64,000 nucleotides of DNA from an uncultured bacterium (lineage in GTDB: Bacteria; Hydrothermota; Tepidihabitantia; Tepidihabitantales; DTDR01), in the NCBI GenBank assembly GCA_964505415.1, contig CAZDHW010000002.1, positions 45,226 to 109,225 on the forward strand. Reading direction: 5' to 3'. The notes under the pieces were generated by a model. That model searched no databases. It saw only the letters and a program-made list of their open reading frames with translations, and was not told the DNA's origin. The position numbers and the translations under genes are program-made. Every line of letters begins with the position of its first letter. Within the stretch, counting starts at the first letter, position 1. Positions 1 through 64,000 of this stretch are shown here, piece by piece.

Positions 1-320
1 GCACAGGAATAATTAAAATCAAAAGGTAATATTTTTTTGGCCAATAAAATATCAGAATTTAAAATCTGATTTTGCAAAACCTTGGTATAAGTACTAATTA
101 CCACTCTTTTGTTATATTTCTTAGCATAAAGAATTGCTGGTAAAAGATAACCAAGAGTTTTGCCAACACCGGTTTCGGCTTCAATGAGTAAAATTTCATT
201 ATTTTCTAAGGCGTTATAGATTGCCCAAGCATAGTCAATCTGTTCTTTTCTTTCTTCGTATTTTTTACCAAAAGAAGTAAAAACTTCGGGAATTTTTTGG
301 AAGATTTCACTAATTTTCAC
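1..320 (-). CDS. DinG/Rad3-family ATP-dependent DNA helicase, N-terminal fragment (gene runs off window start)
   Basis: Minus-strand translation of 1-320 gives ...FGKKYEEREEQIDYAWAIYNALENNEILLIEAETGVGKTLGYLLPAILYAKKYNKRVVISTYTKVLQNQ..., the DEAD_2/DinG Walker-A region. It is absent from the ORF track because the window edge truncates it. Start codon (GTG near 320 or nearby) is uncertain. Confidence 0.5.
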   Translation of the reverse strand, partial: MKISEIFQKIPEVFTSFGKKYEERKEQIDYAWAIYNALENNEILLIEAETGVGKTLGYLLPAILYAKKYNKRVVISTYTKVLQNQILNSDILLAKKILPFDFNYSC

Positions 321-699
321 GAATGTTTTTTTTTATTAACTTTTTTTCTGTAGGAAAGTATTTTTTTACAAACTCTTCTTCAAAGTCAAAGAAATTATGG
401 AAATCCTCTTTTTTATCATTTTCGCGTTTTGATAAGATTTTTGCTTCACAGAGATTAAAAACAATTTCACCGACATCGTCAGTCGATTTTATACCCCAAT
501 ATTCTAAAACCGTCTTTGCCATGATGCCAAATTCTTTTTGTGCCAATTCTTTGAATCCCAAAAGTAATTCTTTACTGGATATATGAGAAGAAACTCTTAA
601 TTTTCTTTTAGTATATTCTAAAGCATCTAAAATAAAAAGATAAGCCGCTTTTTTATATTGAGGGTTTTTTTTAACCAGTTCATCAATTTTATCATTCAT
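310..699 (-). CDS. conserved hypothetical protein (129 aa), family uncertain
   Basis: Intact ORF in the same orientation, immediately upstream of the helicase fragment. No signal peptide. It resembles a widely conserved uncharacterised small protein family from memory only. Confidence 0.45.
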   Translation of the reverse strand: MNDKIDELVKKNPQYKKAAYLFILDALEYTKRKLRVSSHISSKELLLGFKELAQKEFGIMAKTVLEYWGIKSTDDVGEIVFNLCEAKILSKRENDKKEDFHNFFDFEEEFVKKYFPTEKKLIKKNIREN

Positions 700-1871
700 A
701 CTTTTGCTAAAGCTTGCGCCAAATCTTCAATAATATCTTCCGCATCTTCAATTCCTACTGACATCCGAACAAGTCCTTCACTAATTCCTGATTTTTCTAA
801 ATCTTCTTTAGAATAAGCAAAATGGGTCATTGAGGCTGGATGTTCAATTAAAGTCGCTGTATCTCCCAAACTAACGGCACAAACACAAAGTTTGACATTA
901 TTCATCAGTTTTCTGCCAGCTTCCCGACCGCCTTTCAATTCAAAAGCAATCATACTGGAAAAACCGTTCATTTGTTTTTTGGCTATTTCATGTTGGGGGT
1001 GTGTTGGCAAACCCGGATAGGAAACGTATTTTACTTGGGGATGATTACTTAAAAATTGGGCTACCTTTAAACCATTTTCATTATGTTTACTCATTCTTAA
1101 AGCCAAAGTTTTTAAGCCTCTTAATAATAACCAGGCATTAAAAGGACTTATTACCGCCCCAAAATTTCTTATTAGATTTTCTTTAAGAATTTTTATAATT
1201 TCCTTATTGCTAATTACTACTCCCCCGAGCGTATCACCATGTCCAGAAATATATTTGGTTGCCGAATGGAGAGAGATGTCGGCTTTTAATTTTAATGGTT
1301 TTTGATTAAAAGTTGTTGCGAAAGTATTATCTACTACTACCTTAGCATCATACTGATGAGCAATTTCACTGGCTTCTTTGATATCAATAACTTCGATGGT
1401 CGGATTTGTTGGGGTTTCAATAAAGACAATTTTAGTTTTTTTGTTTATCTTGTTTTTCAATTCTTCAATAAAATTTTTTGCCAAAAGCCATTTGACAGTA
1501 ATCCCAAAATTAGGTAGTAAAGCGGTAAAAAGAGAATAGGTGCAGCCATAGATAGGATAAGAAGCTAATATTTCATCACCAGCCTTAGCTAATCCAAAAA
1601 TTACTGCGGTTATAGCCGCCATGCCAGAAGCAAAAGCACAGGCATCTTCGCCTTCTTCTAGAAAAGCCATTTTTTCTTCAAAAGCCCGAATAGTTGGATT
1701 ACCTAAGCGGGTATAAAAATAACCCTCTTTTTCCTTAGCAATAATACTAGCACCTTCTTCGGCCGAAGAAAAAGTAAAAATTGCGGTTTGATAAATTGGC
1801 ACCGACAAAGAGCGGGTCGTTTTTTCACCCAAAATTTCTTTTCCGTGGACATATTTAGTAAATTCTCGCAT
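696..1871 (-). CDS. Cys/Met-metabolism PLP-dependent enzyme (methionine gamma-lyase / O-acetylhomoserine sulfhydrylase family)
   Basis: PLP-lysine motif SATKYISGHGD and overall family similarity. The likely true start is the internal Met of MREFTKYVHG (ORF track extends to 1901). Confidence 0.85.
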   Translation of the reverse strand: MREFTKYVHGKEILGEKTTRSLSVPIYQTAIFTFSSAEEGASIIAKEKEGYFYTRLGNPTIRAFEEKMAFLEEGEDACAFASGMAAITAVIFGLAKAGDEILASYPIYGCTYSLFTALLPNFGITVKWLLAKNFIEELKNKINKKTKIVFIETPTNPTIEVIDIKEASEIAHQYDAKVVVDNTFATTFNQKPLKLKADISLHSATKYISGHGDTLGGVVISNKEIIKILKENLIRNFGAVISPFNAWLLLRGLKTLALRMSKHNENGLKVAQFLSNHPQVKYVSYPGLPTHPQHEIAKKQMNGFSSMIAFELKGGREAGRKLMNNVKLCVCAVSLGDTATLIEHPASMTHFAYSKEDLEKSGISEGLVRMSVGIEDAEDIIEDLAQALAKV

Positions 1872-1939
1872 GTTTTCCCCTTTTTTAAAAAATATTAACA
1901 ATTAACTTTTAAAAATCAATAATTCGGTTATAATATATA

Positions 1940-2533
1940 ATGAAAACCAAAGAAGAGATAAGACAAGAAATTTGGGAATATATGGAAAAAAATAATTTAG
2001 TAATCTTTCCCCGTCCTTGTTATGGTCGAATTCCTAATTTTATTGGAAGCGAAAAAGCAGCTGAAAAGTTATATAAAATAAAAGAATTTCTAAAAGCTAA
2101 AGGAGTCTTCTCGGCTCCCGATAGTGTGTTAAAAGCAGCGCGGAAGATAGTTTTAAAAACCGGAAAAAGTTTAATTGTTGCTTTGCCACATATTGAAGGT
2201 TATTTGGAGATAAAAGGAAAAGAGTTAGCTGATAAGGCAATTACCATTAAAAATTTTAAAAAATATGGAAAAGAACCAAAGACTTTTATTGAAATTTTTC
2301 TTCAAGGAAGTGTGGCAGTAGATTTAAAAGGTAATCGTTTAGGGAAAGGAAAAGGTTACGGTGATAAGGAGTATTACGAACTTAAAAATAAAGGACTTTT
2401 AAAAAATCCTTTAGTAATCACCATTGTTCACGATTGTCAAGTATTGGAAGATTTTTCTTACTTAGCCGAACCTCACGATATTAAAGTGGACATAATTTTA
2501 ACCCCTACGCGAATCATTAAAACGGAAAAGTAA
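1940..2533 (+). CDS. 5-formyltetrahydrofolate cyclo-ligase
   Basis: 197 aa with a YgfA/MTHFS-like N-terminus (KEEIRQEIWEYMEKNNLVIFPRPCYGRIPNF) and the typical ~190 aa size. Confidence 0.75.
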   Translation: MKTKEEIRQEIWEYMEKNNLVIFPRPCYGRIPNFIGSEKAAEKLYKIKEFLKAKGVFSAPDSVLKAARKIVLKTGKSLIVALPHIEGYLEIKGKELADKAITIKNFKKYGKEPKTFIEIFLQGSVAVDLKGNRLGKGKGYGDKEYYELKNKGLLKNPLVITIVHDCQVLEDFSYLAEPHDIKVDIILTPTRIIKTEK

Positions 2534-3058
2534 ATTTTCGATTTCTTTTTTTAAGATTGATAAGAGAAGGTCACGGTTTTGAAAAGTGATTTCATAAATT
2601 TTTGCTCGGGAAAATTTCTCTAATTTTTCAATAAAATCAATTTGGGCGACAGGAATAGTAGCCACAATAATTTTATCTAAATTAAAAATCATTTTAATCT
2701 TTTCTTTAAACTTTTCTGAAAGAAGTTCCATTTTTCCAATTTCGTCAAGTAAAATAATCGGCTTCTCTTTTGCTTTTTCTAATTCAGGAAGCACTATTTT
2801 TTCAAACTCTTCAATGGCTACATAATATTTAGAAATTCGATAAGAGGATTTAAAATTAATGTGAGCCAATATTCCGGAACCACTATGAAAGGTGATAATT
2901 TTAAAACCAACCCGATTTCCCTTTTCTCTTATTTCTTCAGTGTAAAAGCCACCAAGTTTTTTGGAGTCAAAAGCAAGCGTTAGCTTTTTGATCAAAGTTG
3001 TTTTTCCGATACCAGGTTTACCTTTAATTAAAAATATTGATTTATCAGAAATTTTCAT
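2498..3058 (-). CDS. nucleoside-triphosphatase, THEP1/NTPase_1 family
   Basis: N-terminal P-loop MKISDKSIFLIKGKPGIGKTTLIKKL and an LLDEIGKMEL Walker-B-like segment, ~180 aa as for MJ1559-type NTPases. Its 3' end overlaps the convergent 5-FCL gene by 36 nt. Confidence 0.65.
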   Translation of the reverse strand: MKISDKSIFLIKGKPGIGKTTLIKKLTLAFDSKKLGGFYTEEIREKGNRVGFKIITFHSGSGILAHINFKSSYRISKYYVAIEEFEKIVLPELEKAKEKPIILLDEIGKMELLSEKFKEKIKMIFNLDKIIVATIPVAQIDFIEKLEKFSRAKIYEITFQNRDLLLSILKKEIENLLFRFNDSRRG

Positions 3059-3071
3059 TATTATAATTTAT

Positions 3072-3145
3072 GGGCGGTTAGCTCAGTTGGTCAGAGCGTC
3101 GGTCTCACATACCGAAGGTCAGAGGTTCAAATCCTCTACCGCCCA
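3072..3145 (+). tRNA. tRNA-Val (anticodon CAC)
   Basis: Cloverleaf parsed by hand. Acceptor GGGCGGT/ACCGCCC, D-arm GCTCAGTTGGTCAGAGC, anticodon stem TCGGT/ACCGA with loop CTCACAT (U33, anticodon CAC), T-arm AGAGGTTCAAATCCTCT, discriminator A. No encoded CCA. Confidence 0.85.
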
Positions 3146-3171
3146 TTTATTAATTAAAAAATTAATTTCAG

Positions 3172-3492
3172 TTAATTTTGTGGAGGATTAATTTTTACAA
3201 TTTCAATTTCAGTGAGTAAAGGTCGAAATCCCTTTTTGCGGCGATAATTTTCTCGCCGGCGGAATTTAAAGACAATAATTTTTTCACCTTTAAAATGAGA
3301 AAGGATTTTTGCTTCAATAGAAGCACCTACCACTTGGGGAGTTCCTACCCAAACTTTATCATTAGATTTTAAAAATAAAACTTTATCAAATTTTACAATC
3401 TCACCCACCGCTGCTTCAATTCGGGGTACTATTAACTTTTCGCCTTCTTTTACAAAATATTCAAAACCTTTAATTTCAGCAATGGCAAACAT
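3172..3492 (-). CDS. rplU: 50S ribosomal protein L21
   Basis: MFAIAEIKGFEYFVKEGEKL...KGEKIIVFKFRRRENYRRKKGFRP is a typical L21 sequence. Confidence 0.9.
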   Translation of the reverse strand: MFAIAEIKGFEYFVKEGEKLIVPRIEAAVGEIVKFDKVLFLKSNDKVWVGTPQVVGASIEAKILSHFKGEKIIVFKFRRRENYRRKKGFRPLLTEIEIVKINPPQN

Positions 3493-3494
3493 TT

Positions 3495-3770
3495 TTACCT
3501 TCCTTGTTTTTCAACAGGTATTGGTTTTTGTTGTATTTTTTGAATTCTTGGCTGCGAAGCTATTACTAAAGTTATGGAAGTGATTAACATTAAAGCGGCA
3601 ACCACTGAAGTTACTTTAATCATAAAAGGAGAAATTCCGCCGCCACCAAAAATAGACTCACTACCGCCAAAAACTAAAGATATTCCGCCTTTTTGGGGTT
3701 GTTGCAGAAGAATAATAAATATCAGTATTAAACAAATAAAAATATGCAAAATTAATAAAAATGTAAACAT
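3495..3770 (-). CDS. secG: preprotein translocase subunit SecG
   Basis: Hydrophobic N-terminal helix with LILIFIILLQQPQKGG and a glycine-rich FGGSESIFGGGG segment. Sits directly downstream of tpiA as in many bacteria. Confidence 0.7.
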   Translation of the reverse strand: MFTFLLILHIFICLILIFIILLQQPQKGGISLVFGGSESIFGGGGISPFMIKVTSVVAALMLITSITLVIASQPRIQKIQQKPIPVEKQGR

Positions 3771-3794
3771 ATGTTTTATTTTAATAAAAAATTT

Positions 3795-4550
3795 TTATAA
3801 ATCAAGATTAACAATATAGGTGAATTCATCTAATTTAATACTAGCGCTGCCAATAAGAACACCATCAATTGATTCGGTTTTTAATAATTCCCTAATGTTT
3901 TTCTTATTGACACTTCCACCATAAATGATCCGCATGTTTTCACTGGTTTCTTCACCGTAATTATCTTTTATAAAATTGCGAATAAATTGGTGAACTTCAC
4001 TTGCCTCTTCAGGGGTAGCATTTTTGCCAGTCCCGATGGCCCATATGGGTTCATAAGCAATTACCATTCCTTCAATTTTTTTTATATCTTTTAAATCAGC
4101 TTTTAATTGGCTTTCAATAATCGTTAAAGTTTTTCCTGTTTCTCTTTCTTCTAAATTTTCGCCCACACAAAGAATCGGTTTTAAATTAAGACTTAAAACT
4201 TTTTTAATTTTTTTATTTATCATCTCGTCATCTTCGCCAAAATATTTTCTCCTTTCCGAATGACCAATTATCACATACTCACAACCTAAAGCCAAAAGAA
4301 AAAGTGGAGATATTTCACCAGTGAAGGCTCCTTTATCTTCCCAATGGGTATTCTGGGCACCTAATTTTATTCCACTATTTTTAATAATTTCCGAAACTAT
4401 AAAAAGACTAGTAAAAGGCGGGAAAATAACAATTTCTTTGTTTTCAATATTTTTTGCTGCTTTTAATAATTTTTCTATAAATTCTTTACTTTCTAAATGA
4501 TTAAAATTCATTTTCCAATTGCCGCCAATAAAAACTTTCCTTTTTCTCAT
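3795..4550 (-). CDS. tpiA: triosephosphate isomerase
   Basis: MRKRKVFIGGNWKMN... with catalytic-loop motifs (AYEPIWAIGTG, IIYGGSV). Confidence 0.95.
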   Translation of the reverse strand: MRKRKVFIGGNWKMNFNHLESKEFIEKLLKAAKNIENKEIVIFPPFTSLFIVSEIIKNSGIKLGAQNTHWEDKGAFTGEISPLFLLALGCEYVIIGHSERRKYFGEDDEMINKKIKKVLSLNLKPILCVGENLEERETGKTLTIIESQLKADLKDIKKIEGMVIAYEPIWAIGTGKNATPEEASEVHQFIRNFIKDNYGEETSENMRIIYGGSVNKKNIRELLKTESIDGVLIGSASIKLDEFTYIVNLDL

Positions 4551-4554
4551 ATTT

Positions 4555-5721
4555 TCACAAAAGTGCTTTTAGACCCGGTAACTCTTTACCTTCTAAAAAT
4601 TCCAAAGTTGCACCACCAGCCATAGAAAGAAAAGAATATTTATCAGCCAGATTAAATTTATTTATCGCCGAAACAGTATCACCACCACCAGCTAAAGAGA
4701 AAGCTCCTTTGGCGGTTGCCAAAGCAATAGCTTTGGCGACCTCTCGAGTTCCGCACGCAAAAGGTTCAATTTCAAAAATTCCTAAAGGTCCACAAAAAAT
4801 AATAGTTTTTGCTTCAGAAATAATTTTTACATAATGGGCAATTGTTTCTTTGCCGATGTCAACTCCGTAATAATCCTTTCGCATTTCTTTAACCGGAGTA
4901 TTATAATAATGAGCATTTTCTGAAATTTCTGAAGCAATTAAAATATCTGAAGGTAAAACTATTTTTTTTTCTTTAGCTAAAATCTCAGCTTCTTTTAAAA
5001 AGTTTTCTTCATAAAGAGATTTTCCAATTTCGTAATTTAACGCTTTAAAAATAGTGAAAACCACTCCGCCACCTAAAAGGATTTTATCAACCTTAGGCAA
5101 GAGGTTTCTTATTACTCCCAATTTATCTGAGATTTTAGCACCGCCAATTATCAAAACTACTGGTTTTTGAGGTTGTTCAAAAATCTTTTTTAGATTTTCC
5201 ACTTCTTTCAAAAGTTGAAAACCAGCCCCTTTTTCTTTGATAAATTGAGTAATACCCACAATGGAAGCATGAGCTCGATGGCAAGTCGAAAAAGCATCGT
5301 TTACATAAACATCTATCTCTTTAGCTAATTCTTGAGCGAAATTTAAATCGTTTTTTTCTTCTTCATCATAAAATCTTAAATTTTCTAAAAGATAAATCTC
5401 ACCAACTTTTGCTTCCCTTTTGGCCTTTAAAACTTTTTCTCCTATACAATCATCTAAAAAATTTACTTTTTTATTTAAAAGTTTTGTTAAATGAATAGCT
5501 ATAGGTGATAAAGAAAATTCACCTGTTTTTTTTCCTTTTGGACGGCCAAGATGGGAAGCAATAAAAATAGTGCACGGATAATTTAAAAGGTAATTTATAG
5601 TTTCTAAAGAAGCTTTAATCCGAGAATCATCAAGAATTTTCCCTTCTTTTAAAGGGACATTATAATCTACTCGTAAAAATATTTTTTTGTATTTTAAGTC
5701 GATATCTTTTATTGATTTCAT
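4555..5721 (-). CDS. pgk: phosphoglycerate kinase
   Basis: 388 aa with PGK signatures (RVDYNVP, ASHLGRP, GGGDTV). Confidence 0.95.
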   Translation of the reverse strand: MKSIKDIDLKYKKIFLRVDYNVPLKEGKILDDSRIKASLETINYLLNYPCTIFIASHLGRPKGKKTGEFSLSPIAIHLTKLLNKKVNFLDDCIGEKVLKAKREAKVGEIYLLENLRFYDEEEKNDLNFAQELAKEIDVYVNDAFSTCHRAHASIVGITQFIKEKGAGFQLLKEVENLKKIFEQPQKPVVLIIGGAKISDKLGVIRNLLPKVDKILLGGGVVFTIFKALNYEIGKSLYEENFLKEAEILAKEKKIVLPSDILIASEISENAHYYNTPVKEMRKDYYGVDIGKETIAHYVKIISEAKTIIFCGPLGIFEIEPFACGTREVAKAIALATAKGAFSLAGGGDTVSAINKFNLADKYSFLSMAGGATLEFLEGKELPGLKALL

Positions 5722-5729
5722 ATTTTAAG

Positions 5730-6740
5730 TTATTTTAATTTTTGACCAACCAAACAAGCCAGATCCACCACTCGGCAAGAGTAACCCCATTCATTATCGT
5801 ACCAACCATAAACCTTCACAAAATTTCCAGCGATTACTTCGGTTAATGTAGCATCAAAAATACAAGAATAAGGGTTACCAATAAAATCTTGAGAAACTAA
5901 TTCTTCTTCCACATACTGAAGATATTTGTGCAAATAGGTTTCACTTGCTCTTTTAAAAGCTTCGTTTACCTCTTCTTTTGTTGTTTTCTTTTCTACCTCG
6001 CAGGCAAGGTCAACAAGGGAAACGTTAGCTACTGGTACTCGTAAAGCAATGCCCGAAATTTTCCCTTTTAATTCTGGGAAAATAACACCTATCATTTTGG
6101 CGGCACCGGTAGAAGTGGGAATTATTGAGAGAGCACAGGCACGAGCCCGGCGAAGATCTTTATGAGGAGCATCTAAAATTTTTTGGTCATTAGTATAAGC
6201 ATGAACAGTCGTCATATAGCCGCGTTTAATTTTGAAATTTTCGTGAAGGACCTTTATTAATGGCAAAAGACAGTTAGTTGTACAAGAAGCGTTAGAAATG
6301 ATGTGGTCTTTTTCTGGTTCATAATCATTTTCATTAATACCTAAAACGAAAGACTTAATTTCCTTTTCATCCTTGGGTGGAGCGGTTAAAATCACTTTTT
6401 TAGCCCCATTTTTAATATGATATTCTAATTCTTCTTTTTTCCGAAAAACTCCAGTAGCCTCAATAACAATATCAACATTTAAATTACCCCAAGGTAAATT
6501 TTTAAGCTCTTTTTCGTTAAAAACTAAAATCTCTTTACCGTTAATAATTATTCGGTCTTCCAATCCTTTAACTTGGTAAGGAACTTGACGATGAACCGAA
6601 TCATATTTAAAAAGGTGAGCTAAAATTTTTCCATTAGCGATATCATTAATAGCTACAAATTCTAATTCTTTTCTTTCTAAACCAATTCTTAAAACTAATC
6701 GACCGATTCTTCCAAAACCATTTATCGCTACTTTTGCCAT
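5730..6740 (-). CDS. gap: glyceraldehyde-3-phosphate dehydrogenase, type I
   Basis: MAKVAINGFGRIGR Rossmann N-terminus and the ASCTTNCL active-site cysteine motif. It heads the gap-pgk-tpiA-secG-rplU minus-strand operon. Confidence 0.95.
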   Translation of the reverse strand: MAKVAINGFGRIGRLVLRIGLERKELEFVAINDIANGKILAHLFKYDSVHRQVPYQVKGLEDRIIINGKEILVFNEKELKNLPWGNLNVDIVIEATGVFRKKEELEYHIKNGAKKVILTAPPKDEKEIKSFVLGINENDYEPEKDHIISNASCTTNCLLPLIKVLHENFKIKRGYMTTVHAYTNDQKILDAPHKDLRRARACALSIIPTSTGAAKMIGVIFPELKGKISGIALRVPVANVSLVDLACEVEKKTTKEEVNEAFKRASETYLHKYLQYVEEELVSQDFIGNPYSCIFDATLTEVIAGNFVKVYGWYDNEWGYSCRVVDLACLVGQKLK

Positions 6741-6817
6741 ATTTACCCCTCCCTTATAATAATCTTTTATTATAAAGAAACTTGAAAAAAAATCAAGTTT
6801 TAGTATTCTATTTAACT

Positions 6818-8206
6818 ATGAAGGTAATTCTTGCAGGTTATAATGTAGATATTAAGATTCTGAAAAAGATTTCTGAAAAATATAAAAAATTTTTGACTCC
6901 AGAAACTTTTTCTTGTGCCTATGCCCGTATTAGTCGTTACGATTTATCTGTTGACAAATTGAGAGAAAAAGCTTTAAAAGAGATTAAAGAAGCAAGAGAA
7001 ACAAACAAGAGAATTATTTTTGAAATGGGACATTCTTCGGTTGCTGAGCACGCCGTTTTCAATATCGATATTATTGAAATATCTCGTTTGGCGGTTGAGG
7101 AAGTTGAGCATTTTCGTTTGGCTTCTTATACAGAAAAATCGCAAAGATATGTGAAACTAAAAGAAGGTTTTTTTATCCCACCAGAAATAAAAAATAGTAA
7201 AATAGAAGAAAGATACAAAAAAATTGTAAAAAAATTATTTTTTACTTATGAAAATTTTATAAAAAAGGGAATACCAAAGGAAGATGCTCGTTATCTTTTG
7301 CCTTTAGCTACTTATACTCAATTAGGGATGACAGTAAATGCTCGCACTTTAGAATACATGCTAAGGAAATTTGCTGCTTCTTATCTATTAGAAATAAAAG
7401 AATTGGGGAGAAAAATTTTTAACAAAGTAAAAAGAGTTGCCCCATCCCTTTTGCGTTATTATTTACCAACCGATTATGAAATAAAAACCAAGGAAGAATT
7501 AAAAAATCTTTTGCAAAAATTTTCTTATTTTATTTCTGAAAAAGAAGAAAAGGAAAATGTGAAATTAATTGCTCATTATAATAACGATTTAATCCCTAAA
7601 GCAATTTTGTATCCTTATTTTTCTAATCCTTTTCCTAAAAATTGGCAATTAAAAGAAGAAGAAAAACTTACCATCATTAAAAAAAGTTTAGAGTATTTAG
7701 AATTTTATGATGCAGTTTTGAGAGAATTTGAATTAGGATTTTTAGTTTTTGAAGTTATTCTCAGTGCGGCTGCTTTTGCTCAATTAAAAAGGCATCGTTT
7801 AATAACATTAATAACCCAGCCTTACAATTTGGATTTAAAATTTACTATTCCACCAACAATAATTGAAAAAAATTTAGAAAAGGAATTTAAAGAAGCAGTA
7901 GCTGAAGTTGAAGAATTTTATGTTCTTTTAAGGGATAAATTAGATCCTTATAATGCTCAATACATCCTAACCAATGCCCATCGACGAAGAGTGTTGGTAG
8001 GAGTAAATCCTCGGGAGCTTTATCATTTTTCTCGTTTAAGAGAAGATAAAGACGCCCAATGGGAGATAAAAATAATTGCCCAGAAAATGAGCCAATTGGC
8101 AAAAGAAAAAATGCCGGAAATATTTCTTCTTCTCGGCGGTAAAGATAAATATCCCGAAATATATTTTTCAGTTTATCAAAAATATCCCAAATTTTTTCCT
8201 AAATAA
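6818..8206 (+). CDS. thyX: flavin-dependent thymidylate synthase ThyX, tandem (duplicated) ThyX-domain protein
   Basis: Two ThyX-like halves. Half 1 has GHSSVAEHAVF...EHFRLASYTEKSQRY and half 2 has LKRHRLITLITQPYN...NPRELYHFSRLREDKDAQWEIKIIAQKM. ATG at 6818 (MKVILAGY) is preferred over the TTG at 6782 used by the ORF track. Confidence 0.8.
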   Translation: MKVILAGYNVDIKILKKISEKYKKFLTPETFSCAYARISRYDLSVDKLREKALKEIKEARETNKRIIFEMGHSSVAEHAVFNIDIIEISRLAVEEVEHFRLASYTEKSQRYVKLKEGFFIPPEIKNSKIEERYKKIVKKLFFTYENFIKKGIPKEDARYLLPLATYTQLGMTVNARTLEYMLRKFAASYLLEIKELGRKIFNKVKRVAPSLLRYYLPTDYEIKTKEELKNLLQKFSYFISEKEEKENVKLIAHYNNDLIPKAILYPYFSNPFPKNWQLKEEEKLTIIKKSLEYLEFYDAVLREFELGFLVFEVILSAAAFAQLKRHRLITLITQPYNLDLKFTIPPTIIEKNLEKEFKEAVAEVEEFYVLLRDKLDPYNAQYILTNAHRRRVLVGVNPRELYHFSRLREDKDAQWEIKIIAQKMSQLAKEKMPEIFLLLGGKDKYPEIYFSVYQKYPKFFPK

Positions 8207-8262
8207 TATTTGAGTAAATAAAAACATAATAAAAATTATTTGATTTGTTCCAAATTTTGAAA

Positions 8263-8291
8263 TTGACTAATTTAATTCTTTTGAATATAAT
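8263..8291 (+). promoter_or_regulatory. sigma70-type promoter (TTGACT-N17-TATAAT) ending 5 nt before the ATG; probable leaderless transcript
   Basis: TTGACT at 8263-8268, a 17-nt spacer, TATAAT at 8286-8291, ATG at 8297. No room for a Shine-Dalgarno sequence. Confidence 0.4.
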
Positions 8292-8296
8292 ATAAA

Positions 8297-9454
8297 ATGA
8301 AAATAAAATTAGGGAAGAGATTTCTGATTGTTTATTTTATTCTTATTTTTTTAATATTAACTGCTATATTTTTTATTATTTCTTCTTTCCTTTTTAAGAA
8401 GTTAGAAGAGGAAATAACTTTGCGTTCACGCATTTTTGCTAAGTACATGTCGAAAGTTCAAGAAGAAGATTTGGAAAGTAGCTCCTATGAATTAGACATA
8501 ATTTTTGAAGAGGTGATTAAAAAAATTGATTTTCCTGTTGTTGTCATTGATGATAAAGGTGAAATTATTGCTTATCGGAATGTTGGTAAAAATCTAACTA
8601 AAGAAATATTAAAAAAGAAACTAGAACAATTAAAAAAAGAAAAACCGCCAATTCCTATTTTGGTTAATATTGGTGATACTACCAAATTTTTAGGTGAAAT
8701 TTATTATGGTCTTTCGCCAACAGCTAGATTTGTTCGTTTTTATCCTTATTATCAAATTTTGATTTTAGTTTTATTTATATTTTTGGGAATTTGGGCAATT
8801 TTTATTTATAAAAAAAGAGAAGAAGAAAAATTATGGACTTTTTTAGCAAAAGAAACTGCCCACCAGATGGCAACGCCCCTTTCTTCACTGATTGGATGGC
8901 TTTTGGCGATTAAAGATAAAATTGAAGAAAAATATTACGAAGAGATGATCTTAGATATTCAAAAAATGGAAATGGTTTTGGAAAGATTCTCGCGTATCGG
9001 TTTACCCCCAAAATTGGAGAATTTACCAATAAAAGAAATTATTGAAAAAGTTTGCGAACATTTTAAAAGAAGATTGCCACCAAATATTCAACTGGTTTTA
9101 GATTTAAAAACCAATCCTTTATTACCTTTAGATGAAGTACTTTTTAATTGGAGTTTAGAAAATCTTCTTAAAAATAGTATTGATGCTATTGGTTCTAATC
9201 CGGGTCGGATTGAAATCAAGGAGAATATTAATGATCGAAATTATGAAATTCAGATCATTGACAATGGCGAAGGGATTGACAAAAAAATTAGAGGCAAAAT
9301 TTTCAAAGCTGGTGTTACCAGTAAAAAATATGGTTGGGGTATTGGTTTATCGTTAGCCAAAAGAATTATTGAGGAATATCACTGCGGAAAATTATTATTA
9401 AGGGAATCAAAGAAAGGAAAAACAGTTTTTTCCATTATTTTAAAGAAAAAATGA
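8297..9454 (+). CDS. sensor histidine kinase (two TM helices, HisKA + HATPase_c); PorY-like partner of the downstream regulator
   Basis: H-box TAHQMATPLSSLIGWL, N-box NLLKNSIDA and G-boxes IDNGEGI / GWGIGLSLAK. Two hydrophobic segments near the N-terminus. Stop overlaps the next start (ATGA). Confidence 0.85.
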   Translation: MKIKLGKRFLIVYFILIFLILTAIFFIISSFLFKKLEEEITLRSRIFAKYMSKVQEEDLESSSYELDIIFEEVIKKIDFPVVVIDDKGEIIAYRNVGKNLTKEILKKKLEQLKKEKPPIPILVNIGDTTKFLGEIYYGLSPTARFVRFYPYYQILILVLFIFLGIWAIFIYKKREEEKLWTFLAKETAHQMATPLSSLIGWLLAIKDKIEEKYYEEMILDIQKMEMVLERFSRIGLPPKLENLPIKEIIEKVCEHFKRRLPPNIQLVLDLKTNPLLPLDEVLFNWSLENLLKNSIDAIGSNPGRIEIKENINDRNYEIQIIDNGEGIDKKIRGKIFKAGVTSKKYGWGIGLSLAKRIIEEYHCGKLLLRESKKGKTVFSIILKKK

Positions 9455-10962
9455 AAATCCTTTGGATTGATGATGAAATTGAACTTTTAAAACCTTTTAT
9501 CTATTTTCTTAAAGAAAAAGGGTACGAAATAAAAGAAGTGAATAATGGCATTGAAGGTTTAAATAAAATAAAAGAAGAAAATTTTGATTTAGTCTTTTTA
9601 GACGAGATGATGCCCGGTTTAGATGGTTTGGAAATTGCTCGGAAGATAAAAAATTATGATCCCAATATTTTTGTAGTGATGGTTACAAAAGTAAGTGACG
9701 AAGATTTCATTGATGAAGCCTATGCCAATTTGGTTGATGATTTTATCCTTAAACCTTTAAATCCAGTCCAGATTTTGGCCGTAATTAAAAGGTTATTAGA
9801 AAAAAAAGAAATCTTTAAAGAAAACTTAGTGCGTGAGTATTTAAAAATTCTTTCCGGAACAAAAGATTTTGAAACTTTTGAAGAATGGTGTGATTTTTAT
9901 CAACAATTGATAAAATGGCGAGAATATCTTAATCGATTTTCTTTAAATGATTTAAAAGAAAGTTACGAAGATATTTTAAAAGAGGGTAATGAAAATTTTG
10001 CTACCTTTATTGAGGAGAATTATTGTGATTGGTTAAAAAATAAAAAAGGGCCAATACTTTCTCACCAATTTTTTGAAAATTTTGTTAAGCCCCATTTGGA
10101 TAAATTGCCTTTATACTGGATAATTTTTGATTCGCTCCGGCTTGATCAGTGGTATTTTCTTTATAACATTTTGAAAGAACATTTTTTAATAAAACAGAAT
10201 TTTTATTGTTCGATTCTTCCTTCAGCAACACCTTATGCTCGTAATGCTTTGTTAAGCGGTTTAACACCGAAAAAAATTTTTGAATATTATCCAGAATATT
10301 GGGTATTTACTGATGTTGGACAAAATCGCTACGAAGAACAGCTTTTTCAAAAACTCTTAGCTAGAGAAAGAATTTCTTTAAAATATTTTTATTTAAAAAT
10401 TATAAGGATGGAAGACCTAATTGAGAAATTTGACTATCTTCTAAAGCCTGACGTTGGGATTGTGATAGTCATCATAAATTTTTTAGATTTTCTTATCCAT
10501 TCAGCTCGGGAAACTTTGTTTATTAAAGAAATTGCTGAAAATGAAGATTCTTTGTTAGAATTTACTAAAATCTGGTTTAACTCTTCTTTAATTTTTCAAT
10601 TTTTAAAAAAACTTAAAGAGAACGAGAGAAAAATAATTATTACTTCCGATCACGGATTTATTAAAGTGAAAAGGCCGACAATTATTTATGGAGGGCGAGA
10701 GATTTCGCCTAATCTTCGTTACAAATCAGGCGGTGGAATAACCATTGATAAAAAAGCTGCCTGGCTTTTAGAACCGAAGGAATTAGAATTGCCACAAGAA
10801 TTTTTGGGTGAAAAATACGCCATTTGTAAAAGCGATTATTATTTTATTTATCCTACCAAACCTAAAGAATATGAAAAAATTTATAAATTGACTTATCAAC
10901 ATGGAGGTATTTCACTTCAGGAAATGATTTTACCGGTAGGAATTTTATACCCCCTTGATTAA
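9451..10962 (+). CDS. response regulator with CheY-like receiver fused to a PglZ/alkaline-phosphatase-like effector domain (PorX-like)
   Basis: Receiver region MKILWIDDEIELL...DLVFLDEMMPGLDGLE...VVMVTK. C-terminal AP-superfamily motifs IIFDSLRLDQW, IIITSDHGF and YQHGGISLQEMILP as in PglZ. 503 aa, against roughly 518 aa recalled for PorX of P. gingivalis. Confidence 0.7.
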   Translation: MKILWIDDEIELLKPFIYFLKEKGYEIKEVNNGIEGLNKIKEENFDLVFLDEMMPGLDGLEIARKIKNYDPNIFVVMVTKVSDEDFIDEAYANLVDDFILKPLNPVQILAVIKRLLEKKEIFKENLVREYLKILSGTKDFETFEEWCDFYQQLIKWREYLNRFSLNDLKESYEDILKEGNENFATFIEENYCDWLKNKKGPILSHQFFENFVKPHLDKLPLYWIIFDSLRLDQWYFLYNILKEHFLIKQNFYCSILPSATPYARNALLSGLTPKKIFEYYPEYWVFTDVGQNRYEEQLFQKLLARERISLKYFYLKIIRMEDLIEKFDYLLKPDVGIVIVIINFLDFLIHSARETLFIKEIAENEDSLLEFTKIWFNSSLIFQFLKKLKENERKIIITSDHGFIKVKRPTIIYGGREISPNLRYKSGGGITIDKKAAWLLEPKELELPQEFLGEKYAICKSDYYFIYPTKPKEYEKIYKLTYQHGGISLQEMILPVGILYPLD

Positions 10963-10990
10963 ATTTATAAATTTATTTATAATAAATTTA

Positions 10991-11500
10991 ATGCCTGAAT
11001 TTACTTTTTTAGAAATTTTAAAAAAAGAACATTTTTTGATTGAAAGGGCATTACGAACCATGACTCTTTTGATAGTCAAAGACCAGTATTTAGAAAGAGA
11101 ATTTCAATTGGTTTACCAGATAATAAAAGATTTTGTAGAAGATAATCATTGTGCCAAAGAAGAAGAGATTTTATTTCCATTAATAAGAGAATACGAAATT
11201 GATGCCCAATTGGTGATGGTTAATGAGTCAGAAAAAAGAAAAGAAATTATTGAAACCTTGGAAAAAGGATTAAAAGATTTGGATAAAGAGAAATTTTTGG
11301 TAGGTTTACAAGATTTTATAGAAATTTTTGCTCGTCATATTTTTAAGGAAGAGGGTCTTATTTTTCCTGCCTGCGAAGCTCTTTTACCATCGGATATTAA
11401 TGAAAAAATTGTTAAAGATTTTAAAGAATATGAAAGAGATAACAGGGATTATGATTATTTTCTAAAAATCGTTGAAGATTTAGAAAAGATTATTTTCTAA
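10991..11500 (+). CDS. hemerythrin-like (HHE cation-binding) domain protein
   Basis: Two H..KEE..(L/I)FP motifs ([22 protein letters not shown]). ATG at 10991 is preferred over the upstream TTG, which would overlap the regulator's stop. Confidence 0.6.
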
Positions 11501-11501
11501 A

Positions 11502-14339
11502 ATGACTGAAAACAATTATATTTTTATTAAAGGTGCTCGGGAACATAATTTGAAAAATCTTACTTTGAAAATTCCACGTAACAAAATGGTAGTAATTACA
11601 GGGATTTCTGGTTCAGGTAAGTCTTCTTTGGCTTTCGATACTATTTATGCTGAAGGTCAAAGAAGGTATATTGAATCACTTTCTTCTTACGCTCGGCAGT
11701 TTTTAGGAGTATTAGAAAAACCAGATGTTGATTATATTGAGGGGCTTTCGCCCGCAATTGCCATTGAGCAGCGGACAGCAGCTAAAAATCCTCGTTCAAC
11801 TGTTGGTACCGTAACGGAAATTTATGATTATTTACGGGTTCTTTTTGCTCGTTTAGGAAAACCTTTCTGCCCATATTGTAATAAAGAAATTGCTTCTCAA
11901 ACATTAGACCAAATAATCGACCAAATCTCTTCTTATCCGGAAAATACTAAATTAATAATATTGGCACCTGTTGTTAGGGGAAGAAAAGGTGAATATCAAA
12001 CTCTTTTGGAAAAAATAAAAAAAAGGGGTTTTTTAAGGGTAAGAGTGGATGGAAAAATTTATGAGATTTCGGAAGTTAAAAATTTAGAAAAATATAAAAA
12101 ACATAATATTGAAATTCTTATCGATCGGTTAGTTTTATTAGAAGAAAATAAAAAACGATTGGCTGATTCGATAGAATTAGCATTAAAAGAGGGGCAAGGC
12201 TTATGTGTAGTGATTTTTGATGAGAAAGAGGAAAAAATTTTTTCTGAAAAGTTTGCCTGTGTCGATTGTGGTTTTTCTTATGAAGAAATTTCTCCCCGGC
12301 TTTTCTCTTTTAATTCACCTTACGGTGCTTGTTCAGCATGTCACGGCTTAGGGACAAAAATGGAAATTGATCCTGAAAGATTAATTGTTGACCCAAAGCT
12401 TTCCATTAATGAAGGAGTAATTGAAGTTTGGGGAGAGCCCAAAGGCCGTTGGTTTACTTCGGTTTTAAAAGCTTTGGCAAAAAATTATGGTTTTTCTTTA
12501 AATACTCCGTGGGAAAAACTGCCCAAGAAGGTGAAGGAGATAATTCTGTATGGTAGCAATGAAGAAATTTTGGTGGAGCACGAAAGATGGGACGGTACTC
12601 ACTACAAATTTTATGAAGAGTTTGAAGGGGTTATTCCCCATTTAATGCGAATTTATCAAACTACCGAATCAGAAAGTACCCGGGAATGGATCGAGAGATA
12701 TATGTCAATTTTACCTTGTCCCGAATGCGGTGGAGCACGCCTTAAAAAAGAGGCACTCTCAGTTAAAATTAACGGTTATTCTATTTATGACATTTGTAGA
12801 TTATCTATTAGAGAATGTTATCAATTTTTTGATAATTTAAAATTAAATGAACAAGAAAAAAAGATTGCTCAGGAATTAATTAATGAAATTAAAAAAAGAT
12901 TAAACTTTTTGATTGAAGTAGGTGTTGATTATTTAACTTTAGAAAGAAGAACTGATACCTTAGGAGGTGGTGAAGAACAACGAGTGCGGTTAGCAACGCA
13001 AATTGGCTCAGGTTTAGTTGGCGTAACTTATATTTTAGATGAACCCAGTATTGGCTTACATATGCGAGATAACCATAAGCTAATTCAGACATTATTAAGA
13101 TTAAGAGATTTAGGAAATACAGTTATAGTGGTGGAACATGATCGGGATACAATTTTAGCTAGCGACTATGTAATTGATTTAGGTCCGGGAGCTGGAGAAA
13201 AAGGTGGATATATTGTGGCTACTGGTACACCGGAAGAAATTATGAATAATCCCAACTCCTTAACCGGTGCCTATTTAAGTGGTAAGAGAGAAATTCCTTT
13301 ACCTGAAAAGAGAAGGAAAGGAAACGGTAAGTTTTTAATAGTGAAAGGTTGTTCGGAAAATAATTTAAAAAATATTGATGTTACAATTCCTTTAGGCATG
13401 TTTGTCTGTCTTACTGGTGTTTCCGGTTCGGGAAAAAGTACTTTTATGAATGATATCCTTTACAAAGCCTTAGCCGAAAAATTTTATGGTTCAAGAGAAA
13501 AACCCGGCAAATTTAAAGAAATTATTGGTTGGGAAGAAATTGATAAAGTGGTAAATATCGATCAGTCACCTATTGGTCGAACCCCTCGGTCTAATCCGGC
13601 AACTTATACTAACGTTTTTACACCAATAAGAGAACTTTTTGCTCAAACCAAAGAAGCCAAGATGAGAGGTTATTCTCCAGGAAGATTTTCTTTTAATGTT
13701 CGCGGTGGTCGTTGTGAAAACTGTGGTGGCGATGGAATTAAAAAAATTGAAATGCATTTTTTGCCAGATGTATACGTGACTTGTGAAGTTTGTAAAGGGA
13801 AAAGATATAATCGGGAAACTTTAGAAATAAGATATAAAGGAAAAAATATTTATGATGTTTTGGAAATGACTGTAAATGAGGCTTTAGAATTTTTCTATAA
13901 TATTCCAGCAATAAGAAGAAAATTAGAGATGTTGCGGGACGTAGGATTAGGTTACATAAAATTAGGACAGCCAGCCACTACTTTGTCTGGTGGCGAAGCT
14001 CAAAGGGTTAAATTAGCAAGAGAATTATCAAAAATTGGTACCGGAAAAACTTTATATCTATTAGATGAACCAACTACGGGTCTTCATTTTGAAGATATTC
14101 GATTATTGTTAATTGTTCTTAATCGGTTGGTGGATAAAGGTAACACAGTACTTGTTATTGAGCATAATTTGGATGTGATAAAATGTGCCGATTGGATAAT
14201 TGATTTAGGACCAGAAGGAGGCGAAAATGGTGGTTATATTGTTGCTTGTGGTACGCCCGAGGAAATTGCTCGCTGTGAAAAATCCTATACTGGAAAATTT
14301 TTAAGAGAAGTATTAAGAAGACACGGAATTCAATTCTAA
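11502..14339 (+). CDS. uvrA: excinuclease ABC subunit A
   Basis: 945 aa with two ABC ATPase modules ([19 protein letters not shown]; LSGGE signature twice) and zinc-finger CxxC pairs. Confidence 0.97.
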
Positions 14340-15116
14340 ATTTTTCTCACAAATTCGTTCAATTCTTTTGGCTTTATAAGTAGCGGAATCAATTTCAACA
14401 ATTACTCCCTCTACTTTTAAATTGGTATTTGCTGGGATAAGACGATAATTGATTCCGTAAAGTAATCTTTTTAAAGAGTCTTCGATCTCCATACCTAAAA
14501 TAGAGTCATGGGCACCGCACATTCCAACATCAGTTATATAAGCAGTGCCCTTAGGCAAAATTTGTTCATCGGCCGTAGGGATATGGGTATGGGTTCCTAA
14601 GACGGCGCTTACTTTTCCATCTAAAAAATATCCCATAGCTTTTTTTTCAGCAGTGGCTTCTGCATGAAAATCAACAATAATAATTTTTTTGTTATTAATT
14701 TTGATTAATTCTTCGTCAATTCGGCGAAAAGGACAATCTAGGGGTTTCATAAAAACTCTGCCGATAAGATTTATGATAATAACTAACTGATTATTTTTTT
14801 CTAGAATACATATTCCTTTTCCTGGGGCTTCTGGAGGATAATTGAGCGGTCGAATAATACGGTTTTCTTTTTCTAAATAATTAATAATCTCTTTGCGATC
14901 AAAAGCATGGTCACCTAAAGTAATGCAATCTATCCCCAAAGATAAAAAATCTTCAACAATTTGAGGAGTAATTCCAAAACCTCCCGCAGCATTTTCGCCA
15001 TTCACAATGATAACATCGGGTTTGTATCTTTCTTTTAAAAATTTTACTCCTTTCACCAATGCTTTCCTCCCGGATTCTCCACACACATCACCCAAAAAAA
15101 GAATTTTATAATTCAT
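14313..15116 (-). CDS. ymdB: YmdB-family metallophosphoesterase (2',3'-cyclic-nucleotide phosphodiesterase-like, TIGR00282)
   Basis: [20 protein letters not shown]... with GENAAGG and GTHTH motifs. Lies directly downstream of rny, as in B. subtilis. Confidence 0.85.
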
Positions 15117-16626
15117 AAATTAAATTTATTTTGATTTCTCCTAATAGATTTAGTTCGTTTCTTATTTTTTGCTGTAAATCTTTTATTAAAAATTGACCTT
15201 CTTTTTCATCTAATTTGTTGGTTTTCAGCAACACTCGAATTTCTCTTCCTAATTGAAAAGCATAAGCTTTTTTTACTAATTGGTGCTCTTCGCAAAGTTC
15301 TTCAATTTTAATTAATTTCTTAAAAATTTCATCAAAATCAATTGCTTTACCAGCACCGTAAATATGAGAAATTGAATTAGCTAAGGAAACAACGTAACAT
15401 TCGGGATAAGGAAAATTATCAGTTTGGTGATGATGGGCAATTGCTTCAATCACAATATTATTCTCTTCAAATGTTTTCACAAAATTAGCACCGATTGTCT
15501 GGTGAGGTAAATTCTCTTGATTAGGAAGGATTTTACCAATGTCGTGTAAAATACCAGCCCGGATTACATTGAGAGGATTAATTTCTAAATTAATTGCTAA
15601 ATTTTTTCCAATAATGGCTACTTCTTTAGAGTGAAATAAGAGGTTTTGTCCGTAAGTAACAAAAAAATTCATTTCACCAATAGTTTTTATAAGTTCTTGA
15701 GCAAAATTTTCAATACCTAATTCTTTACACACTGTTAAACCGATTTGAAAACTTTTTTCTTCAAAATCTTTTAATACTTTTTGGTAAGCTTTTTCAATAA
15801 TTTCAGTAGAAATTTCTTTTTCATTTATTATTTCTTTTATCAATAATTCCGCCAGAGCCCTTCTTTTAGGATGAAAAGAAAAGATGCATATTTTTTGGGG
15901 CGTATCATCAATTATTATTTCGGCACCTGTAAGATTTTCAATTAAATGAATATTTCTCCCTTTCCGACCGATCAATTTTCCCTTTAATTCGTCATTGGGT
16001 ATTGTTAAAAAAGATACTGAATGTTCTTTAGCTACCGGTAGAGCTGTTTTTTGGCAGGCTTCCAAAATTATTTTTTGAGCAAGGATCTGAACTTCATTTT
16101 TTGCCTTTTCTTTAATTTTTTTTAATTCTTCAAAGTGTTCGTTCCAAACCTCTTTTTCTAAACTTCTTTTTAACTCTTCTTTTAGTTCTTCAATCTTTAA
16201 ATTAGGGATTTTGGTAATTCGAGTGTGATATTCATTTATTAATTTGTCTAAATAATCAATCTTTATTTTATAAATCTTTTCGGTTGTTAAAAGTTCATTT
16301 TCTTTCTTTTGAAGTTGGGATAAATAAAAATAATATTCTTTTTCTTTTTGTTTATAGGTATCAGCAAGTTTTTCTAATTCTTTGTTTTTCTCTTTGAGTT
16401 TTGCTTCATATTCTTGTAAAATTTTGATTTTCTCTTTTTCCAGCTCTTTTCTTAACTCTTCAATCAATTTTAATTTTTCTTTTTCTTTTTCTTCTTTAAT
16501 TTTTTTTTGGTATTCATTAAACTTTCTAACTTCTTCTTCATATTTTTTTTGCCAAAAATTCTTTGTGATTAAATAAGTGGTTAAAAAACATAAAACCAAT
16601 AATAAAACTCCATAAATAACACCCAT
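15106..16626 (-). CDS. rny: ribonuclease Y
   Basis: N-terminal TM helix, long coiled-coil, KH domain (LIGRKGRNIHLIENLTGAEIIIDD) and HD domain (GILHDIGK). Confidence 0.9.
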   Translation of the reverse strand: MGVIYGVLLLVLCFLTTYLITKNFWQKKYEEEVRKFNEYQKKIKEEKEKEKLKLIEELRKELEKEKIKILQEYEAKLKEKNKELEKLADTYKQKEKEYYFYLSQLQKKENELLTTEKIYKIKIDYLDKLINEYHTRITKIPNLKIEELKEELKRSLEKEVWNEHFEELKKIKEKAKNEVQILAQKIILEACQKTALPVAKEHSVSFLTIPNDELKGKLIGRKGRNIHLIENLTGAEIIIDDTPQKICIFSFHPKRRALAELLIKEIINEKEISTEIIEKAYQKVLKDFEEKSFQIGLTVCKELGIENFAQELIKTIGEMNFFVTYGQNLLFHSKEVAIIGKNLAINLEINPLNVIRAGILHDIGKILPNQENLPHQTIGANFVKTFEENNIVIEAIAHHHQTDNFPYPECYVVSLANSISHIYGAGKAIDFDEIFKKLIKIEELCEEHQLVKKAYAFQLGREIRVLLKTNKLDEKEGQFLIKDLQQKIRNELNLLGEIKINLIYEL

Positions 16627-16649
16627 AGTTTCCCCTTTTTAAAATTGAA

Positions 16650-16823
16650 GGCTCCCCGTAGTATCGTGTTGGCGATGGTCTCTGAACCCTAAAAAAACTA
16701 TGGCGTCCTAAGGTGGGTCCTATCTTTGGAGGTCACCCTCCCGATAGTAAGCACCATCGGACATCCATCATTTAGGTGTTGGCTCAAGACCATTTTTACC
16801 AATCACGAATACTACCGGGAGCC
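16650..16823 (-). ncRNA. structured rod-like ncRNA, best guess 6S RNA (SsrS)-like; SRP RNA is the alternative
   Basis: About 174-nt GC-rich island between zapA and rny with no ORF. The 5' GGCUCCCGGUAGUAUUCGUG pairs with the 3' CACGAUACUACGGGGAGCC. Nested internal stems GGUCUUGAGCC/GGUUCAGAGACC (one G-U, supports the minus strand), CUAUC/GAUAG, and an apical GGGAGG-GUGA-CCUCC GNRA hairpin. Its 5' end overlaps the last 4 codons of zapA. Confidence 0.45.
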
Positions 16824-17087
16824 TTTATTATTTACCAATTTTTCAATGAGCATGTCTAATTTTTCTTTTAAAAAATTTTCTTGTTTTTCTTGACTATCCA
16901 ACAGTTCCTCAATAAGATTAAGAGAACCAAAAAGAATTAATTCGCTAAAATCTAAATAAGGAAATTTTTCTTTAAATTCTTTTACTTTATTCTCTAAAAG
17001 ACCAAACAATTTTTTTAAATATTCTTCATCACGGTCGCTTTTTACTTCATAAGTTCGTTCCAAAAATTTGATTTGGAAGCTTTTCAT
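16812..17087 (-). CDS. zapA: cell division protein ZapA-like
   Basis: 91 aa; N-terminal beta region (FQIKFLERTYEVKSDRDEEYLKKL) followed by a coiled-coil, ZapA-like in size and pattern. Confidence 0.55.
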   Translation of the reverse strand: MKSFQIKFLERTYEVKSDRDEEYLKKLFGLLENKVKEFKEKFPYLDFSELILFGSLNLIEELLDSQEKQENFLKEKLDMLIEKLVNNKGSR

Positions 17088-17281
17088 ATTTTAAGTTTAC
17101 CGAAACTTTTCAATTTTTCAATAAGAAATTTTACTTTTTTCAAACTTTTTTCTATTTTTTCTTGATAATGAGCCAATTCTTTTTTTAAAATGTCGTTTTC
17201 TTCTTTTAAAGATTTATTTTCGTGTAAAATTTTTTCTATTGATTCTTCCAAAATTTTTAACCGCTTTTCAATTTCATTCAT
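17084..17281 (-). CDS. small coiled-coil protein (ZapB-like?), hypothetical
   Basis: 65 aa, entirely heptad-like (LKEENDILKKELAHYQEKIEK). Translationally coupled between pheT and zapA. Confidence 0.4.
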   Translation of the reverse strand: MNEIEKRLKILEESIEKILHENKSLKEENDILKKELAHYQEKIEKSLKKVKFLIEKLKSFGKLKI

Positions 17282-19521
17282 TTTTTTCTTAATTCGGCAG
17301 AGAAATTTTTTTCAACTGCTTTAATGATTTTTAATAATAATTCTTCTATTTCTTCTTTAGTGTAAGGAGAATCTTTAGGCTGAAAGGCAAGGCGGATCCC
17401 TAGATTTCTTTTTCCTTCAGGTAAAGGCTTTCCGGAAAAGGAGTCAAAAATAGTAATCTCTTTTATAAAAGGAGCAAAGCTTTTCTTAATGAAATTGACT
17501 ATATCTTGAACATAAATCTCTTCATTGATGAGAAAGGCTAAATCCCGATAAACTGGTAAAAGCAAAGGCAAAGGTTGGTAAATCTTTTCTTTGGGTAAAC
17601 AATGGTAAATTTCTTCTAAGGCTAATTGGCAATAGAAGACCTCGCCTTCAATTTTGTATAAAGAGAGAAAATCTTCCTTTACTTTTCCTAACCAACCAAG
17701 TTCTTTATTTTGGCAAATAATTGTGGTAGAAGTAAAGGGGGAAAAATAAGGAAAAGCTTTTTGATGATAATTAATTTCAGAAATATTTAAAAAGGTAAAA
17801 AGCTCTTCCACAATACCTTTTAAATCGAAATAATCTACCTTTTGGGGCTTGACATCAAAATTGATTGGTTGATTATTTCCGGTGAGAGCAATTGCCAAAA
17901 CATATTTTTCTTTTCTATAAACTTTGCCAATTTCAAAGATTCTTAGGTCTTTATTGTTAAAAGAGAAATTATAAGCAATAACATTTAAAAAGGAGTGAAT
18001 AAGATTATCTCTCAGTAACGCCAGTCTTTCGTTTAACGGATTTACCAGTCGGATTCCTTCATTTGTAGATTCCGGTAAGAAACTTAAAGTTATAATTTCG
18101 AATAAACCGCGAGAGACTAAAAAATTGCGCAACCGATTTAAAAAAATAGTGAAGGGTTTAAGTTCACCAATCGTTTTTAAACGGAGACAAAAAGGTGAAG
18201 CAAAATTTTCGTAACCATAATAACGAGCAATCTCTTCAACCAAGTCTATTGGTAGTTTTAAGTCGTAACGCCAGCTTGGTGGCTGATAAACAATTTCTCT
18301 TTCATTGACATTAATAATTTCTCCTCCCAATCTCTTAAGAATGTTTATGATATACTCTCTTTTGAAGGTGATGCCTAAAATTCTTCTGGGATAATTTAAG
18401 GGTAAGGCGATCAATTCTTTTTTAATCTCTTTACTGACAATTTTTCTTTCTTTAACAATTTTTCCTTCTCCCCATTGAGCAATAAGGTTAGCGGCATAGT
18501 TAGCAAAAAATTTTAAATTTTCGTAATCAATCCCCAATTCAAACCGCCGGGCGGCTTCGGTTCGTAACTTCAGAAAATTTATACTTTCCCTTATTGCCTC
18601 ACAAGAAAAAAAAGCGCTTTCTAAGAGAACTTCTTGGGTATTTTCAATGATTTCAGTATTTCGTCCACCAATAACTCCGGCAATTGCAATAACTCTTTTG
18701 CTATCGCTAATACAAAGTACCTTTTCGGAGAGTTCTCTTTCTACTCCATCAATAGTTTTCAATTTTTCTCCTCTTTTTCCTTGACGAATATAAATTTTAT
18801 TCCCAAAAATTCTTTTTAAATCAAAAGGGTGAGTAGGCTGGCCAAATTGAATAAGGGTGTAATTAGAACCATCAACGATATTATTTATCGGTCTTAAGCC
18901 GGAAAGAAAAAGTCGCCATTGATAGAAAAGGGGAGAAGGTTTTACTTTTAAATTGATAATTTTGGTGGCAATATAAATCGGGCACTTTGCTTGGTCTTCA
19001 ACGATAATTTCTAATTCATTTTTTTCATCAATTTCTAATTGGTTTTCTAATTTGGGTAAAATTAAATTTCTTTCCGTGAAAAAAGTAACTTCCCGAGCCA
19101 AACCAAATACGGAAAACAAATCAGCACGATTAGGAGTTATTTCTACCTCTAAATAAAGATTATCAAGACAACTAAAAACCTCTTCACCTTCAGCGAATTC
19201 ATCAAAAATTAAACAATCTTCATAAGGAAAATTCAAATCACTGCCTTTTAATACTTTTTTCTGTTCGGGATGGTAACCAATTTTTTGCCCCACAACTGCC
19301 GAAATATTTTCGGTAGTAATAAATTTTTCGTTAGCCAATTTTAAAATTGTTTTCTCTTTTTCTTTTTCAATAATTGTGGCTATTTTAAATCCCGAAAAGT
19401 CTTTTAGATAATCATAATAATTTACAATGCTAATGCCCTTTTTGGTTAACAACTCCAAAAGTTCCTTTTCGTTTATTTTTGGCTCCAAAAATTCATTTAA
19501 CCAATTTATCGTGAGTCTCAT
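17278..19521 (-). CDS. pheT: phenylalanine--tRNA ligase beta subunit
   Basis: 747 aa with PheT N-terminal MRLTINWLNEFLEP and B3/4 and B5 domains. Not adjacent to pheS (41252). Confidence 0.9.
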   Translation of the reverse strand: MRLTINWLNEFLEPKINEKELLELLTKKGISIVNYYDYLKDFSGFKIATIIEKEKEKTILKLANEKFITTENISAVVGQKIGYHPEQKKVLKGSDLNFPYEDCLIFDEFAEGEEVFSCLDNLYLEVEITPNRADLFSVFGLAREVTFFTERNLILPKLENQLEIDEKNELEIIVEDQAKCPIYIATKIINLKVKPSPLFYQWRLFLSGLRPINNIVDGSNYTLIQFGQPTHPFDLKRIFGNKIYIRQGKRGEKLKTIDGVERELSEKVLCISDSKRVIAIAGVIGGRNTEIIENTQEVLLESAFFSCEAIRESINFLKLRTEAARRFELGIDYENLKFFANYAANLIAQWGEGKIVKERKIVSKEIKKELIALPLNYPRRILGITFKREYIINILKRLGGEIINVNEREIVYQPPSWRYDLKLPIDLVEEIARYYGYENFASPFCLRLKTIGELKPFTIFLNRLRNFLVSRGLFEIITLSFLPESTNEGIRLVNPLNERLALLRDNLIHSFLNVIAYNFSFNNKDLRIFEIGKVYRKEKYVLAIALTGNNQPINFDVKPQKVDYFDLKGIVEELFTFLNISEINYHQKAFPYFSPFTSTTIICQNKELGWLGKVKEDFLSLYKIEGEVFYCQLALEEIYHCLPKEKIYQPLPLLLPVYRDLAFLINEEIYVQDIVNFIKKSFAPFIKEITIFDSFSGKPLPEGKRNLGIRLAFQPKDSPYTKEEIEELLLKIIKAVEKNFSAELRKK

Positions 19522-19584
19522 TTCTTAATAAAGATAACGATTTTTAATCAAAAGTCAAGAAAAAAATAAGAAATTTATTTTTTT

Positions 19585-19612
19585 TTGACTTTAATAAATT
19601 TAAGATTATAAT
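19585..19612 (+). promoter_or_regulatory. sigma70-type promoter for metK (TTGACT-N16-TATAAT), leadered with AGGAG RBS
   Basis: TTGACT at 19585-19590 and TATAAT at 19607-19612. AAAGGAG lies ~8 nt upstream of the ATG at 19633. Confidence 0.4.
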
Positions 19613-19632
19613 TTTGAAAAAGGAGTGAAAAA

Positions 19633-22055
<2,423 letters not shown>

Positions 22056-22540
22056 TTATAAAAGTACGGTAAAGGAAAATTTAAGAATTTAAAAAAATTC
22101 CACTTAAGACCCCAAATCATCCAGGGAATGCCTATAGCCCTAACTTTAAATAACCGCTTTTAGCTAAAATATAAAAAGCACATAAAATCAACTAAATTTT
22201 TTCAATCTTTTCGTCATTTATAAACCTATTCTTTCCCACTTTAAAAATTCTATTCTTAGAAGAAGTACTTTTTCTATTCAAAACCAGCCTTTTACTACTA
22301 CTCTTTGGCTCAGTTTTATACCCTCTTCTATATTAGTGATTTTTCTCTAAATGTTATTAAATTATACACTCTTTAGTATAAAAAATCAAGATAAAGTTGA
22401 AAAGAAAGATTACTATTTGTAGCTACTGGTATCACATATTGTTTATCATGATATCTCCATCATTCCCGGGAATGGTAATTTTCCTGTCCTTTAAATTTAA
22501 ATTTCTTATTTAAAATTAGTCTTTTTAGCAAAAAGTCAAA

Positions 22541-23437
22541 CTAAAATTTTACATAAATAGGAATTTGTATAAGGTTATAAATAAATTTCTCTTTAAAATA
22601 GAAAAGCGTTCTGTGGGTTAAAATTTCGATAGTTAAATAATCAATTCCAGTTTTTTCTAATTTTATTTTAAGGAAAAAGAGGTCATTATTTTTGTCAAAA
22701 AGAAATCTTTTATTTTGATAATGAAGCAATATTATTCCTTCTTTTAAGGTATCTTTTAATTTAATTTTGATAGTTATTGAATCATTGATTGAAAAACAAG
22801 GTATTTCTTCGATCAAAAAGGTTTTATTAAAAATACTGGTGTCAAATTGATGTTGGTTAAGATAAATTAAATCAAATTTTGGTGCGCTATCTAAATTGGG
22901 ATAATAAAAATTAGCAAAGGGAATTTGATAAAATTGGTAATTTTGGTCAATTCTTTTTAAAAGAAATTTTTTATGGAGATATATTGGATAAATTTTTTCG
23001 TATTCTTTTTTTTGAAAGATTTTTTTAATACTGTCTACTTTTAAACTTTCGTTAAAAAAAATCTGCCAAAGAGAATCGTATTTAACAAGAGCAATAATAT
23101 GACGAATAGAATCCAAATAATCAACTTGGCAAAAAGTATCTTTGTCTTTTACGAAAAATTTTAAATTAAAAAGGGAAAAGGTATCATAGGTTAATCGGTA
23201 AAAACTGTAAATATGGGCAATCTTTTCAAAGATTTTTTGATTTTTACCTAAAGTATCATAGATAAAAAGAGGAGAGGAATAAGAAAAATCAGTAGGTTTT
23301 CTTTCCAAAAAAGAATGGGCAGCAAAAATATTTTTATTATCTTTTATAAATTGATTAACCAATTCTTTCTCACTTTCCCAAAAATTCCTTTTTTGGCAGA
23401 AAAGAAAAAATATTAAGAAGAATAAATATTTTTTCAT
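22541..23437 (-). CDS. hypothetical secreted protein (signal peptide, Asn/Phe/Tyr-rich)
   Basis: MKKYLFFLIFFLFCQK signal-like N-terminus. No recognisable domain and no T9SS CTD. Confidence 0.45.
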   Translation of the reverse strand: MKKYLFFLIFFLFCQKRNFWESEKELVNQFIKDNKNIFAAHSFLERKPTDFSYSSPLFIYDTLGKNQKIFEKIAHIYSFYRLTYDTFSLFNLKFFVKDKDTFCQVDYLDSIRHIIALVKYDSLWQIFFNESLKVDSIKKIFQKKEYEKIYPIYLHKKFLLKRIDQNYQFYQIPFANFYYPNLDSAPKFDLIYLNQHQFDTSIFNKTFLIEEIPCFSINDSITIKIKLKDTLKEGIILLHYQNKRFLFDKNNDLFFLKIKLEKTGIDYLTIEILTHRTLFYFKEKFIYNLIQIPIYVKF

Positions 23438-23494
23438 AATAAATAAAAAGGGAGGCAGAAAAAATCTGCCCCCCTTTTTCCTTTTGCTTTGAGG

Positions 23495-25225
23495 TTAATT
23501 GGTAATTATCACTTTATATCTCTCACAAGAATTAGCCGTTTTTACAACTAAGAAATAGATGCCGCTTTTTAAATTTTTGGGAATTCCCAATTGATAATGA
23601 TGGGTGCCGGAAGAGAATTCTTTATTAAATATTACCTTTCCAGTGATATCGGAAAGAGAAATATTAAGAGAAGTTTTAGTATTTAAATCTAAGGATAAAT
23701 AGTTTCGGTTTACGATTGGATTGGGATAAATTTTCAGGCTGAATAGTTTATTGGTATTTCCTTCAGCAATTCCGGTTTCTAAATATTGCCTTGGAACTTG
23801 ATGAACAACAACTGGGTTAGTAGTCATTGACCCTTCACCTTGAACATAAAATCCCGCATTTAAGTCTATTAAATAGGTTATCCAACAATAATCATCAACA
23901 ATTGGTGCTAAGAATGGAAATCTTTTTGATGTTTGGTCAGGTTCAGTAATTCTTTTTGGAGGTGCCCAAGTGAGCCCACCATCGGTAGAAGCAGTTCCCC
24001 AAATGTCGGCTCTTAATCTTTCGGTTGTGGGTTCGTAATTAACAGGATCAAATTGTTCCCAAACAACATAAAGGTTTCCGTTTTCCGGATTTTGACCAAT
24101 TGAAGGTCGACAGGCAAAGGTCGCATTGTAACCTACGGTAGCTGCTAATGTTTCGGGCATAATTCGGCAAATCCTTGTTAATTCCGGATTTCTTCCGGGA
24201 ACATAATGCCACATTTCCACAGGAATAATTCTACCGGTATCTCTGATATTTGGTGTAAAACAAAGGACGAAGTTTGGTCGATCATCTCTATCAAAGAAAC
24301 CGCCAACGGAAGGAAGCCAAAGTTCAGGTAAAGTTTCACTACCTGGAGTGAAGATTGGTGGAATTGGGAAGGGGATTACATCACTCCAAGTTTCGCCACC
24401 GTCAGTAGAAATCCGATAAGCACCGCTATCTGGTCCAGTACCATCCCATTCAGTCCAGAAGATAACTACTTTGTCACTCCTTTTGGAAGCAAAAATTCCT
24501 TGGGCATTACCTAAGGGAGCGATGGGCTCACCAGGTTGAGGAGCAATCAATCTGGGCTCCTCAGGATTGCCCCAATCCCTTATTCGAATATAAAAAAGTC
24601 TATCTCGCGCACCGCCCGGGTCATCTTCTACCGCTAATACGTGAATCCAACCGTTGGCAGTTATTGCAATTGGTGGCCAAAGATAACCTTCTTGACAATC
24701 ACAGTAGTCAAATATTCCTTGTCCAGGAGCAACGTCTTTAGCAATTCGCGGAATAAGTCGTTGAGTTCCAGCAACATGACCAACAATATATTCAATTCCG
24801 TCCAACGGATTAACATCCAAATTGCCAAAGCCAGCCCGCGCATTTAAAACATCAATACCATCGTGACCAAACATCCATTGATGGGTAGTTTTGTCGTAAA
24901 AATTATATCTCATATTTCTGTCAGGAAAAGGATTTGCTTGAAGAGAAGTCATACCGGTAACATGAACGCCTCGCATATCATTATAAATCCTTTGCCAACC
25001 ATGGCTATTAAACTGCCAATCGTAGGTAGTAAAGAAAACAGTATCAACCCTGCCTACGAATTGAGAAACTAATACTTCCGCTGGTTTTTTGGTCGGTTGC
25101 AATTGGGCTTTTGATGGGTGACTATTTTTAACTTCTGGAGGCAACGCCTTTATCGGTATAAGATACTCTTTTGGTAAAGCAAATAAAACTAAAAGAGGAA
25201 TTAAAATAACTAATAATTTACGCAT
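23495..25225 (-). CDS. secreted BNR/Asp-box repeat (sialidase-like beta-propeller) protein with T9SS C-terminal sorting domain
   Basis: Signal peptide. Asp-boxes STDGGETWSD and STDGGLTWAP. C-terminal ~80 aa LKIYPNPIVNRNYLSLDL...SGIYFLVVKT is typical of Por-secretion CTDs (TIGR04183-like). Confidence 0.75.
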   Translation of the reverse strand: MRKLLVILIPLLVLFALPKEYLIPIKALPPEVKNSHPSKAQLQPTKKPAEVLVSQFVGRVDTVFFTTYDWQFNSHGWQRIYNDMRGVHVTGMTSLQANPFPDRNMRYNFYDKTTHQWMFGHDGIDVLNARAGFGNLDVNPLDGIEYIVGHVAGTQRLIPRIAKDVAPGQGIFDYCDCQEGYLWPPIAITANGWIHVLAVEDDPGGARDRLFYIRIRDWGNPEEPRLIAPQPGEPIAPLGNAQGIFASKRSDKVVIFWTEWDGTGPDSGAYRISTDGGETWSDVIPFPIPPIFTPGSETLPELWLPSVGGFFDRDDRPNFVLCFTPNIRDTGRIIPVEMWHYVPGRNPELTRICRIMPETLAATVGYNATFACRPSIGQNPENGNLYVVWEQFDPVNYEPTTERLRADIWGTASTDGGLTWAPPKRITEPDQTSKRFPFLAPIVDDYCWITYLIDLNAGFYVQGEGSMTTNPVVVHQVPRQYLETGIAEGNTNKLFSLKIYPNPIVNRNYLSLDLNTKTSLNISLSDITGKVIFNKEFSSGTHHYQLGIPKNLKSGIYFLVVKTANSCERYKVIITN

Positions 25226-25236
25226 TTTTCCTCCTT

Positions 25237-27069
25237 TTAATTAATTATTATTTTTTTCTTGTATGTTTTTTTGCCATTATTAAATAGGCAATAAAAAGTA
25301 CCTTTTTTGCCTTTGACATTCCAGATAACCGAATAATCACCTTTCTCTTTTCTTCCTTCTTCTAAGACTTTTACAATTTGACCGGTGATATCCAAGATAG
25401 AAAGTTTCACAAAAGCTGGTTCGTTTAGTGAATAATTTATCTTTACCTTATCTTTGGTAATTGTAGGATAGACAATTAATTTATTAGCCAAAAGATTTTT
25501 CTTTTGGTTTTCTTCAATTCCAACTTCTACTAATAAAGAGCAAGGAACTTGTAAATAAAGCACTGGATTATTAGTGACCACTCCTTCATTCTGAGGAACT
25601 CCACCGGCATCTTTATCGTTAATATAAGTTATATGTAAATGATTGTTAAAAGCAAATGGTGCTAAGGAGAAATAATCATCATCTTCACACATTCCTGGAG
25701 GCGCTCCGGGACTGGGTGAATTTGTTAAATTCAATACTTGGCCAATCTGTCCTCTTACTCCCCAAGTTCGACCGCCATCGGTAGAAACCGCCGCGTATAA
25801 TTCCCCGTTTATTCTTCTTCCTTGAGAAATATCAGTAGTATCTAAATTTCCAATCCAAACACAATATATATTTCCGTAATTATCAATTGCTAATTGGGGC
25901 CTATCCGCTGGTCTTCGCCAGGCATCGTTTTGGACATTGGGATAAGGCGAATACCACCAAGAATCACCAACAACTGAAAGATGTCCGGGACCAGAAACTA
26001 AAGTAATCCCGGTCTCTTCGCTCCAATGTCTAATCCGAGAAAATCCAGGATAAGTTGCTGGCCCCTGGCTACCTACCATTGAAAGAATTTCTGTCCAAAC
26101 TACATGTAAATTGCCATTTAAATCATAAATTGCATCACAATCAGTATAGGCAAATTCGTGGGGAAGAGTATCAGAAGGGTATTGGTAATTAGTGATTTGT
26201 CTTGGAGGTGTCCAAGTAGCACCACCATCATAAGATTCTCTTATCCAAACATTTTGTAAGACTTGAGAGTGCCTTTCTGGTAAATCAGAAGTATAAGCAA
26301 TAACTACTTTATTTCCATTTGGTTGGGCATAGATATCACCAGAAAGACAGGCCATTACAGTATCATTCATTATTGGCATCCAATTGGTAAAAGTATTTCC
26401 TCCGTCGGTTGAACGAGAATAATAGAAATCTTCAGAGGCACCAGCTGTCGGTGGTCTACCATATCCTAAAACATGAATTATTCCGGTGTTGCCGATTGTT
26501 CCGTGAGGCCAAATAATCTGATTGCCGTAAGGAGAAAAATTTGTGTCTGGTTCTATTGGTTCATTAAATATTCCTGTTCCCGGAGCAATTTCAATGGCTA
26601 AAGCCGAATATAAAGCACTTCCTCGTTGATGGTGAAAGAAACAGCATGCGCGGCCATCAGGAAACATTCCAAAAGTTACATATCCTGCCCGATAACTTCC
26701 ACTTGCCTGAACACCCATTCCTAATTGAACAGTGTCATCGTAATAAGCATTATAGTAGCAATATCTATTAGGATAGTTTGAAGAAGAATCGGGAGAGTGC
26801 ATCCAATCAAATCCCCAAATATTATTAGCATATTCTATTCTTGAACCAAGAGTACCATTCTGTTGATAATCAATAAAAGTTTGGGATAAAAGAATACCCG
26901 GTGATAAAGTAAAAGTTGGCGAAATAATCACGGGCAAAGAAACTTTCTCTAAACCAGTAGAAAAAGAAAGAGGAGAATAAAGTTGCCGATGTTTTAAGGT
27001 TAAAAATTTGGAATTAGGAAGAGAAAATAAAAAAGAGATTAAAAAAATAAAAATAATTGTTTTTTTCAT
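25237..27069 (-). CDS. secreted BNR/Asp-box repeat protein with T9SS C-terminal sorting domain (tandem paralog)
   Basis: Signal peptide. Asp-boxes STDGGNTFTNW, SYDGGATWTPP and STDGGRTWGV. CTD LIVYPTITKDKVKINYSL...GTFYCLF. Confidence 0.75.
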   Translation of the reverse strand: MKKTIIFIFLISFLFSLPNSKFLTLKHRQLYSPLSFSTGLEKVSLPVIISPTFTLSPGILLSQTFIDYQQNGTLGSRIEYANNIWGFDWMHSPDSSSNYPNRYCYYNAYYDDTVQLGMGVQASGSYRAGYVTFGMFPDGRACCFFHHQRGSALYSALAIEIAPGTGIFNEPIEPDTNFSPYGNQIIWPHGTIGNTGIIHVLGYGRPPTAGASEDFYYSRSTDGGNTFTNWMPIMNDTVMACLSGDIYAQPNGNKVVIAYTSDLPERHSQVLQNVWIRESYDGGATWTPPRQITNYQYPSDTLPHEFAYTDCDAIYDLNGNLHVVWTEILSMVGSQGPATYPGFSRIRHWSEETGITLVSGPGHLSVVGDSWWYSPYPNVQNDAWRRPADRPQLAIDNYGNIYCVWIGNLDTTDISQGRRINGELYAAVSTDGGRTWGVRGQIGQVLNLTNSPSPGAPPGMCEDDDYFSLAPFAFNNHLHITYINDKDAGGVPQNEGVVTNNPVLYLQVPCSLLVEVGIEENQKKNLLANKLIVYPTITKDKVKINYSLNEPAFVKLSILDITGQIVKVLEEGRKEKGDYSVIWNVKGKKGTFYCLFNNGKKTYKKKIIIN

Positions 27070-27083
27070 AAATACCTCCTTTT

Positions 27084-27701
27084 TTATCTCAACCTAAATT
27101 TATAAGGAATACTCACCCAAACTCTTACGGGCATATCTCTTTGTTTTGCCGGAGTAAATTTTGCTTGGCGGGCAGCTTCTAAGGCTGCTTTATCCAACTC
27201 GGGATTACCCGAAGATTTTAGAATTCTCACATCAGCAACAGTACCATCTATATCTACTAATGCTTCAACTACTACATCACCTTCGTGACCTAATTGGCGG
27301 GCAATTTCCGGATAGACCGGTTTGGGTAAATAAATTTCTTTTGGTTTTACTTCAACTTTCCAAAAAGGAACAATGGGTATCTCCGTTTCCTCTGTTTTTT
27401 TGTATATTTCAGTAAATTCAGTTTTTCCGATTTTAGAAGCTTCTTCTGCTTCTTCTCCTGTTTGGGCCTCCGAAACTACCGCAATTTTTGGTCTTTCTGC
27501 TGGTGGTGGTTCAGCAATCTGCTCTAATTCTGGGGGTAATTGTTCTAAAACAGTTCCAACTTCTTTCTTTGGGATATAAGGACGATAAAAAAATTCTTTT
27601 GGGAAAATTATAAAAACTAATAGAACAAAAGCCAAGGAAATTACTAATCCTATTCGGAAAACAATAGAATAATATTCATCCCATTCAAAACTTTTATTCA
27701 T
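27084..27701 (-). CDS. tonB: energy transducer TonB
   Basis: N-terminal TM anchor, Pro/Glu-rich linker (PPELEQIAEPPPAERPK) and a TonB C-terminal domain (GDVVVEALVDIDGTVADVRILKSSGNPELD...). Confidence 0.8.
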   Translation of the reverse strand: MNKSFEWDEYYSIVFRIGLVISLAFVLLVFIIFPKEFFYRPYIPKKEVGTVLEQLPPELEQIAEPPPAERPKIAVVSEAQTGEEAEEASKIGKTEFTEIYKKTEETEIPIVPFWKVEVKPKEIYLPKPVYPEIARQLGHEGDVVVEALVDIDGTVADVRILKSSGNPELDKAALEAARQAKFTPAKQRDMPVRVWVSIPYKFRLR

Positions 27702-27703
27702 TA

Positions 27704-28120
27704 TTAGCCCCCTATTCTTTTATACTCAGTAGCGAAGACTACTTTAAAAGCCTGAGCTTCTTTTAAGGCCTCTAAAATATCATTTATTCGACCATAATCA
27801 ACATCACTATCAGCCATAATTTCAGCTACCAATTCAGGATTATCAGCAACTTTTAAAAGCATTACGTTAATAACTCCATTGATATCTAAAACATTGTCAT
27901 CAATAGTTATCTTTCCGGTTTTGTCAACCCAAATATGGCTTACATTTCTTCTTTTTAGTAATCTCTCAGTAGCTTCCGCTTCTGGAAGGTTAACTTTAAG
28001 TCCTATTTCTGTTCTTAAGACAGTTGTAAGCATAAAAAAGATAATTAAAAGAAACGCAATATCACCGGTAGAAGCACTAGGAATTTCTGGCGATTCCCTT
28101 TTGATTAAAAATTTTCTCAT
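27704..28120 (-). CDS. exbD: biopolymer transport protein ExbD/TolR
   Basis: 138 aa with the ASTGDIAFLLIIFFM N-terminal TM helix typical of ExbD. Confidence 0.85.
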   Translation of the reverse strand: MRKFLIKRESPEIPSASTGDIAFLLIIFFMLTTVLRTEIGLKVNLPEAEATERLLKRRNVSHIWVDKTGKITIDDNVLDINGVINVMLLKVADNPELVAEIMADSDVDYGRINDILEALKEAQAFKVVFATEYKRIGG

Positions 28121-28123
28121 TTT

Positions 28124-28525
28124 TTACTCCTCTTTTACTGGTGTTAAACTAATTTTTTCTGCTTTGGCTAATTTTAGTTGATCAAAGGCTTGAATCATTA
28201 TTTTATAGGGAGCTTTTCGAGATACCTTTAGAGCAACAACCAATTCAGGATTTTTACTTAAAGCCTCTTGAACAATCTGTTTTATTTCGGGAATATTTAT
28301 TTTTTTGTCACCAATCATTACTTCTCCGTAAGGATTTACACTTACCGTTAAAATATTTTCTTTTTTTAATTTTACTTCGGCTCCTTTGGGAGGTAAAACA
28401 ATTTTTAGACCCTTTTCCCGGGAGAAAATTGAAGTAACCATAAAGAAGATGATTAACAAAAAAGCAATATCCCCAGTAGAAGCAGTAGGAATAGAAATTT
28501 TTTGAGGTTGTCTTTTTGGAAACAT
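28124..28525 (-). CDS. exbD: biopolymer transport protein ExbD/TolR (second copy)
   Basis: 133 aa with the same ASTGDIAFLLIIFFM motif as the first copy. Confidence 0.85.
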   Translation of the reverse strand: MFPKRQPQKISIPTASTGDIAFLLIIFFMVTSIFSREKGLKIVLPPKGAEVKLKKENILTVSVNPYGEVMIGDKKINIPEIKQIVQEALSKNPELVVALKVSRKAPYKIMIQAFDQLKLAKAEKISLTPVKEE

Positions 28526-28529
28526 AATT

Positions 28530-29138
28530 TCATAACTTTTTGGTCAAATATTCAATTAAACTTGCTGCTGAAGTTTCTAAATCGCGCGTATAACTATTAA
28601 TTTTCATTTGATAAAGAATGTGAATAATTGCCAATGGAGCAGCAATCATTAATCCCCATTTAGTGGTAATGAGAGCTTCGGAAATTCCGGAAGCCACTAC
28701 CGCTGGTTCTACTTCGCCAACCGCCGCTACCGCAGCAAACGCTCGAATCATACCGGTAACAGTGCCTAAGAAGCCAAAAAAGGGAGCCACCATGGTTAAA
28801 CCACCCATTAAATTCATTCCCCGATCAAGAAAACCTAATTCCGCTACTCCGGCTCGAGTTACCGCTTCTTCCATTGCTGTTTTACCTTCTTTTGCTTTTT
28901 CTAAGGCTGCCAAAAGAACTCGAGCTACTGGACTTTTTACCTGTTGACAAAATTTTATTCCGCCTTCAATTCCTTCCTTTTCAATTGTGGAAATAAGTTG
29001 TGAAGTAAATTTTTTAGCATTAAGCGAGGCAACAATAAAAAGAGTAATAAATCGTTCAATAACTAAAGCAATTCCTAAGACAGCGCAAGCTAATAAAAAC
29101 CACATTATACCACCACCTTTAATGAATTCCTGTATCAT
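28530..29138 (-). CDS. exbB: MotA/TolQ/ExbB proton-channel protein
   Basis: GGGIMWFLLACAVLGIALVIERF N-terminus, three TM helices and a conserved GTVTGMIRAF segment. Confidence 0.85.
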   Translation of the reverse strand: MIQEFIKGGGIMWFLLACAVLGIALVIERFITLFIVASLNAKKFTSQLISTIEKEGIEGGIKFCQQVKSPVARVLLAALEKAKEGKTAMEEAVTRAGVAELGFLDRGMNLMGGLTMVAPFFGFLGTVTGMIRAFAAVAAVGEVEPAVVASGISEALITTKWGLMIAAPLAIIHILYQMKINSYTRDLETSAASLIEYLTKKL

Positions 29139-29201
29139 TTCTCCTCCTTATTTTTTAGTTCTTTTAAAATATTAAAAAAATTTTAAAAAAAGTCAATAAG
29201 A

Positions 29202-30692
29202 TTAAATTTCTTCCAAAAATTTGTATTCGTCATATTTAAGTTTAGGATTCATTTTTAGTTCTAAATGAAGATTAATTTTTTTAATAAGTTGTGTCAATTT
29301 TTCATTATATTCATTAATTAAATATTCGTAAAGATAAGGCGAAACTACTAAAAGAATCTTTTTCCCTTTTAACTTTTCGGCTTTATTTGTCAGTTCATTT
29401 TCTATTTTTAAGCAGGTTTCATAGCGATCCAAAATCCTTCCTCTTCCTCGACAAGCCGGACATTCTTCACAAAGGGTAAAAAAAAGGCTAGGACGGATTT
29501 TTTCCCGAGTCATTTCTACTAACCCAAATCGGCTGGGTTTGCCAAAATCAGCTTTAGCACGATCATTAGCAAGACACAGTTTTAATTCTTGATATACTCG
29601 CTCTCGATTTTTAGGTTCACGCATATCAATAAAGTCAATAATAATTAATCCTGATAAATCTCGTAAACGAATCTGGCGCGCAATTTCCGCAGCCGCTTCT
29701 AAGTTAGTTTGAAAAATTAATGTCTCGGGATCTTCCTCAGAGGCAAAGCTTCCGGTGTTAACATCAATAGTTACTAAAGCCTCCGTTTGGTCAATGGTAA
29801 TAAAACCGCCGCTTTTCAGAGGAATTTCTCTTTCTAAAGCTTTATTTAATTCTTCCTCAATTTTAAATTTTTTAAAAATTGGTTCTTTATCTTCATAAAG
29901 GATTATTTTTTCTTTAATAAATAATTCAGGAGTATAATTTTTTATATAATTACATATTTCATAATAAAGGTTGCGATCGTCTACATATACGGCTTCCGTA
30001 TCTAAAGTGTATAAATCCCGAATAATTTTTAAAGCCAATTTAGGTTCTTTATAAAGTAAACGGGGTGCCTTAGCCCTTTGAAATTCCCTTTCAATTTCTT
30101 CCCATATCCCTTCTAAATAATGATAATCCCGAACAATTACTTCTTCAGGCATATTTTCAGCAGCTGTTCTAATTATTAGTCCCCGGTTTGGTTTTTTTAA
30201 TTTCTTAGCAATTTCTTTCAAACGGGCACGTTCCCTTTTGTTAGTAATTCTTTGAGAAACTCCTATTCGTGAGATAGTAGGGAAAAGAACTACATATTTA
30301 CCGGCCAAATGAATAAAAGAAGTTAAACGAGCTCCTTTCTCACCCATTTGTTCTTTTACTACTTGACAGAAAATTTGATCACCCACATTTATAGGTAATT
30401 CCTCTTTATTTCCTTTTTTAACCTTTTCTTCTTCTTCTAAATCAATTCCAAATATCTCTTCCGGTATTTCCGCCAAGGGCAAAAAACCGTTTTTCCTTAA
30501 ACCAATATTGACAAAAGCACCGCGCAATCCTTTTACAATATTCTCTACTCGACCTTTAAAAATTTTGCCTACATTATTTTCAATCCCTTCTCTTTCTACA
30601 TAGAATTCTACCAATCGCCCGTTTTCCAAAATTCCGATACGCGTATCGTTAAACTTGTGAGTGATAACAATTGTGGTTTTAATTTTAATCAT
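29202..30692 (-). CDS. rng: ribonuclease G/E family (Rng/CafA)
   Basis: N-terminal S1 domain (GKIFKGRVENIVKGLRGAFVNIG) followed by an RNase E/G catalytic domain. 496 aa. Confidence 0.85.
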   Translation of the reverse strand: MIKIKTTIVITHKFNDTRIGILENGRLVEFYVEREGIENNVGKIFKGRVENIVKGLRGAFVNIGLRKNGFLPLAEIPEEIFGIDLEEEEKVKKGNKEELPINVGDQIFCQVVKEQMGEKGARLTSFIHLAGKYVVLFPTISRIGVSQRITNKRERARLKEIAKKLKKPNRGLIIRTAAENMPEEVIVRDYHYLEGIWEEIEREFQRAKAPRLLYKEPKLALKIIRDLYTLDTEAVYVDDRNLYYEICNYIKNYTPELFIKEKIILYEDKEPIFKKFKIEEELNKALEREIPLKSGGFITIDQTEALVTIDVNTGSFASEEDPETLIFQTNLEAAAEIARQIRLRDLSGLIIIDFIDMREPKNRERVYQELKLCLANDRAKADFGKPSRFGLVEMTREKIRPSLFFTLCEECPACRGRGRILDRYETCLKIENELTNKAEKLKGKKILLVVSPYLYEYLINEYNEKLTQLIKKINLHLELKMNPKLKYDEYKFLEEI

Positions 30693-33039
30693 CTTCCAGG
30701 GGGGTCATTAATTTGTCGTTTTTTATTAAATAATGCTCAATTCTTTTTATTGAGAATAATTTTACTTCTTCTTCATTTAAATTGGTAATTTTAGATAAAG
30801 TAGGAAAGAGTTTAACCCCAGGTTCAAAAGGTAAAAGGACTTCTAAAATTTGATTCTCTAGCCGAGCGTAATAAATATTAGTTAATTTTATTTTTTTTAA
30901 TTGAGGTTCATCTAAAAGAATTTCATATTTAAGAAATTTAATTGATTTTCCTAGAGTAGGAGCATCGTTTTTTATTTCTTTAAAATCTAAAATTATCAAA
31001 TCTTTAGGCATAAAATCTCCTAAATCCTTTATGAGATTACCATTATAATCAATTTTTAAAAAAATGTCAAGATATTCACTTTCGGAAATAACTCCAACTG
31101 GTAAAGGCGGACCAAAAGCTACTAGGTAGCGAGGGGAAAAACCGGTAGAATAAATGACTGGTAGTCCGGAACGCCTTATTGCCCGGTAAATTGCTCGCAC
31201 GAGATCTAAATGAGAAGCAAAACGAAAATTTTCGCCTACTTTAAATTTAACTCGAAATCTTTTGTAATAATGGGAAAAAGGAGCTGCTGGTTTAAAAAAA
31301 GAAAGCGGCTGAAAATTAGGATTTGTTTTATTTGTTAGTGATAAATAATTATTTGGCTTTTCTTCTTTAAGTGATAATGCTTTTTGATAATTTTGGATTA
31401 ATAAATTTTTTGGTATCCCAATGTCAATAAAATCCCAAGGAAGAGCTTCGTCAACCTTTTTTTCTTTTAAATAAGAAAGATAATCAATCTGATTTTTGTT
31501 AAAACTTTCTACCCAGATATTATATTTAAAATGTTCAGTCCAATCTTGAAAAATTGCTTGCTGGCGATAAGCATTTTCAATTGCCCAAGCTAATTTTTCA
31601 TCTCCGCGGGCTAAAACGGCTTGAATTTCTGCCTGTGCAAAATTTTCATATTTTACTTTTACATTTTTAGATTTCACTTCTCTTTTTATAATTTTAATTT
31701 TTTCTTGAAGAATTTCTTTTTCTTCAAATTGATAGAATTGAAAAGGAGTATGAGGCTTAGGAATGAGAGGGGAGATGGAAACGCGAATTTCCCTTCTTTG
31801 AGCAATTTTACCTAAAAAATTTAAAAAGTAGCCGATTTCTTTCACATCTTCTTCTTTTTCTTGTGGTAAACCAATCATAAAGTAGAATTTAATTCCGGGC
31901 CAATTATGCTTTATTAAAAGTTCTACCGCCTTGATAATTTTTTCATTAGCAATTTCTTTATTTATGACTTTTTTTAACCGATAAGAAACTGTTTCGGGAG
32001 CAAAAGTTATGCCGGTTCGTTTGATAAATTTTAATTGGTTTATAAGTTCTTCATCGAAATCCTCACCGCGCAAAGAAGGAAGAGAAATGGCTACTAAGTA
32101 AGGATGTAGAAGTTCATTTAAAGAACTTAAAAGCTGAGGTAAATGAGGATAGTCACCGGCTGAAAAGGAAAGTAGCGAAATTTCTTCGTAGCCCGTAGCT
32201 TTTATTGCTCGAAACGCCAATTTTTTAATCTCTTCAATTGGACGAATTCTTAAAGGCCGGTTTGTAAATCCTGCCTGACAAAAATAACAACCACGGGCAC
32301 AGCCGCGAGAAATTTCAATGGTCAGGTGGTCGTGGACAATATTACAAATAGGTACTAAAGGTGGAAAAGGAAAATCTTCTTCTTTTAATTCTTTTACATA
32401 TCTCTTTCTGATAATTTTGTTCCGATTATGGATTAAAGGAACATAAACCCCTTCTAAGTTGGCTAAATTTTCTAATAGTTTTTTTTTGTCATTTTTGAAA
32501 TTTCTATAAACATCGACAATTTCTAAGATTACTTCTTCGCCATCGCCTATAACAAAAGCATCAATAAATGGAGACATAGGTAAAGGATTCACACAACAAG
32601 GACCGCCGGCAATTATTAAAGGATAATTACCGTGAATTCTTTCTTCAGTCCGTAGAGGTATTTTGCTTAAGGAAAGACAGTAAAGAACATTGGGATAATT
32701 AAGTTCCGAATGTAAAGAGAAGCCAATTATATCAAACTTAAATAAAGGTAGCTTGTTTTCTAAAGAAAATAGGGGAAGATTATGTTCTTCTAATTTTTTA
32801 CCAAAATCTAAAGCTGGGGCATAGCTTCTTTCACAAATAGTATTTTTATAGGAGTTTAATTTTGAATAAAGAATTTTTAAACCATAATTAGACATGCCGA
32901 TTTCGTAAATTTCTGGAAAAACTAAACAAACCTTTATAGTATTTTTTTTAATCGGTAAGGGAAAAAGATTGAATTCACCACCTGTATATCTTATGGGTTT
33001 AGTTACTAAGGGCAGAAGATTTTGTATTTTTTTTATCAT
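30685..33039 (-). CDS. radical SAM protein with N-terminal B12-binding-like domain fused to a DUF2344 (TIGR03960 + TIGR03936-like) module
   Basis: CxxxCxxC in SRGCARGCYFCQAG. 784 aa, where the C-terminal ~230 aa resemble the rSAM-linked DUF2344 family. Overlaps rng by 8 nt. Confidence 0.7.
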   Translation of the reverse strand: MIKKIQNLLPLVTKPIRYTGGEFNLFPLPIKKNTIKVCLVFPEIYEIGMSNYGLKILYSKLNSYKNTICERSYAPALDFGKKLEEHNLPLFSLENKLPLFKFDIIGFSLHSELNYPNVLYCLSLSKIPLRTEERIHGNYPLIIAGGPCCVNPLPMSPFIDAFVIGDGEEVILEIVDVYRNFKNDKKKLLENLANLEGVYVPLIHNRNKIIRKRYVKELKEEDFPFPPLVPICNIVHDHLTIEISRGCARGCYFCQAGFTNRPLRIRPIEEIKKLAFRAIKATGYEEISLLSFSAGDYPHLPQLLSSLNELLHPYLVAISLPSLRGEDFDEELINQLKFIKRTGITFAPETVSYRLKKVINKEIANEKIIKAVELLIKHNWPGIKFYFMIGLPQEKEEDVKEIGYFLNFLGKIAQRREIRVSISPLIPKPHTPFQFYQFEEKEILQEKIKIIKREVKSKNVKVKYENFAQAEIQAVLARGDEKLAWAIENAYRQQAIFQDWTEHFKYNIWVESFNKNQIDYLSYLKEKKVDEALPWDFIDIGIPKNLLIQNYQKALSLKEEKPNNYLSLTNKTNPNFQPLSFFKPAAPFSHYYKRFRVKFKVGENFRFASHLDLVRAIYRAIRRSGLPVIYSTGFSPRYLVAFGPPLPVGVISESEYLDIFLKIDYNGNLIKDLGDFMPKDLIILDFKEIKNDAPTLGKSIKFLKYEILLDEPQLKKIKLTNIYYARLENQILEVLLPFEPGVKLFPTLSKITNLNEEEVKLFSIKRIEHYLIKNDKLMTPLEDD

Positions 33040-33041
33040 TT

Positions 33042-33395
33042 CTATTCGCCTTCAATGCTTTCTAAGTAATAATCATTACCTTTTTTAAAAATAATTTTTG
33101 AAGAGTTACATCGGGGACAAAGAATATAAAAAAAATCGGCCGTTGGTTTAAGTTCACCACAATAACCACAATTTTTACATTCAATTTCTGGCTGTTCTTC
33201 AATAGTATTTATTTCGTTTTCTTTTGCTAAAATTTCTTTTAAACCCTCTCTTAACCAAAATAGAAGCTGCTCCTTGTTGATTAAAGTTAAAATACCTATT
33301 CTTAAATTTATTTTATAAATTTTATTTATCTGGTATTTTTGGCAGATCTGTTTGATGGTTTTAATCAGAAATTGGGCGCAAGAAAATTCATGCAT
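33042..33395 (-). CDS. hypA: hydrogenase/urease nickel incorporation protein HypA
   Basis: N-terminal MHEFS and a zinc-finger CKNCGY...CPRCNS. 117 aa. Confidence 0.8.
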   Translation of the reverse strand: MHEFSCAQFLIKTIKQICQKYQINKIYKINLRIGILTLINKEQLLFWLREGLKEILAKENEINTIEEQPEIECKNCGYCGELKPTADFFYILCPRCNSSKIIFKKGNDYYLESIEGE

Positions 33396-34059
33396 CAGTT
33401 AAAAACTTTATTATTTTTTCTAGACCTTTACCTTTTTTAGCAATTGTTTCCACAATATGAACAGTGGGTTTAATTTTTTTTATATCGACCTTCAATTTAG
33501 GTAAAGAAACGCCCATCTTTTTAGCTAAATCAATTTTGTTAATTACCACCATATCAGCTTCCTTAAAAATATAAGGATGTTTTATTACTACGTAGGGCCC
33601 CTCAGTACAAGAAAAAATAACAATTCTTTTGTGAGCGCCTAAAGGAAATTCAGCGGGGCAGATGAGATTCCCAACATTTTCAATAAAAAGAAGATTGATT
33701 TTATTTAAAGGTAAATTTTTTATTGCTTCATTTATTAATTTGGCATCTAAATGACATTCTTTACCCGTATTAATCTGAATTACTTTGGCCCCATTTTTTT
33801 TAATCAATTGAGCATCAATTTGAGTAGTTAAATCACCGGCAATTACTGCGAGGGTGTATTTTTTTCTTAATTTTTTAACTAGCTGACATATCAAAGTAGT
33901 TTTGCCACTGCCAATCGATCCTAAAATGTCAATTGCTTTTATACCATAGTAATCAAAAATTTTTTGATTTTCGTCTGCTAATTCTTTATTTTTTCTTAAC
34001 AAACTTTCTTCTAATTCAATATCAAAAATTTCGCCTTTTTGGTGTTTAATAATTTTCAT
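33388..34059 (-). CDS. hypB: nickel-incorporation GTPase HypB
   Basis: P-loop GSIGSGKTTL and CH motif (ECHLDA). 223 aa, of the CobW/HypB/UreG family. Confidence 0.85.
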   Translation of the reverse strand: MKIIKHQKGEIFDIELEESLLRKNKELADENQKIFDYYGIKAIDILGSIGSGKTTLICQLVKKLRKKYTLAVIAGDLTTQIDAQLIKKNGAKVIQINTGKECHLDAKLINEAIKNLPLNKINLLFIENVGNLICPAEFPLGAHKRIVIFSCTEGPYVVIKHPYIFKEADMVVINKIDLAKKMGVSLPKLKVDIKKIKPTVHIVETIAKKGKGLEKIIKFLTDA

Positions 34060-34079
34060 AATTAAATTTTAATAATAAA

Positions 34080-34108
34080 TTGACTTTTTTCAATGATAAA
34101 TTTATAAT
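34080..34108 (+). promoter_or_regulatory. sigma70-type promoter (TTGACT-N17-TATAAT) ending 6 nt before the nnr ATG; probable leaderless transcript
   Basis: TTGACT at 34080-34085, TATAAT at 34103-34108 and ATG at 34115. Confidence 0.4.
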
Positions 34109-34114
34109 TTTTCA

Positions 34115-35692
34115 ATGAAAAGATTAGTGACTCAAGAAGAAATGGCCAGAGTTGACCAACAATCAGCGGAAAAATTTAATCTGCCAACAATAATTTTGAT
34201 GGAAAATGCCGGAAGAAGTGTGATTGAACACCTTCAAAGATATTTTGGTATCCAAGAAAAAGATTTTTCTAAAAAGAATTTTTTGATCTTCTGTGGTAAA
34301 GGAAATAATGGTGGCGATGGTTTTGTAGCTGCTCGCTTCTTACTAAATAAAAAAGCAAAAGTTACAACTTTTTTATTGGGAAAATTGAACGATTTAAAAG
34401 ACGATGCTAAGATAAATGCTGAAAGATATCAGAATTTTGGTGGAAAAATAGTGGAAGTCACAGATAATGATTTTAATTTTTCCTCTTTTATTCCGTTGGA
34501 AAAAAAAGATACTTATATTATTGATGCTATTTTGGGCACCGGGATAAAAGGCGAGATAACCGGGATATATAAAAAGGCAATTGATTTTATTAATCAAACT
34601 AATTTACCGGTTATTGCAGTTGATGTGCCCTCCGGAGTTATGGAAGAGGGCAAAGTTAATAATGTTTGTGTAAAAGCTGATATCACTATAAGTATGGGGT
34701 TTATAAAAAGAAGTTTAGTTTTACCACCAGCAAGAGAGTATGCCGGAAAAATTTTTGTTGGCGATATTGGCACTTGCTATAATTATTTTAATAATCAAGG
34801 TAATACTTATTTGGTAGAAGAAAAGGATATAAAAAACTTTCTTCCTAAAAGAATAAGTTGGGGGCATAAAGGTACTTTTGGAAATTGTTTGGTAATTGCC
34901 GGTTCCCGAGGTTACAGTGGTGCTGCCTGTTTAGCTGCTTTGGGAGCTTTAAAAATTGGTGCTGGTTTAGTATATTTAGCAACACCAAAACCAATTATTG
35001 ATGTGGTGGAGACGAAACTTACGGAAGTGGTGAAGATCCCGTTAAATTGGGAGGAAGGTTTTACTCTAAATAACTTAGAAATACTTCTTTCCTTATTATC
35101 CAAAATAGATGTTATTGCGCTGGGACCTGGTATAGGAGTAAATAATAATAACAAAATTTTTTTAAAAGAAATTCTCACAACCGTCGCTGAAAGAAAAATT
35201 CCGATTGTTATTGATGCTGACGGAATAAATTGTTTAAAAGAAGAAGTTGCTTTTTTTAAAACTTTAACCGAAAATAATCTTTCAATAATTTTAACGCCCC
35301 ATCCTGGAGAATTGAGTCGTTTGATTAAGGTTTCGCCGGATGAAATTAATGATAACCGAATAGAAATTGCTCGTTCCTTTAGTAAGGAATATAAAATTTA
35401 TTTGGTGTTAAAAGGTTCGCCAACGGTAGTGGCTACGCCTGAAGGAGTAGTTTATGTTAATCCAACAGGAAACTCCGGATTAGCAAGCGGTGGCAGTGGT
35501 GATGTTTTAACCGGTTTTATTACCGGTTTATTAGCGCAGGGTTTAAAACCTAAAGAAGCCGCAATAGTAGGTGTTTATCTTCACGGTTTAGCAGCTGACT
35601 TGGCATTAATAGAAAGAACAGAATACGATTTCATCGCTTCAGATATTTTTGCTTATCTTCCCAAAGCCATAAAAAAAGTTCTTGATGCTTAA
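34115..35692 (+). CDS. nnr: bifunctional NAD(P)H-hydrate repair enzyme (epimerase YjeF-N + ADP-dependent dehydratase)
   Basis: N-terminal YjeF-N (CGKGNNGGDGFVAARFL) and a C-terminal carbohydrate-kinase-like domain (GPGIG, GGSGDVLTG). Confidence 0.9.
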   Translation: MKRLVTQEEMARVDQQSAEKFNLPTIILMENAGRSVIEHLQRYFGIQEKDFSKKNFLIFCGKGNNGGDGFVAARFLLNKKAKVTTFLLGKLNDLKDDAKINAERYQNFGGKIVEVTDNDFNFSSFIPLEKKDTYIIDAILGTGIKGEITGIYKKAIDFINQTNLPVIAVDVPSGVMEEGKVNNVCVKADITISMGFIKRSLVLPPAREYAGKIFVGDIGTCYNYFNNQGNTYLVEEKDIKNFLPKRISWGHKGTFGNCLVIAGSRGYSGAACLAALGALKIGAGLVYLATPKPIIDVVETKLTEVVKIPLNWEEGFTLNNLEILLSLLSKIDVIALGPGIGVNNNNKIFLKEILTTVAERKIPIVIDADGINCLKEEVAFFKTLTENNLSIILTPHPGELSRLIKVSPDEINDNRIEIARSFSKEYKIYLVLKGSPTVVATPEGVVYVNPTGNSGLASGGSGDVLTGFITGLLAQGLKPKEAAIVGVYLHGLAADLALIERTEYDFIASDIFAYLPKAIKKVLDA

Positions 35693-37109
35693 TCTTTTTT
35701 TAACATTTCTTTTTTTGATTTACAACGAAAAGTTATGGACAAATTATTTAGCTTGTGATACTTTTTTAAATATTACTGGTGATGAAAGAATGATTTATGT
35801 GGGAATAAAAAATGGAATTTTGCTATTTGATGCAAAGAAAATTGAATATCTTAAAAGTTTAACAAAATTAGACGGTATTTTAGAAAATTTAAAATTGATT
35901 GCTTATGACCGAGAATTAAACTCTCTTTGGTTATTGGATGACTCTTCTAATTTGATGAATTATTCGCCCTTTACTAAGAAAAAAGAAATATTCAAATTAA
36001 ATATTAATCCGCAAGCAATTGGGGTGGGAAAACAATTTTTATATTTCCTCGTTAATGAAGATACTTTTAAATGGGATAAAAAGAAAAGAAAATTATTAAA
36101 AATTGAAAAAACCGATGATACCTCCCTTTTTTGGTACGGTAAAAAAAAGAAATATTTAGTAAAAGATTTTATTTTTCTCACTCCTTATTATTATTTAGAT
36201 GAAAACTTAAATAAATATTATTATCGCGAAGTTTTTGTTAGTAAAAGAAATCTTTGGGTAAGTGCCGATGATTACGGAATTTTAGTTTTTGATTTAACTG
36301 TTAAAAATTTGGTAAAAGTTTTTCCTTTTAATAGTATTTTAGGCAGAATAAAAAAAATCGTTAAATTTCAAAAAAATGTTTGGCTCATTGGTGATGATTA
36401 TTTAATAAAAACTGCGGATAAAATTTGGCAATGGCAGTTTATTCCAATTTCTTTTAGTACCAAAATTTATGAAAAAGAAAATTTATTGAAATATAAATTT
36501 CTAGAATTGTTTTATAAAAAACCAGTTACTCTTTTAACCAATTCTCAGGATTTATTAGCATATATTTCTGAAGATAACATTTATCTTTTCTTGCCAGATT
36601 ATTCAAAACCTATTGAAATTAGAATCCCAACTTTTGTGGAAAATATTAGCTTTCTTAATGATACTTTAGTAATTTTGACTCAAGAAGGTTTTTATTTATT
36701 TGATTATAAAAATAATAATTTTTTAAATTTTTTAAATTATCCTCAGGAGTTAAAATTGGGTGTTTTTTCTTTTATCTCTTTAAAAAATGTTTGGTATTTA
36801 GGAGTTAGAGGAGGTTTCTGGATTTATAATGATAATAAATGGGAAAAAATTATCTTACCGATTAACGATTTATCGGAACCGGTAAAGGAATTGGTAAGTT
36901 TTAACAAATATTTAATTACCAAAATTAAGAATCAAATTATATTCTTTGACACTAAAAGACAATTATTTTTCTTTTTAAAAAAAGAAGATGGGTTGTTAGG
37001 CGATAATATTTATTCTTTAGCAGTTGATAATAATAAATTATGGATAACCCATGAAAAAGGGATTTCGTTTTTTGATTTAACTTCTTTAACAAAAAGAATA
37101 AAAAAATGA
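35682..37109 (+). CDS. hypothetical exported beta-propeller protein (two-component-regulator-propeller / Reg_prop-like repeats)
   Basis: Hydrophobic N-terminus. Repeated G(L/I)xxFD blades (IYVGIKNGILLFD, NLWVSADDYGILVFDL, NKLWITHEKGISFFDL). Overlaps nnr stop and is coupled to the LCP gene. Confidence 0.45.
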   Translation: MMLNLFLTFLFLIYNEKLWTNYLACDTFLNITGDERMIYVGIKNGILLFDAKKIEYLKSLTKLDGILENLKLIAYDRELNSLWLLDDSSNLMNYSPFTKKKEIFKLNINPQAIGVGKQFLYFLVNEDTFKWDKKKRKLLKIEKTDDTSLFWYGKKKKYLVKDFIFLTPYYYLDENLNKYYYREVFVSKRNLWVSADDYGILVFDLTVKNLVKVFPFNSILGRIKKIVKFQKNVWLIGDDYLIKTADKIWQWQFIPISFSTKIYEKENLLKYKFLELFYKKPVTLLTNSQDLLAYISEDNIYLFLPDYSKPIEIRIPTFVENISFLNDTLVILTQEGFYLFDYKNNNFLNFLNYPQELKLGVFSFISLKNVWYLGVRGGFWIYNDNKWEKIILPINDLSEPVKELVSFNKYLITKIKNQIIFFDTKRQLFFFLKKEDGLLGDNIYSLAVDNNKLWITHEKGISFFDLTSLTKRIKK

Positions 37110-38158
37110 GAAAATTAATTTTTTTAATTTTAATACTTTTGATTTTTGTTTCGATAATCTTTATTATTTATCAAAAAAATAACAAAATGATACAAATAAA
37201 GTATCCCCAGACCTCATCCGATTTAAAAAATAAAATCAACATTCTTTTAATTGCTAAAGATGCTTTAATAATCGACAAAAAGAGATTGAGTAATGGAAAA
37301 GAAGAATTGATATTAGAAAAGAAATCAAGGAGTGATATTATCAATATTGTTCACATTGATTTTGATAATGCCCAAATAAAAATTTTAAATATTCCCCGAG
37401 ACATGTTAGTTAGTATTCCTTACTATACTCGCGAAAGTTCTTTGTATGATTTTAATAATTTAGACAAAATAAACCACAGCTATTTTTATGGGGGCGAAAC
37501 ACTTTTAATCAAAACAATTGAAAAAAATTTCAACATTGAAATTGACCGTTATTTGGTTATTGATTTTGTGAGATTTCAAAAAATGATAAAACTTTTGAAG
37601 CCTTTGGTGAAAACTTTTAAAATAAGAGAAGGTATTGAGGCTGACGATCCTTTCACCGTACAAGAACTTTTAAAAAACCGATATCGTTATCCTCATGATG
37701 ATATTGACCGGAGTCGCAATTCTTTATTTTTTATTAAAGATCTTACCCAAAAAATTTATTCCCAAGTAAATTGGTTGAATTATCCCATTTTTAAAAAAAT
37801 CTTTTGGGAAGTTTTTAAAGGAAATACTAATCTTACTGATGATGATATTAATAAGATATTTATTCAATTAAAAGAAAAAAACTTCAACCCGGAGAATATG
37901 AAATTAGGAGTAATGATCGGTTGCCCCAAAATAGTGTATTTAAATCGTTTCTCTCAACATCTTTCTTGTTATTTACCTATTTATGAAGAAATTGAAAAAC
38001 AGATAAAATATTTTATTTATGATTCAGCCAACATTTCTCCTAAATTTTATCTCAGCGATAGTGAAAAATTTTTAATTCCTCCATATGTAACTAAAGATTA
38101 TACTTTAGCGGTGGATACCTTAGACTTAAAAATTGAAATAAAATCTCTAAAGTTTTAA
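37106..38158 (+). CDS. LytR-CpsA-Psr (LCP) family protein
   Basis: N-terminal TM anchor and an LCP core (INIVHIDF..., NIPRDMLV, DKINHSYFYGGETLLIKTIEKNFNIEIDRYLVIDFVRFQKMI). Confidence 0.6.
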   Translation: MRKLIFLILILLIFVSIIFIIYQKNNKMIQIKYPQTSSDLKNKINILLIAKDALIIDKKRLSNGKEELILEKKSRSDIINIVHIDFDNAQIKILNIPRDMLVSIPYYTRESSLYDFNNLDKINHSYFYGGETLLIKTIEKNFNIEIDRYLVIDFVRFQKMIKLLKPLVKTFKIREGIEADDPFTVQELLKNRYRYPHDDIDRSRNSLFFIKDLTQKIYSQVNWLNYPIFKKIFWEVFKGNTNLTDDDINKIFIQLKEKNFNPENMKLGVMIGCPKIVYLNRFSQHLSCYLPIYEEIEKQIKYFIYDSANISPKFYLSDSEKFLIPPYVTKDYTLAVDTLDLKIEIKSLKF

Positions 38159-38251
38159 ATTCTTTAAGTTATTGGAATTTAAACACTTGTAATGTTTTAA
38201 AGCCATTATGGCAGACCTTAAAATAATTTAACCTTTTTTAATTTAAATTTA

Positions 38252-38279
38252 TTGACAATAAAAAATTATTTATTATAAT
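38252..38279 (+). promoter_or_regulatory. sigma70 consensus promoter (TTGACA-N16-TATAAT) ending 6 nt before the thrS ATG; probable leaderless transcript
   Basis: TTGACA at 38252-38257, TATAAT at 38274-38279 and ATG at 38286. No SD. Confidence 0.4.
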
Positions 38280-38285
38280 CATTAT

Positions 38286-40139
38286 ATGAAAATATTGGAT
38301 TTATTTAATGATGAAAGGATAGTTGCTGCTAATCTAAATGGAAAGTTAGTTGATTTGTCTTTGGAAATAGACGAAAAAGATAAAGATAAAGTTAAACCAG
38401 TGTATTTTGATAGTGAAGAAGGAAGGAGTATTTTTTGGCATTCCAGTGCTCACCTTTTAGCTCACGCAGTGAAATTACTTTTCCCCTCCGTAAAATTGGG
38501 AATTGGACCAGCAATTGAGGATGGTTTTTATTATGACTTTTATAAAGAACCGCCTTTTTCTCAAGAAGATTTTTCGTTAATTGAAAAAAAGATGAAAGAA
38601 TTAGTTGATTTAGATTTAACTATTGAACATCTTTATTTATCAAGGGAAGAGGCAATTGAATATTTTAAAAAAAAGGGTGAAGATTTTAAATTGGAGATTT
38701 TAAATGAAATTCCTGACGAAAAAGTTTCAGTATATAAACAAGGAGATTTTATTGATCTCTGTTTAGGTCCCCATTTGCCTCGGACAGGGATGATTAAAGC
38801 TTTTAAACTTTTGAGTGTTGCCGGAGCTTATTGGAAAGGCGATGAGGGAAATCCTATGTTATCAAGAATTTATGGCGTTTCTTTTCCAACGGAAGAGGAA
38901 TTAAAAAATCATTTAAGTTTTTTAGAAGAAGCCAAAAAACGGGATCATCGGAAGTTAGGTACTTTTTTAGAGATTTTTTCTTTTTTCGAAGAAGCTGGAA
39001 GTGGTTTGGTCTATTGGCTTCCTAAGGGAGCAATTTTAAGGAGAATTATTGAAAATTATTGGATTGAAAAACACTTGGAAAAAGGTTATCAATTAGTTTA
39101 CACACCCCACATTGCTCGGGAAGCTTTATGGGATATTTCGGGTCATACTAAATATTATAAAGAAAATATGTATTTTATTTCTGGCGAAAATGAAAATTAT
39201 ATTTTAAAACCAATGAATTGTCCTGGCCACATTTTAATATATAAATCAAAAATTAGAAGTTATAAAGATTTACCTTTAAGAATTTGTGAATTAGGTACGG
39301 TTTATCGCCAAGAAAGGAGTGGAGTTTTATACGGTACTTTAAGAGTAAGAGGATTTACTCAGGATGATGCTCATATTTTTGTTACTCCGGAAACGGTAGA
39401 AGACGAAATTGTGGATATTTTAAAATTTTCTTTAGAAATATTGAAAGACTTTGGTTTTCAGGAGTTTAGCTTTGAACTTTCTTTGCGTTCCTTATCAGAA
39501 AAAGAAAAATATATGGGAAACGAAAAAGAATGGGAAATGGCTGAAAAATCACTGATAAATGCTTTAAGAAGATTAAATCTGGATTATAAAGAAGCTTATG
39601 GAGAAGCTACTTTTTACGGACCCAAGATTGATTTGAAATTACAAGGTTTCTTGAAAAAAGAGCAAGCCACCACAATTCAATTTGATTTCAATCTTCCCAA
39701 AAGGTTCCATGTTACTTATATGGGAAAAGATGGTTTTCGTCACGAAACTATAATTATTCATCGAACAATTCTTGGTTCCTTGGAAAGATTTATTGGGATA
39801 TTGATTGAATATTATGGTGGTGCTTTCCCTGTTTGGCTTTCACCAATACAAGTAATAATAATGACCATCACCGAAAAAGAAATTCCTTATGCCCAAAGGA
39901 TTTGTGAAAAATTAAGAAATGAAAAGTTTAGAGTTGAAAGTGATTTTCGTTCAGAAAAAATCAACTATAAAATTGCTGAAAGTGAAAGGATGAAAATCCC
40001 TTATATGATAATTATTGGAAAAAAAGAAGTTGAAGAAAATTGTATTAGTGTTCGAAAAAGAAGAGAAGGTGATTTGGGAAAGATGGGTTTAGATAATTTG
40101 GTTAAAATGATAAGAGAAGATATTGAAAAAAGGAGGTAA
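38286..40139 (+). CDS. thrS: threonine--tRNA ligase
   Basis: 617 aa with class II aaRS motifs, an editing-domain HxxxH (HSSAHLLAH) and a C-terminal anticodon-binding domain. Confidence 0.95.
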   Translation: MKILDLFNDERIVAANLNGKLVDLSLEIDEKDKDKVKPVYFDSEEGRSIFWHSSAHLLAHAVKLLFPSVKLGIGPAIEDGFYYDFYKEPPFSQEDFSLIEKKMKELVDLDLTIEHLYLSREEAIEYFKKKGEDFKLEILNEIPDEKVSVYKQGDFIDLCLGPHLPRTGMIKAFKLLSVAGAYWKGDEGNPMLSRIYGVSFPTEEELKNHLSFLEEAKKRDHRKLGTFLEIFSFFEEAGSGLVYWLPKGAILRRIIENYWIEKHLEKGYQLVYTPHIAREALWDISGHTKYYKENMYFISGENENYILKPMNCPGHILIYKSKIRSYKDLPLRICELGTVYRQERSGVLYGTLRVRGFTQDDAHIFVTPETVEDEIVDILKFSLEILKDFGFQEFSFELSLRSLSEKEKYMGNEKEWEMAEKSLINALRRLNLDYKEAYGEATFYGPKIDLKLQGFLKKEQATTIQFDFNLPKRFHVTYMGKDGFRHETIIIHRTILGSLERFIGILIEYYGGAFPVWLSPIQVIIMTITEKEIPYAQRICEKLRNEKFRVESDFRSEKINYKIAESERMKIPYMIIIGKKEVEENCISVRKRREGDLGKMGLDNLVKMIREDIEKRR

Positions 40140-40142
40140 TTT

Positions 40143-40712
40143 ATTACCAATAAGCACTGGCGAATTAACGAACAGATAAAAGCACCGATGGTAAGAGTGA
40201 TTGATGAAACTAAAAAAAATTTAGGAATTATGCCGACGAAAGAAGCCTTGCGATTGGCTCGGGAAAAAAATTTAGATTTGGTAGAAGTTGTGCCTTATGC
40301 TTCGCCACCAGTTTGTTATATTGTTGATTATGGTCGATTTAAATATGAACAGCAACAAAAAGAAAAAGAATTAAAAAAGAAACAGCAAACTTCGGTTTTG
40401 AAAGAAATCCGCCTTTCACCCAAAATAAATGAGCATGATTACCAAACAAAGTTAAATCAAATTAAAGAATTTTTAGCAGCTAAACAACGAGTAAGAGTAA
40501 CTTTAATAATGAGGGGCCGAGAGGCTATTCATAAAGAGTTAGCTTTAAATCTAATGGAAAGGATTATTAAAGATATCGAGGATTTTGGTTATTTAGAAGG
40601 TAAACCAAAGTTTTTGGGTGAAAGTAGCAATGCAATTCAATTGACATTTTTACCAGGTAAAAAAACTGTTAAAAAAGAAGAGGAGAACAAAAATGGCGTT
40701 AAAAACCCATAA
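40143..40712 (+). CDS. infC: translation initiation factor IF-3, probable non-canonical AUU start
   Basis: IF3 homology begins upstream of the first ATG (40188): ...RINEQIKAPMVRVIDE... aligns with E. coli RINGEIRAQEVRL. The frame opens right after the thrS TAA. An in-frame ATT at 40143 (or 40140) sits 6-9 nt after an AGGAGG at 40131-40136. Confidence 0.8.
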   Translation: MTNKHWRINEQIKAPMVRVIDETKKNLGIMPTKEALRLAREKNLDLVEVVPYASPPVCYIVDYGRFKYEQQQKEKELKKKQQTSVLKEIRLSPKINEHDYQTKLNQIKEFLAAKQRVRVTLIMRGREAIHKELALNLMERIIKDIEDFGYLEGKPKFLGESSNAIQLTFLPGKKTVKKEEENKNGVKNP

Positions 40713-40887
40713 AGGTTTAAAGAAAAGAATTAAAGTTACTGCTAAAGGTAAGATTTTGCATTGGCGCGCAGGTAAATCTCATTTACTGGCTAAAAAATCC
40801 AAAAAGCGAAAAAGGAGACTCTCTTTGAAAAAAGAGTTTAGTAAAAAAGATGTGAAAAGAATCAAAAAGCTGCTACCTAAAATTTAA
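40693..40887 (+). CDS. rpmI: 50S ribosomal protein L35
   Basis: 64 aa, highly basic (KGLKKRIKVTAKGKILHWRAGKSHLLAKKS). Preceded by AGGAG. Confidence 0.85.
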   Translation: MALKTHKGLKKRIKVTAKGKILHWRAGKSHLLAKKSKKRKRRLSLKKEFSKKDVKRIKKLLPKI

Positions 40888-40898
40888 AGGAGGATTTT

Positions 40899-41255
40899 AT
40901 GCCAAGAGTAAAAACCGGACCTTATACGAGAAAAAGAAGAAAAAAATGGTTAGAATATGCTAAAGGTTACTGGGGAGGAAAACATCGTCTTTATAAGACC
41001 GCTCGGTTACAAGTAATGAAAGCTTGGCTTTCTGCCTATCGGGAAAGAAAAAGAAAAAAGAGAGTTTTTCGTCGTTTATGGATTACTCGTTTAAATGCGG
41101 CTTTAAGACCTTATGGAATAACCTATTCTAAATTTATTAATGGTTTAAAATTAGCTAATATTGTTCTTAATCGTAAAATCCTCTCCGAAATGGCAATTAA
41201 TAACCCGCAAGAGTTTGAGAAGATTGTTGAATTAGTAAAAGCTAAATTGAATTGA
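40899..41255 (+). CDS. rplT: 50S ribosomal protein L20
   Basis: MPRVKTGPYTRKRRKKWLEYAKGYWGGKHRLYKTAR. Preceded by AAGGAGG. Confidence 0.95.
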   Translation: MPRVKTGPYTRKRRKKWLEYAKGYWGGKHRLYKTARLQVMKAWLSAYRERKRKKRVFRRLWITRLNAALRPYGITYSKFINGLKLANIVLNRKILSEMAINNPQEFEKIVELVKAKLN

Positions 41256-42256
41256 TTGAAAAATTAGAAAAAATTATTGAGCAGGCAAAAGCAGAAGCGG
41301 AGTTAATAAAAAATTTAATTGATTTAGAAAATTTTCGAATTAGATATCTTGGTCGAAAGGGAGAATTAACCACTTTTTTAAGAAGTTTAAAAAATTTACC
41401 TTTGGAAGAAAGAAAAATTATCGGCAAGAAAGCTAATGAATTTAAAGAATATTTAGAAAGAATAATTGAAGAGAAGAGGCAGATTTTAAAAGAAGAAAAA
41501 AAAGAAATTTTTTTTGATTATACTCTACCCGGAAGAAAATTTTGGCTCGGTCATAAACATCCTTTAACCCAAGTAATGGAAGAATGTCTTGATATTTTAA
41601 TAAAAATGGGTTTTAAAGAAGAACAGGGACCGGAGATAGAAGATGAATGGCACAATTTTACAGCTTTAAATATTCCTTCTTTACATCCAGCAAGAGATAT
41701 GTTTTCTACTTTTTATTTACCCGATGGTCGGTTACTAAGAAGCCATACTTCACCGGTTCAAATTCGAGTTATGGAAAGAGAAACTCCACCGATAAGAATT
41801 GTTGCTCCGGGAAGAGTGTTTCGTCCTGATGATTTTGACGCTTCCCATTCGCCAGTTTTTCATCAAATTGAAGGTTTGTATGTAGATACTGATGTTACTT
41901 TTTTAGACCTGAAAGCTACTATTGAAGAATTTTGCCGCTTACTTTTTGATAAAAAAGTGATAATAAAATTTACTCCTTCCTATTTCCCCTTTACCGAACC
42001 AAGCGCTGAAGTCGCCATTTCTTGTCTGAAATGTTTAGGAAAAGGATGTGAACGTTGTCGGAATAGAGGATTTTTAGAAATTTTAGGTTGCGGAATGGTT
42101 CATCCTCAAGTTTTGAAAAATGTAAATATTAATCCAGAAATTTATAGCGGCTTTGCCTTCGGTTTAGGTGTTGAAAGATTAGCAATGATAAAATTTCAAA
42201 TAGATGATATTCGACTTTTTTATCAAAATGATATTCGTTTTTTATCTCAGTTTTAA
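41252..42256 (+). CDS. pheS: phenylalanine--tRNA ligase alpha subunit
   Basis: Class II motifs (FRPDDFDASHSPVFHQIEG; GFAFGLGVERLAM). TTG start overlaps the rplT TGA (TTGA). Confidence 0.9.
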   Translation: MIEKLEKIIEQAKAEAELIKNLIDLENFRIRYLGRKGELTTFLRSLKNLPLEERKIIGKKANEFKEYLERIIEEKRQILKEEKKEIFFDYTLPGRKFWLGHKHPLTQVMEECLDILIKMGFKEEQGPEIEDEWHNFTALNIPSLHPARDMFSTFYLPDGRLLRSHTSPVQIRVMERETPPIRIVAPGRVFRPDDFDASHSPVFHQIEGLYVDTDVTFLDLKATIEEFCRLLFDKKVIIKFTPSYFPFTEPSAEVAISCLKCLGKGCERCRNRGFLEILGCGMVHPQVLKNVNINPEIYSGFAFGLGVERLAMIKFQIDDIRLFYQNDIRFLSQF

Positions 42257-43131
42257 AGTCCGTAAATTGTCTTTTTAATAAACTGAGCATCTTTCCGCCA
42301 ATTTTCTTTTACTCTTACCCAAAGTTCTAAATACACTTCTTTTCCTAAAAAAGCCTCAATTCTTTTTCTAGCCATTGTACCCAATTTTTTTAATGCCTTT
42401 CCATCTTTACCGATGATAATCTTTTTTTGTGAAGGCTTTTCGACATAGATAGTGGCGCGGATATAATCTTTGCCGCCTTCTCTTTCCTTAAACTCTTCTA
42501 CTTCTACTGTAGTACAATAAGGTATTTCTTCACCATAAAGATTGAAAATTGCTTCTCTTATAAACTCACTAACAAAAAAACGTTCGTTTTTCTCACTAAT
42601 CATGTCGGTTTCGTAATAAGGATCGCCTTCTTTTAGGTGTTTTACAATTCCTTCTTTTAATTCTTCAATTCCCATGTTTTTTAACGCTGAAATCGGATAA
42701 ATTTCCGAAAATCCCATTTGATTGTAAGTGTCAATTAAAGGTAAAATGAAATCTTTTTTTACTAAATCAATCTTGTTAATGACGATTAATGTGGGTTTAT
42801 TTTTTTCTTTAATTTTACTAATAATTTCATTTTCTAAATCATCAGGTGGGCCAAAAGGTTCGCAGACAAAAAGTACTATATCTGATGACTCTAAACTTTC
42901 ATCAATCTCTTTGGTCATAAATTCATGAAGTAAATATTTGGGTTTTAGAAGCCCCGGAGTATCAAGGAAAATAATTTGGTAATCATTTTCGGAAAGAATT
43001 CCTAGAATTTTATGGCGCGTTGTTTGGGGTTTTGGCGAAACAATTGAGATGGGTGTGTTTAGTAAACGGTTTAATAATAAAGATTTCCCAACATTTGGTT
43101 TTCCCAATATTCCGCAATAGCCAACTTTCAT
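42253..43131 (-). CDS. era: GTPase Era
   Basis: G1 motif GKPNVGKS, G3 DTPG and a C-terminal KH domain. Confidence 0.95.
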
Positions 43132-44069
43132 AAATTAGTTCCCATTTTTCTAAACTTTTCGATTCTTTCTTTTAAAATTGTTTCTTTATCTTTCTTTAAC
43201 AATTCTTCCAAATTTCTCAAAATTGCTTCTTTTAAAATTTTAGCAGCTTCTTCCCAATTTTGATGAGCACCGCCTAACGGTTCTCTAACAATTTCATCAA
43301 TAATTCCAAATTGTAAAAGCTCATAAGCGGTTAATCTTAACATTTCGGCTGCTTTTTCGGCTTTAGAGCCGTCTCGCCACAAAATAGAAGCACAACCTTC
43401 TGGGGAAATAACTGAATAAATAGCATTTTCCATCATTAATACTCGATTGCCAATAGCAATTGCTAAAGCACCTCCTGAACCACCTTCTCCAATGATCACT
43501 ACCACAATAGGAACACTTAACAATGACATTTCTTTAATATTTTCAGCAATTGCCCATGCTTGGCCTCTTTCTTCAGCACCGATGCCAGGAAAAGCTCCTG
43601 GGGTATCGACAAAACTAATTATTGGTAAATTAAATTTTTCAGCTAATTTCATTACTCTTAAGGCTTTCCGGTAGCCCTCAGGATGAGGCATGCCGAAATT
43701 CCTTTTTAATTTTTCTTTTATTTCCCGTCCTTTTTGCTGACCAATGATGACACAATTAATTTCTTCTATTTTTCCTAAACCAGCGACTATCGCTGGGTCA
43801 TCACCATATCGGCGATCACCATGAAGTTCAATAAAATCTTCAGTAATTCTATCGATGTAATCTAAACTATAAGGTCTTTGGGGATGTCGAGCTAAAAGAA
43901 CCCGCTGCCAAGGAGTAAGTTTTTCAAAAATCTTTTTCTTGGTTTTCAATAAAGCAATTTCTAATTTTTTAATCTTATCTTCCTTACCAAGCTTTTTAGC
44001 TTCTTCAATTTTTTCGGTTAATTTCAAGATTGGTTTTTCAAAATCTAAATATTCTTTATATTCTTTCAT
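43128..44069 (-). CDS. accA: acetyl-CoA carboxylase carboxyltransferase subunit alpha
   Basis: 313 aa with [37 protein letters not shown]...[11 protein letters not shown]. Confidence 0.95.
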
Positions 44070-44902
44070 TTTTCCAGTGCTAATCCAAAATGATGAGCCG
44101 GGGGGAGATTTTTAATAATTTGATAATTATAAGAAAATTTTAAAAAACCCTTCGCTAAAGAGAAACCAATATTGAAGGTTTGATTATAGAAATTATAACC
44201 ACTACGAATTTTTAAAAAAGCCTCATAGACTAATTCAATGCCGACCTTAAAATAATTTTCTTTTTCTCTTAAATTTCTGGTGATTTCAAAATAATTATTT
44301 AAAAATTTAATAAAAGATAGTTTAACACCAAAATTAAAATTATTAGGTGGATAAAAATTTTGACGAAGATAATGTAACGGCAAAGAAAGATTAGTAAAAC
44401 TAGTATTCAAAGTTAAAAATTTTATTGGTCGATAATCAAAACCTAGATCAAAACCAACAGTATAATCGCAATAAGTAAACAGAGAAGCGTAATAAAATTT
44501 TGGAGAAAAGCCAATTTTAAGTCCGTCTTTAATTTTTTTTGACAATAAAAATGAAAAAATAAAATCTTGGGGATTATAATAGCCTAAAAAATCATCGGCT
44601 GGTAAATTATCTCGGTTTTCAATATTGCCGTAATTAAAACTTAAAATTTCTATTCCGTAATTAATAAATTTACTTTTACGCCCCAAAAAAATAAAAAATT
44701 GGGTGGCAGAAAGGGGATAGACACTATAATTACTTTCCAAAAAGAAATCTTGATAATCTCCGTATTTTGCTGGATTGTGATTTAAACCTCCTAAAGAAGT
44801 TTCTTCTAAATTTACTCCATTATTTAAAAAAGTAAAGGCAAAAAGAAAATTGAAAGAAAGAATTTTAAATTTCAATAATTTCCACATTGGCTCTCGGAAC
44901 AA
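44066..44902 (-). CDS. putative outer-membrane beta-barrel protein (hypothetical; PorP/SprF- or PorQ-like is speculative)
   Basis: Signal-like N-terminus, alternating aromatic/hydrophilic pattern, Tyr/Phe-rich. Start may be the internal Met (MWKLL). Confidence 0.4.
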
Positions 44903-45992
44903 TTACTCTTCTTTTATCTTCTAACTCTATTTCTACTACCCGAACATAAGATTCAGTCTCAATTTTTTGCAATTCTACTGGCAAAGAAATAACCTTACCA
45001 ATCATTCCAAAATATGGTTCACGAATTATTCTCACAGGAGTACCAATTTCTAATCCTTGAGAATATTTGAAATCACTTTCGAGATTTTTACTCATATTTT
45101 CTTTTCTAACTACAATTACTTCTGGTCTAATAACTCCCGCTCTTATTTGGGTGGCACCATTCATAGAAGCGATTTTCCCTTCCAAAGAAGATAACAAAGA
45201 AAAAGTTCGCTCGGCCATTTTCATTCTGCCGAAGCCTTCAGTAATTACCAAAGTTAAGTTGCAATTTTCTTGGCCGGTAATTGCTACACCGATATCATAA
45301 CCTAAAAAATCTTTAATGGTTTCGTCTTTGATACCCCCAACTACAATTCCTTTAACACCTATTTCTCTCGCTTTATTTAATGCTTCTAAGGTTACTAATG
45401 AACCACCGATTAAAATTTTCCCTTTACAATCGTCATCAATTTCTTTATCAGTTAAAACCTCGTTAGGATTATCACAAACCACCTTAAGAATTCCTCTGGT
45501 TTCGCCGCCGATACCAAATATTCCTTGAACCAAGCTGGCATAAGTTTCAATTATTACCCCTTCTTTTTCAATGATTTCTTTTACTACCCCATCAATGTAG
45601 GCAGTAATCTGTACCGGTTGGGGAGGTTCTCTAATTATTACCTGGCCAGTAATTTCCGAAATACTTTCAATTTTCCCTTTTACCGGGCTTCTCACATACG
45701 ATTTGAAAAGACCAAAGAAACTTTTAGTAAAGGCAATTACTTCATCTTTTTCCACATCTTCGCCTTCTTTTTTTACCATTACTTCCTTAATATCCTCTGG
45801 AGGAATATTTAACAAACCAGCAACATTAACAGTTTGAACATTACCCGGAAGATAAGTTTTAGCAACGATATCTTCACCTTTTACTTCCTCACCAATTTTC
45901 ACTAAAATTTCTCCTGGTAAGGGTAACCTTCTTTCTTTTCTGATTAAGGTATATTCAGTTACCTTTAGTCCCGGGATATAAGCATGCGCCAT
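44865..45992 (-). CDS. conserved hypothetical cytoplasmic protein (375 aa) with N-terminal barrel-sandwich-hybrid-like segment, Gly-rich Rossmann-like core and C-terminal KOW-like motif
   Basis: Intact ORF. Motifs GIFGIGGETRGILKV and GKILIGGSLVTLEALNKAREIGVKGIVVGG. C-terminal GTPVRIIREPYFGMIGKV. I could not assign a family. Confidence 0.5.
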   Translation of the reverse strand: MAHAYIPGLKVTEYTLIRKERRLPLPGEILVKIGEEVKGEDIVAKTYLPGNVQTVNVAGLLNIPPEDIKEVMVKKEGEDVEKDEVIAFTKSFFGLFKSYVRSPVKGKIESISEITGQVIIREPPQPVQITAYIDGVVKEIIEKEGVIIETYASLVQGIFGIGGETRGILKVVCDNPNEVLTDKEIDDDCKGKILIGGSLVTLEALNKAREIGVKGIVVGGIKDETIKDFLGYDIGVAITGQENCNLTLVITEGFGRMKMAERTFSLLSSLEGKIASMNGATQIRAGVIRPEVIVVRKENMSKNLESDFKYSQGLEIGTPVRIIREPYFGMIGKVISLPVELQKIETESYVRVVEIELEDKRRVIVPRANVEIIEI

Positions 45993-46055
45993 ATAATAAA
46001 AATAACAAATTTCTGAAAAAAGTCAAAAAGAAATAAGATAGTTTTAAAACAACTT

Positions 46056-47033
46056 TTAAATTATTTTTACTCCAAAATCTCCTTTAATTGTTTCACCAAT
46101 TATTTTACAATTTTTAATCGCTTCTATTATTTTGCTATTTTTTTTAACAATTAAAACCATGCCGATTCCCATATTAAAAACCCGATACATTTCTTTTTCC
46201 GGAATTTTTCCGTATTTCTGGATTATTTTGAATATCTTTGGTATTTGCCAACTATTTTTTTTAATAATAACTGATATTCCTTTTGGTAAAATCCTTTTTA
46301 TATTTTCATAAAAACCGCCACCAGTAATATGAGCAATACCTTTTATTTCTTTTAAATAGGGAAATATATCTTTTAAATAACTTTTATGAGGTATCAAAAG
46401 TTCGTCGCCAAGTGTTCTTTTTAAACCTTTTATTTTTATATTATATTTTTTGAAAATCTTTCTTACCAAAGAATAACCATTAGTATGAAGTCCTGATGAA
46501 GGAAGTCCCAAAAGGATATCACCTTCTTTTATTTTTTTACCATCAATAATATCTTCCTTTTCACAAACACCGATAATAAAACCAACTAGATCATAGACCC
46601 CTTTCGGGTAAAAATCAGGCATTTGAGCAAGTTCCCCGCCAACTAAAGCTAAATAGTTTTCTTTACAAGCCTTTCTTATGCCGGTAATTACTTCCTTAAT
46701 AACTTTTTCGGGAATGTCACTAAAGGCAATATAATCCAAAAAAAATAAAGGCTTAGCGCCGGTGGTTAAAATATCATTTACACAATGGTTTACTATATCT
46801 TGACCAATACCTTCATGCTTATTCATCTCCTTAGCAATCAAAATTTTTGTTCCCACGCCATCCACACTTCCAACTAATACCGGTTTTTTATAACCTTTTA
46901 ACTCAAAAAGAGAGCCAAAAAGTCCAATATCCGATAGAACAAAATGGGTCTTTGTTTTTTTAGCTTCTTTTTTAATGAATTTTTTTATTAGTGAAAGTCT
47001 ATTAATATCAACGCCGGCTTCTTTATATAACAT
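46056..47033 (-). CDS. purM: phosphoribosylformylglycinamidine cyclo-ligase
   Basis: 325 aa with VLVGSVDGVGTKILIA and the AIR synthase-related N and C domains. Confidence 0.95.
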   Translation of the reverse strand: MLYKEAGVDINRLSLIKKFIKKEAKKTKTHFVLSDIGLFGSLFELKGYKKPVLVGSVDGVGTKILIAKEMNKHEGIGQDIVNHCVNDILTTGAKPLFFLDYIAFSDIPEKVIKEVITGIRKACKENYLALVGGELAQMPDFYPKGVYDLVGFIIGVCEKEDIIDGKKIKEGDILLGLPSSGLHTNGYSLVRKIFKKYNIKIKGLKRTLGDELLIPHKSYLKDIFPYLKEIKGIAHITGGGFYENIKRILPKGISVIIKKNSWQIPKIFKIIQKYGKIPEKEMYRVFNMGIGMVLIVKKNSKIIEAIKNCKIIGETIKGDFGVKII

Positions 47034-48772
47034 CAGCCATTTTTTCTTTCTCTGATACTTTTTAAAAATTTTATAACCTTATTGAAATCCCAAGCATTAA
47101 CCACATCTTCTTTTTCTAACCAACCTCTTCTTGCTATTCCAATACCAAATTTCATCCATTCTAAATCTTTTACTCCGTGGGCGTCAGTATTAATTGCAAT
47201 TTTTATTCCCAAGCTTTTAGCTTTTCTTAAATGGAGTTCGTCTAAATCTAGTCTATCCGGATAGGCATTTAATTCCATTATTTTATTATATTTTTGAGCA
47301 TATTCCAGAACCTTTTCAATATCTACTTCATAACCTTCTCTTTTTGATATTAATCTTCCTTGGGGATGGGCAATAATATGAACATAAGGATTTTTAATAG
47401 CTTCAATTAATCTTTCGGTAACCTTCTTTTTAAATCCTTGATGGACAGCAGCAACTACCACATCGCATTCTTTTAAAATTTCATCAGAAAAATCTAAGCC
47501 GCCATCAGGTAGGATATCCACTTCTATCCCTTTAAGAATTTTTATATCTTTATATTTCTTAGAAAGGCGATCAATTTCTTCCCACTGTTTTTTTAATCTT
47601 TCTTCATCTAACCCGTGAGCATATTTAGCAAATTTTGAATGGTCAGTAATAGCGATATATTGATAACCCAGCTTCCGACAGGCATTTACCATTGTTTCCA
47701 AATCATCTAATCCGTCGGAATAAGTAGTATGAATTTGAAAATCTCCCTTGATATCTTTTAATTCGATTAATTTTGGCAATTCACCTTTTTGAGCAGCTTC
47801 AATTTCTCCTCGGTCTTCTCTTAATTCTGGAGGGATCCAAACCAAGCCAATTGCCTTATATACCTCTTCTTCGGTTCTGCCGGCAATCATTTTTTCTCCT
47901 TTGAAAACACCGTATTCGGATATTTTTAAACCTTTTTCTTTAGCAATGCTTCTTAATTTGATATTATGGGCTTTAGAGCCAGTAAAATATTGTAAAGCTG
48001 CGCCGTAAGACTCTTCCGGAACAATTCGGATATCTACCTGTCGTGCCTCTTTGCCACTGCCAATCATTACTGAGGCTTTCGTATCGCCAGCAGCTAATAC
48101 CCGCGAAACCTTTGGATATTTAGTAAAATATTCAATAATATCTAAACGGTCTTCATCTTTACAAGTAATTAAAATATCAATATCACCAATTGTTTCTTTA
48201 TACCTTCTTAAAGAGCCTGAAGGGCAGATTTCTTTTACTTTCGGATTTTTCTTTAAATATTCAACCACTTCTTCAGCAATTGCTAAAGCTTCATTAAGGG
48301 GAATTCTCGCCTGTGATTGTTCATAAAGTTCAATACCTTTTTTAATATTTTCTACTTTCTTAGGACCCATTCCGAAAAGTCTTGCCAATGAGCCATTTTC
48401 AATAACCCTTTTTAAATCGTCTAAATTTTTGACTCCTAATTCCTTATGAGCAAGCGCCAAGGTTTTGGGTCCAAGATTTTGAATTGATAAAAGTTCTAAA
48501 AGTCCCTCAGGAATTCCAGCTAAAGCCTCTTCATATTTTTTCATCCTGCCGGTCTCTAGATATTCAATAATTTTCTTCTCAATCCCTTCACCAATACCGG
48601 GAATTTCTCTCAATTTTCCTTTTTTATAAAGTTCTTCTACATCCTCAGTCAATTCTTCTAATACTCTCGCTGCTTTGCGATAGGCTATTACTCGATATTG
48701 TAATTCTCCTTTATATTCTAAAGCATCAGCAATGGTATTGAAAATCTTTGCCAATTCTTTATTTTTGCTCAT
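47033..48772 (-). CDS. polX: DNA polymerase X family protein with C-terminal PHP phosphoesterase domain
   Basis: N-terminal pol-beta-like HhH region (IPGIGEGIEKKI, GDIDIL) and a C-terminal PHP domain (QIHTTYSDG...ITDH). Confidence 0.9.
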   Translation of the reverse strand: MSKNKELAKIFNTIADALEYKGELQYRVIAYRKAARVLEELTEDVEELYKKGKLREIPGIGEGIEKKIIEYLETGRMKKYEEALAGIPEGLLELLSIQNLGPKTLALAHKELGVKNLDDLKRVIENGSLARLFGMGPKKVENIKKGIELYEQSQARIPLNEALAIAEEVVEYLKKNPKVKEICPSGSLRRYKETIGDIDILITCKDEDRLDIIEYFTKYPKVSRVLAAGDTKASVMIGSGKEARQVDIRIVPEESYGAALQYFTGSKAHNIKLRSIAKEKGLKISEYGVFKGEKMIAGRTEEEVYKAIGLVWIPPELREDRGEIEAAQKGELPKLIELKDIKGDFQIHTTYSDGLDDLETMVNACRKLGYQYIAITDHSKFAKYAHGLDEERLKKQWEEIDRLSKKYKDIKILKGIEVDILPDGGLDFSDEILKECDVVVAAVHQGFKKKVTERLIEAIKNPYVHIIAHPQGRLISKREGYEVDIEKVLEYAQKYNKIMELNAYPDRLDLDELHLRKAKSLGIKIAINTDAHGVKDLEWMKFGIGIARRGWLEKEDVVNAWDFNKVIKFLKSIRERKNG

Positions 48773-48983
48773 AACATTCCCATTGGTTATTAGGCAATTT
48801 TATTATTTTATAATACTTATTATTACAGAAACAGATAAAAACGGTTTTTCTTTCTCGTGTTTTATAATCTTCCTTAATTTCTTTGTAAAGAATTTTTTCA
48901 ATTAAAAACTCTTTATTATTAATAACGATTGCTCTTGGTCTTTCCTCTCCTTTATAGCCACAATAAATTTTAACTTCCAGCAT
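48759..48983 (-). CDS. small hypothetical protein (74 aa) overlapping polX start
   Basis: ORF only. Cys-containing (CGY...CFC...WEC) with a 14-nt overlap with polX. May be spurious. Confidence 0.3.
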   Translation of the reverse strand: MLEVKIYCGYKGEERPRAIVINNKEFLIEKILYKEIKEDYKTRERKTVFICFCNNKYYKIIKLPNNQWECYEQK

Positions 48984-48996
48984 TAATTGTTATCTT

Positions 48997-51069
48997 TTAT
49001 TTAATGAAAATTACCTTTCTTCCCGACCAAATCTTTTCTTTGGAAATAAGGAAATAGATGCCGGTTTTTAAATTTTTGTTATTAATTTTTTGGCCAAAAG
49101 AATTAAAAATTAAATAATCCTTGTTAAAAAGATTTTCTAAATCTTTTTTAAAATAAATGGTCGGCATTTTTTGAATCCACAAGGAAATAGACTTATTCTC
49201 TTCTATTGCTATCGTCCTTTCACGATAGGAATAAAATTCAAAAGTTTTGTTGCCGCAGATAAAGAAAAATGTTTGAAAATCAGGTACATACACCATTGAG
49301 CTGCCTTTTGTTTTATTGATTGGTAAAGATTCAACCAAATACCAACTATCTCCTAGGGTATATTTCCAAAGTTGGGCTGTACCTCCTTTAAGGCAATAGA
49401 CTTTACCCTCTTTATAAGCAAGGGCAGTTCCATTTTTTGGTTTCTTTTTCTTTCCGCTATTTTCCGGTTTTTCCGGAAGCGAAGAAAGGAAAGTAAAGGA
49501 ATCAGTAAAAATATTATATTTATAAAAATCGCCATATTTCCCTTTCAAAATATACAAAGTAGCTCGACCATCATAAGTTAAGCAACTTCCTTCATCCATT
49601 GGTTTACCACTGGGAGCAATGGGCAATTCTTTTCTTCTTAGCCAAGTATCGCCTTCAATATAATAAGAATAGAAACTATTAGTTTTTGAACCATAAAGAA
49701 GATAGATAAAACTGGAATCAAGTTTTTTAACATAAACTAAATCGCAACCGCTCTTCAATTTTGTTTCCTTTCCTGAAGGATATTTAAAACCGTAAGGAAC
49801 ATCTTTTTTCCTTTCCCATTTTCTTTCGGAAATATCATACCGCCAAAATTCTAAGGTATTACCACCTTTAATAAGATAAATGAAATTGTGGTTATCACTG
49901 GCTAAGGCACAACCCCTTTTTATCTTTCTCTTCTTTTCTCCACCAGGAACAGTTTCTAATCTTTGCCAATTATCGGTCAAAATATCATAAAGAAGAAAAT
50001 TATTGGTTCCGCTACCGGTGATGGCATAAAGATAGCGAGGGGGTATATAAACTAAATCGCTACCGTCTTTTACCGGTTTATCGGCAATTAAATCTTTTCT
50101 TTTTTTCCAACCGGGTTCAGGTAAACTAAGAACAACAATCGTATCATAATATAAAATTGCTGGATTATATTGATTAGTAATAAGGGAACAAATAACCGGA
50201 TGAAAACCAGCAGAAAGTCTTATGTTTTCTAACACTACGGTGTCATAAGTAGGGGAGGCGATTGCTGAAGAAAGATGACCGTTTCTTATAAAATGATTTT
50301 CACCAATCCAAATAGTTAAAAGATAATCTCTTTCAAAGATTGAATCGTTACGAGTAATTATTTTCATATTAAAAGGAACATCAGCAAAAACAGTCTCGGG
50401 TATTAAGTTTTCAATATAAAAACAATAAGGAGTAAAAGTGTCTATTAAATTTATAGTGTCTTTAATTTTTGAAGAAATTGTCCAGATATTAGGTCCAAAA
50501 TAAGAAGTATCCCAAACAGTATTAAAAATTTGAAATTTTAAAAAATCACCGCTTCTTCGCCAAACTTTCACTGTCAAAGTGTCGTAAGGTTGAACTCCCA
50601 AGGGAGTTAAATTTAAAGCATAATAATACCAGAGATTTCCCCGTTGAGAAGTTAATTGACAGGAGTCAATTAAAAATCTATTATTTCTTTTTAAATAAGC
50701 TTTCATATAAGCTACTGGTTCTAAAGGTTCATAAGGTAAAATATCGGAGATAACTAAAGTTACTCCGTTAGGATAAATATCAAAAATTTGAGTTGCTTCA
50801 CTTTTTCGCCAATTCTTAATAAAAAAACTTAAACTTTCCGAAAAATTTGACAAAATTCCTAAGGTTTCCCCTAAGGGGTCGGCAAAAAATTGGTAGCGAG
50901 CAAAACCATTGCCTAACCGAAAAATTTCGGCATAAATAGTGTCAGGAGTATTTTGAGTAAAAACTTTAATAGTTTCAATAGGTATTTCTGGAGAAAGTCT
51001 TATAAACCCGGTCATCAATTGAGCAGAAATAAAAGAGAAGAATAAAAAAGCGGATATAAAATATTTCAT
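48997..51069 (-). CDS. secreted Kelch-like beta-propeller repeat protein with T9SS C-terminal sorting domain
   Basis: Signal peptide. At least five Kelch-like repeats (LYAITGSGTNNFLLYDILTDNWQRL; IYLIKGGNTLEFWRYDISERKWER; ...). C-terminal ...KTGIYFLISKEKIWSGRKVIFIK. Confidence 0.7.
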   Translation of the reverse strand: MKYFISAFLFFSFISAQLMTGFIRLSPEIPIETIKVFTQNTPDTIYAEIFRLGNGFARYQFFADPLGETLGILSNFSESLSFFIKNWRKSEATQIFDIYPNGVTLVISDILPYEPLEPVAYMKAYLKRNNRFLIDSCQLTSQRGNLWYYYALNLTPLGVQPYDTLTVKVWRRSGDFLKFQIFNTVWDTSYFGPNIWTISSKIKDTINLIDTFTPYCFYIENLIPETVFADVPFNMKIITRNDSIFERDYLLTIWIGENHFIRNGHLSSAIASPTYDTVVLENIRLSAGFHPVICSLITNQYNPAILYYDTIVVLSLPEPGWKKRKDLIADKPVKDGSDLVYIPPRYLYAITGSGTNNFLLYDILTDNWQRLETVPGGEKKRKIKRGCALASDNHNFIYLIKGGNTLEFWRYDISERKWERKKDVPYGFKYPSGKETKLKSGCDLVYVKKLDSSFIYLLYGSKTNSFYSYYIEGDTWLRRKELPIAPSGKPMDEGSCLTYDGRATLYILKGKYGDFYKYNIFTDSFTFLSSLPEKPENSGKKKKPKNGTALAYKEGKVYCLKGGTAQLWKYTLGDSWYLVESLPINKTKGSSMVYVPDFQTFFFICGNKTFEFYSYRERTIAIEENKSISLWIQKMPTIYFKKDLENLFNKDYLIFNSFGQKINNKNLKTGIYFLISKEKIWSGRKVIFIK

Positions 51070-51114
51070 TAAAAAATAATAATATGAATTTGAGAAAAAG
51101 TCAATATTTCTAAT

Positions 51115-51836
51115 TTATTTCATTTTAACTATCTTTTTCTTATTGATCTTTCCTTCTTTTGTTTTTAAATAATAAAAATAGACTCCCTTAGGTAATTCTT
51201 TTTCTTTACTGTCAAAGTTTAATCTTTTCATTAATTTTCCAAAAGAATTATAAATCAGAATTTCTACCGGCTTGGTTTTCAATGAATATTGGGAAAAAAT
51301 CTCAGCAATTCCCAATTGCGATGGTAAACTAACAACAATAAAATCAGAAGTGGTATCATTTCCCCAGCTTGAGCCACAAATATAAAGGTTATTGTCAATA
51401 CCAGAAGCAATAGCAGTAGCCCAATCATAATAATTTCCCGGTCCATTATAACGTTAAACCCATCTTTCCCTTCCTTCATTATTTAAACTGATAATAATAA
51501 AATCAGTATCAGAGCCTCTTTCATAAGCTTTTCCACATGCATAAATATTTCCATCCTCTCCATAAATAATGGAATAACCATACCCGTTTCTATATTGATA
51601 TACCCATCTTTCTCTTCCTTCAGGGTTTAAACTAATAACTAAAAAATAAGATAAAGTGTCGTTAATAAAACTACTTCCGCAAATATAAATGTTTCCATCA
51701 AGACCGTAGACAAGAGAGTTAGCATATTCGTAATTTTTTGGTCTATTGTAGCGATAAATCCATTTTTCCGACTGAGCTGAAGAAAATGTGTAAAAAATGG
51801 TAAATAAAATAGAAAAAGATAATTCTTTTTTTCATA
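51115..51836 (-). pseudogene. disrupted gene for a small SBBP (beta-propeller) repeat protein with T9SS CTD
   Basis: Minus-strand frames give signal peptide (M)KKELSFSILFTIFYTFSSA|QSE, then SBBP repeats W(I/V)YRYNxPxNxxDxAxAIA...GNIYxCG x3, then CTD ...KGVYFYYLKTKEGKI. Broken by a +1 frameshift in an A7 run just after the ATG (~51824-51832) and an in-frame TAA where Tyr is expected (WV*RYNGPGN, ~51457). Confidence 0.6.
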
Positions 51837-51840
51837 TTAT

Positions 51841-54800
51841 TTAAGATTTGGCAATAATATCAAGTTTTATAAGGTAAATACCGGTTCCCAATTTTTTAAT
51901 ATCTACTACCAAATGATTGGTATTGTTTTTTGTTTGATAGATAACTTCTCCGAGGGCATTATAAATTGTTAGTTTAACAGAAAATTTAAGAGGTAATGGA
52001 TAATAAATTTTAAGATAACCCTTTACCAATGCGAGTATCGCAGAAAAATCTTTTAAATCTTTTGTTTTCTTATTAATATTAATAATTTCGTCGCTATTAG
52101 GCCACAAAAACTCGTGTTAGGAATATAAAGTCAGAATTCATTAGTATTATTACCCACAAAGGCATAAAGACCACCAGTCCTTTTGGAATAAGTAAGTGCG
52201 CCACCTCCTTTTACTTTTTTGTTGGCGTACCTTCGGGTTTACCAACATCTAATTCAATATTCCATTGGTCGGTTTTTGGGTTGTAAGAAAAGAACTCTAA
52301 GGTATTGCCACCTTTTAAAGCATAAATAAGACCATTATCAGGATTATAAACACCGGCGCTACCTTCTCTTGCTTTCTTTTTTATTACTCCAACTATCGTT
52401 GGTCGTTGTCATATAAAATTCATTCGTCTCGCCACCGACTCTTAAGGCATAAATCTTTAGTGTATCGCTGGGAACACACACAATCCATGAACCTTTTTCC
52501 ATTTGTCAGCTGGTAAAGTTGCCAGATTGCAAATCTCAAAAGAATCAGCAACAATATTAAATTTAATCCATTCATTATTATTAGAACCGCAAATTATATA
52601 AATATAATTAGAACCATCAAAAGCCATTGATGAACCTTTTATCTCTTTGGTGAAAGGAATTATATATTCTTTCCAAGAATCTTTTTCTGGCTTATAGCGC
52701 CAGAACTCTTTAGTGTTATTCCCTTTGATCACATAGATGAGTGAGTCACCATCACCACAAATAGAAGCCCCGTATTTCACATTTTTCTTTTTTAAGGTGA
52801 GATAGGAAAAAGGTACTTCGCTCTTCTTTGTCCAAATATTGGTAGTCACATCGTATTCCATTAAGTCTCTTGTATTATTACCAACAAGGCATAAACTTTA
52901 TCACCAAGCGATGCTAAGGCACCTCCATTTTTAATTGGTGTTGTCGCACCACTAACATTTGGCATCTTATGCCATCCAGGGGTTAAGGAAATTACGCGGA
53001 ACGAATCAACGATTGAATCGTTTGCTGGATTTATGTCACCTGATAAAGCAGTCTTTAAAATAGTTGTAAAATTACCGGTATCCGTACAGAAATAAGGTAT
53101 AAAGCTTAAAGTAACTTCGGTATCCGGAAGTACATTATTATAATTAGAATCAATATACACCAAAAGATTATTTTTATAAATCTTAAAGTAAGTCCAGAAT
53201 GATGATGGATAATCACCATAATTTTTCACTTTACCAGAAACTGGGTACGGTATATTTGAATCTATTAAAATTACACCGCTTGGCGAAACGATTTTAATTG
53301 CTCCCACATCTAAAATTCCTCCTCTATAAGAACTTACTGCCAAATCATTATTAGGATTTAAATCCCTTTCAGTGATTGTTCGGAAATAAGCATAATGACT
53401 TCCCGATGTTACTGTAATGGATTCATCAAAAACAATAATTTCTTCCCAATCTGGTGGTATATAAGAAATTGTTTTTTCTTGAAGATAATTTATTTCCGGA
53501 ATTGAACATTTAACCATAATATTAAATTCATCAAGGGTTCCGTAATTTTTTACCTTACATTTAGGTAGCAATTTTGTGTTGAGAGGATAATTACCATTTG
53601 GGTGAATAATTTGGGAAATGCCCACATCTTTCCAATACACAAAAAAATTCTTTTTTAGGGTGTCATTTCTTCTATTTTCATCGGGTGGCCAATAAACAAT
53701 TGCTACACCAATGTAAGGACCGGCTGTTTCTGGAGACCAAGAAGGATAGATTAATAAGGTATCCCTATTAGGAAGTAAAGAATCAATAAATTTTGCTTCA
53801 CTATAACGAAGAGGCCATTAGTATCGTAAATTTTAAAATAAACAGCAAAATTTTGAGCAATCGTTTTTCCATAATTTTGAATAATTATTTTTGGTTCAAG
53901 GGGTAATTTAGGGATACTATCAAGAGGAGAAATAATCTCTTTTACTCCAATATCACATAATTTAAAATCTTGTATCGTTTATAATAAATCCGATAACAAT
54001 AATTAGTATAATGTCCGAAATCTCGCCGAAAAAGATGAAGATTACCGTCTGGGGTAGCAACAATTTCTGGAAAGTATCGAGAGCCGGTATTAAAATGAAC
54101 AACCGTATCCGGCCCCTCCCAATTTCCTTCTGGAGTTCTTACAAATCTTACAATGTCATAAGAAGGACCTATCTCATTAGTTCTTACTACTACTTGGAGG
54201 TTATTGAATTTATCAACTGCACAAGATGGATTTTCCCGGCGATAACTACTTTGAAGAACTACCACCTCTGACCAACCTCTATTAGTTTTTACTCTGTGGG
54301 CAATATGGGGATAATATTCATTAGCAAGATAAGCTTCCCAAACTACATGGACATTTCCTTCGCTATCAATAGCAACTCGGGGGTTATAATTATGATAACT
54401 ATTAGGAAATACTGATAAAGTTTCTATTGGTCCCCATAAACCATTGGAATTTCTCATTCGATAGAAAATATTATATAAAGCATTACCTATCGGAAGGTAA
54501 GAACTCCATACAATATGAATCCTATTTTGACCATCAACCGCAATAGCCGGTTGTTGAGAAGTATACATCCAGTCCATTGGTGATGCGGTATCAATATCTA
54601 CTATTATTGGAGAACAAGAAGGATATATTTTTGCGTAACCAATTCGATATCGACCACCCCAGGAGGCAGAAAATGTGCAATGTGCAGTATCTCCTTTTCC
54701 TCCGGCAATTTTAGGATAATTAGGGTAATTATTTGATTTTAATGGTAATGAGCATATTTGGGTATAATTTCCGTTCGCTAATTTTGCTCTATAAAAAAGC

Positions 54801-55170
54801 CATCGGGGAGAAGAAATAGAAGGATCGCCACGTCATAAAAAATGAACATTATTGTTGGAATCACCGGCGATACTAGGAGAATAATTATAAAGCAAATTAA
54901 TTCCCCCTCTGGCAGAAACGGTCTCTTCTTGCGACCAAGATCCCTTTGATCCTACCATCTCATAATTATCGGAAAATAAGGACCTTCTCGATACCAGATA
55001 CCATAAACCCGATTGTTAGGTGTGGGAGTTGCTCCATTATCATTATTAGTATCATTCTTAGAGGTTAAGCAAAAATCTTCTTCCCAACCAAGTATTTGTG
55101 GTTCTGAGAAAGATGGTGAGAAAGGTAAACATTATTTTTTTGGTGGAAAGGCAAAAACAAAAGAGATAAA
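51841..55170 (-). pseudogene. decayed gene(s) for a large multidomain T9SS cargo protein (BNR-like propeller + CARDB-like repeats + Kelch repeats + T9SS CTD)
   Basis: ORF-track pieces 53942-54577 (P.IA.D..GN.H.VW blades), 52861-53640 (two DVG...NYG CARDB-like repeats), 52457-52861 (Kelch) and 51841-52107 (CTD) are all homologous segments in different frames. Hand translation finds more CARDB/Kelch segments between them. Breaks sit at A6/A7/T5 runs plus a TGA where Kelch Trp is expected (NEF*LY). Confidence 0.5.
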
Positions 55171-55172
55171 AA

Positions 55173-56297
55173 TTAGGAAAGTGGGTATTGGTAAATACGG
55201 TATTTTTTGTAAAGTTTTACTTTCCAAACTTCTATTGGTTTTATAATATCTATATTATCTTCTAAAATCCAGGAAACTTCTCCCCATTCATAACCAAGTT
55301 TTTTACCTCCTAAAAAGGTTTCGTAATAAAGTAAAGCATCGGCGCCAGTTTTTCTAAATTTCTTTTTTATTCCCAATGCCCAAAGCCGGGCACTTTTTAT
55401 CCTTCTTTGATAATAGAAAAATTTGAAAATTCCAAAGGGAAAGAGTCGGCCATTTAGATGGCATAATACTTCGTTATAATTAGGTAAAGCAATGCTAATG
55501 CCTACCGGTTCATTATCAATTTCCACAATAGGAATAATCTCACTTTTAGCAATTGGTTTTAATTTCCTACCTAAATAGTTAATTTCTTCATCGGTTAATG
55601 GGGTAAAATCCCAGTTTTCTTGCCAGGCATCATTGTAGACTTCTTTAATCTTTGGTAACTCTATATCTAATTTTTTTAAATTAACCTTCCTCACAATAAA
55701 CTTTTCTTTCTTTTTTAATTTTTCTACCACATTTTGAACCTTTTCCGGAACAAATTGGTTTAAATCGATATAATAGGCGTATAAATCTTTTGCTTTACTC
55801 ATTCCGTATTTTTCAACCAGTTCTAAATAATAAGGTGGATTATAAGGCATTTTAATAGTGGGCGGTGAAGAAAATCCTTCGTATAAAAAGGCACATTCAT
55901 CATTTAAAGCCGGATTAGCCGGACCAACCATCAACTCCATTCCTTTTGCTTTTAACCATTCTTTGGCTTTATCAAAGAGAGCAGAGGCGATATCAAAATC
56001 GTTAATACTTTCAAAGAAACCGAAGAAACCAACCTTTTTTTGATGATGGTTTATATAATTATAATCAATAATTGCAGCAATCCGTCCAACAATTTCATCT
56101 TTAAAATAGGCTAAAAAAAGTTCTCGCTCCGCATGATTAAAATAGGGATTTTTCTCTTTGGAAAGAGTTTCTTTTACCTCACTGATAAGGGGAGGCACAA
56201 AATTTTTATCGTTACGGTAAATTTTAAAAGGTAGTTTGACAAATAAATCTAACTCTTTTTTATTTTCTACTTTTTTAACCTTAATAATTTCTTTCAC
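55173..56297 (-). CDS. two-domain GNAT/FemAB-like N-acyltransferase (possible bacterial ceramide-synthase-like or amino-lipid N-acyltransferase)
   Basis: 374 aa. Acyl-CoA N-acyltransferase-like pattern in both halves (…FLAYFKDEIVGRIAAIIDYNY…; …WALGIKKKFRKTGADALLY…). Sits 3 nt downstream of the Spt-like gene. Confidence 0.5.
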   Translation of the reverse strand: MKEIIKVKKVENKKELDLFVKLPFKIYRNDKNFVPPLISEVKETLSKEKNPYFNHAERELFLAYFKDEIVGRIAAIIDYNYINHHQKKVGFFGFFESINDFDIASALFDKAKEWLKAKGMELMVGPANPALNDECAFLYEGFSSPPTIKMPYNPPYYLELVEKYGMSKAKDLYAYYIDLNQFVPEKVQNVVEKLKKKEKFIVRKVNLKKLDIELPKIKEVYNDAWQENWDFTPLTDEEINYLGRKLKPIAKSEIIPIVEIDNEPVGISIALPNYNEVLCHLNGRLFPFGIFKFFYYQRRIKSARLWALGIKKKFRKTGADALLYYETFLGGKKLGYEWGEVSWILEDNIDIIKPIEVWKVKLYKKYRIYQYPLS

Positions 56298-56300
56298 CCT

Positions 56301-57485
56301 TTAGCCTTTATTAAATTTTAATTTTTTAAAAACTTCTAAAGCAAAATCAATATCTTCTTCGGTATGGGTTGCCATGTAACTTGTTCTGATTAATGAACGA
56401 TTTGGCGGTACTGCTGGCGGTATTACGGGGTTAGCAAAGATTTTATTTTTAAATAAAGAAAGCCAAAATTTTAATGTTTTCATATCTTCACCAATAATTA
56501 TCGGAATAATTGGTGTCACACTATTGCCAGTGTCATATCCCAATTCTTTTAATCCCTTTCTCATTTTTTCAGTAATTCGCCAAAGATGTCTTCTTCTTTC
56601 CGGTTCATTTTTTATAATTTCTAAGGCTTTTAAGGCAACGGCTACCGAAGCCGGTGGTAAACTAGCAGAAAAGATTAAGGAACGGGCATTATGGCGAATA
56701 TAAGCGATTACCTTCTTTTCTCCAACAACAAAACCACCAATAGTAGCAAAGGATTTGGAAAAGGTTCCCATTATTAAATCAACTTCCGCTTCTAAACCGA
56801 AATGTTCTGCTGTTCCCCGGCCATTTTCTCCGAGGACACCAATTCCGTGGGCATCATCAACTAAAACTCGGGCATTATATTTCTTTGCCAAATTTATAAT
56901 TTCGGGCAAATTACAAATATCGCCTTCCATACTAAAGACTCCATCAACCACAATCAATTTTCCGGAATTTTTGGGTAAGGATTTTAAAACCCTTTCTAAA
57001 CTCGCCATATTATTGTGTAAAAATCTTTTTACATTGCCAAAAGATAATCGACAACCATCAACAATAGAAGCATGGTCAAGCTTATCAGTAATGACATATT
57101 CATTTTTACCAACTAAAGCAGAGATAATACCTAAATTTGTTTGATAACCAGTAGAAAAGACAATACAATCATCCTTATTAAAAAATTTTGCTAATTTTTC
57201 TTCTAATTCCAGATGCAAATCTAATGTTCCGTTTAAAAATCTTGAACCGGTACAGCCGGTGCCATATTTTCTTATTGCTTCTATTCCGGCTTCTTTTAAT
57301 CTAGGGTCATTAGTTAAACCCAAATAGTTATTAGAACCTAACATCAGATATTTTTCACCCTTGATAGTAACCCAATTGCTCGCTTCCGATTCAATTGGTT
57401 TAAAATAAGGATAATATCCTTGGTTAATAGCTTCTTCTACCTTTTTATAATAACTTTCACATTTATCAAATAAATCCATAATCAA
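56301..57485 (-). CDS. alpha-oxoamine synthase, serine palmitoyltransferase-like (Spt/BioF/Kbl family)
   Basis: PLP-lysine motif [13 protein letters not shown]. Motifs [49 protein letters not shown] and a C-terminal [12 protein letters not shown] resemble bacterial Spt more than BioF, from recalled sequences. Confidence 0.8.
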
Positions 57486-58909
57486 TAAGCCCGAGCATAA
57501 TAAATTATTATTTTTGTTTTTTTATCGCAGACAATACATTTTCCCTTTTCCTTATTTTTATTTTCCAAAGGGATACATCGGGGAGTGGTGTTTGTTTCTT
57601 CCTTAATTTTTTCTTCACATTCTTTTTTTCCGCACCAAAAAATCTTAGCTATTCCTTTCTTTTCCACAATTTCTTTTTTCATCTTTTCTAAATCGTCGTA
57701 AAAAAAGATTCTTTCTTTAAGAGATTTTTCCGCTTTAAGATAGAGTTTTTTTTGAATATCAGCCAAAATGTGTTTTAATTCTTCTTTTAAATTGTTTATT
57801 TTAATGTTTTCCTTTTTTTCGTAATCCCGAGTGACTATTCTTACTTCGTCTTTTTCCACTTCTTTCTTACCGATTTCTATTCTTAAAGGAACACCTTTTA
57901 ATTCCCAATGGTTAAATTTCCAGCCCGGTGTGTACTCTTTACGGGCATCAAAATAGACAGAAAATTCCTTTTTTAATTCTTCTGAGAGGTTTTCGCATCT
58001 TTCAATTATTCTTTGGTCATCTTCTCCGTAAAGAATGGGGATAATAACAATTTGAATAGGAGCAATTTTTGGTGGTAAGAAAAGACCATTGTCATCACCG
58101 TGAATCATAATTAAAGCGCCAATTAATCTGGTTGATACTCCCCAAGAAGAACCCCAAGGATATTTTTCTCGATTATCCTTATCAAGAAATTTAATAGCAA
58201 AAGCTTTAGCAAAATTTTGTCCTAAGTTATGGGTAGTTCCTGATTGGAGCGCTTGACCATCGGGCATTAAAGCTTCAATAGTGTAAGTTCTTAAAGCCCC
58301 AGCAAATCTTTCCGAGGGTGGTTTAAGACCGGCAATTACCGGAAGAGCCAATTCTTCTTTTAAAAAATCAATGTATAAATCTAAAATCATCTTTGCTTCT
58401 TTCTCCGCTTCTTCAAAGGTTTGGTGTAAGGTATGGCCTTCCTGCCATAAAAATTCAGTAGTTCGCAAAAATAATCTGGTGGTCTTTTCCCAGCGAACAA
58501 TATTACACCATTGATTTATTAAGATTGGTAAATCGCGATAAGATTTTACCCATTTGGCATACATACTACAGATAATCGCTTCCGAAGTTGGTCTTACGGC
58601 TAATCTTTCCGAAAGTTCTTCTTCACCGCCCTTTGTTACCCAAGCAACTTGGGGAGCAAAACCTTTCACATGTTCGGCTTCCTTTTTTAAAAAACTTTCG
58701 GGAATAAAAAGAGGAAAATAGGCATTTTGATGGCCGGTTTCTTTAAATCTTTTATCCAAACCTTTTTGAATATTTTCCCAAATACTATAACCATAAGGTC
58801 TAATTACCATACAACCCCTTATTGGTGCGTAGTCAGCTAATTCGGCTTTTAGAATTACTTGGGTATACCATTCGGAGAAATTTTCGCTCTTTTTGATAAG
58901 TTCTTTCAT
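57482..58909 (-). CDS. proS: proline--tRNA ligase, archaeal/eukaryotic-type
   Basis: 475 aa with no bacterial INS editing insertion. C-terminal zinc-binding domain ([22 protein letters not shown]...CIVCDKK) and terminal ...YYARAY tyrosine typical of archaeal-type ProRS. Confidence 0.9.
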
Positions 58910-58912
58910 AAT

Positions 58913-59680
58913 TTAAAAGATATCTAAAATTTTTAAATTGTCAATAAGAAGAATGATAAAGATTAAAAAAAGATAATAACCAAAATAATAAAATCTTCTT
59001 TGATAAACCAATTTTTTTAAAAGATAAAGCGAAAGAAGTCCAAAGATAAAAGAAGCAAAAAATCCTGAAAGATAAACTGAAGAAAAAAGGAGTTCGGCTT
59101 TTTTATGGAATTCCCAAATATTAGCACCGATAATTGTTGGTATTCCTAAAAGAAAAGAGAAATTAAAACTTATTCCTTTTTCTATTCCTAAATATAAAGC
59201 ACCGGCAATAGTTGCTCCCGAACGAGAGATTCCTGGAAAAATACCCAGGGTTTGAAAAATGCCAATAATAAGAGCTTGACCATAATTCAAATCAAAAAAC
59301 TTTTCTCTTTGGTATTTAGTAAAAAATATTAAAAAACTGCTGATAAGAAAAAAATAGGGGAGATAGTTGAAATTTTCAAAAATCATTTCTACTTTTTCTT
59401 TAAAAAAGAAGCTTATAGGAATAATCGGTATCAAAGCAACAACAATTTTTAAAAAGAGGAAGATATTTTTTCTTTTAACCTCTTCTTTAATTAGATTAAA
59501 AAAGAAAAAGATTAAAGCCAAAGTTGTTCCCAAATGGAGATAAAGAAGAAAATCGATATCAAACTTTGATTTTAAAATCCTTTCTAATAATAACAAATGG
59601 CCAGAACTGGAGATAGGTAAAAATTCAGTTAATCCTTGAACCATTCCCAAAATAATTGCTTTTATCACTGTCATTTTCAA
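58913..59680 (-). CDS. uppP: undecaprenyl-diphosphatase
   Basis: VQGLTEFLPISSSGHLLL motif with 7-8 TM helices. 255 aa. Confidence 0.9.
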   Translation of the reverse strand: MKMTVIKAIILGMVQGLTEFLPISSSGHLLLLERILKSKFDIDFLLYLHLGTTLALIFFFFNLIKEEVKRKNIFLFLKIVVALIPIIPISFFFKEKVEMIFENFNYLPYFFLISSFLIFFTKYQREKFFDLNYGQALIIGIFQTLGIFPGISRSGATIAGALYLGIEKGISFNFSFLLGIPTIIGANIWEFHKKAELLFSSVYLSGFFASFIFGLLSLYLLKKLVYQRRFYYFGYYLFLIFIILLIDNLKILDIF

Positions 59681-61293
59681 AATTGGAAAATATAACCCAA
59701 ATAAATCCTGGTGTCAAAAAGATTAAAACCAAAGGGAAAAGCAAAATTAAAATAAAAAATTCCGTTTTTAGTTAAAAAATCAACCCCGCTGCCACAACTT
59801 TTTAAAAAAAACCATTTATCATCTTTACCAATTCCGTAATCAAAAAAAATATAAGGAAAGAAAATATCTTTAAAAAGGTATTTAAGATGATTGCGGAAAA
59901 TTAAAAAAGAAGTAGCCGGATATTTATCTTCGGAAAATCCGCGCACAAACTCCTGACCGCCCAAAGAGAACTTTTCCCAATAATAAAGGGTGTCCAAAAA
60001 ATAAATATTGCCACCCAAAATTTCATTATGAAAAAGCCAATATTTTTTAAAAAGCGGGAATAAAAATTCTAATCGGGTTTCTAAAGTAAATTTTAATTGA
60101 GGGTTTTTCTCTTTTAGCTTTCTTTCTCCCATTAAGGTTTTTAAAGAGAAATAAGTTCCTTTCTGATAATTATTTATTTTGTTATCAAAGATAAACTCTT
60201 GTCCGAAAGAAAAGGTATGGTAAGCTGGGATTTCGGAAATCACTGAATTGTAAAATTCATTTTGGAGGATAAAATTTAAAGAAAGTTCTTCCACTTTAGT
60301 GGGTAAATAAATATGACTGGCAAGGGCGAAAAGGGAAGCGGTGGTATCGAAGCTTTTAAAACTGGCGGTAAAAAAGATTTTTTTGAAGAACAAAAAATAA
60401 GGTTGGTTATAAGCAAAAAGATAGAAATTTCTGTGAAAAAATTTTTCTAAAGCGAGTTCCCACTCTTCCCAATAGTTTAAAAAATTGAAAACTTTTAAGT
60501 TTAAATTAAAATAAAATTTTTTCCCATCCGGCAGATAAGAAAGAAAAAAAAGAAAATTATTTTTTCGTGAAAAAGGAAAGTAAAAATTTAAAAAATATTC
60601 TCCTTCTTCATTCTTACTAAGAAAATAATCGCTACATGTGAGTTTGAGGTTTTTATAAATATTTCTTTTAAATTTTTCCACCAAACTTTTTTGGAAATAA
60701 AAAGGCTTAGTAAAACCACTGCTTTTTTTTAAAATCTGCGGAGGAATTATTATCTCTCCGGCAGCAAAAAGGTCATTAATTTTTACTATTTCTCCTTCAT
60801 CGATAAAAATATCAAAATTTATTTTTTTATCCGTCAACTCAAAATTTTTAGGCTCAATTTTTACAAAGGGAAAGCCAATCTCCCAATAAAAATCAATAAT
60901 TTTTTTTATAATTCTGTTGAGATTTTCTTGAGAATAATCCTTTTCGGTAATTAATTTTAAAAGGTTTTCGGCTTGGATAAACTTTGAATAAATATTAACC
61001 TTTCCTATTTGGTATCTTTCCCCTTCTTCTACTAAATAAAAAAGAATAAGATTTTTTCGTCTTTTCTGCATAGCAATATTTACCTTCACATCGAAGAACC
61101 CTTCTTTTAGATAAAAATCAATTATCTCCCTTTGAAGTTCAAAAATCGCTTCTTCTTTTAAGGGTAGCGAATAAACTATTTTTGGGTTTATATTTTTTGT
61201 TCCTTTAATTTCAATTTTGTTAATAGGAATTTCTTTGTTGTTTAAAAAAAAGCTGAAAAAGATAATTATTTTTGAAAAAGATAGGGACGCCAA
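59677..61293 (-). CDS. Omp85/BamA-family outer membrane protein (POTRA + beta-barrel), short form
   Basis: N-terminal POTRA-like segments (INKIEIKGTKNINPKIVYSLPLKEEAIF...), a long Tyr/Phe-rich beta-barrel and a C-terminal aromatic ...YLGYIFQF. At 538 aa it is shorter than canonical BamA. Confidence 0.5.
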   Translation of the reverse strand: MASLSFSKIIIFFSFFLNNKEIPINKIEIKGTKNINPKIVYSLPLKEEAIFELQREIIDFYLKEGFFDVKVNIAMQKRRKNLILFYLVEEGERYQIGKVNIYSKFIQAENLLKLITEKDYSQENLNRIIKKIIDFYWEIGFPFVKIEPKNFELTDKKINFDIFIDEGEIVKINDLFAAGEIIIPPQILKKSSGFTKPFYFQKSLVEKFKRNIYKNLKLTCSDYFLSKNEEGEYFLNFYFPFSRKNNFLFFLSYLPDGKKFYFNLNLKVFNFLNYWEEWELALEKFFHRNFYLFAYNQPYFLFFKKIFFTASFKSFDTTASLFALASHIYLPTKVEELSLNFILQNEFYNSVISEIPAYHTFSFGQEFIFDNKINNYQKGTYFSLKTLMGERKLKEKNPQLKFTLETRLEFLFPLFKKYWLFHNEILGGNIYFLDTLYYWEKFSLGGQEFVRGFSEDKYPATSFLIFRNHLKYLFKDIFFPYIFFDYGIGKDDKWFFLKSCGSGVDFLTKNGIFYFNFAFPFGFNLFDTRIYLGYIFQF

Positions 61294-61775
61294 TTTTCGG
61301 GTATTTCCGAAAGGGAATTTAACAAAAAGGTGATATAAGTTGGTGCCTTTGGTTTTTTTAACAATCTCAGGTTGGTTTCACTCAATCTTTTATTACCTTT
61401 TAAAGTATTACATTCCACACAGGCACACACCAAGTTTTCCCATTCATCTTTACCGCCATAGGCTTTAGGAATGATGTGGTCAGTGGTTAAAGGAACATTT
61501 TTTCTTCCACAATATTGACAGGTATAATTATCTCTTCTTAAGATATTTTTTTTAGTTAAAGGGATTTCTCTTCTTTTCACTTTTACATAATAGGCAAGCC
61601 GAATAACACTGGGCATTACCAAACTGGTGCTTGGGGTTCTTATTTTTCTGCCGTTTTCCGATTCAACCAACTCCGCTTTCTTCAAAAATAACAATTTAAG
61701 AGCCTTCTTCAATTTACAAATGGTTAAAGGTTCGTAGTTGGCATTTAGAAGTAAAATCTTTTTCTCAAACATCAC
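61266..61775 (-). CDS. HNH endonuclease family protein
   Basis: CQYCGRKNVPLTTDHIIPKAYGGKDEWENLVCACVECNTLKGNK is an HNH/zinc motif. 169 aa. Confidence 0.8.
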   Translation of the reverse strand: MMFEKKILLLNANYEPLTICKLKKALKLLFLKKAELVESENGRKIRTPSTSLVMPSVIRLAYYVKVKRREIPLTKKNILRRDNYTCQYCGRKNVPLTTDHIIPKAYGGKDEWENLVCACVECNTLKGNKRLSETNLRLLKKPKAPTYITFLLNSLSEIPENWRPYLFQK

Positions 61776-62929
61776 TCTTCAATCTTTATTCCTTGGAACC
61801 AAAGTTCTTCTTTAATCTTATCCATAATTATTTTAATTCTTTTTATTTCATTTTTACAATAATCATTATAGGGGCTTTCTTCATTCACTTTATTATAATT
61901 GTTTACTGCTTCTTTATACAAATAATAGGCTTCTTTTAACTGTTTATTTTTTTGGCTTTCTTCGGCTCTTCTTTTTTTGATATCGCCAGCAATCACAAAA
62001 GCCACATCCAAATTGGGAGAGATTGCCAATGCCTTTTTCAATTCCTTTTCCGCTTCGGCAAAATTACCCAATTGTTGATGATAATCGGCTAAATGGATAT
62101 GGGTCATTGGGTCATTGGGAGCTAAATTTAATGCTTTATTAAACATTTGAAGAGCATTCTTATATTTTTTTTGTTTTAAATAAACATCACCAACCTTTAA
62201 AATTATCGCCACATTATTAGGTTCTTTGGAAAGAATAAAATTATATTCATTAAGGGCTTTATCAAATTCATTCAATTCAAAAAGAACATCGCCGTATCTT
62301 TCTCGCAAAGCGAGCTCTTCCGAATAACGGGAAAGACATTTTTCAAACATATTTTTTGCTTCTTTAAATCTTTTTCTTTTTGTTAAAAATTCACCATATT
62401 TATAAAAAATATCAAGCCTATCCGGGCAGCGGTTAGTTAACAAAGAATATAAAGAATCGGCCTTTTTATCTTCTTTTGATTTCTCATAAATTGCGGCTAA
62501 ACCCAGATACAACTCCACATTGGTAGTATCTAAATTTATCCCTTTTTGATAAAGACTCTCCGCTTTTCTTAACTGACCTAATGAGAGATACAAATCACCC
62601 AAGGCTTCATAACCTTTACTATTTTTATTGTCAATCTTTAGGGCTTTTAAAAAGTATTCTTCGGCTTTTTGGGCATCCCGTAATTTTTTATAAGTATTGC
62701 CAATAGCGATATAGGCTTCGTAGTAATTAGAATCATAACTTAAAGCGGTATTAAAATTCTCTAATGCCTTTTCCCAATCACCTTGTTTATAATATTCCGC
62801 ACCAATACTATAATATTTCTCCGCCTCTTTCCTTCTTTCCAATAATTCTTCTTCCGTATATTTTTTTACTGTTGTGGTTGGTGCGCAACCCACAATTAAC
62901 ACTAATAATAATCCTAAATACTTTTTCAT
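61772..62929 (-). CDS. TPR-repeat lipoprotein
   Basis: Lipobox LLVLIVGC followed by at least 8 tetratricopeptide repeats (…AEEYFLKALKIDNKNSKGYEALGDLYL…). Confidence 0.75.
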   Translation of the reverse strand: MKKYLGLLLVLIVGCAPTTTVKKYTEEELLERRKEAEKYYSIGAEYYKQGDWEKALENFNTALSYDSNYYEAYIAIGNTYKKLRDAQKAEEYFLKALKIDNKNSKGYEALGDLYLSLGQLRKAESLYQKGINLDTTNVELYLGLAAIYEKSKEDKKADSLYSLLTNRCPDRLDIFYKYGEFLTKRKRFKEAKNMFEKCLSRYSEELALRERYGDVLFELNEFDKALNEYNFILSKEPNNVAIILKVGDVYLKQKKYKNALQMFNKALNLAPNDPMTHIHLADYHQQLGNFAEAEKELKKALAISPNLDVAFVIAGDIKKRRAEESQKNKQLKEAYYLYKEAVNNYNKVNEESPYNDYCKNEIKRIKIIMDKIKEELWFQGIKIEE

Positions 62930-62964
62930 TTTATTCTCCTTTATTAATTTTTAATTTAAATTAA

Positions 62965-63037
62965 TGGAGCCGACGGGATTCGAACCCGTGACCTTTTGAC
63001 TGCCAGTCAAACGCGCTCCCACTGCGCCACGGCCCCA
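62965..63037 (-). tRNA. tRNA-Ala (anticodon GGC)
   Basis: Minus-strand GGGGCCGTGGCGCAGTGGGAGCGCGTTTGACTGGCAGTCAAAAGGTCACGGGTTCGAATCCCGTCGGCTCCA. G3-U70 Ala identity pair, anticodon loop CUGGCAG (GGC), no encoded CCA. Confidence 0.85.
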
Positions 63038-63134
63038 TTTAGATAAATTTAATAAAAATTTTTAAAAAGTCAAATTAAATTTTGGGGTAAGATAAAAGGG
63101 TGCTTTTTCGTTATTTATATAAAAGGAGAAAATA

Positions 63135-63458
63135 ATGAAAGAGTATAAAGAAAGAATAAATAACTACCAGATGAAAGTAGATAATGAGAAGATGGTAAGG
63201 AATTATGAAATGTGGGCTAAAATCTTTTATCAGATTGATAATCTGATTTCCAAAATTCTCAACGATTATGGTCTTTTTGGCAGTGAAAGGATATTTTACC
63301 ACGCCTATGCCAAGGAGGTTTATCAGCTGAAAAGCAAATATAAAGATAAGGTATTAGCAAGGGAGTTAAAAATAAGGGAAGTTAAATGGCTTTTGCGAGG
63401 TTTAAAGAAGGAAATACTTTTAAAAATTAAAAACCAATTGTTAAAGGCTATTCCCTGA
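63135..63458 (+). CDS. hypothetical protein (107 aa)
   Basis: ORF only. Lys/Glu-rich. Codon usage looks slightly more G/C-ending than its neighbours. Preferred over the overlapping 63-aa minus ORF. Confidence 0.35.
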   Translation: MKEYKERINNYQMKVDNEKMVRNYEMWAKIFYQIDNLISKILNDYGLFGSERIFYHAYAKEVYQLKSKYKDKVLARELKIREVKWLLRGLKKEILLKIKNQLLKAIP

Positions 63459-63482
63459 ATAATTCCCGATACCGTCTCCGGT

Positions 63483-64000
63483 TTAACTGATTGCGGTTTT
63501 CAAAATTTTTAATATTACTTCTTCATAAGAAATACCCATATGAAGAGCCTCTTTTGGTAGGTCCGACAATTCAGTTAGTCCGGGTAAGGTATTGATTTCT
63601 AAAAAATAGGGATTTTTTTTATCTTTCACTATCAGGTCAATTCTTGAATATCCTTTACAACCAATAATTTTGTGGGCTTTTAACGATAATTCTTGAATTT
63701 TTAAAGTTGTTTTTTTATCCAATCTTGCCGGCAGAATAAACTCAGTTTCCCCTTTCGTATATTTCGCTTTATAAGAATAGAATCTTTCTTTCTTAGGAAC
63801 AAGTTCTAAAATTGGTAATGGTTTATCATCTAAGATACCACAGGTGGCAATCATTCCTTCAATATATTCTTCCAAAAATAAATCGCTAAATTCTCTTCTT
63901 AAAGATTTTGTCTTTTTTATCAAATCTTTTTTATTTTCAACAATTTCCACACCAACACTAGAACCTTCGCATCGGGGTTTTATTACCAAAGGAAATCCCA
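63483..64000 (-). CDS. ddl: D-alanine--D-alanine ligase, C-terminal part (gene continues past window end)
   Basis: C-terminal ATP-grasp motifs ...GYSRIDLIVKDKKNPYFLEINTLPGLTELSDLPKEA.... The ORF is still open at the window end. Confidence 0.85.
   Translation of the reverse strand, partial: GFPLVIKPRCEGSSVGVEIVENKKDLIKKTKSLRREFSDLFLEEYIEGMIATCGILDDKPLPILELVPKKERFYSYKAKYTKGETEFILPARLDKKTTLKIQELSLKAHKIIGCKGYSRIDLIVKDKKNPYFLEINTLPGLTELSDLPKEALHMGISYEEVILKILKTAIS

Follow-up and report, generated by a model that had tools for sequence, protein, structure and literature searches.

The question raised by this locus is how a gene for the flavin-dependent thymidylate synthase ThyX comes to encode a protein of doubled length in which the signature motif of the enzyme, RHRxxxxxxS, is divided between two halves. 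The gene, thyX, occupies positions 6818..8206 of the window (the whole 64-kb stretch of DNA that was analysed) on the forward strand, as do all features described here, and was assigned as a two-domain flavin-dependent thymidylate synthase from the ORF list, Pfam and NCBIfam matches, and the N-termini of homologues. Read from the ATG at 6818 to the TAA stop at 8204-8206, the product is 462 aa long and begins with MKVILAGYNVD, the N-terminus of thyX homologues, which fits this start. The doubled size reported in the first-pass annotation is correct, but its length of 474 aa is not, as the start that it gave at 6818 yields 462 aa. A 474-aa product would begin at an upstream TTG at 6782, which overlaps a -35-like hexamer; this start was rejected on the basis of the homologue N-termini and the 462-aa calls on seven public contigs. 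The protein called on those contigs (from ENA, Logan, and JGI, three independent assembly sources) is identical, and together with thousands of homologues of the same full-length architecture this refutes the idea that the long ORF is an artefact, with two neighbouring thyX genes run together through a frameshift or a fault of sequencing or assembly. Such an error would account for the doubled length and nothing else, while the asymmetric residue pattern of the two halves makes sense only for an obligate pair, and the probability of an artefact is practically negligible.

The whole protein matches the Pfam family PF02511 (Thy1) at 227.5 bits (cutoff 24.8) and the NCBIfam equivalog model TIGR02170 (thyX) at 150.2 bits (cutoff 87.9), each in two stretches. 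The N-terminal Thy1 domain, aa 28-210 (6899..7447), covers PF02511 positions 9-191 of 191, and the C-terminal Thy1 domain, aa 287-434 (7676..8119), covers positions 38-191 of 191. Aligned separately, the N-half scores 143 bits (E 9.9e-42) and the C-half 92 bits (E 5.4e-26), in agreement with the tandem ThyX that had been proposed. An inter-domain linker at aa 211-247 (7448..7558), including a helix at 219-234, was placed between the Pfam matches with the aid of the AlphaFold2 secondary structure. The two halves are 24-25% identical, and a profile-profile comparison between them aligned only aa 76-224 with aa 304-448, at a probability of 97.7% (E 1.5e-12, 24% identity). The further proposal that each half is a full ThyX fold holds for the N-half; the first quarter of the C-half is unrecognisable by sequence, with the Pfam match beginning at profile position 38. 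The C-half fold is probably complete nonetheless, as strands and helices follow the same order in the N-half as in the C-half of the AlphaFold2 model (mean pLDDT 82.5, pTM 0.81). Both sequence comparison and a Foldseek search of the model against the PDB identify ThyX enzymes as the closest solved structures, with only ThyX structures among the top Foldseek matches (probability 1.00, TM-score 0.6-0.79 on the target), and no fused ThyX structure was found in the PDB searches, where no matching chain exceeded ~270 aa.

The canonical enzymes used for reference are single-domain homotetramers from T. maritima (TM0449; 1O26/1KQ4), M. tuberculosis (2AF6/3GWC), and H. pylori (3N3Y). In the M. tuberculosis enzyme, an active site is composed of RHR and Arg199 from subunit A, Ser71 and Arg190 from subunit B, and Gln103, Arg87, Ser105, Arg107, and Tyr108 from subunit C, with Arg87 acting as the dUMP-binding Arg of the loop-bearing subunit, and the RHR end and Ser end of any one chain serve different active sites (PMC6514825). 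The RHR residues function in FAD and dUMP binding (PMC6514825, PMC11940539), R174 is the dUMP-activating Arg (PMC8316439), and His53, the folate/flavin-stacking histidine, is supplied by 'monomer-3' (PMC11940539).

The N-half retains the Ser end of the motif. Its motif region, HFRLASYTEKSQRY at aa 98-111, was confirmed in the translation and reads HFRLASYTEKS, with the Ser kept and the first two RHR residues lost. Of this degenerate RHR, His98-Phe99-Arg100 (7109..7117), only the third Arg is conserved: across 146 representatives drawn from 50%-identity clusters of the tandem ThyX family, no residue reaches a majority at position 98 or 99, and R100 is an Arg in 145. The active-site loop EKSQRY (7133..7150), placed by alignment to TM0449, supplies Glu106, Ser108, Arg110, and Tyr111 as the equivalents of T. 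maritima Glu86, Ser88, Arg90, and Tyr91, with the E, S, and R each present in 146/146 representatives and the Y in 143/146; the low pLDDT at loop residues 105-109 is as expected of a flexible loop. Both His72 (7031..7033), equivalent to His53 in the same alignment, and Arg158 (7289..7291), equivalent to the dUMP phosphate ligand Arg147, are present in all 146. Ser89-Arg90 (7082..7087), invariant in a 48-sequence alignment, precedes the third Arg of the motif by 10 residues and by that position is presumably the counterpart of M. tuberculosis Ser86-Arg87. The full set of family-invariant residues in this half comprises S39, H72, S74, E77, H78, S89, R90, R100, E106, S108, R110, Y111, R158, N174, and R176. 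Measured against TM0449 in 119 close homologues, S30, H53, E58, H59, R80, E86, S88, R90, Y91, R147, N163, and R165 are kept at a frequency of 1.0, and R74, Q75, R78, and H79 are lost. The placement of the Ser30 equivalent is probable; T. maritima residues 46-202 of the reference sequence agree with the database alignment. The position equivalent to Arg174 is an Arg in 84/146 representatives and a Lys in 20/146, and is Lys184 in the window protein.

Conversely, the C-half retains the RHR end. KRHRLITLIT at aa 324-333 was confirmed in the translation, and the stretch QLKRHR (7781..7798) contains Gln322 and Arg325-His326-Arg327, equivalent to T. maritima Gln75 and Arg78-His79-Arg80; by this canonical equivalence it would bind FAD and dUMP, and all 146 representatives have its Q, R, H, and R. 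The loop that follows, LITLITQPY (7799..7825), is degenerate and two residues shorter, having lost the equivalents of Glu86, Ser88, and Arg90, and its positions vary across the family with only Tyr336 conserved. Further downstream, HFSRLREDKDAQWEI at aa 403-417 (8024..8068), identified in the second stretch of the TM0449 alignment, is the C-terminal motif that had been noted in half 2 and provides Arg408 as the equivalent of Arg174 and Gln414-Trp415 as the equivalents of Gln180-Trp181 (R in 145/146, Q in 144/146, and W in 141/146 representatives). The C-half counterpart of Arg158 is Gln381, where the Arg has been lost and no majority residue exists among the 146. Family-invariant residues in this half are Q322, K324, R325, H326, R327, R399, R408, Q414, and W415; compared with TM0449 in the 119 close homologues, Q75, R78, H79, R80, R165, R174, Q180, and W181 are kept at 1.0, and H53, E86, S88, R90, and R147 are lost.

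The complementary degeneration of the two ThyX halves is real. The first-pass annotation had read a split signature, with HFRLASYTEKSQRY carrying the Ser but HFR, and KRHRLITLIT carrying RHR but no Ser; both strings are present, and the complementarity it described extends beyond the signature to every catalytic position checked in the 119 homologues and 146 representatives. No single domain has a contiguous RHRxxxxxxS, and the motif is complete only across both halves, which fits the service of its two ends in different active sites of canonical ThyX. Taken together, each chain holds the full FAD/dUMP set (H53, S/T55, Q75, R78, H79, R80, E86, S88, R90, Y91, R147, R165, and R174 in T. maritima numbering), with these positions invariant or nearly so (at least 143/146 diverse representatives), and the window protein agrees with the family wherever a position is invariant. 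At the lost positions no residue is in the majority among the 146 (equivalents of 75, 78, and 79 in the N-half, and of 53, 88, 90, and 147 in the C-half), which indicates that they drift freely. An RHR stands in the N-half of only five of the 146, and all five lack an intact C-half loop, H53, and R147; neither an intermediate nor the reverse pattern occurs among these representatives. The description of one canonical motif copy per pair was correct as to the split, but the framing was slightly off: the two ends of a motif serve different sites in canonical ThyX, and for this reason the split costs the retained sites nothing.

The published subunit sets coincide with the residues retained here, with the C-half corresponding to subunit A and the N-half to subunits B and C. 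Those assignments divide the residues of a single site between subunits in just this way, and the most likely assembly is therefore a dimer of fusions in which two sites work and two are dead. The domain architecture and the conserved residue pattern are shown directly; the dimeric assembly, its two-site stoichiometry, and the enzymatic activity are inferred. In the distant past, a tandem duplication followed by fusion would have placed two ThyX protomers in one chain, the low identity of the halves (24-25%) pointing to the age of the duplication, and the halves would then have subfunctionalised. In the N-half, what the loop-bearing subunit contributes would have been preserved (Glu86, Ser88, Arg90, Tyr91, Arg147, and the phosphate Arg) along with the contribution of the third subunit (Ser30, His53, Ser/Thr55, and Arg165). 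The C-half would have preserved Gln75, Arg78-His79-Arg80, and Arg174, which the RHR-bearing subunit supplies in the canonical enzyme. Two chains would form a pseudo-tetramer with D2-like packing, in which each of the two composite active sites is built from one C-half and both N-halves, and the reciprocal pair of sites would be dead. The chemistry is predicted to be that of ordinary ThyX, in which NAD(P)H reduces the FAD and the methylene of CH2-THF is passed through flavin N5 to C5 of dUMP. Fused and canonical ThyX share the fold, the Pfam/NCBIfam family, and, with the halves combined, the full FAD/dUMP/folate residue set. They differ in that the fused form has two ~24%-identical protomers per chain, a non-contiguous RHR...S, and a partial catalytic set in each half, and is predicted to be a dimer with two live sites where the canonical enzyme is a tetramer with four.

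Two alternatives to this arrangement concern the reciprocal sites. If both halves were fully active protomers, a dimer of fusions would have four working sites, and it is the case that each half alone scores well above the Pfam Thy1 threshold and that the equivalents of Glu58, Arg80, Asn163, and Arg165 are kept in both. For four sites, however, the N-half would have to supply RHR, Gln75, and the Arg174 region, and the C-half would have to supply the Ser88/Arg90 loop, Arg147, and His53, and nearly all of these reciprocal positions are substituted and freely varying in the 146 representatives, the N-half Arg174 equivalent being the exception, so that four working sites are extremely unlikely. 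The degenerate sites could instead have been re-used, as an allosteric nucleotide site or for docking of NAD(P)H or another reductant, making the fusion a regulatory innovation. Several changed positions are invariant (Glu94 in place of T. maritima Arg74, Lys324 in place of Phe77, and Arg302 in place of Thr55), the N-half keeps Arg100 and usually an Arg/Lys at the Arg174 position, and canonical ThyX lacks a domain devoted to NADPH binding (PMC3498832). Against this, the core positions of the reciprocal pockets have no majority residue, a sign of relaxed constraint and not of a new binding site, and re-use is improbable. A 'dead' site may keep some ligand affinity, given the third RHR Arg and the predominant Arg/Lys at the Arg174 position in the N-half.

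As to the role of the enzyme, the gene is very probably the housekeeping ThyX/FDTS of the cell in a fused two-domain form, with subfunctionalised halves in a dimeric pseudo-tetramer. ThyX-fold paralogues with other substrates exist, and the view offered here takes in 64 kb of the genome, such that the protein might be a methylase acting on C5 of another pyrimidine nucleotide and not a dTMP synthase. This reading is very unlikely in light of the TIGR02170 score, 150 bits against a cutoff of 87.9, the invariant presence, once per chain, of every listed canonical dUMP/FAD-contacting residue, and the naming (automated) of all named relatives as FAD-dependent thymidylate synthase. When the 64-kb window was searched by tblastn for matches to ThyX of T. 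maritima and ThyA of E. coli, this gene was the only one found, with no ThyA-like sequence and no second thymidylate synthase. The gene adjoins gap-pgk-tpi, a synteny in common with a WOR-3 genome, and the tandem ThyX itself is a low-GC, WOR-3-like orthologue with 76% identity to named WOR-3 proteins. The gap-pgk-tpi neighbourhood was also read as a housekeeping setting.

The window gene is a member of a large, routinely annotated family that is already known. The fused pseudo-dimer had been thought an unusual evolutionary state, a view that does not survive the database searches: ~5,849 proteins match the tandem ThyX, and a survey for the same fusion in related genomes, as had been suggested, found it in at least 585 reference species genomes, with the pattern fixed and without intermediates. 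The best 120 of the ~5,849 matches are nearly all full-length (97-100% query coverage, mostly 459-521 aa) and are called 'FAD-dependent thymidylate synthase' wherever they have a name, the names being automated, and identity among the matches listed ranges from 40 to 91%. At 50% identity the family forms 413 clusters with E<=1e-30, and among the 150 best cluster representatives almost every one falls within 420-570 aa. Carriers include WOR-3, Aminicenantes, Omnitrophota, Margulisiibacteriota/Saganbacteria, Planctomycetia, Syntrophales, and others, and 80 genome loci span nearly the whole query (residues 1 to ~450-461 in all but two). The window protein has the two Thy1 domains, the chain length (~440-540 aa), and the end-to-end alignment that define the subfamily, and other tandem ThyX proteins, which align with it over the full length at 41-91% identity, share its length class (~460-520 aa) and invariant asymmetric pattern with no substantive difference from it. 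One family member, of 795 aa, contains an insert of the LAGLIDADG (intein) type, in keeping with the existence of fused thyX genes that carry inteins. Separately, a Nanoarchaeota MAG was the source of one of the ten cluster representatives that were looked up.

The ThyX enzymes of Chlamydia (C. trachomatis) and Trichodesmium are double-length and presumably of the same kind. The chlamydial ThyX was reportedly purified and assayed as an active FDTS (Griffin 2005, J Biol Chem 280:5456), and the literature confirms that the C. trachomatis enzyme was assayed. No description of a fused ThyX was found among the open-access papers searched, and the ThyX reviews and phylogeny papers among them do not mention the fusion; the structure and kinetics of the family may never have been studied in detail. 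An analogy can be drawn to the monomeric dUTPase of herpesviruses (e.g., Epstein-Barr virus), in which tandem duplication of a protomer with interface active sites was followed by complementary motif loss and fewer composite sites. The analogy is functional only, as the fold and chemistry are unrelated, and the dUTPase went from a trimer to a monomer with one site where the fused ThyX is predicted to have gone from a tetramer to a dimer with two.

For annotation the impact is small: thyX is the right name for the gene, and public assemblies already contain the identical protein. Because of the complementary loss, checks based on the RHRxxxxxxS motif fail on a large subfamily that is predicted to be functional. 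More broadly, each end of the signature motif works in a different active site of ThyX, and a fused pair can therefore lose complementary halves and, as predicted, keep two of the four sites. The invariant substitutions at Glu94, Arg302, and Lys324 leave a slim chance that the dead pockets have been re-used for allosteric nucleotide binding or reductant docking, or that halving the sites has altered the kinetics, for example through half-of-sites coupling. Should this be the case, the fused ThyX family would be a natural experiment on ThyX active-site communication and would present a distinct drug-target geometry for pathogens with a fused ThyX.

The thyX gene of the window encodes an ordinary member of a two-domain subfamily of ThyX, the flavin-dependent thymidylate synthase (FDTS), in which two Thy1 domains share one chain. 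Matched whole against Pfam PF02511 (Thy1), the protein scored 227 bits in two stretches, and each half was recognized when scanned separately: the N-half at aa 28-210 (profile 9-191 of 191, E 9.9e-42) and the C-half at aa 287-434 (profile 38-191 of 191, E 5.4e-26). These matches bear out the tandem architecture proposed in the first-pass annotation, although its statement that both halves align to the full ThyX fold holds for the C-half only over that part of the profile. The NCBIfam equivalog TIGR02170 thyX gave 150 bits against a cutoff of 87.9, and a PDB sequence search returned, apart from one chance match, nothing but ThyX chains with a single domain, 216-270 aa long and matched in two stretches. 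In an AlphaFold2 model built from a 48-sequence alignment (pTM 0.81, mean pLDDT 82.5), strands and helices succeed each other in the same order in the two halves. Top Foldseek matches of this model in the PDB were exclusively ThyX, at a probability of 1.00 and with TM-scores of 0.6-0.79 on the target and ~0.35 on the query, as one half was matched at a time; neither PDB search yielded a double-length ThyX chain. Compared with each other, the halves gave a BLASTP E of 0.014 (25% identity) and a profile-profile match of 97.7% probability (E 1.5e-12, 24% identity) limited to aa 76-224 versus aa 304-448, so the C-half can no longer be recognized by sequence over its first quarter.

The gene lies at 6818-8206 (+ strand), with a 462-aa product. 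The first-pass start at 6818 is an ATG; the accompanying length of 474 aa corresponds to the codons of the open reading frame 6782-8206 (+) counted from a TTG, and the ATG is supported by the consensus N-terminus MKVILAGYNVD of 47 homologues aligned with the window protein, by gene calls of the identical 462-aa product on 7 public contigs, from ENA, Logan and JGI assemblies, and by the TTG at 6782 itself, which opens a -35-like hexamer (TTGAAA). A -10-like TATTCT follows after a 16-nt spacer and ends at 6809, 8 nt ahead of the ATG. The leader of the transcript may be very short, and the ATG at 6818 lacks an obvious Shine-Dalgarno sequence upstream. An unsupported 71-aa antisense ORF within the C-half coding region (7887-8102, - strand) almost certainly arose by chance, the DNA being AT-rich.

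The motif strings reported earlier were all recovered, with HFRLASYTEKSQRY at aa 98-111, KRHRLITLIT at aa 324-333 and HFSRLREDKDAQWEI at aa 403-417. Both halves were mapped onto T. maritima TM0449 (Tm numbering), for which residues 46-202 were checked against PDB-search alignments; S30, within the N-terminal 45 residues, is placed tentatively. Among 119 close family members, the N-half retains S30, H53, E58, H59, R80, E86, S88, R90, Y91, R147, N163 and R165 at a fraction of 1.0 and lacks R74 (now Glu), Q75, R78 and H79, while the C-half retains E58, Q75, R78, H79, R80, Y91, R165, R174, Q180 and W181 at 1.0 and lacks H53, E86, S88, R90 and R147. The asymmetry recurs in 146 sequences, each representing a 50%-identity cluster and sharing 38-52% identity with the query, with retained positions conserved in 141-146 of 146 (C-half N163 in 137) and no majority residue at the lost positions, which drift freely. 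An N-half RHR occurs in only five representatives, all of them without an intact loop, H53 or R147 in the C-half, and no intermediates were found among the 146. The complementary degeneration noted for this one protein is systematic across both samples. Three substituted positions are themselves conserved: Glu94 (7097-7099; Tm Arg74) is Glu in 143, Arg302 (7721-7723; Tm Thr55) is Arg in 142 and Lys324 (7787-7789; Tm Phe77) is Lys in 145 of the 146 representatives, and they may represent contacts newly formed between the halves or traces of a pocket that was re-used.

In canonical ThyX, a tetramer with 222 symmetry, three monomers line each of the four active sites; in Mtb (M. tuberculosis) numbering, one contributes RHR 95-97 and Arg199 (role A), another Ser71 and Arg190 (role B), and the third the Gln103 backbone, Arg87, Ser105, Arg107 and Tyr108 (role C) (PMC6514825). 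His53 belongs to "monomer-3" (PMC11940539), and Arg174 activates dUMP (PMC8316439). In the fusion, role A (Tm R78-R80 and R174) is supplied by the C-half, and roles B (Tm position 55 and R165) and C (Tm E86, S88, R90 and Y91) by the N-half; the retained sets correspond exactly to A and to B plus C, respectively, the latter including Ser89-Arg90. This pair is probably equivalent to Mtb Ser86-Arg87. In a D2 arrangement, one site would draw A, C and B each from a separate protomer, such that two N-halves and two C-halves would form exactly two complete sites, each combining a single C-half with the two N-halves in swapped roles, and the two reciprocal sites of the pseudo-tetramer would lack every contribution. 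The contiguous motif is the sole ThyX test that the protein fails, the profile, fold and ligand-residue tests being passed, and it fails because the RHR and Ser ends of one chain's motif serve different active sites; for the same reason, the split costs the kept sites nothing. The motif is split as first described, but counting one canonical copy per pair slightly misframes it.

This pattern was initially suggested to be an unusual evolutionary state, a view contradicted by its distribution. In the main protein collection, 5,849 proteins match the query at E<=0.001; of the 120 best matches, most span 97-100% of it, almost all are 459-521 aa, and those with names are FAD-dependent thymidylate synthases, from WOR-3, Aminicenantes, Acidobacteriota, Saganbacteria and TA06. 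An exhaustive scan of 1.84 billion cluster representatives gave 5,305 matches at E<=0.001 (413 at E<=1e-30), and the top 150 are, with few exceptions, 420-570 aa long. Relatives are encoded in at least 585 species of a one-genome-per-species collection; of the 80 loci kept, nearly all align with the query over its full length, and besides the groups above they come from Omnitrophota, Margulisiibacteriota/WOR-1, Planctomycetia, Syntrophales, Elusimicrobia, Cloacimonadota, Krumholzibacteriota, Auribacterota and Myxococcota, among others. The closest named relatives among the matches listed are from WOR-3 (74-76% identity). Two fused sequences (~43-45% identity) are labelled archaeal, from a Methanosarcinales archaeon MAG (L041) and a Nanoarchaeota archaeon MAG (P0159), which points either to horizontal acquisition by archaea or to contigs binned wrongly. 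One 795-aa member (P0206) has LAGLIDADG_3 at aa 284-339 within a ~330-aa extra stretch; this insertion, in the N-half, is probably an intein carrying a homing endonuclease.

The surroundings of thyX are ordinary chromosomal. Divergent gap-pgk-tpi genes (GAPDH, phosphoglycerate kinase and triosephosphate isomerase; 3795-6740, - strand) lie upstream, as in the WOR-3 genome GCA_026417775.1 (L084), where the downstream genes differ. A further folate one-carbon enzyme, 5-formyltetrahydrofolate cyclo-ligase (1940-2533), lies ~4 kb upstream; a functional link to thyX is doubtful because the glycolytic genes and an NTPase separate them. Downstream are a histidine kinase (HATPase_c) and a response regulator overlapping by 4 nt (8297-10962), a hemerythrin-domain protein (10955-11500) and UvrA (11502-14339). 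The 503-aa response regulator has a PglZ (alkaline-phosphatase-like) output domain rather than a DNA-binding domain. No second ThyX or ThyA-like sequence occurs within the 64-kb window, the portion of the genome covered.

The double-length ThyX of C. trachomatis was reportedly characterized biochemically by Griffin in 2005, and a 2004 paper by Liu and Yang is said to have reported "distinctive ThyX motifs" for the enzyme of T. erythraeum. The literature has the chlamydial (C. trachomatis) enzyme as assayed, and none of the open-access papers searched discusses a ThyX fusion. Little about the fused ThyX is new, as it belongs to a large family that is annotated routinely and this exact sequence is in public assemblies already. 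From the observed architecture and conservation, we infer an assembly and activity: the window protein is quite probably a functional housekeeping FDTS, predicted to pair into a dimer of fusions that has two composite active sites. The likelihood that the dead pockets have taken on a new function is slim. The geometry of two live and two dead sites is a prediction from sequence and published subunit assignments.

Follow-up and report, generated by a model that had tools for sequence, protein, structure and literature searches.

Promoters that stop just short of start codons, and probably leaderless mRNAs, in a 31% GC genome of candidate division WOR-3

The layout in which a bacterial promoter abuts a start codon is already well known. 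Direct initiation at a 5′-terminal ATG or GTG has been shown experimentally in mycobacteria and in other bacteria; in mycobacteria such a codon is both necessary and sufficient for leaderless translation, and E. coli ribosomes use a 5′-end GUG poorly (PMC4633059). In the group C genomes of GeneMarkS-2 the Pribnow box lies 6-8 nt from the start codon (PMC6028130). The classic single case is the phage lambda cI mRNA, which is leaderless, made from the sigma-70 promoter PRM and started at the A of the AUG (PMC10491246); it is one regulated phage gene, and not a genome-wide habit.

Here we describe a window of 64,000 nt, the whole stretch of DNA that was analysed, which is AT-rich (31% GC) and whose host is placed in candidate division WOR-3 (NCBI name Caldifarciminota), an uncultivated phylum. 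About half of its operons have a near-perfect promoter that stops 5-9 bases ahead of the start codon and so probably yield mRNAs without a leader, and in this genome the layout is conserved and not a product of chance. As with the group C or “TA-led” genes of Actinobacteria and Deinococcus-Thermus (PMC6028130, PMC3160421), the leaderless genes lack a Shine-Dalgarno (SD) sequence while others keep theirs, and a share of roughly 25-50% of operons is affected; the −10 element stands 5-9 nt from the start in eleven genes of the window, the positional peak rises above background, and the start codons are ATG or GTG. Where the high-GC groups have a TANNNT-only signal, however, the signal here has a near-perfect −35 element and a full TATAAT, and it occurs at 31% GC in an uncultivated phylum. 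Mycobacterial leaderless mRNAs likewise have a 5′-terminal ATG or GTG, and their orthologs often keep the leaderless state, but they have been established with RNA-seq, ribosome profiling and reporters (PMC4633059), whereas the present case is read from DNA. Our literature search returned no paper mentioning WOR-3 or Caldifarciminota together with leaderless. The main reading, to which we give a probability of about 0.75, is that a histidine kinase gene, nnr, thrS and some eight further first-in-operon genes are transcribed from sigma-70-type promoters into leaderless or near-leaderless mRNAs.

Promoters that end at start codons

The sequence-only reading had picked out three genes in which TTGAC(T/A), a spacer of 16-17 nt and TATAAT end 5-6 nt before an ATG, and had noted a TATAAT 5 nt before the ATG of a fourth. 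All of these can be read directly in the DNA, and the gene identities given there agree with Pfam:

8263-8291, plus strand: histidine kinase promoter; TTGACT 8263-8268, 17 nt, TATAAT 8286-8291, 5 nt (ATAAA), ATG 8297
8297-9454, plus strand: histidine kinase gene, 385 aa, Pfam HATPase_c; predicted leaderless
34080-34108, plus strand: nnr promoter; TTGACT 34080-34085, 17 nt, TATAAT 34103-34108, 6 nt (TTTTCA), ATG 34115
34115-35692, plus strand: nnr, bifunctional NAD(P)H-hydrate repair enzyme, 525 aa, Pfam YjeF_N and Carb_kinase; predicted leaderless
38252-38279, plus strand: thrS promoter; TTGACA 38252-38257, 16 nt, TATAAT 38274-38279, 6 nt (CATTAT), ATG 38286
38286-40139, plus strand: thrS, 617 aa, Pfam ThrRS, head of the thrS-infC-rpmI-rplT-pheS cluster; predicted leaderless
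1929-1934, plus strand: −10 site TATAAT of the 5-formyltetrahydrofolate cyclo-ligase (5-FCL) gene, Pfam 5-FTHF cyclo-ligase; weak −35; 5 nt, ATG 1940

Against TTGACA/TATAAT the first three promoters score 11-12 of 12, and all reach 12 of 12 once the T of TTGACT is accepted at the last −35 position; for 5-FCL no good −35 was found 16-18 nt from the TATAAT. The short gaps between −10 and ATG in the three genes contain no SD, purine-rich or otherwise, just as had been claimed. In all four genes the ATG is the earliest possible start past an in-frame stop.

We infer leaderless transcripts because transcription usually starts about 7 nt past the −10 element. RNA polymerase would begin at a purine at about that distance, here the start codon's own A or G, and ribosomes would then bind directly to the 5′-terminal AUG or GUG to begin translation. 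The predicted histidine kinase, nnr and thrS transcripts would thus be leaderless or carry a leader of 3 nt at most. With the 5-nt gap of the histidine kinase and 5-FCL genes, the A of the ATG is the sixth base past the −10, one short of the usual position, and with gaps of 8-9 nt (thyX, pheT, and thrS in the relative L002) a leader of 1-3 nt is expected. That transcription starts at or next to the A of the ATG, as the sequence-only reading proposed, is favored by the positional enrichment, the absence of room for an SD, the purine-first starts, the coding constraint from codon 1, and the conserved promoters and spacing.

Further promoters of the same kind stand before other genes of the window:

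34066-34093, minus strand: promoter of the hypB-like GTPase gene, divergent from nnr; TTGAAA, 16 nt, TAAAAT, 6 nt, ATG 34059
33388-34059, minus strand: hypB-like (CobW/HypB/UreG by Pfam) gene; predicted leaderless
6782-6809, plus strand: thyX promoter; TTGAAA, 16 nt, TATTCT, 8 nt, ATG 6818; interlocked with the divergent gap promoter
10955-10983, plus strand: promoter of a hemerythrin-domain gene (10991-11500); TTGATT, 17 nt, TATAAT, 7 nt, ATG 10991
19531-19558, minus strand: pheT promoter; TTGACT, 16 nt, TATCTT, 9 nt, ATG 19521; predicted leader 2-3 nt
45999-46026, minus strand: promoter of a gene for a 375-aa protein of no Pfam family (44865-45992); TTGACT, 16 nt, TATTTT, 6 nt, ATG 45992
51076-51104, minus strand: promoter of a Kelch-repeat protein gene (48997-51069), product with signal peptide; TTGACT, 17 nt, TATTAT, 6 nt, ATG 51069
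58917-58944, minus strand: proS promoter, within the 3′ end of bacA; TTGACA, 16 nt, TATCTT, 7 nt, ATG 58909

The hypB-like and nnr promoters are interlocked, each having its −35 within the spacer of the other. The thyX start at 6818 is that of the gene caller's 462-aa product, and the Pfam hemerythrin domain runs from residue 6 of the product started at ATG 10991; in general, signal peptides and Pfam domains of the leaderless-type genes begin at codon 1-6. The start codon is ATG or GTG in every vetted leaderless-type case, and ATG throughout the window.

A different arrangement is found at the highly expressed genes (gap, metK, the ribosomal proteins, exbB-like and gdh), which have leaders of about 14-30 nt and strong SDs, as in these two contrast cases:

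6769-6796, minus strand: gap promoter; TTGATT, 16 nt, TATAAT, leader of about 22 nt with SD GGGAGGGG, ATG 6740
19585-19612, plus strand: metK promoter; TTGACT, 16 nt, TATAAT, 20 nt including AAGGAG, ATG 19633

The proposal of a dual initiation regime holds in so far as about 11 leaderless-type genes, thyX, proS, pheT and the hypB-like gene among them, stand beside about 7 SD-leadered ones at the heads of operons, but it is too simple, for about 20 of the 58 genes sit inside operons, with starts that overlap the preceding stop codon, and in most cases lack both SD and promoter. One candidate, 16812-17087 on the minus strand (TTGAAA, 16 nt, TAAACT, 6 nt, ATG), was rejected as leaderless; within the 190 nt before it lies a small coiled-coil ORF, which ends in a stop codon overlapping the ATG (ATGA) and so makes the candidate operon-internal. 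Three ambiguous candidates were left out of the counts: secG (3778-3805), bacA (TTG 59680 or ATG 59674) and an NTPase gene whose ATG 3058 is only 13 nt (3059-3071) from a tRNA-Val gene.

Enrichment and conservation

The enrichment check against shuffled sequence that the sequence-only reading had proposed came out in its favor when run on the window. There are 5 copies of TTGAC[AT]-N16/17-TATAAT on the two strands together, against a mean of 0.10 and a maximum of 2 in 200 dinucleotide shuffles, a 50-fold excess; TATAAT stands 5-6 nt upstream of 5 of the 1465 ATG triplets of the window, and 4 of these 5 are named gene starts. Loose matches (at least 9 of 12) are not enriched, with 87 against 77.6 in shuffles and, in a second scan, 45 against 37.5, so that only matches of at least 10 of 12 were used; in this 31% GC sequence the information is carried by near-perfect matches only. 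Such −35/−10 pairs, 5-7 nt from the start, precede 8 of 58 gene starts versus 5 of 1418 other ATGs (P ~4e-11).

A promoter-centric test took promoters scoring 11 or 12 of 12 that have a long ORF no more than 80 nt away and counted those whose ORF starts 5-9 nt past the −10, with a null fraction of 0.10. The window plus extensions totalling 12 kb gave 8 of 12 (P = 3e-6), and the distant relatives L068, L070, L072 and L105 (36-46% GC) gave 10 of 11 (P = 7.5e-10). Among the control phyla, Bacteroidota (0/0), SAR116/Pelagibacter (0/6) and CPR (0/0) gave no match, and Clostridia gave 4/10. Two of these four are one CarD-like site counted twice, in sister genomes; for that site and for L13, three matches in all, the N-termini suggest a true start further downstream, and the RuvX-like match is ambiguous. 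The raw test is therefore not fully specific, and case-by-case vetting is needed.

In the WOR-3 relatives the conserved block begins at the −35 and reaches the start codon, the DNA upstream of the −35 is divergent, and the spacing is held at 5-8 nt. At thrS, in three WOR-3 genomes with a ThrRS 83-85% identical (L001-L003), both hexamers are unchanged and the spacer almost so, and the DNA 5′ of the −35 diverges. The thrS start codon there is GTG, at 6, 8 and 6 nt from the −10, an exchange of purine for purine that fits the purine-first (RTG) rule of mycobacteria. In the same three genomes the −35-to-ATG stretch of the 375-aa protein gene is conserved with divergent DNA upstream, the hypB-like promoter is conserved, and the 55 bp between the hypB-like gene and nnr are 94% identical although the Nnr protein is only 73% identical. 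Nnr itself is conserved starting at codon 1, and synonymous substitutions set in directly past the start codon in thrS, nnr, the 375-aa protein gene and, among close relatives, the histidine kinase gene. Folding energy over the first 25 or 40 nt does not differ between leaderless-type and other genes, a comparison that is uninformative because all sequence here is unstructured.

The histidine kinase promoter is retained in L065-L067, where the kinase is 94-95% identical and the DNA 5′ of the −35 differs. The histidine kinase arrangement is of recent origin: more remote kinases, 53-57% identical, keep the N-terminus MKIKLGKRF, and their genes lie 10-13 nt downstream of thyX without a promoter. 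The DNA of L065-L067 is about 95% identical, too close to be informative on the regions of 5-FCL, the NTPase and 16812; the 5-FCL gap in close relatives is 6 nt, not 5.

The arrangement as such is common to more distant relatives of 36-46% GC, where it is clearer still. The layout is kept at nnr in L105, as TTGACT-16-TATAAT-5-ATG, and at thyX in L068 and L105, whose presumed orthologs (same position upstream of the kinase) have TTGACA-16/17-TATTAT-8-ATG. The MurA of L068 starts with MDKF from the abutting ATG, the same point at which E. coli MurA presumably begins. Two candidates in the lineage were rejected as leaderless, the Por_Secre_tail gene of L059 (AGGAG ahead of an ATG that is codon 10) and 16242 of L070 (GGAGG ahead of an ATG that is codon 5), both being cases of a very short SD leader. 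At the leaderless-type genes the promoters stand up statistically, the stretch between −35 and start codon is conserved as a unit, an SD would not fit in, and the protein begins at the annotated ATG.

Other readings of the promoters

Hexamers resembling TATAAT and TTGACA are common at 31% GC and might by accident stand before some ATGs, as the shuffle-level count of loose matches would allow. We regard chance as extremely improbable, since the full-consensus excess and the highly non-random position relative to starts speak against it, as do elements conserved amid diverging flanks and a signal that is stronger in relatives of higher GC (42-46%). A second alternative accepts the promoters and supposes that the abutting ATG is untranslated, lying inside a short leader with initiation at a downstream in-frame codon. 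The rejected L059 and L070 genes are of exactly this type, and the Clostridia control matches look alike; we nevertheless think it quite unlikely here, because the histidine kinase, nnr, thrS, proS, pheT, 375-aa protein and Kelch-repeat genes have no SD-preceded in-frame start in their first 30 codons, the relatives show coding constraint over codons 2-10, and domains and signal peptides begin at codon 1-6.

It is also conceivable, though unlikely, that the abutting promoters are secondary and that most mRNA comes from upstream promoters or read-through, with SD-less translation by way of AT-rich unstructured leaders or coupling. The plus strand of 33000-41000, the region upstream of thrS included, has no terminator-like hairpin, so that read-through transcripts from upstream may also exist; many operon-internal genes are evidently translated without an SD, and the promoters of proS and of the hemerythrin gene fall at or within the end of a same-strand upstream gene. 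Yet the hypB-like/nnr region and the gap/thyX region (77 bp) contain no further promoter-like sequence, and near-perfect consensus together with conservation that starts at the −35 argues for strong primary promoters.

The thrS cluster and wider consequences

E. coli has the same thrS gene in the same order, thrS-infC-rpmI-rplT-pheS. Its thrS operator, a 5′ leader with mimics of the tRNA-Thr anticodon arm by the ribosome binding site, is a gamma-proteobacterial feature and has no counterpart here, where 6 nt separate the −10 from the ATG, and 37900-38500 matches no Rfam family at the permissive threshold of E ≤ 1, that of the Firmicute T-box leader included. With neither a 5′ leader nor an Rfam match, neither device can act from the thrS promoter; the sequence-only reading was right that there is no room for leader-based autoregulation, which is unremarkable. 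Across the window Rfam found two tRNAs only, and the promoter-bearing intergenic region 22056-22540 is also without a match. The next gene of the cluster is initiated differently:

40130-40145, plus strand: infC initiation region; AAGGAGG overlapping the thrS stop codon, 6 nt, ATT start 40143

The strong SDs ascribed to infC, rpmI and rplT are present (AAGGAGG/AGGAG at rplT and rpmI, AAGGAGG at infC), with the infC start moved to ATT 40143. A start at ATG 40188 was rejected, as the ATT and its SD are invariant in L001-L003 and 40188 reads AAA there. In E. coli, IF3 controls its own synthesis at infC through start-codon discrimination; since infC here keeps the unusual ATT, such self-control may be retained.

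If the main reading is true, the known picture of how leaderless mRNA works is unchanged, and a low-GC lineage with full −35/−10 elements joins a mostly high-GC list of leaderless-rich groups, where it would help in studying which pressures favor initiation without a leader. For thrS, proS and pheT, regulation would have to work through the promoter or the protein and not via mRNA leaders, and gene callers that rely on the SD would misplace starts in this phylum; the starts of infC, thyX, bacA and the hemerythrin gene are already ambiguous. A broader idea, which we hold tentatively and at somewhat less than even odds, is that in WOR-3 (Caldifarciminota) most primary transcripts begin at a functional 5′ end, with roughly one operon in two leaderless through near-perfect −35/−10 promoters, leaderless GUG being tolerated and tRNAs having 5′ leaders of 0-4 nt. 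If so, ribosomes would be tuned to 5′-terminal start codons and RNase P would have little work.

As a separate observation, the promoters of four tRNA genes likewise stop 7-9 nt ahead of the mature 5′ end.

Promoters abutting start codons

Sigma-70 promoters standing directly against start codons are commoner in the window than the sequence-only reading saw. That reading had placed consensus promoters immediately before the ATGs of HK (a histidine kinase gene), nnr (the NAD(P)H-hydrate repair enzyme gene) and thrS, and all three are present exactly as claimed; for the 5-formyltetrahydrofolate cyclo-ligase gene (5-FCL), the TATAAT 5 nt before the ATG is there, but the -35 is not convincing.

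HK: TTGACT 8263-8268, 17 nt, TATAAT 8286-8291, 5 nt, ATG 8297
nnr: TTGACT 34080-34085, 17 nt, TATAAT 34103-34108, 6 nt, ATG 34115
thrS: TTGACA 38252-38257, 16 nt, TATAAT 38274-38279, 6 nt, ATG 38286
5-FCL: TATAAT 1929-1934, 5 nt, ATG 1940

Pfam identifies the four products (HATPase_c histidine kinase; YjeF_N and Carb_kinase for Nnr; ThrRS; 5-formyl-THF cyclo-ligase), and each ATG is the earliest start possible downstream of an in-frame stop. Counting as leaderless-type any first gene with a -10 ending 5-9 nt before its start and no Shine-Dalgarno (SD) sequence, the window holds 5-FCL, thyX (ATG 6818), HK, a hemerythrin gene (true start ATG 10991), pheT, a hypB-like gene, nnr, thrS, 44865-45992, 48997-51069 and proS.

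Since transcription from sigma-70 promoters usually starts about 7 nt past the -10, with a purine favoured, the predicted +1 at a 6-nt gap would be the A or G of the start codon itself, and at gaps of 5 and 7-9 nt it would fall within 1-3 nt of the codon's first base. Ribosomes would then bind the 5'-terminal AUG or GUG directly, by the leaderless route. Leaderless translation in mycobacteria requires a 5' ATG or GTG, and either one suffices, but TTG is not used (PMC4633059); every vetted case here begins with ATG or GTG.

The arrangement is of a known type, that of the TA-led genes (PMC3160421) and of GeneMarkS-2 group C, where 25-50% of operons carry a Pribnow box at a distance of 6-8 nt before the start (PMC6028130). 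Most known examples come from Actinobacteria and Deinococcus-Thermus, with scattered ones in low-GC Firmicutes and Mycoplasma; here the genome is AT-rich, the -35 is near-perfect and the phylum is a different one. In the literature searched, we found nothing linking WOR-3 or Caldifarciminota, the current NCBI name of the WOR-3 phylum, to leaderless genes.

Chance, misplaced starts and conservation

The leaderless interpretation is supported by statistics and by conservation. In sequence of 31% GC, loose consensus matches are not enriched over shuffles (87 against 77.6, and 45 against 37.5 in a second scan), but near-perfect matches stand out: the window has 5 copies of TTGAC[AT]-N16/17-TATAAT, while 200 dinucleotide shuffles averaged 0.10 and never gave more than 2. 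The positional enrichment of TATAAT on which the sequence-only reading hung is likewise present within the window, where the hexamer lies 5-6 nt upstream of 5 of 1465 ATG triplets, 4 of them gene starts which that reading had named. Promoters scoring at least 10/12 and ending 5-7 nt before the codon precede 8 of 58 gene starts and 5 of 1418 other ATGs (P ~4e-11).

A promoter-centric test, which takes promoters scoring at least 11/12 with a long ORF within 80 nt and counts ORF starts 5-9 nt past the -10, gave 8 of 12 in the window and its extensions and 10 of 11 in distant relatives of 36-46% GC, each against a null fraction of 0.10. Control loci from Bacteroidota, SAR116 and CPR gave none at this distance, and those from Clostridia gave 4 of 10. 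Two of these four are one site shared by sister genomes. For three of them, L13 and the CarD-like gene (which counts twice), the N-terminal sequence points to a start farther downstream, and the fourth, RuvX-like, is ambiguous. Because most Clostridia positives look like such misplaced starts, the raw test over-counts, and every match within the lineage was vetted one by one. A Por_Secre_tail gene on contig L059 and 16242 on contig L070 were rejected as really having very short SD leaders. None of the remaining matches has another start preceded by an SD, and homology or a signal peptide backs their N-termini; MurA on L068, for example, begins MDKF, which we take to be the E. coli N-terminus.

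The window ThrRS is 83-85% identical to that of three genomes, two labelled candidate division WOR-3 (L002, L003) and one only uncultured bacterium (L001), all syntenic with window 28-46 kb; same-species contigs are present in several public metagenomes. Across the three, both thrS hexamers, TTGACA and TATAAT (N16), are unchanged, the spacer is almost unchanged, the DNA upstream of the -35 is divergent, and the start codon is GTG in place of ATG, at gaps of 6, 8 and 6 nt. The 55-bp hypB-like/nnr divergent region is 94% identical over the four genomes (the window's included), against just 73% for the Nnr protein; its two promoters interlock, and the minus-strand one is TTGAAA-16-TAAAAT, 6 nt before ATG 34059 (-). 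Upstream of 44865-45992 (-), with TTGACT-16-TATTTT-6-ATG, conservation starts at the -35, and the differences past the ATG are synonymous. On the distant contig L105 the nnr ortholog has TTGACT-16-TATAAT-5-ATG, and the genes that occupy the place of thyX ahead of the kinase on L068 and L105, treated as orthologs of thyX, share the 8-nt gap of window thyX. The HK promoter is kept where the kinase is 94-95% identical; at 53-57% identity there is no promoter and the kinase gene begins 10-13 nt after thyX, which makes the HK arrangement a young one.

Two divergent pairs, hypB-like/nnr (34060-34114) and gap/thyX (6741-6817), have interlocked promoters whose opposite-strand -35 hexamers lie 2-3 bp apart, each within the other's spacer, so both polymerases probably cannot bind at once.

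Initiation contexts and the thrS-infC region

The dual initiation regime proposed from sequence holds in that leaderless-type genes are frequent beside SD-leadered ones (first genes Cys/Met PLP enzyme, gap, RNase Y, metK, exbB-like, TPR protein and 63135, with short leaders of about 14-30 nt), but not in its number: about 20 of 58 window genes overlap the preceding stop codon, most with neither SD nor promoter signal, which makes at least three contexts. The 12 kb outside the window ends add one clean case (15397 on extension contig L062, TTGAAA-17-TATAAT-6-ATG) and three SD-leadered ones. Many operon-internal genes lack an SD and overlap the upstream stop by 1-14 nt, often as ATGA (for example 9451; 20796; 29202-30692 (-); 42253-43131 (-); 43128-44069 (-)), which suggests that translational coupling or SD-independent initiation is widely used. 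Upstream of gene 16812-17087 is an unannotated ORF of ~65 aa at 17090-17280 (-) with many coiled-coil-like residues (MNEIEKRLKILEE...); the stop of this ORF overlaps the gene's ATG.

That thrS lacks room for leader-based regulation was borne out, with no leader, T-box or Rfam match, which is unsurprising outside gamma-proteobacteria and Firmicutes. In this lineage ThrRS seems to have a shortened N-terminal domain (38286-38450): it has no Pfam TGS match, proteins of other phyla align from residue 7-52 on, and its first 25 residues presumably resemble only the end of TGS. Downstream, infC starts at ATT 40143, 6 nt past an AAGGAGG overlapping the thrS stop codon (40130-40200). An unusual IF3 start codon is known from E. 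coli, and since ATT and SD are invariant in L001-L003, where the ORF-finder pick ATG 40188 is AAA, it is retained in this phylum.

Other promoters

A full-consensus TTGACA-17-TATAAT at 31070-31042 (-) lies within a 784-aa gene (30685-33039; hypF-like, a guess from its neighbours), ~350 nt upstream of the RNase E/G gene 29202-30692. From -35 to -10 it is invariant in L001-L003 save one spacer position, exceeding the ~75% identity of the host protein, which suggests a functional internal promoter. A strong TTGATT-17-TATAAT at 22361-22389 (-), in a 485-nt gap between convergent genes (22056-22540) where no ORF exceeds 31 aa and Rfam gives no match at E<=1, may drive an uncharacterized small RNA or an antisense transcript. 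Coding density is low in 51070-55172 (gaps of 771, 349, 301 and 595 nt), and the gene-caller tables assign its short ORFs to no Pfam family.

In HK relatives on contigs of 62-68% GC (L073-L085; kinase 38-45% identical), a conserved promoter, cTTGACt-N17-TAgcAT, precedes the orthologous kinase gene, followed in seven contigs by a conserved short leader, GACACACAACGTTCTTGAAC (whole or part in L073, L075, L077-L080, L082, L084), after which the gene probably starts at TTG without SD.

The most intriguing side point is that promoters end 7-9 nt before the mature 5' ends of four tRNA genes in the lineage.

tRNA-Val, window 3037-3072 (+): TTGATT-16-TATTAT, then 7 nt
tRNA-Ala, window 63073-63036 (-): TTGACT-16-TAAATT, then 9 nt
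tRNA-Asn, L062 15819-15856: TTGACT-17-TAAAAT, then 8 nt
tRNA-Leu, L068 571-607 (distant relative): TTGACA-16-TATAGT, then 8 nt

In these four cases, the 5' leaders are predicted to be just 0-4 nt, so RNase P would have little to trim.

Follow-up and report, generated by a model that had tools for sequence, protein, structure and literature searches.

A porX gene translationally coupled to a histidine kinase gene of PorY-like architecture in a candidate-division WOR-3 bacterium

In a candidate-division WOR-3 bacterium, a sensor histidine kinase gene and the porX gene that it overlaps very probably form a classical bicistronic two-component system, one in which a membrane kinase of the PorY type is paired with a true PorX ortholog. 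The two genes lie in a stretch of DNA of 64 kb that was analyzed as a whole and is referred to here as the window. For the purpose of annotation the regulator is simply a PorX ortholog encoded with its kinase, and the NCBI pipeline already names such proteins. The hemerythrin gene that follows is judged to encode a separate small di-iron-type protein and not a conserved partner of the kinase-PorX system. The coordinates of all features are included in Table 1.

Table 1. Features of the kinase-porX locus and T9SS-related candidates elsewhere in the window.
Feature	Position	Strand	Remarks
Promoter-like TTGACT-17-TATAAT	8263-8291	+	ends 5 nt before kinase ATG
Sensor histidine kinase gene	8297-9454	+	385 aa
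ATGA stop/start overlap, kinase/regulator	9451-9454	+	translational coupling
PorX ortholog (REC-PglZ regulator) gene	9451-10962	+	503 aa
Promoter-like TTGATT-17-TATAAT	10955-10983	+	spans PorX stop and spacer; ends 7 nt before hemerythrin ATG
Hemerythrin/HHE-domain protein	10991-11500	+	169 aa from ATG; PF01814 50.7 bits
uvrA	11502-14339	+	945 aa; context, outside the module
T9SS cargo candidate (BNR-repeat protein, C-terminal sorting domain of type A)	23495-25225	-	TIGR04183 44.9 bits (cutoff 23)
Second CTD cargo candidate, sub-threshold	25237-27069		Pfam 22.2 vs 27
Possible PorV/PorQ-family outer-membrane protein, sub-threshold	44066-44902	-	NF033709 PorV_fam 48.9 bits vs 90

Organization of the locus

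An ORF check of the window placed the kinase, the REC-PglZ regulator, the hemerythrin and uvrA as four consecutive ORFs on the + strand. The initial annotation had described a kinase stop codon that overlaps the start of the regulator as well as a hemerythrin-like gene that runs straight into uvrA, and both descriptions were correct. The identical 4-nt kinase/porX overlap is present in the comparison loci L006, L007, L009, L012 and L081-L088. The porX gene of this locus is embedded among housekeeping genes and has thyX, the kinase, the hemerythrin and uvrA as its neighbors; the uvrA orthologs of the relatives contain UvrA_DNA-bind and UvrA_inter domains.

The promoter-like element in front of the kinase is the best match to the consensus between positions 8100 and 14500 (11/12), and in four relatives with unrelated sequence further upstream its TTGAC and TATAAT are conserved without change. 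The number of matches in the promoter scan is not above that of shuffled sequences (33 vs 27.2 +/- 4.9), so the support for a kinase promoter comes from the position and conservation of the element and not from the scan statistic. It is possible that the kinase-porX transcript is leaderless or has a very short leader. Within the pair, a conserved promoter-like element is found only upstream of the kinase. The element in front of the hemerythrin matches the consensus at 10/12 positions, four relatives keep both of its hexamers and its spacer unchanged, and it probably marks the start of a separate transcription unit. A sequence scan found nothing that resembles a terminator between porX and the hemerythrin, which leaves room for co-transcription by read-through.

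The regulator

The regulator is a PorX ortholog as judged by HMM, sequence, fold and active site. It scores 514.8 bits against the NCBIfam equivalog model NF052313 (T9SS_RR_PorX, cutoff 300), and the match spans residues 2-499 of the protein and positions 2-510 of the 513 in the model. The effector domain had been read as PglZ from its DHG and HGG motifs; an HMM search of the 503-aa protein agrees, with 82.0 bits for Response_reg (PF00072) and 57.5 bits for PglZ (cutoff 25), and the motifs are present. The protein aligns over its full length with the PorX crystal structures 8TED, 8P6F and 7PV7 (E~1e-99), and its identity to known PorX proteins is 34-35% over the full length. PorX had also been regarded as the only known REC-PglZ regulator, a view of its rarity that is outdated: more than 5000 database proteins are found at E<=1e-20, and the REC-PglZ family spans the FCB superphylum. 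PGAP already gives some homologs of the regulator the name PorX.

The AlphaFold model of the regulator (pLDDT 87.7) has helices at residues 105-135, 143-162 and 166-197 followed by an alpha/beta domain, and the overall architecture is a REC domain, a three-helix bundle (~105-197) and a phosphodiesterase domain of the PglZ/alkaline-phosphatase superfamily. When this model was compared with the PDB using Foldseek, the top 17 matches were all PorX (TM ~0.72, E 1e-46 to 6.8e-53), and these were separated from BREX PglZ by a gap of 36 orders of magnitude in E-value. A structural alignment with PorX had been suggested as a check of the catalytic Thr and the metal ligands, and these residues are conserved. 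D51 aligns with the phospho-acceptor D58 of P. gingivalis PorX, the nucleophile T260 with T272, and D346 and H350 with D361/H365. The metal ligands assigned by alignment are D227, D346, H350, D400, H401 and H484. The active site is thus intact, and D51, D227, T260, D346, H350, D400, H401 and H484 are invariant across 36 homologs, as are the DHG motif (D400-H401-G402) and the QHGGISLQEM motif that holds H484. Together with the equivalog-level score, the strictly conserved REC surface and active site argue for a retained function.

The kinase

The kinase has two transmembrane helices (TM1 ~9-32, TM2 ~150-171) that, according to hydropathy and the structural model, enclose an extracytoplasmic PDC/PAS-like sensor of ~108 aa. 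The H-box histidine is H189 (ETAHQMATPLSS) and is followed by an HATPase_c catalytic domain (58.1 bits, Pfam); no HAMP domain was found in the protein. The catalytic core is of the AtoS/ZraS/NtrB class, and the NCBIfam matches are to generic models of the AtoS/ZraS class only. The model of the kinase (pLDDT 80.9) finds matches to the DHp-CA fold in a structure search. These kinases reached no PorY model in NCBIfam, and the structure search with the kinase model found no PorY structure in the PDB; the likeness to PorY is one of architecture, as described in PMC5005315. P. gingivalis PorY has 395 aa, transmembrane helices at 14-36 and 149-173, a loop of ~115 aa and its histidine at H193 (PMC5005315), and the architecture of the kinase matches this description. 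It is debated whether PorY is the physiological kinase of PorX in P. gingivalis (PMC9757075).

Kinase-porX pairing across phyla

The conservation of the pair was examined in 80 species-representative PorX loci, the best-scoring of at least 566, with taxon labels taken from the record titles. Among these 80 loci, porX is immediately preceded by a full-length, same-strand kinase ortholog in 10 of the 13 from WOR-3/Stahlbacteria. This holds as well for Eisenbacteria/Krumholzibacteria (5/6), Latescibacterota (3/5, and a further one with a 765-bp gap), Gemmatimonadota (2/2) and Zixibacteria (1/1). The kinases beside porX in WOR-3/Stahlbacteria and in the five other phyla are recovered as orthologs at E 1e-46 to 1e-136 vs ~1e-11 for unrelated kinases of the same loci. 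The initial annotation had noted an adjacent, coupled pair at this locus; the adjacency is in fact kept across several phyla and is therefore not a local accident. The pairing of kinase and porX in one operon is real, and beyond Bacteroidota it is widespread. The 4-nt overlap and the conserved same-strand adjacency in six lineages point to the kinase as the cognate partner of PorX. With no more than 14-34% identity between the sensor domains of different phyla, it is not certain that the kinases respond to a common signal.

None of the sampled Bacteroidota and Ignavibacteriota has an orthologous kinase directly upstream of porX; sprA is usually found at that place. In 23 Ignavibacteriota/Bacteroidota loci the gene immediately before porX is the translocon gene sprA/sov (TIGR04189, 963 bits). 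The WOR-3 porX loci have neither the sprA nor the tsaE/ubK neighbors that are seen in other phyla. It can be proposed, tentatively and at somewhat less than even chance, that the operonic kinase-porX arrangement is ancestral in FCB and that in Bacteroidota/Ignavibacteriota the kinase was later separated and porX came to lie between sprA and ubK/tsaE.

Proposed mechanism and the link to the T9SS

Phosphotransfer, enzymatic activity and a T9SS output of the pair are steps that we infer. An extracytoplasmic cue would be sensed by the ~108-aa PDC/PAS-like domain between the two TM helices of the kinase, and the signal would pass from the sensor directly, with no HAMP domain between them, into the DHp helix. 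His189 would then be autophosphorylated and the phosphoryl group handed to Asp51 of PorX. In analogy to the PorX proteins of P. gingivalis and F. johnsoniae, the phosphorylated protein may dimerize, and dimerization may activate the Zn-dependent PglZ phosphodiesterase, with Thr260 as the nucleophile, toward oligonucleotides. Additionally or alternatively, phosphorylated PorX could, again by analogy, bind PorL/GldL, the motor protein of the T9SS, as well as an ECF sigma factor. The outcome would be that T9SS expression or activity is tuned.

It is plausible that the kinase-PorX pair regulates the T9SS. T9SS-CTD cargo genes had been reported from this window, and at least one of them, the BNR-repeat protein, stands, as it is above the cutoff for TIGR04183 and also for PF18962 (40.6 vs 27); the second falls below its cutoff. 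The first candidate is evidence, at the level of sequence, that the organism uses a T9SS, and a CTD cargo gene is also present in the relative L081. The possible PorV/PorQ-family protein matches NF033709 at E 6.9e-13 and the PorQ model NF033711 with 36.8 bits (cutoff 220). None of the T9SS core genes porK/L/M/N, sov/sprA, porT and sigP was found within the 64-kb window, and the T9SS output is for this reason one that we infer.

A different output for a genuine PorX-family pair is unlikely, though of the alternatives it fares best: in WOR-3 the system could serve purposes other than T9SS control, for example as a stand-alone enzyme, switched by an envelope signal, that degrades oligonucleotides or clears a second messenger. 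Such an output would be consistent with the lack of T9SS core genes in the window and the setting of porX amid housekeeping genes, and with WOR-3 loci that are free of sprA and tsaE/ubK. The phosphodiesterase activity of PorX has been demonstrated on cyclic and linear oligonucleotides while its physiological role is unsettled (PMC9757075), and the study of UbK mentions PorX pathways 'beyond canonical T9SS-associated outputs' (PMC13241743). However, the CTD cargo in the window and in L081, the weak PorV/PorQ-like match, the linkage of sprA and porX in sister phyla and the reported occurrence of PorX homologs in all T9SS-encoding species (PMC10951265) favor the T9SS link, and the equivalog-level score and conserved REC surface and active site also weigh against a different output.

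The hemerythrin gene

The start of the hemerythrin is most likely the ATG at 10991 and not the TTG at 10955, since the gene models of the relatives encode 167-169 aa and a start at this ATG puts 28 nt between the PorX stop and the hemerythrin, where the TTG would make the two genes overlap. Only 1 nt separates its stop from the uvrA ATG vs the 28 nt to porX, so the gene is packed more tightly with uvrA than with the regulator. H14, H53-x3-E57 and H116-x3-E120 are invariant. There are only 11 close homologs, which all have 167-169 aa and come from one narrow, genus-level WOR-3 clade; a check for signalling-domain fusions in orthologs, proposed at the outset, found all 11 to be single-domain.

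The initial annotation had joined the kinase, PorX and the hemerythrin into one three-gene module, and this grouping was not upheld. No hemerythrin is beside porX in any of the 80 loci (best 80 of at least 566), and it is absent at L082-L084, WOR-3 relatives with 56% PorX identity that keep the kinase-porX pair and have a convergent unrelated gene downstream. The gene order is kept in every examined member of the genus-level clade, but there the whole pgk-gap-thyX-HK-porX-Hr-uvrA-ymdB-rny-zapA-pheT region is collinear, and the adjacency of porX and the hemerythrin therefore carries no independent information. With a promoter-like element of its own conserved in the porX-hemerythrin spacer, the gene is probably transcribed with uvrA. 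The nearest distant homolog adjoins NifU, a peroxiredoxin and DUF1858, a context of stress and Fe-S repair, and the role of the protein is probably in protection against oxidative, nitrosative or iron stress.

These observations make it very improbable that the hemerythrin is the third component of a redox module, in which it would bind O2, NO or iron, modulate the kinase or PorX and tie the T9SS to redox. The idea gains from the shared strand, the adjacency and the lack of a terminator-like site after porX, and since P. gingivalis PorXY responds to hemin and aids H2O2 resistance (PMC8050853), an input from redox or iron has conceptual appeal. We consider it equally improbable that one WOR-3 genus recruited the hemerythrin downstream of porX, with read-through giving the PorXY-type system an O2/NO/iron input. 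If true, the recruited protein would be the hard-wired equivalent of the reported response of P. gingivalis PorXY to hemin and oxidative stress. The proposal of an ancestral operonic arrangement is both more probable and less surprising than this one.

There is next to no chance that the PglZ protein is a BREX-type phage-defense component rather than a signalling regulator: the PglZ domain is common to both and a structural match to the Acinetobacter BREX PglZ is found (E 1.6e-10), but BREX_PglZ_3 reaches 87.9 bits vs a cutoff of 250 and vs 514.8 for the PorX model, the PADLOC PglZ models (<=60 bits) match the C-terminal part only, both the N-terminal REC domain and the three-helix bundle are specific to PorX, and the locus, amid conserved housekeeping genes, has no brxA/B/C, pglX or brxL nearby, so that this identity is effectively refuted.

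Significance

The arrangement of a kinase of PorY architecture with porX is met again in at least six FCB lineages other than Bacteroidota, and this supports, independently and at the genomic level, a dedicated partnership of kinase and PorX. The operonic loci are simpler systems in which to study the signal. The adjacency of porX and tsaE/ubK, previously reported only within P. gingivalis strains, was seen across many phyla in the same comparison loci (best 80 of at least 566). Together with the sprA-porX adjacency it is a pointer to the wiring of PorX.

Comparison with known systems

The hemerythrin resembles single-domain HHE proteins (PF01814; RIC/YtfE-like), as it is above the PF01814 threshold and has three H-x3-E-type ligand motifs. 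On the RIC/YtfE models it scores only 25.8 bits vs a cutoff of 204.7; it has three histidines only and carries no signalling domain. The regulator has the PglZ fold and metal-binding motifs in common with BREX PglZ, a phage-defense protein of the alkaline-phosphatase superfamily. BREX PglZ, however, is larger (640-910 aa), has no REC domain and occurs with brx/pgl partner genes, and the regulator has none of these features.

The closest counterparts of the regulator are the PorX proteins (P. gingivalis PGN_1019, F. johnsoniae Fjoh_2906; PDB 7PV7, 7PVK, 8P6F, 8TED), with which it has the three-part architecture in common and a similar length (503 vs 518 aa). In contrast to the PorX of Bacteroidota, its host is a WOR-3 bacterium, and whereas porX of P. 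gingivalis is an orphan, this porX is translationally coupled to a kinase gene. It has neither the downstream tsaE/ubK1 neighbor of P. gingivalis and most other FCB lineages nor the upstream sprA neighbor of Ignavibacteriota and some Bacteroidota MAGs. The kinase resembles PorY (P. gingivalis PGN_2001) in its ~390 aa, the same positions of its two TMs, a loop of ~110 aa, a histidine at ~190 and a C-terminal HATPase. While porX and porY of P. gingivalis are ~1000 genes apart (PMC5005315), the kinase gene here is immediately upstream of porX and overlaps it. Like P. gingivalis PorY, this kinase pairs with PorX, here by genomic evidence.

Gene Order at the Locus

Four consecutive ORFs on the + strand encode a 385-aa histidine kinase, a 503-aa REC-PglZ regulator, a 181-aa hemerythrin-domain (HHE) protein when read from a TTG start, and a 945-aa UvrA. 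The kinase and regulator ORFs share an ATGA stop/start overlap, and a single nucleotide separates the hemerythrin stop from the uvrA ATG. This run of genes had been described in the initial annotation, and ORF calling and Pfam searches recovered the ORFs and matched their domains. The PglZ match to the C-terminal domain of the regulator, which exceeds the Pfam cutoff, confirms that sequence observation. The coordinates are collected in the table.

Features of the window discussed in the text
Feature	Position	Strand	Description
thyX	6782-8206	+	474 aa; two Thy1 domains (two matched stretches); TIGR02170 149.7 bits
Promoter-like element before kinase ATG	8263-8291	+	TTGACT-17-TATAAT
Histidine kinase	8297-9454	+	385 aa; Pfam HATPase_c 58.1 bits
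REC-PglZ regulator (porX)	9451-10962	+	503 aa; Pfam Response_reg 82.0 bits, PglZ 57.5 bits (cutoff 25)
Rejected ORF within porX	10085-10267	-	60 aa; taken as spurious
Promoter-like element before hemerythrin ATG	10955-10983	+	TTGATT-17-TATAAT
Hemerythrin ORF	10955-11500	+	181 aa from TTG; 169 aa from preferred ATG 10991; Pfam Hemerythrin 50.7 bits
uvrA	11502-14339	+	945 aa
CTD cargo gene	23495-25225		above threshold
Second CTD candidate	25237-27069		sub-threshold
ExbB/TolQ-ExbD-ExbD-TonB cluster	27084-29138	-
PorV/PorQ-family protein	44066-44902	-	278 aa; E 7e-13; 48.9 bits (cutoff 90)
PorV/PorQ-like protein with overlapping 375-aa ORF	44066-45992	-	375-aa ORF without family match
GNAT-domain protein	55173-56297
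Alpha-oxoamine synthase	56301-57485	-	562.9 bits (cutoff 640)
HNH-domain protein	61266-61775	-	169 aa; IscB 76 bits (cutoff 175)

The best protein matches (98, 84, and 83% identity) belong to candidate-division WOR-3 metagenome-assembled genomes. The G+C content of the window is ~31%, the remaining genes are housekeeping genes (tpi, pgk, gap, thyX, uvrA, ymdB, rny, pheT, metK, ahcY, RNase G, thrS, infC, pheS, era, accA, purM, polX, proS, uppP, and ddl), and an Rfam scan of 7800-12000 gave zero matches. ThyX looks like a flavin-dependent thymidylate synthase that has been fused or duplicated in tandem, and a length of 459-461 aa is kept in relatives L085 and L087. The canonical uvrA strongly matches PADLOC "mad3" of the MADS defence system (341.6 bits), a cross-homology to be expected of ABC ATPases of the UvrA type, by which automated defence annotation could be misled. 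The HNH-domain protein is nearest in its HNH domain to the RNA-guided nuclease IscB and to Cas9d; it is too short for IscB, and a stand-alone HNH endonuclease is its probable identity. The top model for the alpha-oxoamine synthase, which adjoins a GNAT-domain protein, is the CFB-group serine palmitoyltransferase, just below cutoff, a hint that sphingolipids are made in a WOR-3 bacterium.

The Regulator Is a PorX Ortholog

The regulator matches the NCBIfam model NF052313 (T9SS response regulator signal transducer PorX) over its whole length with 514.8 bits, against an equivalog cutoff of 300, and aligns over its full length (E~1e-99) to PorX crystal structures from F. johnsoniae (8TED, 8P6F) and P. 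gingivalis (7PV7). In its AlphaFold model (pLDDT 87.7) a REC domain is followed by three long helices and then by an alpha/beta domain, and the model's 17 top PDB matches are all PorX chains (TM ~0.72, E 1e-46 to 1e-53). The residues of P. gingivalis PorX mutated by Schmitz et al. (D58, T272, and D361/H365; PMC9757075) map through the 7PV7 alignment to D51, T260, and D346/H350. Across 36 aligned WOR-3 homologs, neither these residues nor those of the other metal-ligand motifs (D227, D400-H401 of DHG, and H484 of QHGG) vary. The regulator is therefore a PorX ortholog, and the PorX-like assignment made initially holds both in structure and at the catalytic Thr and metal ligands. A BREX defence protein was also considered; a BREX PglZ is the next PDB match after the PorX chains (1.6e-10). 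This alternative was rejected, as the BREX model scores 87.9 bits against a cutoff of 250, PADLOC matches reach at most 60 bits, and BREX partner genes are absent nearby.

The regulator belongs to a large family: more than 5000 proteins match it at E<=1e-20, and PGAP already gives some of them the name PorX. In one Candidatus Stahlbacteria locus (L011:5438-6955) porX is seemingly split, with a separate 128-aa REC ORF 12 nt upstream of the remainder and no adjacent kinase; frameshift, assembly error, and pseudogene are possible readings.

The Hemerythrin Gene and Transcription Units

The start codon of the hemerythrin ORF is almost certainly the ATG at 10991 and not the TTG at 10955, which was dropped. 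Its orthologs are called at 167-169 aa with starts 26-29 nt past the porX stop, and the stretch between TTG and ATG is an AT-rich spacer. The two best sigma-70-like matches of the region stand just before the kinase ATG and just before this ATG, and neither varies across four relatives, including where the flanks differ; as the total count of such matches is not above that in shuffles, support comes from position and conservation. These elements suggest two transcription units. No terminator was seen between porX and the hemerythrin gene, so read-through is possible. In both elements the -10 hexamer ends just 5-7 nt before the ATG (8286-8299 and 10978-10993), and a Shine-Dalgarno-like motif cannot be seen. 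Transcripts in this lineage may therefore be leaderless or nearly so.

The gene order pgk-gap-thyX-HK-porX-Hr-uvrA-ymdB-rny-zapA-pheT is collinear in every clade member examined. Because the whole pgk-to-pheT stretch is collinear, the adjacency of porX and the hemerythrin gene reflects recent common ancestry only. In WOR-3 relatives with 56% PorX identity the kinase-porX pair and its overlap are kept, and are followed by a convergent transglutaminase-like gene, not hemerythrin. Only 11 close hemerythrin homologs were found (71-97% identity, all 167-169 aa; the next similarity is 28%), and none of the 11 carries a fused domain; signalling-domain fusions had been proposed as a check in the initial annotation. 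No hemerythrin match was found in any of 80 PorX loci. Synteny, promoter, and distribution evidence led to the rejection of the hemerythrin as a member of the module, and the idea of a redox-sensing partner is not supported. The neighbors of a distant homolog (NifU, peroxiredoxin, and DUF1858) point to a protective or repair role.

T9SS Evidence in the Window

About 50 ORFs of the window were searched against NCBIfam and/or Pfam, supplemented by a SprA phmmer search and a TsaE HMM. No T9SS core genes were found within the 64 kb. T9SS-CTD cargo genes had been noted initially; one is clear, and the other stays sub-threshold, as does a PorV/PorQ-family protein. The latter overlaps the end of the 375-aa ORF, and the two could be a divergent T9SS outer-membrane pair. 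The ExbB/TolQ-ExbD-ExbD-TonB cluster lies directly downstream of the two BNR/CTD proteins on the same strand. No paper linking WOR-3 with T9SS or "type IX secretion" was found in a literature search.

Neighbors of porX across Phyla

Of at least 566 PorX loci, the census took the 80 that scored best, all from species-representative genomes and with taxon labels taken from record titles; their ORFs were searched with the window proteins. Full-length orthologs of the window kinase score E 1e-46 to 1e-136 and unrelated kinases in the same loci ~1e-11. An ortholog immediately precedes porX, in the same orientation, in WOR-3/Stahlbacteria (10/13), Eisenbacteria/Krumholzibacteria (5/6), Latescibacterota (3/5, plus one across a 765-bp gap), Gemmatimonadota (2/2), Zixibacteria (1/1), and several unclassified MAGs, and several of these loci show the identical 4-nt overlap. 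Adjacent orthologs were found in none of the loci from Ignavibacteriota (0/22), Bacteroidota (0/9), Rhodothermota/Balneolales (0/8), or Cloacimonadota (0/4); one Ignavibacteria locus has an ortholog 1.9 kb upstream. The kinase-porX operon is therefore real and recurrent in the non-Bacteroidota FCB superphylum. A literature search combining PorX with other FCB phylum names found no paper mentioning PorX.

Neighbor clustering revealed an arrangement mutually exclusive with the upstream kinase, in which the T9SS translocon gene sprA/sov (TIGR04189, 963 bits) takes the upstream position on the same strand. This was seen in 17 of the 22 Ignavibacteriota and 6 of the 9 Bacteroidota ("Bacteroidetes" MAG) loci, 23 in all (for example L043:2-5983, with porX at 5998), and independently ties the PorX family to T9SS. 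Directly downstream, tsaE follows on the same strand in 50 of the 80 loci (within L013-L080) from many FCB phyla, for example L074:7612-8136 (TIGR00150, 108.9 bits). According to a 2026 report (PMC13241743), its product, "UbK1", phosphorylates PorX in P. gingivalis; the adjacency has been reported only among 81 strains of that species. It is absent from the window and from all 13 WOR-3/Stahlbacteria loci; the WOR-3 porX loci have neither sprA nor tsaE as a neighbor.

The Sensor Kinase and PorY

Hydropathy and the AlphaFold model (pLDDT 80.9) place the transmembrane helices of the window kinase at ~9-32 and ~150-171. The ~108-aa extracytoplasmic unit between them is PDC/PAS-like: in the model a small alpha/beta sandwich comes after a long helix. 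TM2 passes directly into the DHp helix, with H189 within ETAHQMATPLSS. The 120 kinase homologs carry generic source names; the PGAP name "HAMP domain-containing sensor histidine kinase" is inaccurate, since TM2 and the H-box lie only ~17 residues apart, which leaves no room for a HAMP domain. A Foldseek PDB search returned generic DHp-CA kinases alone, the cytoplasmic part fitting ZraS, HK853, and WalK, and an NCBIfam scan of this and six cross-phylum kinases gave generic AtoS/ZraS-class matches alone. Across phyla the sensor keeps its length and a few positions (F79-P80, P118, and Y136-Y137-G138), with identity down to 14-34%, so the sensors need not share a ligand.

The kinase and regulator are an ordinary PorX-family two-component pair, correctly spotted in the initial annotation, and the regulator belongs to an already known, auto-annotated family. 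In the published account of PorY (PMC5005315), a protein of 395 aa, a periplasmic loop of ~115 aa is flanked by transmembrane helices at 14-36 and 149-173, and the phospho-acceptor histidine is H193. By this description, the window kinase has the same architecture. As porX and porY are not linked in P. gingivalis, the model organism (PMC5005315), and the PorX-PorY partnership there has been questioned (PMC9757075), the conservation of an operonic kinase is of modest comparative value.

Follow-up and report, generated by a model that had tools for sequence, protein, structure and literature searches.

Positions 16649-16823 of the window (the whole 64-kb stretch of DNA analysed here) almost certainly encode, on the minus strand, the 6S RNA (ssrS) of an uncultured WOR-3 (Caldifarciminota) bacterium. 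The gene is 175 nt long, with nucleotide 1 of the RNA at window position 16823, and was matched by the full Rfam 6S model (RF00013, model positions 1-187 of 187) at 40.8 bits, on the minus strand only, with an E-value of 4.8e-7 when the 371 nt of 16550-16920 were searched and of 8.2e-5 when the search covered the whole 64-kb window. This score is 5.6 bits under the gathering cut-off of 46.4, likely because the 3' strand of the central bubble departs from the consensus, and the identification rests on the summed evidence, not on the Rfam score by itself. At Rfam gathering thresholds the scan of the whole window returned two tRNAs and nothing else, and 6S was the sole sub-threshold match with E ≤ 0.05 among 4227 Rfam families. 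The GC content is 0.49-0.51 in 16600-16830, compared with 0.20-0.25 on both flanks and 0.317 window-wide, and the element is the sole non-coding GC island of the window apart from the tRNAs. It contains no real ORF: all that overlaps it is the final 12 nt of zapA and, on the plus strand, a mechanical ORF of 55 aa. A preliminary description of this DNA had proposed a candidate 6S RNA at 16650-16823, on the minus strand and straight after zapA, within an ORF-free island of high GC. Its coordinates were right within 1 nt, the island was borne out (GC of 0.49 against about 0.22 in the flanks), the Rfam scan that it suggested did return 6S, though under the gathering score, and the candidate is now supported by the RF00013 match, by orthologues, by covariation and by the linkage to zapA.

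The gene lies in a block that reads pheT, a zapB-like gene, zapA, 6S, rny and ymdB. Pfam searches confirmed the identity of both genes that had been named as its neighbours. Upstream, zapA (16812-17087, minus strand; 91 aa; Pfam ZapA, 51.4 bits) ends in a TAG stop codon at 16812-16814, and its last 12 nt (16812-16823) double as the start of the 6S RNA (nt 1-12), in agreement with the earlier proposal that the 5' end of the RNA overlaps the zapA stop; this overlap is present in all members of the clade of close orthologues. The ZapB position is occupied by a gene for a 65-aa coiled-coil protein (17084-17281, minus strand), for which Pfam coiled-coil matches were sub-threshold only and which is 38% identical over 50 aa to the Smithella ZapB encoded at the same position. 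Downstream, rny (15106-16626, minus strand) encodes an RNase Y with Pfam HD, KH and RNase_Y_N domains; its start codon lies 22 nt past the 3' end of the 6S RNA, and is preceded by the ribosome-binding site AGGGG at 16632-16636. The conserved block ends with ymdB (14313-15116, minus strand), assigned from Pfam (YmdB, 352 bits) and synteny. The 5-formyltetrahydrofolate cyclo-ligase gene that had been noted at 1940 as non-adjacent was also found (1940-2533, plus strand; 70.3 bits). In Proteobacteria such a gene usually follows 6S, but here 14 kb separate the two, which are on opposite strands. The 3' ends of the convergent genes uvrA (plus strand) and ymdB (minus strand) share 27 nt (14313-14339), and rny and ymdB overlap as well; together with the zapA/6S junction, these overlaps point to a very compact genome. 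Elsewhere in the window, at 51100-52860 on the minus strand, short ORFs of 66, 88 and 134 aa follow a 690-aa ORF (48997-51069). At their C-termini they have tails (GVYFYYLKTKEGK and GTGIYLIKLDIIAKS, for example) that look like the end of the 690-aa protein; they could be fragmented or duplicated genes for secreted proteins.

The RNase Y protein of the window is 100% identical to a UniRef entry from a "candidate division WOR-3 bacterium", a lineage whose NCBI name is now Caldifarciminota. Seven further RNase Y proteins are 69-90% identical to it, and the next best is at 35%. A full-length RF00013 match was found between zapA and rny in all nine orthologous loci scanned (37.2-49.0 bits); two of them, L003 and L004, reach 49.0 bits and are above the gathering score, whereas the other seven of these close orthologues are below it. 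The contig of the closest relative is 1.56 Mb long. In the loci that are long enough, the order is pheT, the 65-aa coiled-coil gene, zapA, a gap of ~190 nt, rny, ymdB and uvrA.

The position of the element, 22 nt ahead of the rny start codon and not separated from it by a terminator, and the conservation of this adjacency across phyla are also what would be expected of a structured leader or processing element acting in cis on the rny mRNA, which would control translation or stability or mark a cleavage site between zapA and rny. We regard this as very unlikely. The 6S model is matched over its full length, and the same class of RNA exists where there is no rny: L129 (4392-4568) and L111 (1205-1378) carry 6S RNAs with the same core motif, scoring 100 and 89 bits, which lack both zapA and rny as neighbours and precede rarA/mgsA instead, a neighbourhood documented for 6S in Lactobacillales (PMC8414754). 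Both copies have perfect promoters of their own (TTGACA-N17-TAAAAT or TAATAT) located 20-35 nt upstream of the 6S RNA, a distance that implies a processed 5' leader. Copies that adjoin rarA and have promoters of their own show that the 6S RNA is encoded by a gene in its own right, not by the leader of rny. Moreover, the two roles are not exclusive, as the 6S RNA of E. coli is likewise cut from a transcript that continues into its downstream gene, ygfA (PMC7641849).

That the element is a 6S RNA and not another structured RNA is supported by the scans and by its fold. Over 191 nt, the minus strand folds at -92.7 kcal/mol, compared with -48.9 +/- 4.3 kcal/mol for dinucleotide shuffles (z = -10.1; 0 of 200 as good), into the long imperfect hairpin with nested internal stems that had been anticipated. 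SRP RNA and Ms1 are rod-like RNAs of such size too, and the plus strand also folds (-81.7 kcal/mol, z = -9.35), as might be expected if the element were SRP RNA, Ms1, a variant family related to 6S or an antisense RNA from the plus strand. However, SRP RNA (the kind of competing family that the preliminary description had named), Ms1 and 6S-Flavo had no match in 16550-16920 even at E ≤ 10, nor had the 6S model on the plus strand of this region. The minus strand matches 6S alone at E ≤ 10, and the remaining matches listed for 16550-16920 are unrelated families with E ≥ 1.1. The plus-strand match within the element is limited to Atu_Ti4, at 13 bits and a chance-level E of 7.4, the plus-strand fold is 11 kcal/mol weaker, and G-U pairs of the minus strand turn into A-C mismatches on the other. 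Such identities are therefore extremely improbable.

The consensus structure of the 6S RNA, obtained with RNAalifold from the clade, has 58 pairs and forms a rod made of a closing stem, a 13-bp helix, a central bubble and an apical stem. The closing stem joins RNA nt 1-25 (window 16799-16823, minus strand, as for all of the following elements) to nt 152-175 (16649-16672), and contains in its 5' strand the UAG stop codon of zapA as nt 10-12; the pairing of the first ~20 nt with the last ~20 nt, which had been described earlier, thus holds, as part of a terminal helix of about 25 bp. Next to it, the P2 ("downstream") helix pairs nt 31-43 (AUGGUCUUGAGCC, 16781-16793) with nt 136-149 (GGUUCAGAGACCAU, 16675-16688) and includes the wobble G41-U138. 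This is the G-U pair of GGUCUUGAGCC/GGUUCAGAGACC from which minus-strand transcription had been argued; it is real and invariant in the clade, and a second invariant wobble, U61-G120, favours the same strand. The central bubble, which the preliminary description had suggested looking for, is unpaired in the consensus structure and consists of 13 nt on the 5' side (nt 44-56, AACACCUAAAUGA, 16768-16780) and 12 nt on the 3' side (nt 124-135, UAGUUUUUUUAG, 16689-16700). Across the clade the 5' side is AACACCUAAAUGA, while the 3' side is 12-15 nt long, U-rich and variable among close relatives. When the window sequence is folded alone, four A-U pairs shut part of the bubble in the minimum free energy structure, and relatives with other 3' sequences lose these pairs. 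The apical (internal) stem comprises nt 57-123 (16701-16767) and ends in a GUGA loop at 16733-16736. The GNRA hairpin previously described at this place is present, as GGAGG-GUGA-CCUCC, but is not conserved, as relatives have UUAU, UUCU or longer loops. The RNA thus has the size and rod shape of the 6S type (about 160-200 nt, with a closing stem, a large bubble and an apical stem; PMC8876501).

Sequence elements around the bubble point in the same direction. The window RNA has the UGAGCC/GGUUCA helix, and its 5' bubble strand begins with CCAAC; CCAAC(A/G) was found in five of the six 6S RNAs detected through rny in other phyla. Equivalents of the bubble-flanking elements occur in the 6S RNAs detected in this way in Acidobacteriota and Smithella, with the exact UGAGCC/GGUUCA in Smithella (L090) only; in metagenome loci selected by pattern, this motif is present by construction. 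On the other hand, ACCU, the "-10-like" element, is absent from the 3' bubble strand of the window clade, which has UAGUUUUUUUAG and variants of it instead: higher-scoring relatives and the Rfam consensus read CCC-ACCU, whereas the window clade reads CC-A-UAGUUUUUUUAG. In E. coli 6S RNA the 3' bubble strand holds such a "-10-like" recognition element (PMC8876501). This is the main departure from the consensus; we regard ACCU as a lineage-variable recognition element, not as one that defines the family. The window clade does carry, at 16711-16717 (RNA nt 107-113), a heptamer (CCCACCU) with exactly the sequence of the 3'-bubble motif conserved in other 6S RNAs, but ~12 nt deeper in the apical stem, where it is paired as GGUG/CACC. 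Taking it as the canonical 3'-bubble motif, which would give a bubble of ~25 nt and an extra internal helix, was rejected on spacing: 14 nt separate GAGCC from the GGAUGUCC helix and 13 nt separate GGACGCC from GGGUUCA, in both cases in agreement with canonical relatives.

Comparison within the clade shows that both the sequence and the pairing of the RNA are maintained. The eight distinct 6S sequences of the clade have a mean identity of 91%, and the RNA is 88-95% identical compared with 73-81% for the flanking coding DNA (86-92% in the case of the closest locus, L001), so the 6S RNA is under stronger constraint than the neighbouring genes. In these eight sequences the 58 consensus pairs are 99.8% paired, versus 39-45% in controls slid by 1-3 columns, and compensatory double changes were found at five pairs, four of them in the closing stem and one in the apical stem. 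Three helices, P2 among them, are invariant within the clade, and their pairing is backed by the wider alignment only, a backing that does not extend to the inner apical helices, which are invariant or cannot be aligned. With a covariance model built from the clade (R1), a single copy of the element was found in the window. The long imperfect inverted repeat and the good folds of both strands would also suit a palindromic repeat, a miniature mobile element or a GC-rich hairpin arisen by chance, none of them functional as RNA. This view deserves practically no credence given the single copy of the element, its presence at the same position in all orthologous loci with conservation beyond that of the flanking genes, the compensatory changes, and the invariant G-U pairs that favour one strand.

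More distant relatives of the 6S RNA were sought by scanning metagenomes with the pattern TTGAGCCAACAC-N(78-98)-GGGTTCAG, which yielded 45 contigs, 34 of them matched by R1 on the sense strand. When 17 of the pattern contigs were scanned with Rfam, the distant ones scored 48-100 bits for 6S and the two that belong to the clade of the window 40.3-40.4 bits. In a MAFFT alignment of 40 sequences, 34 consensus pairs were 95.5% paired and 18 of them showed compensatory double changes; none of 500 shuffles reached the observed values, and slid controls were 33-45% paired. This alignment is unreliable apically, and its support is limited to the closing stem, the bubble-adjacent helix and the first helix of the apical stem. 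Within P2, for instance, 23 sequences have AU and 11 have GC at one pair, and 34 have GC and 4 have UA at another, while in the first apical helix one pair is CG in 23 and UA in 16. A lack of helices supported by covariation at homologous loci, which had been named beforehand as evidence that would weigh against a 6S RNA, is thus not what was found. R1, a narrow-clade model, missed three of the six 6S RNAs that Rfam detected upstream of rny in other genomes. The element, an ordinary 6S RNA, therefore forms a divergent branch in an unbroken series of genuine members of the family. In distant relatives (L091, L097, L099, L118 and others), a U tract comes immediately after the closing stem (CCCUGC...GCAGGG), in the manner of a terminator, and in most of them an AGGAGG ribosome-binding site and the rny start are found about 10 to about 100 nt downstream. 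The 5' (U)AGGCU is conserved and unpaired in the 6S RNAs of distant relatives.

The arrangement of genes around the 6S RNA is shared across phyla. A genome scan based on RNase Y returned at least 80 diverse rny loci, with no WOR-3 genome among the matches listed. Also among these listed matches, an Rfam 6S RNA (54-92 bits) was found directly upstream of rny in at least six named genomes, namely three Thermoanaerobaculia, one member of the Vicinamibacterales, one other member of the Acidobacteriota and one Smithella, and the arrangement was absent from the loci sampled from Bacteroidota, spirochaetes, Nitrospirota and Aminicenantes. A zapA gene confirmed by Pfam lies directly upstream of the 6S gene in all six genomes, preceded by a ZapB gene in Smithella. 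Most metagenome contigs with the motif likewise have zapA upstream and rny-ymdB downstream, with an rny product 31-38% identical to that of the window. The block is thus carried by L016, L047, L064, L071 and L013 (Acidobacteriota), by L090 (Smithella) and by most of L091-L135, and pheT and a ZapB-like gene are often found upstream of its zapA, 6S, rny and ymdB. The position after zapA, typical of 6S genes, was hence encountered in the nine orthologous loci, the six named genomes and most of the metagenome loci. ZapB-ZapA-SsrS is a documented arrangement in beta- and gamma-proteobacteria (PMC7641849; for the zapA-6S linkage also PMC9788540), in which ssrS, often unannotated, is described as "always immediately following ZapA" (PMC7641849). 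In the searchable literature we found no description of a linkage between ssrS and rny, and no report of 6S RNA in WOR-3.

Compared with the ZapB-ZapA-SsrS-(FAU1)-EVE array (PMC7641849), the window has a coiled-coil ZapB-like gene, zapA and 6S in the same order and orientation, but rny-ymdB takes the place of FAU1/EVE, pheT precedes the array, and the zapA stop codon lies inside the RNA. The array of the window type was found in WOR-3, Acidobacteriota and Smithella, whereas the FAU1/EVE array is beta- and gamma-proteobacterial. The RNA itself resembles E. coli 6S (SsrS, RF00013) in its size class, its rod shape, the UGAGCC...GGUUCA helix, the match over the full model, though 5.6 bits under the gathering cut-off, and its position directly after zapA. 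Unlike in E. coli, the gene downstream is rny and not ygfA, and unlike in gamma-proteobacterial 6S RNAs the 3' bubble strand is U-rich, with neither ACCU nor a hairpin. In having a 3' bubble strand with no extended hairpin, and a predicted product RNA that would start with G, it is like 6S-1 (bsrA) of B. subtilis, from which it differs in its neighbourhood, in showing no sign of a second paralogue, and in that its refolding is known by computer model only. Ms1 of Actinobacteria is a rod-like RNA that binds RNA polymerase as well, a binding that would hold for the window RNA by analogy; Ms1 belongs to a separate family that binds the core enzyme, and its model has no match here.

If it works like E. 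coli 6S and B. subtilis 6S-1, the rod would mimic an open promoter (PMC8876501), and would bind and block the sigma-70-type housekeeping holoenzyme of RNA polymerase once nutrients are exhausted. With nucleotides available again on outgrowth, the polymerase would transcribe a short product RNA from the 5' bubble strand and the helix beside it. Placed relative to GAGCC, the start of this product is predicted at C46 (window 16778), which would give 5'-GUUGGCUCAAGACC, with the 5' strand of P2 (nt 31-43) as the predicted template for most of it, as in the E. coli and B. subtilis RNAs. The predicted product resembles GUUCGGUCAAAACU, which we take to be the product RNA of B. subtilis 6S-1. The hybrid with the product would then unwind the helix, the 6S RNA would refold, and the polymerase would be released. 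When nt 33-46 were blocked in silico, the freed 3' strand formed a GGUU-CAGA-GACC hairpin in five of five modelled sequences, and in the models of the window RNA and that of L005 a helix of the CCUAA/UUAGG type also closed the bubble. The short helix that can form in these models once the template is blocked would be comparable to the "central bubble collapse helix" of 6S-1 (PMC8876501).

Neither a sigma-70 promoter just upstream of the 6S gene nor an intrinsic terminator downstream of it was found, and a search for an intrinsic terminator of zapA gave no terminator-like site in 16400-17400; in the window, a UUUU run starts 6 nt past the stem. As the flanks leave no room for a promoter or a terminator, the RNA would come either from a promoter inside zapA or by excision from a zapA-6S-rny-ymdB transcript, and in both cases transcription that continues past the 6S gene probably provides for the expression of rny, as it does for ygfA in E. 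coli. The 3' end of zapA contains a 12-nt motif, GCTCATTGAAAA (16840-16851, minus strand), that is conserved at the nucleotide level. In its codons (xxG-CTC-ATT-GAA-AAr), synonymous positions are preserved in some 20 divergent loci, whose GC contents are 46%-64% and whose rny products are 31-38% identical, and the motif was seen in L091-L133 and in L003-L009. With its -35-like TTGAAA, the motif may be a promoter element for 6S. The distance from TTGAAA to TAGGCT is 15 nt in the clade of the window, 17 nt in many distant loci and 27 nt in L118, L094 and L117. A promoter TTGAAA-N17-TAGGCT inside zapA would fit many distant loci, but the spacing can be 15, 17 or 27 nt, and a start 7 nt past TAGGCT would cut off the CCC with which the closing stem begins to pair, although this pairing covaries. 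A processing stem formed by the conserved zapA motif and sequence downstream of 6S was also considered and failed on inspection.

The gene leaves the understanding of what 6S RNA is unchanged, and its main value is for annotation. Its unusual traits are minor ones, namely the zapA stop codon within the RNA, the atypical 3' bubble strand and the zapA-ssrS-rny-ymdB block shared by several phyla. Pipelines that apply the Rfam gathering cut-off would presumably miss the 6S gene in WOR-3/Caldifarciminota genomes, and such genes can be recovered with model R1 or with the pattern TTGAGCCAACAC-N(78-98)-GGGTTCAG. In addition, the known zapB-zapA-ssrS linkage is extended well beyond Proteobacteria, and its continuation into ssrS-rny-ymdB is recurrent, an arrangement that leads to the hypothesis of a coupled expression of 6S RNA and RNase Y; the presence of the block in several phyla hints at a tie between 6S transcription and the expression of RNase Y. 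A broader reading, which we put forward tentatively and consider rather doubtful as a whole, is that zapA-ssrS-rny-ymdB could be one transcription unit in WOR-3, Acidobacteriota, Smithella and many uncultured lineages, that the mRNA of RNase Y, the main endoribonuclease, would arise only through read-through or processing of the 6S precursor, with RNase Y as a possible cutter and GCTCATTGAAAA as a shared control element, and that in the clade of the window the unusual U-rich 3' bubble strand would recognise the polymerase. If true, such a single unit would couple cell division, the global control of RNA polymerase and RNA decay.
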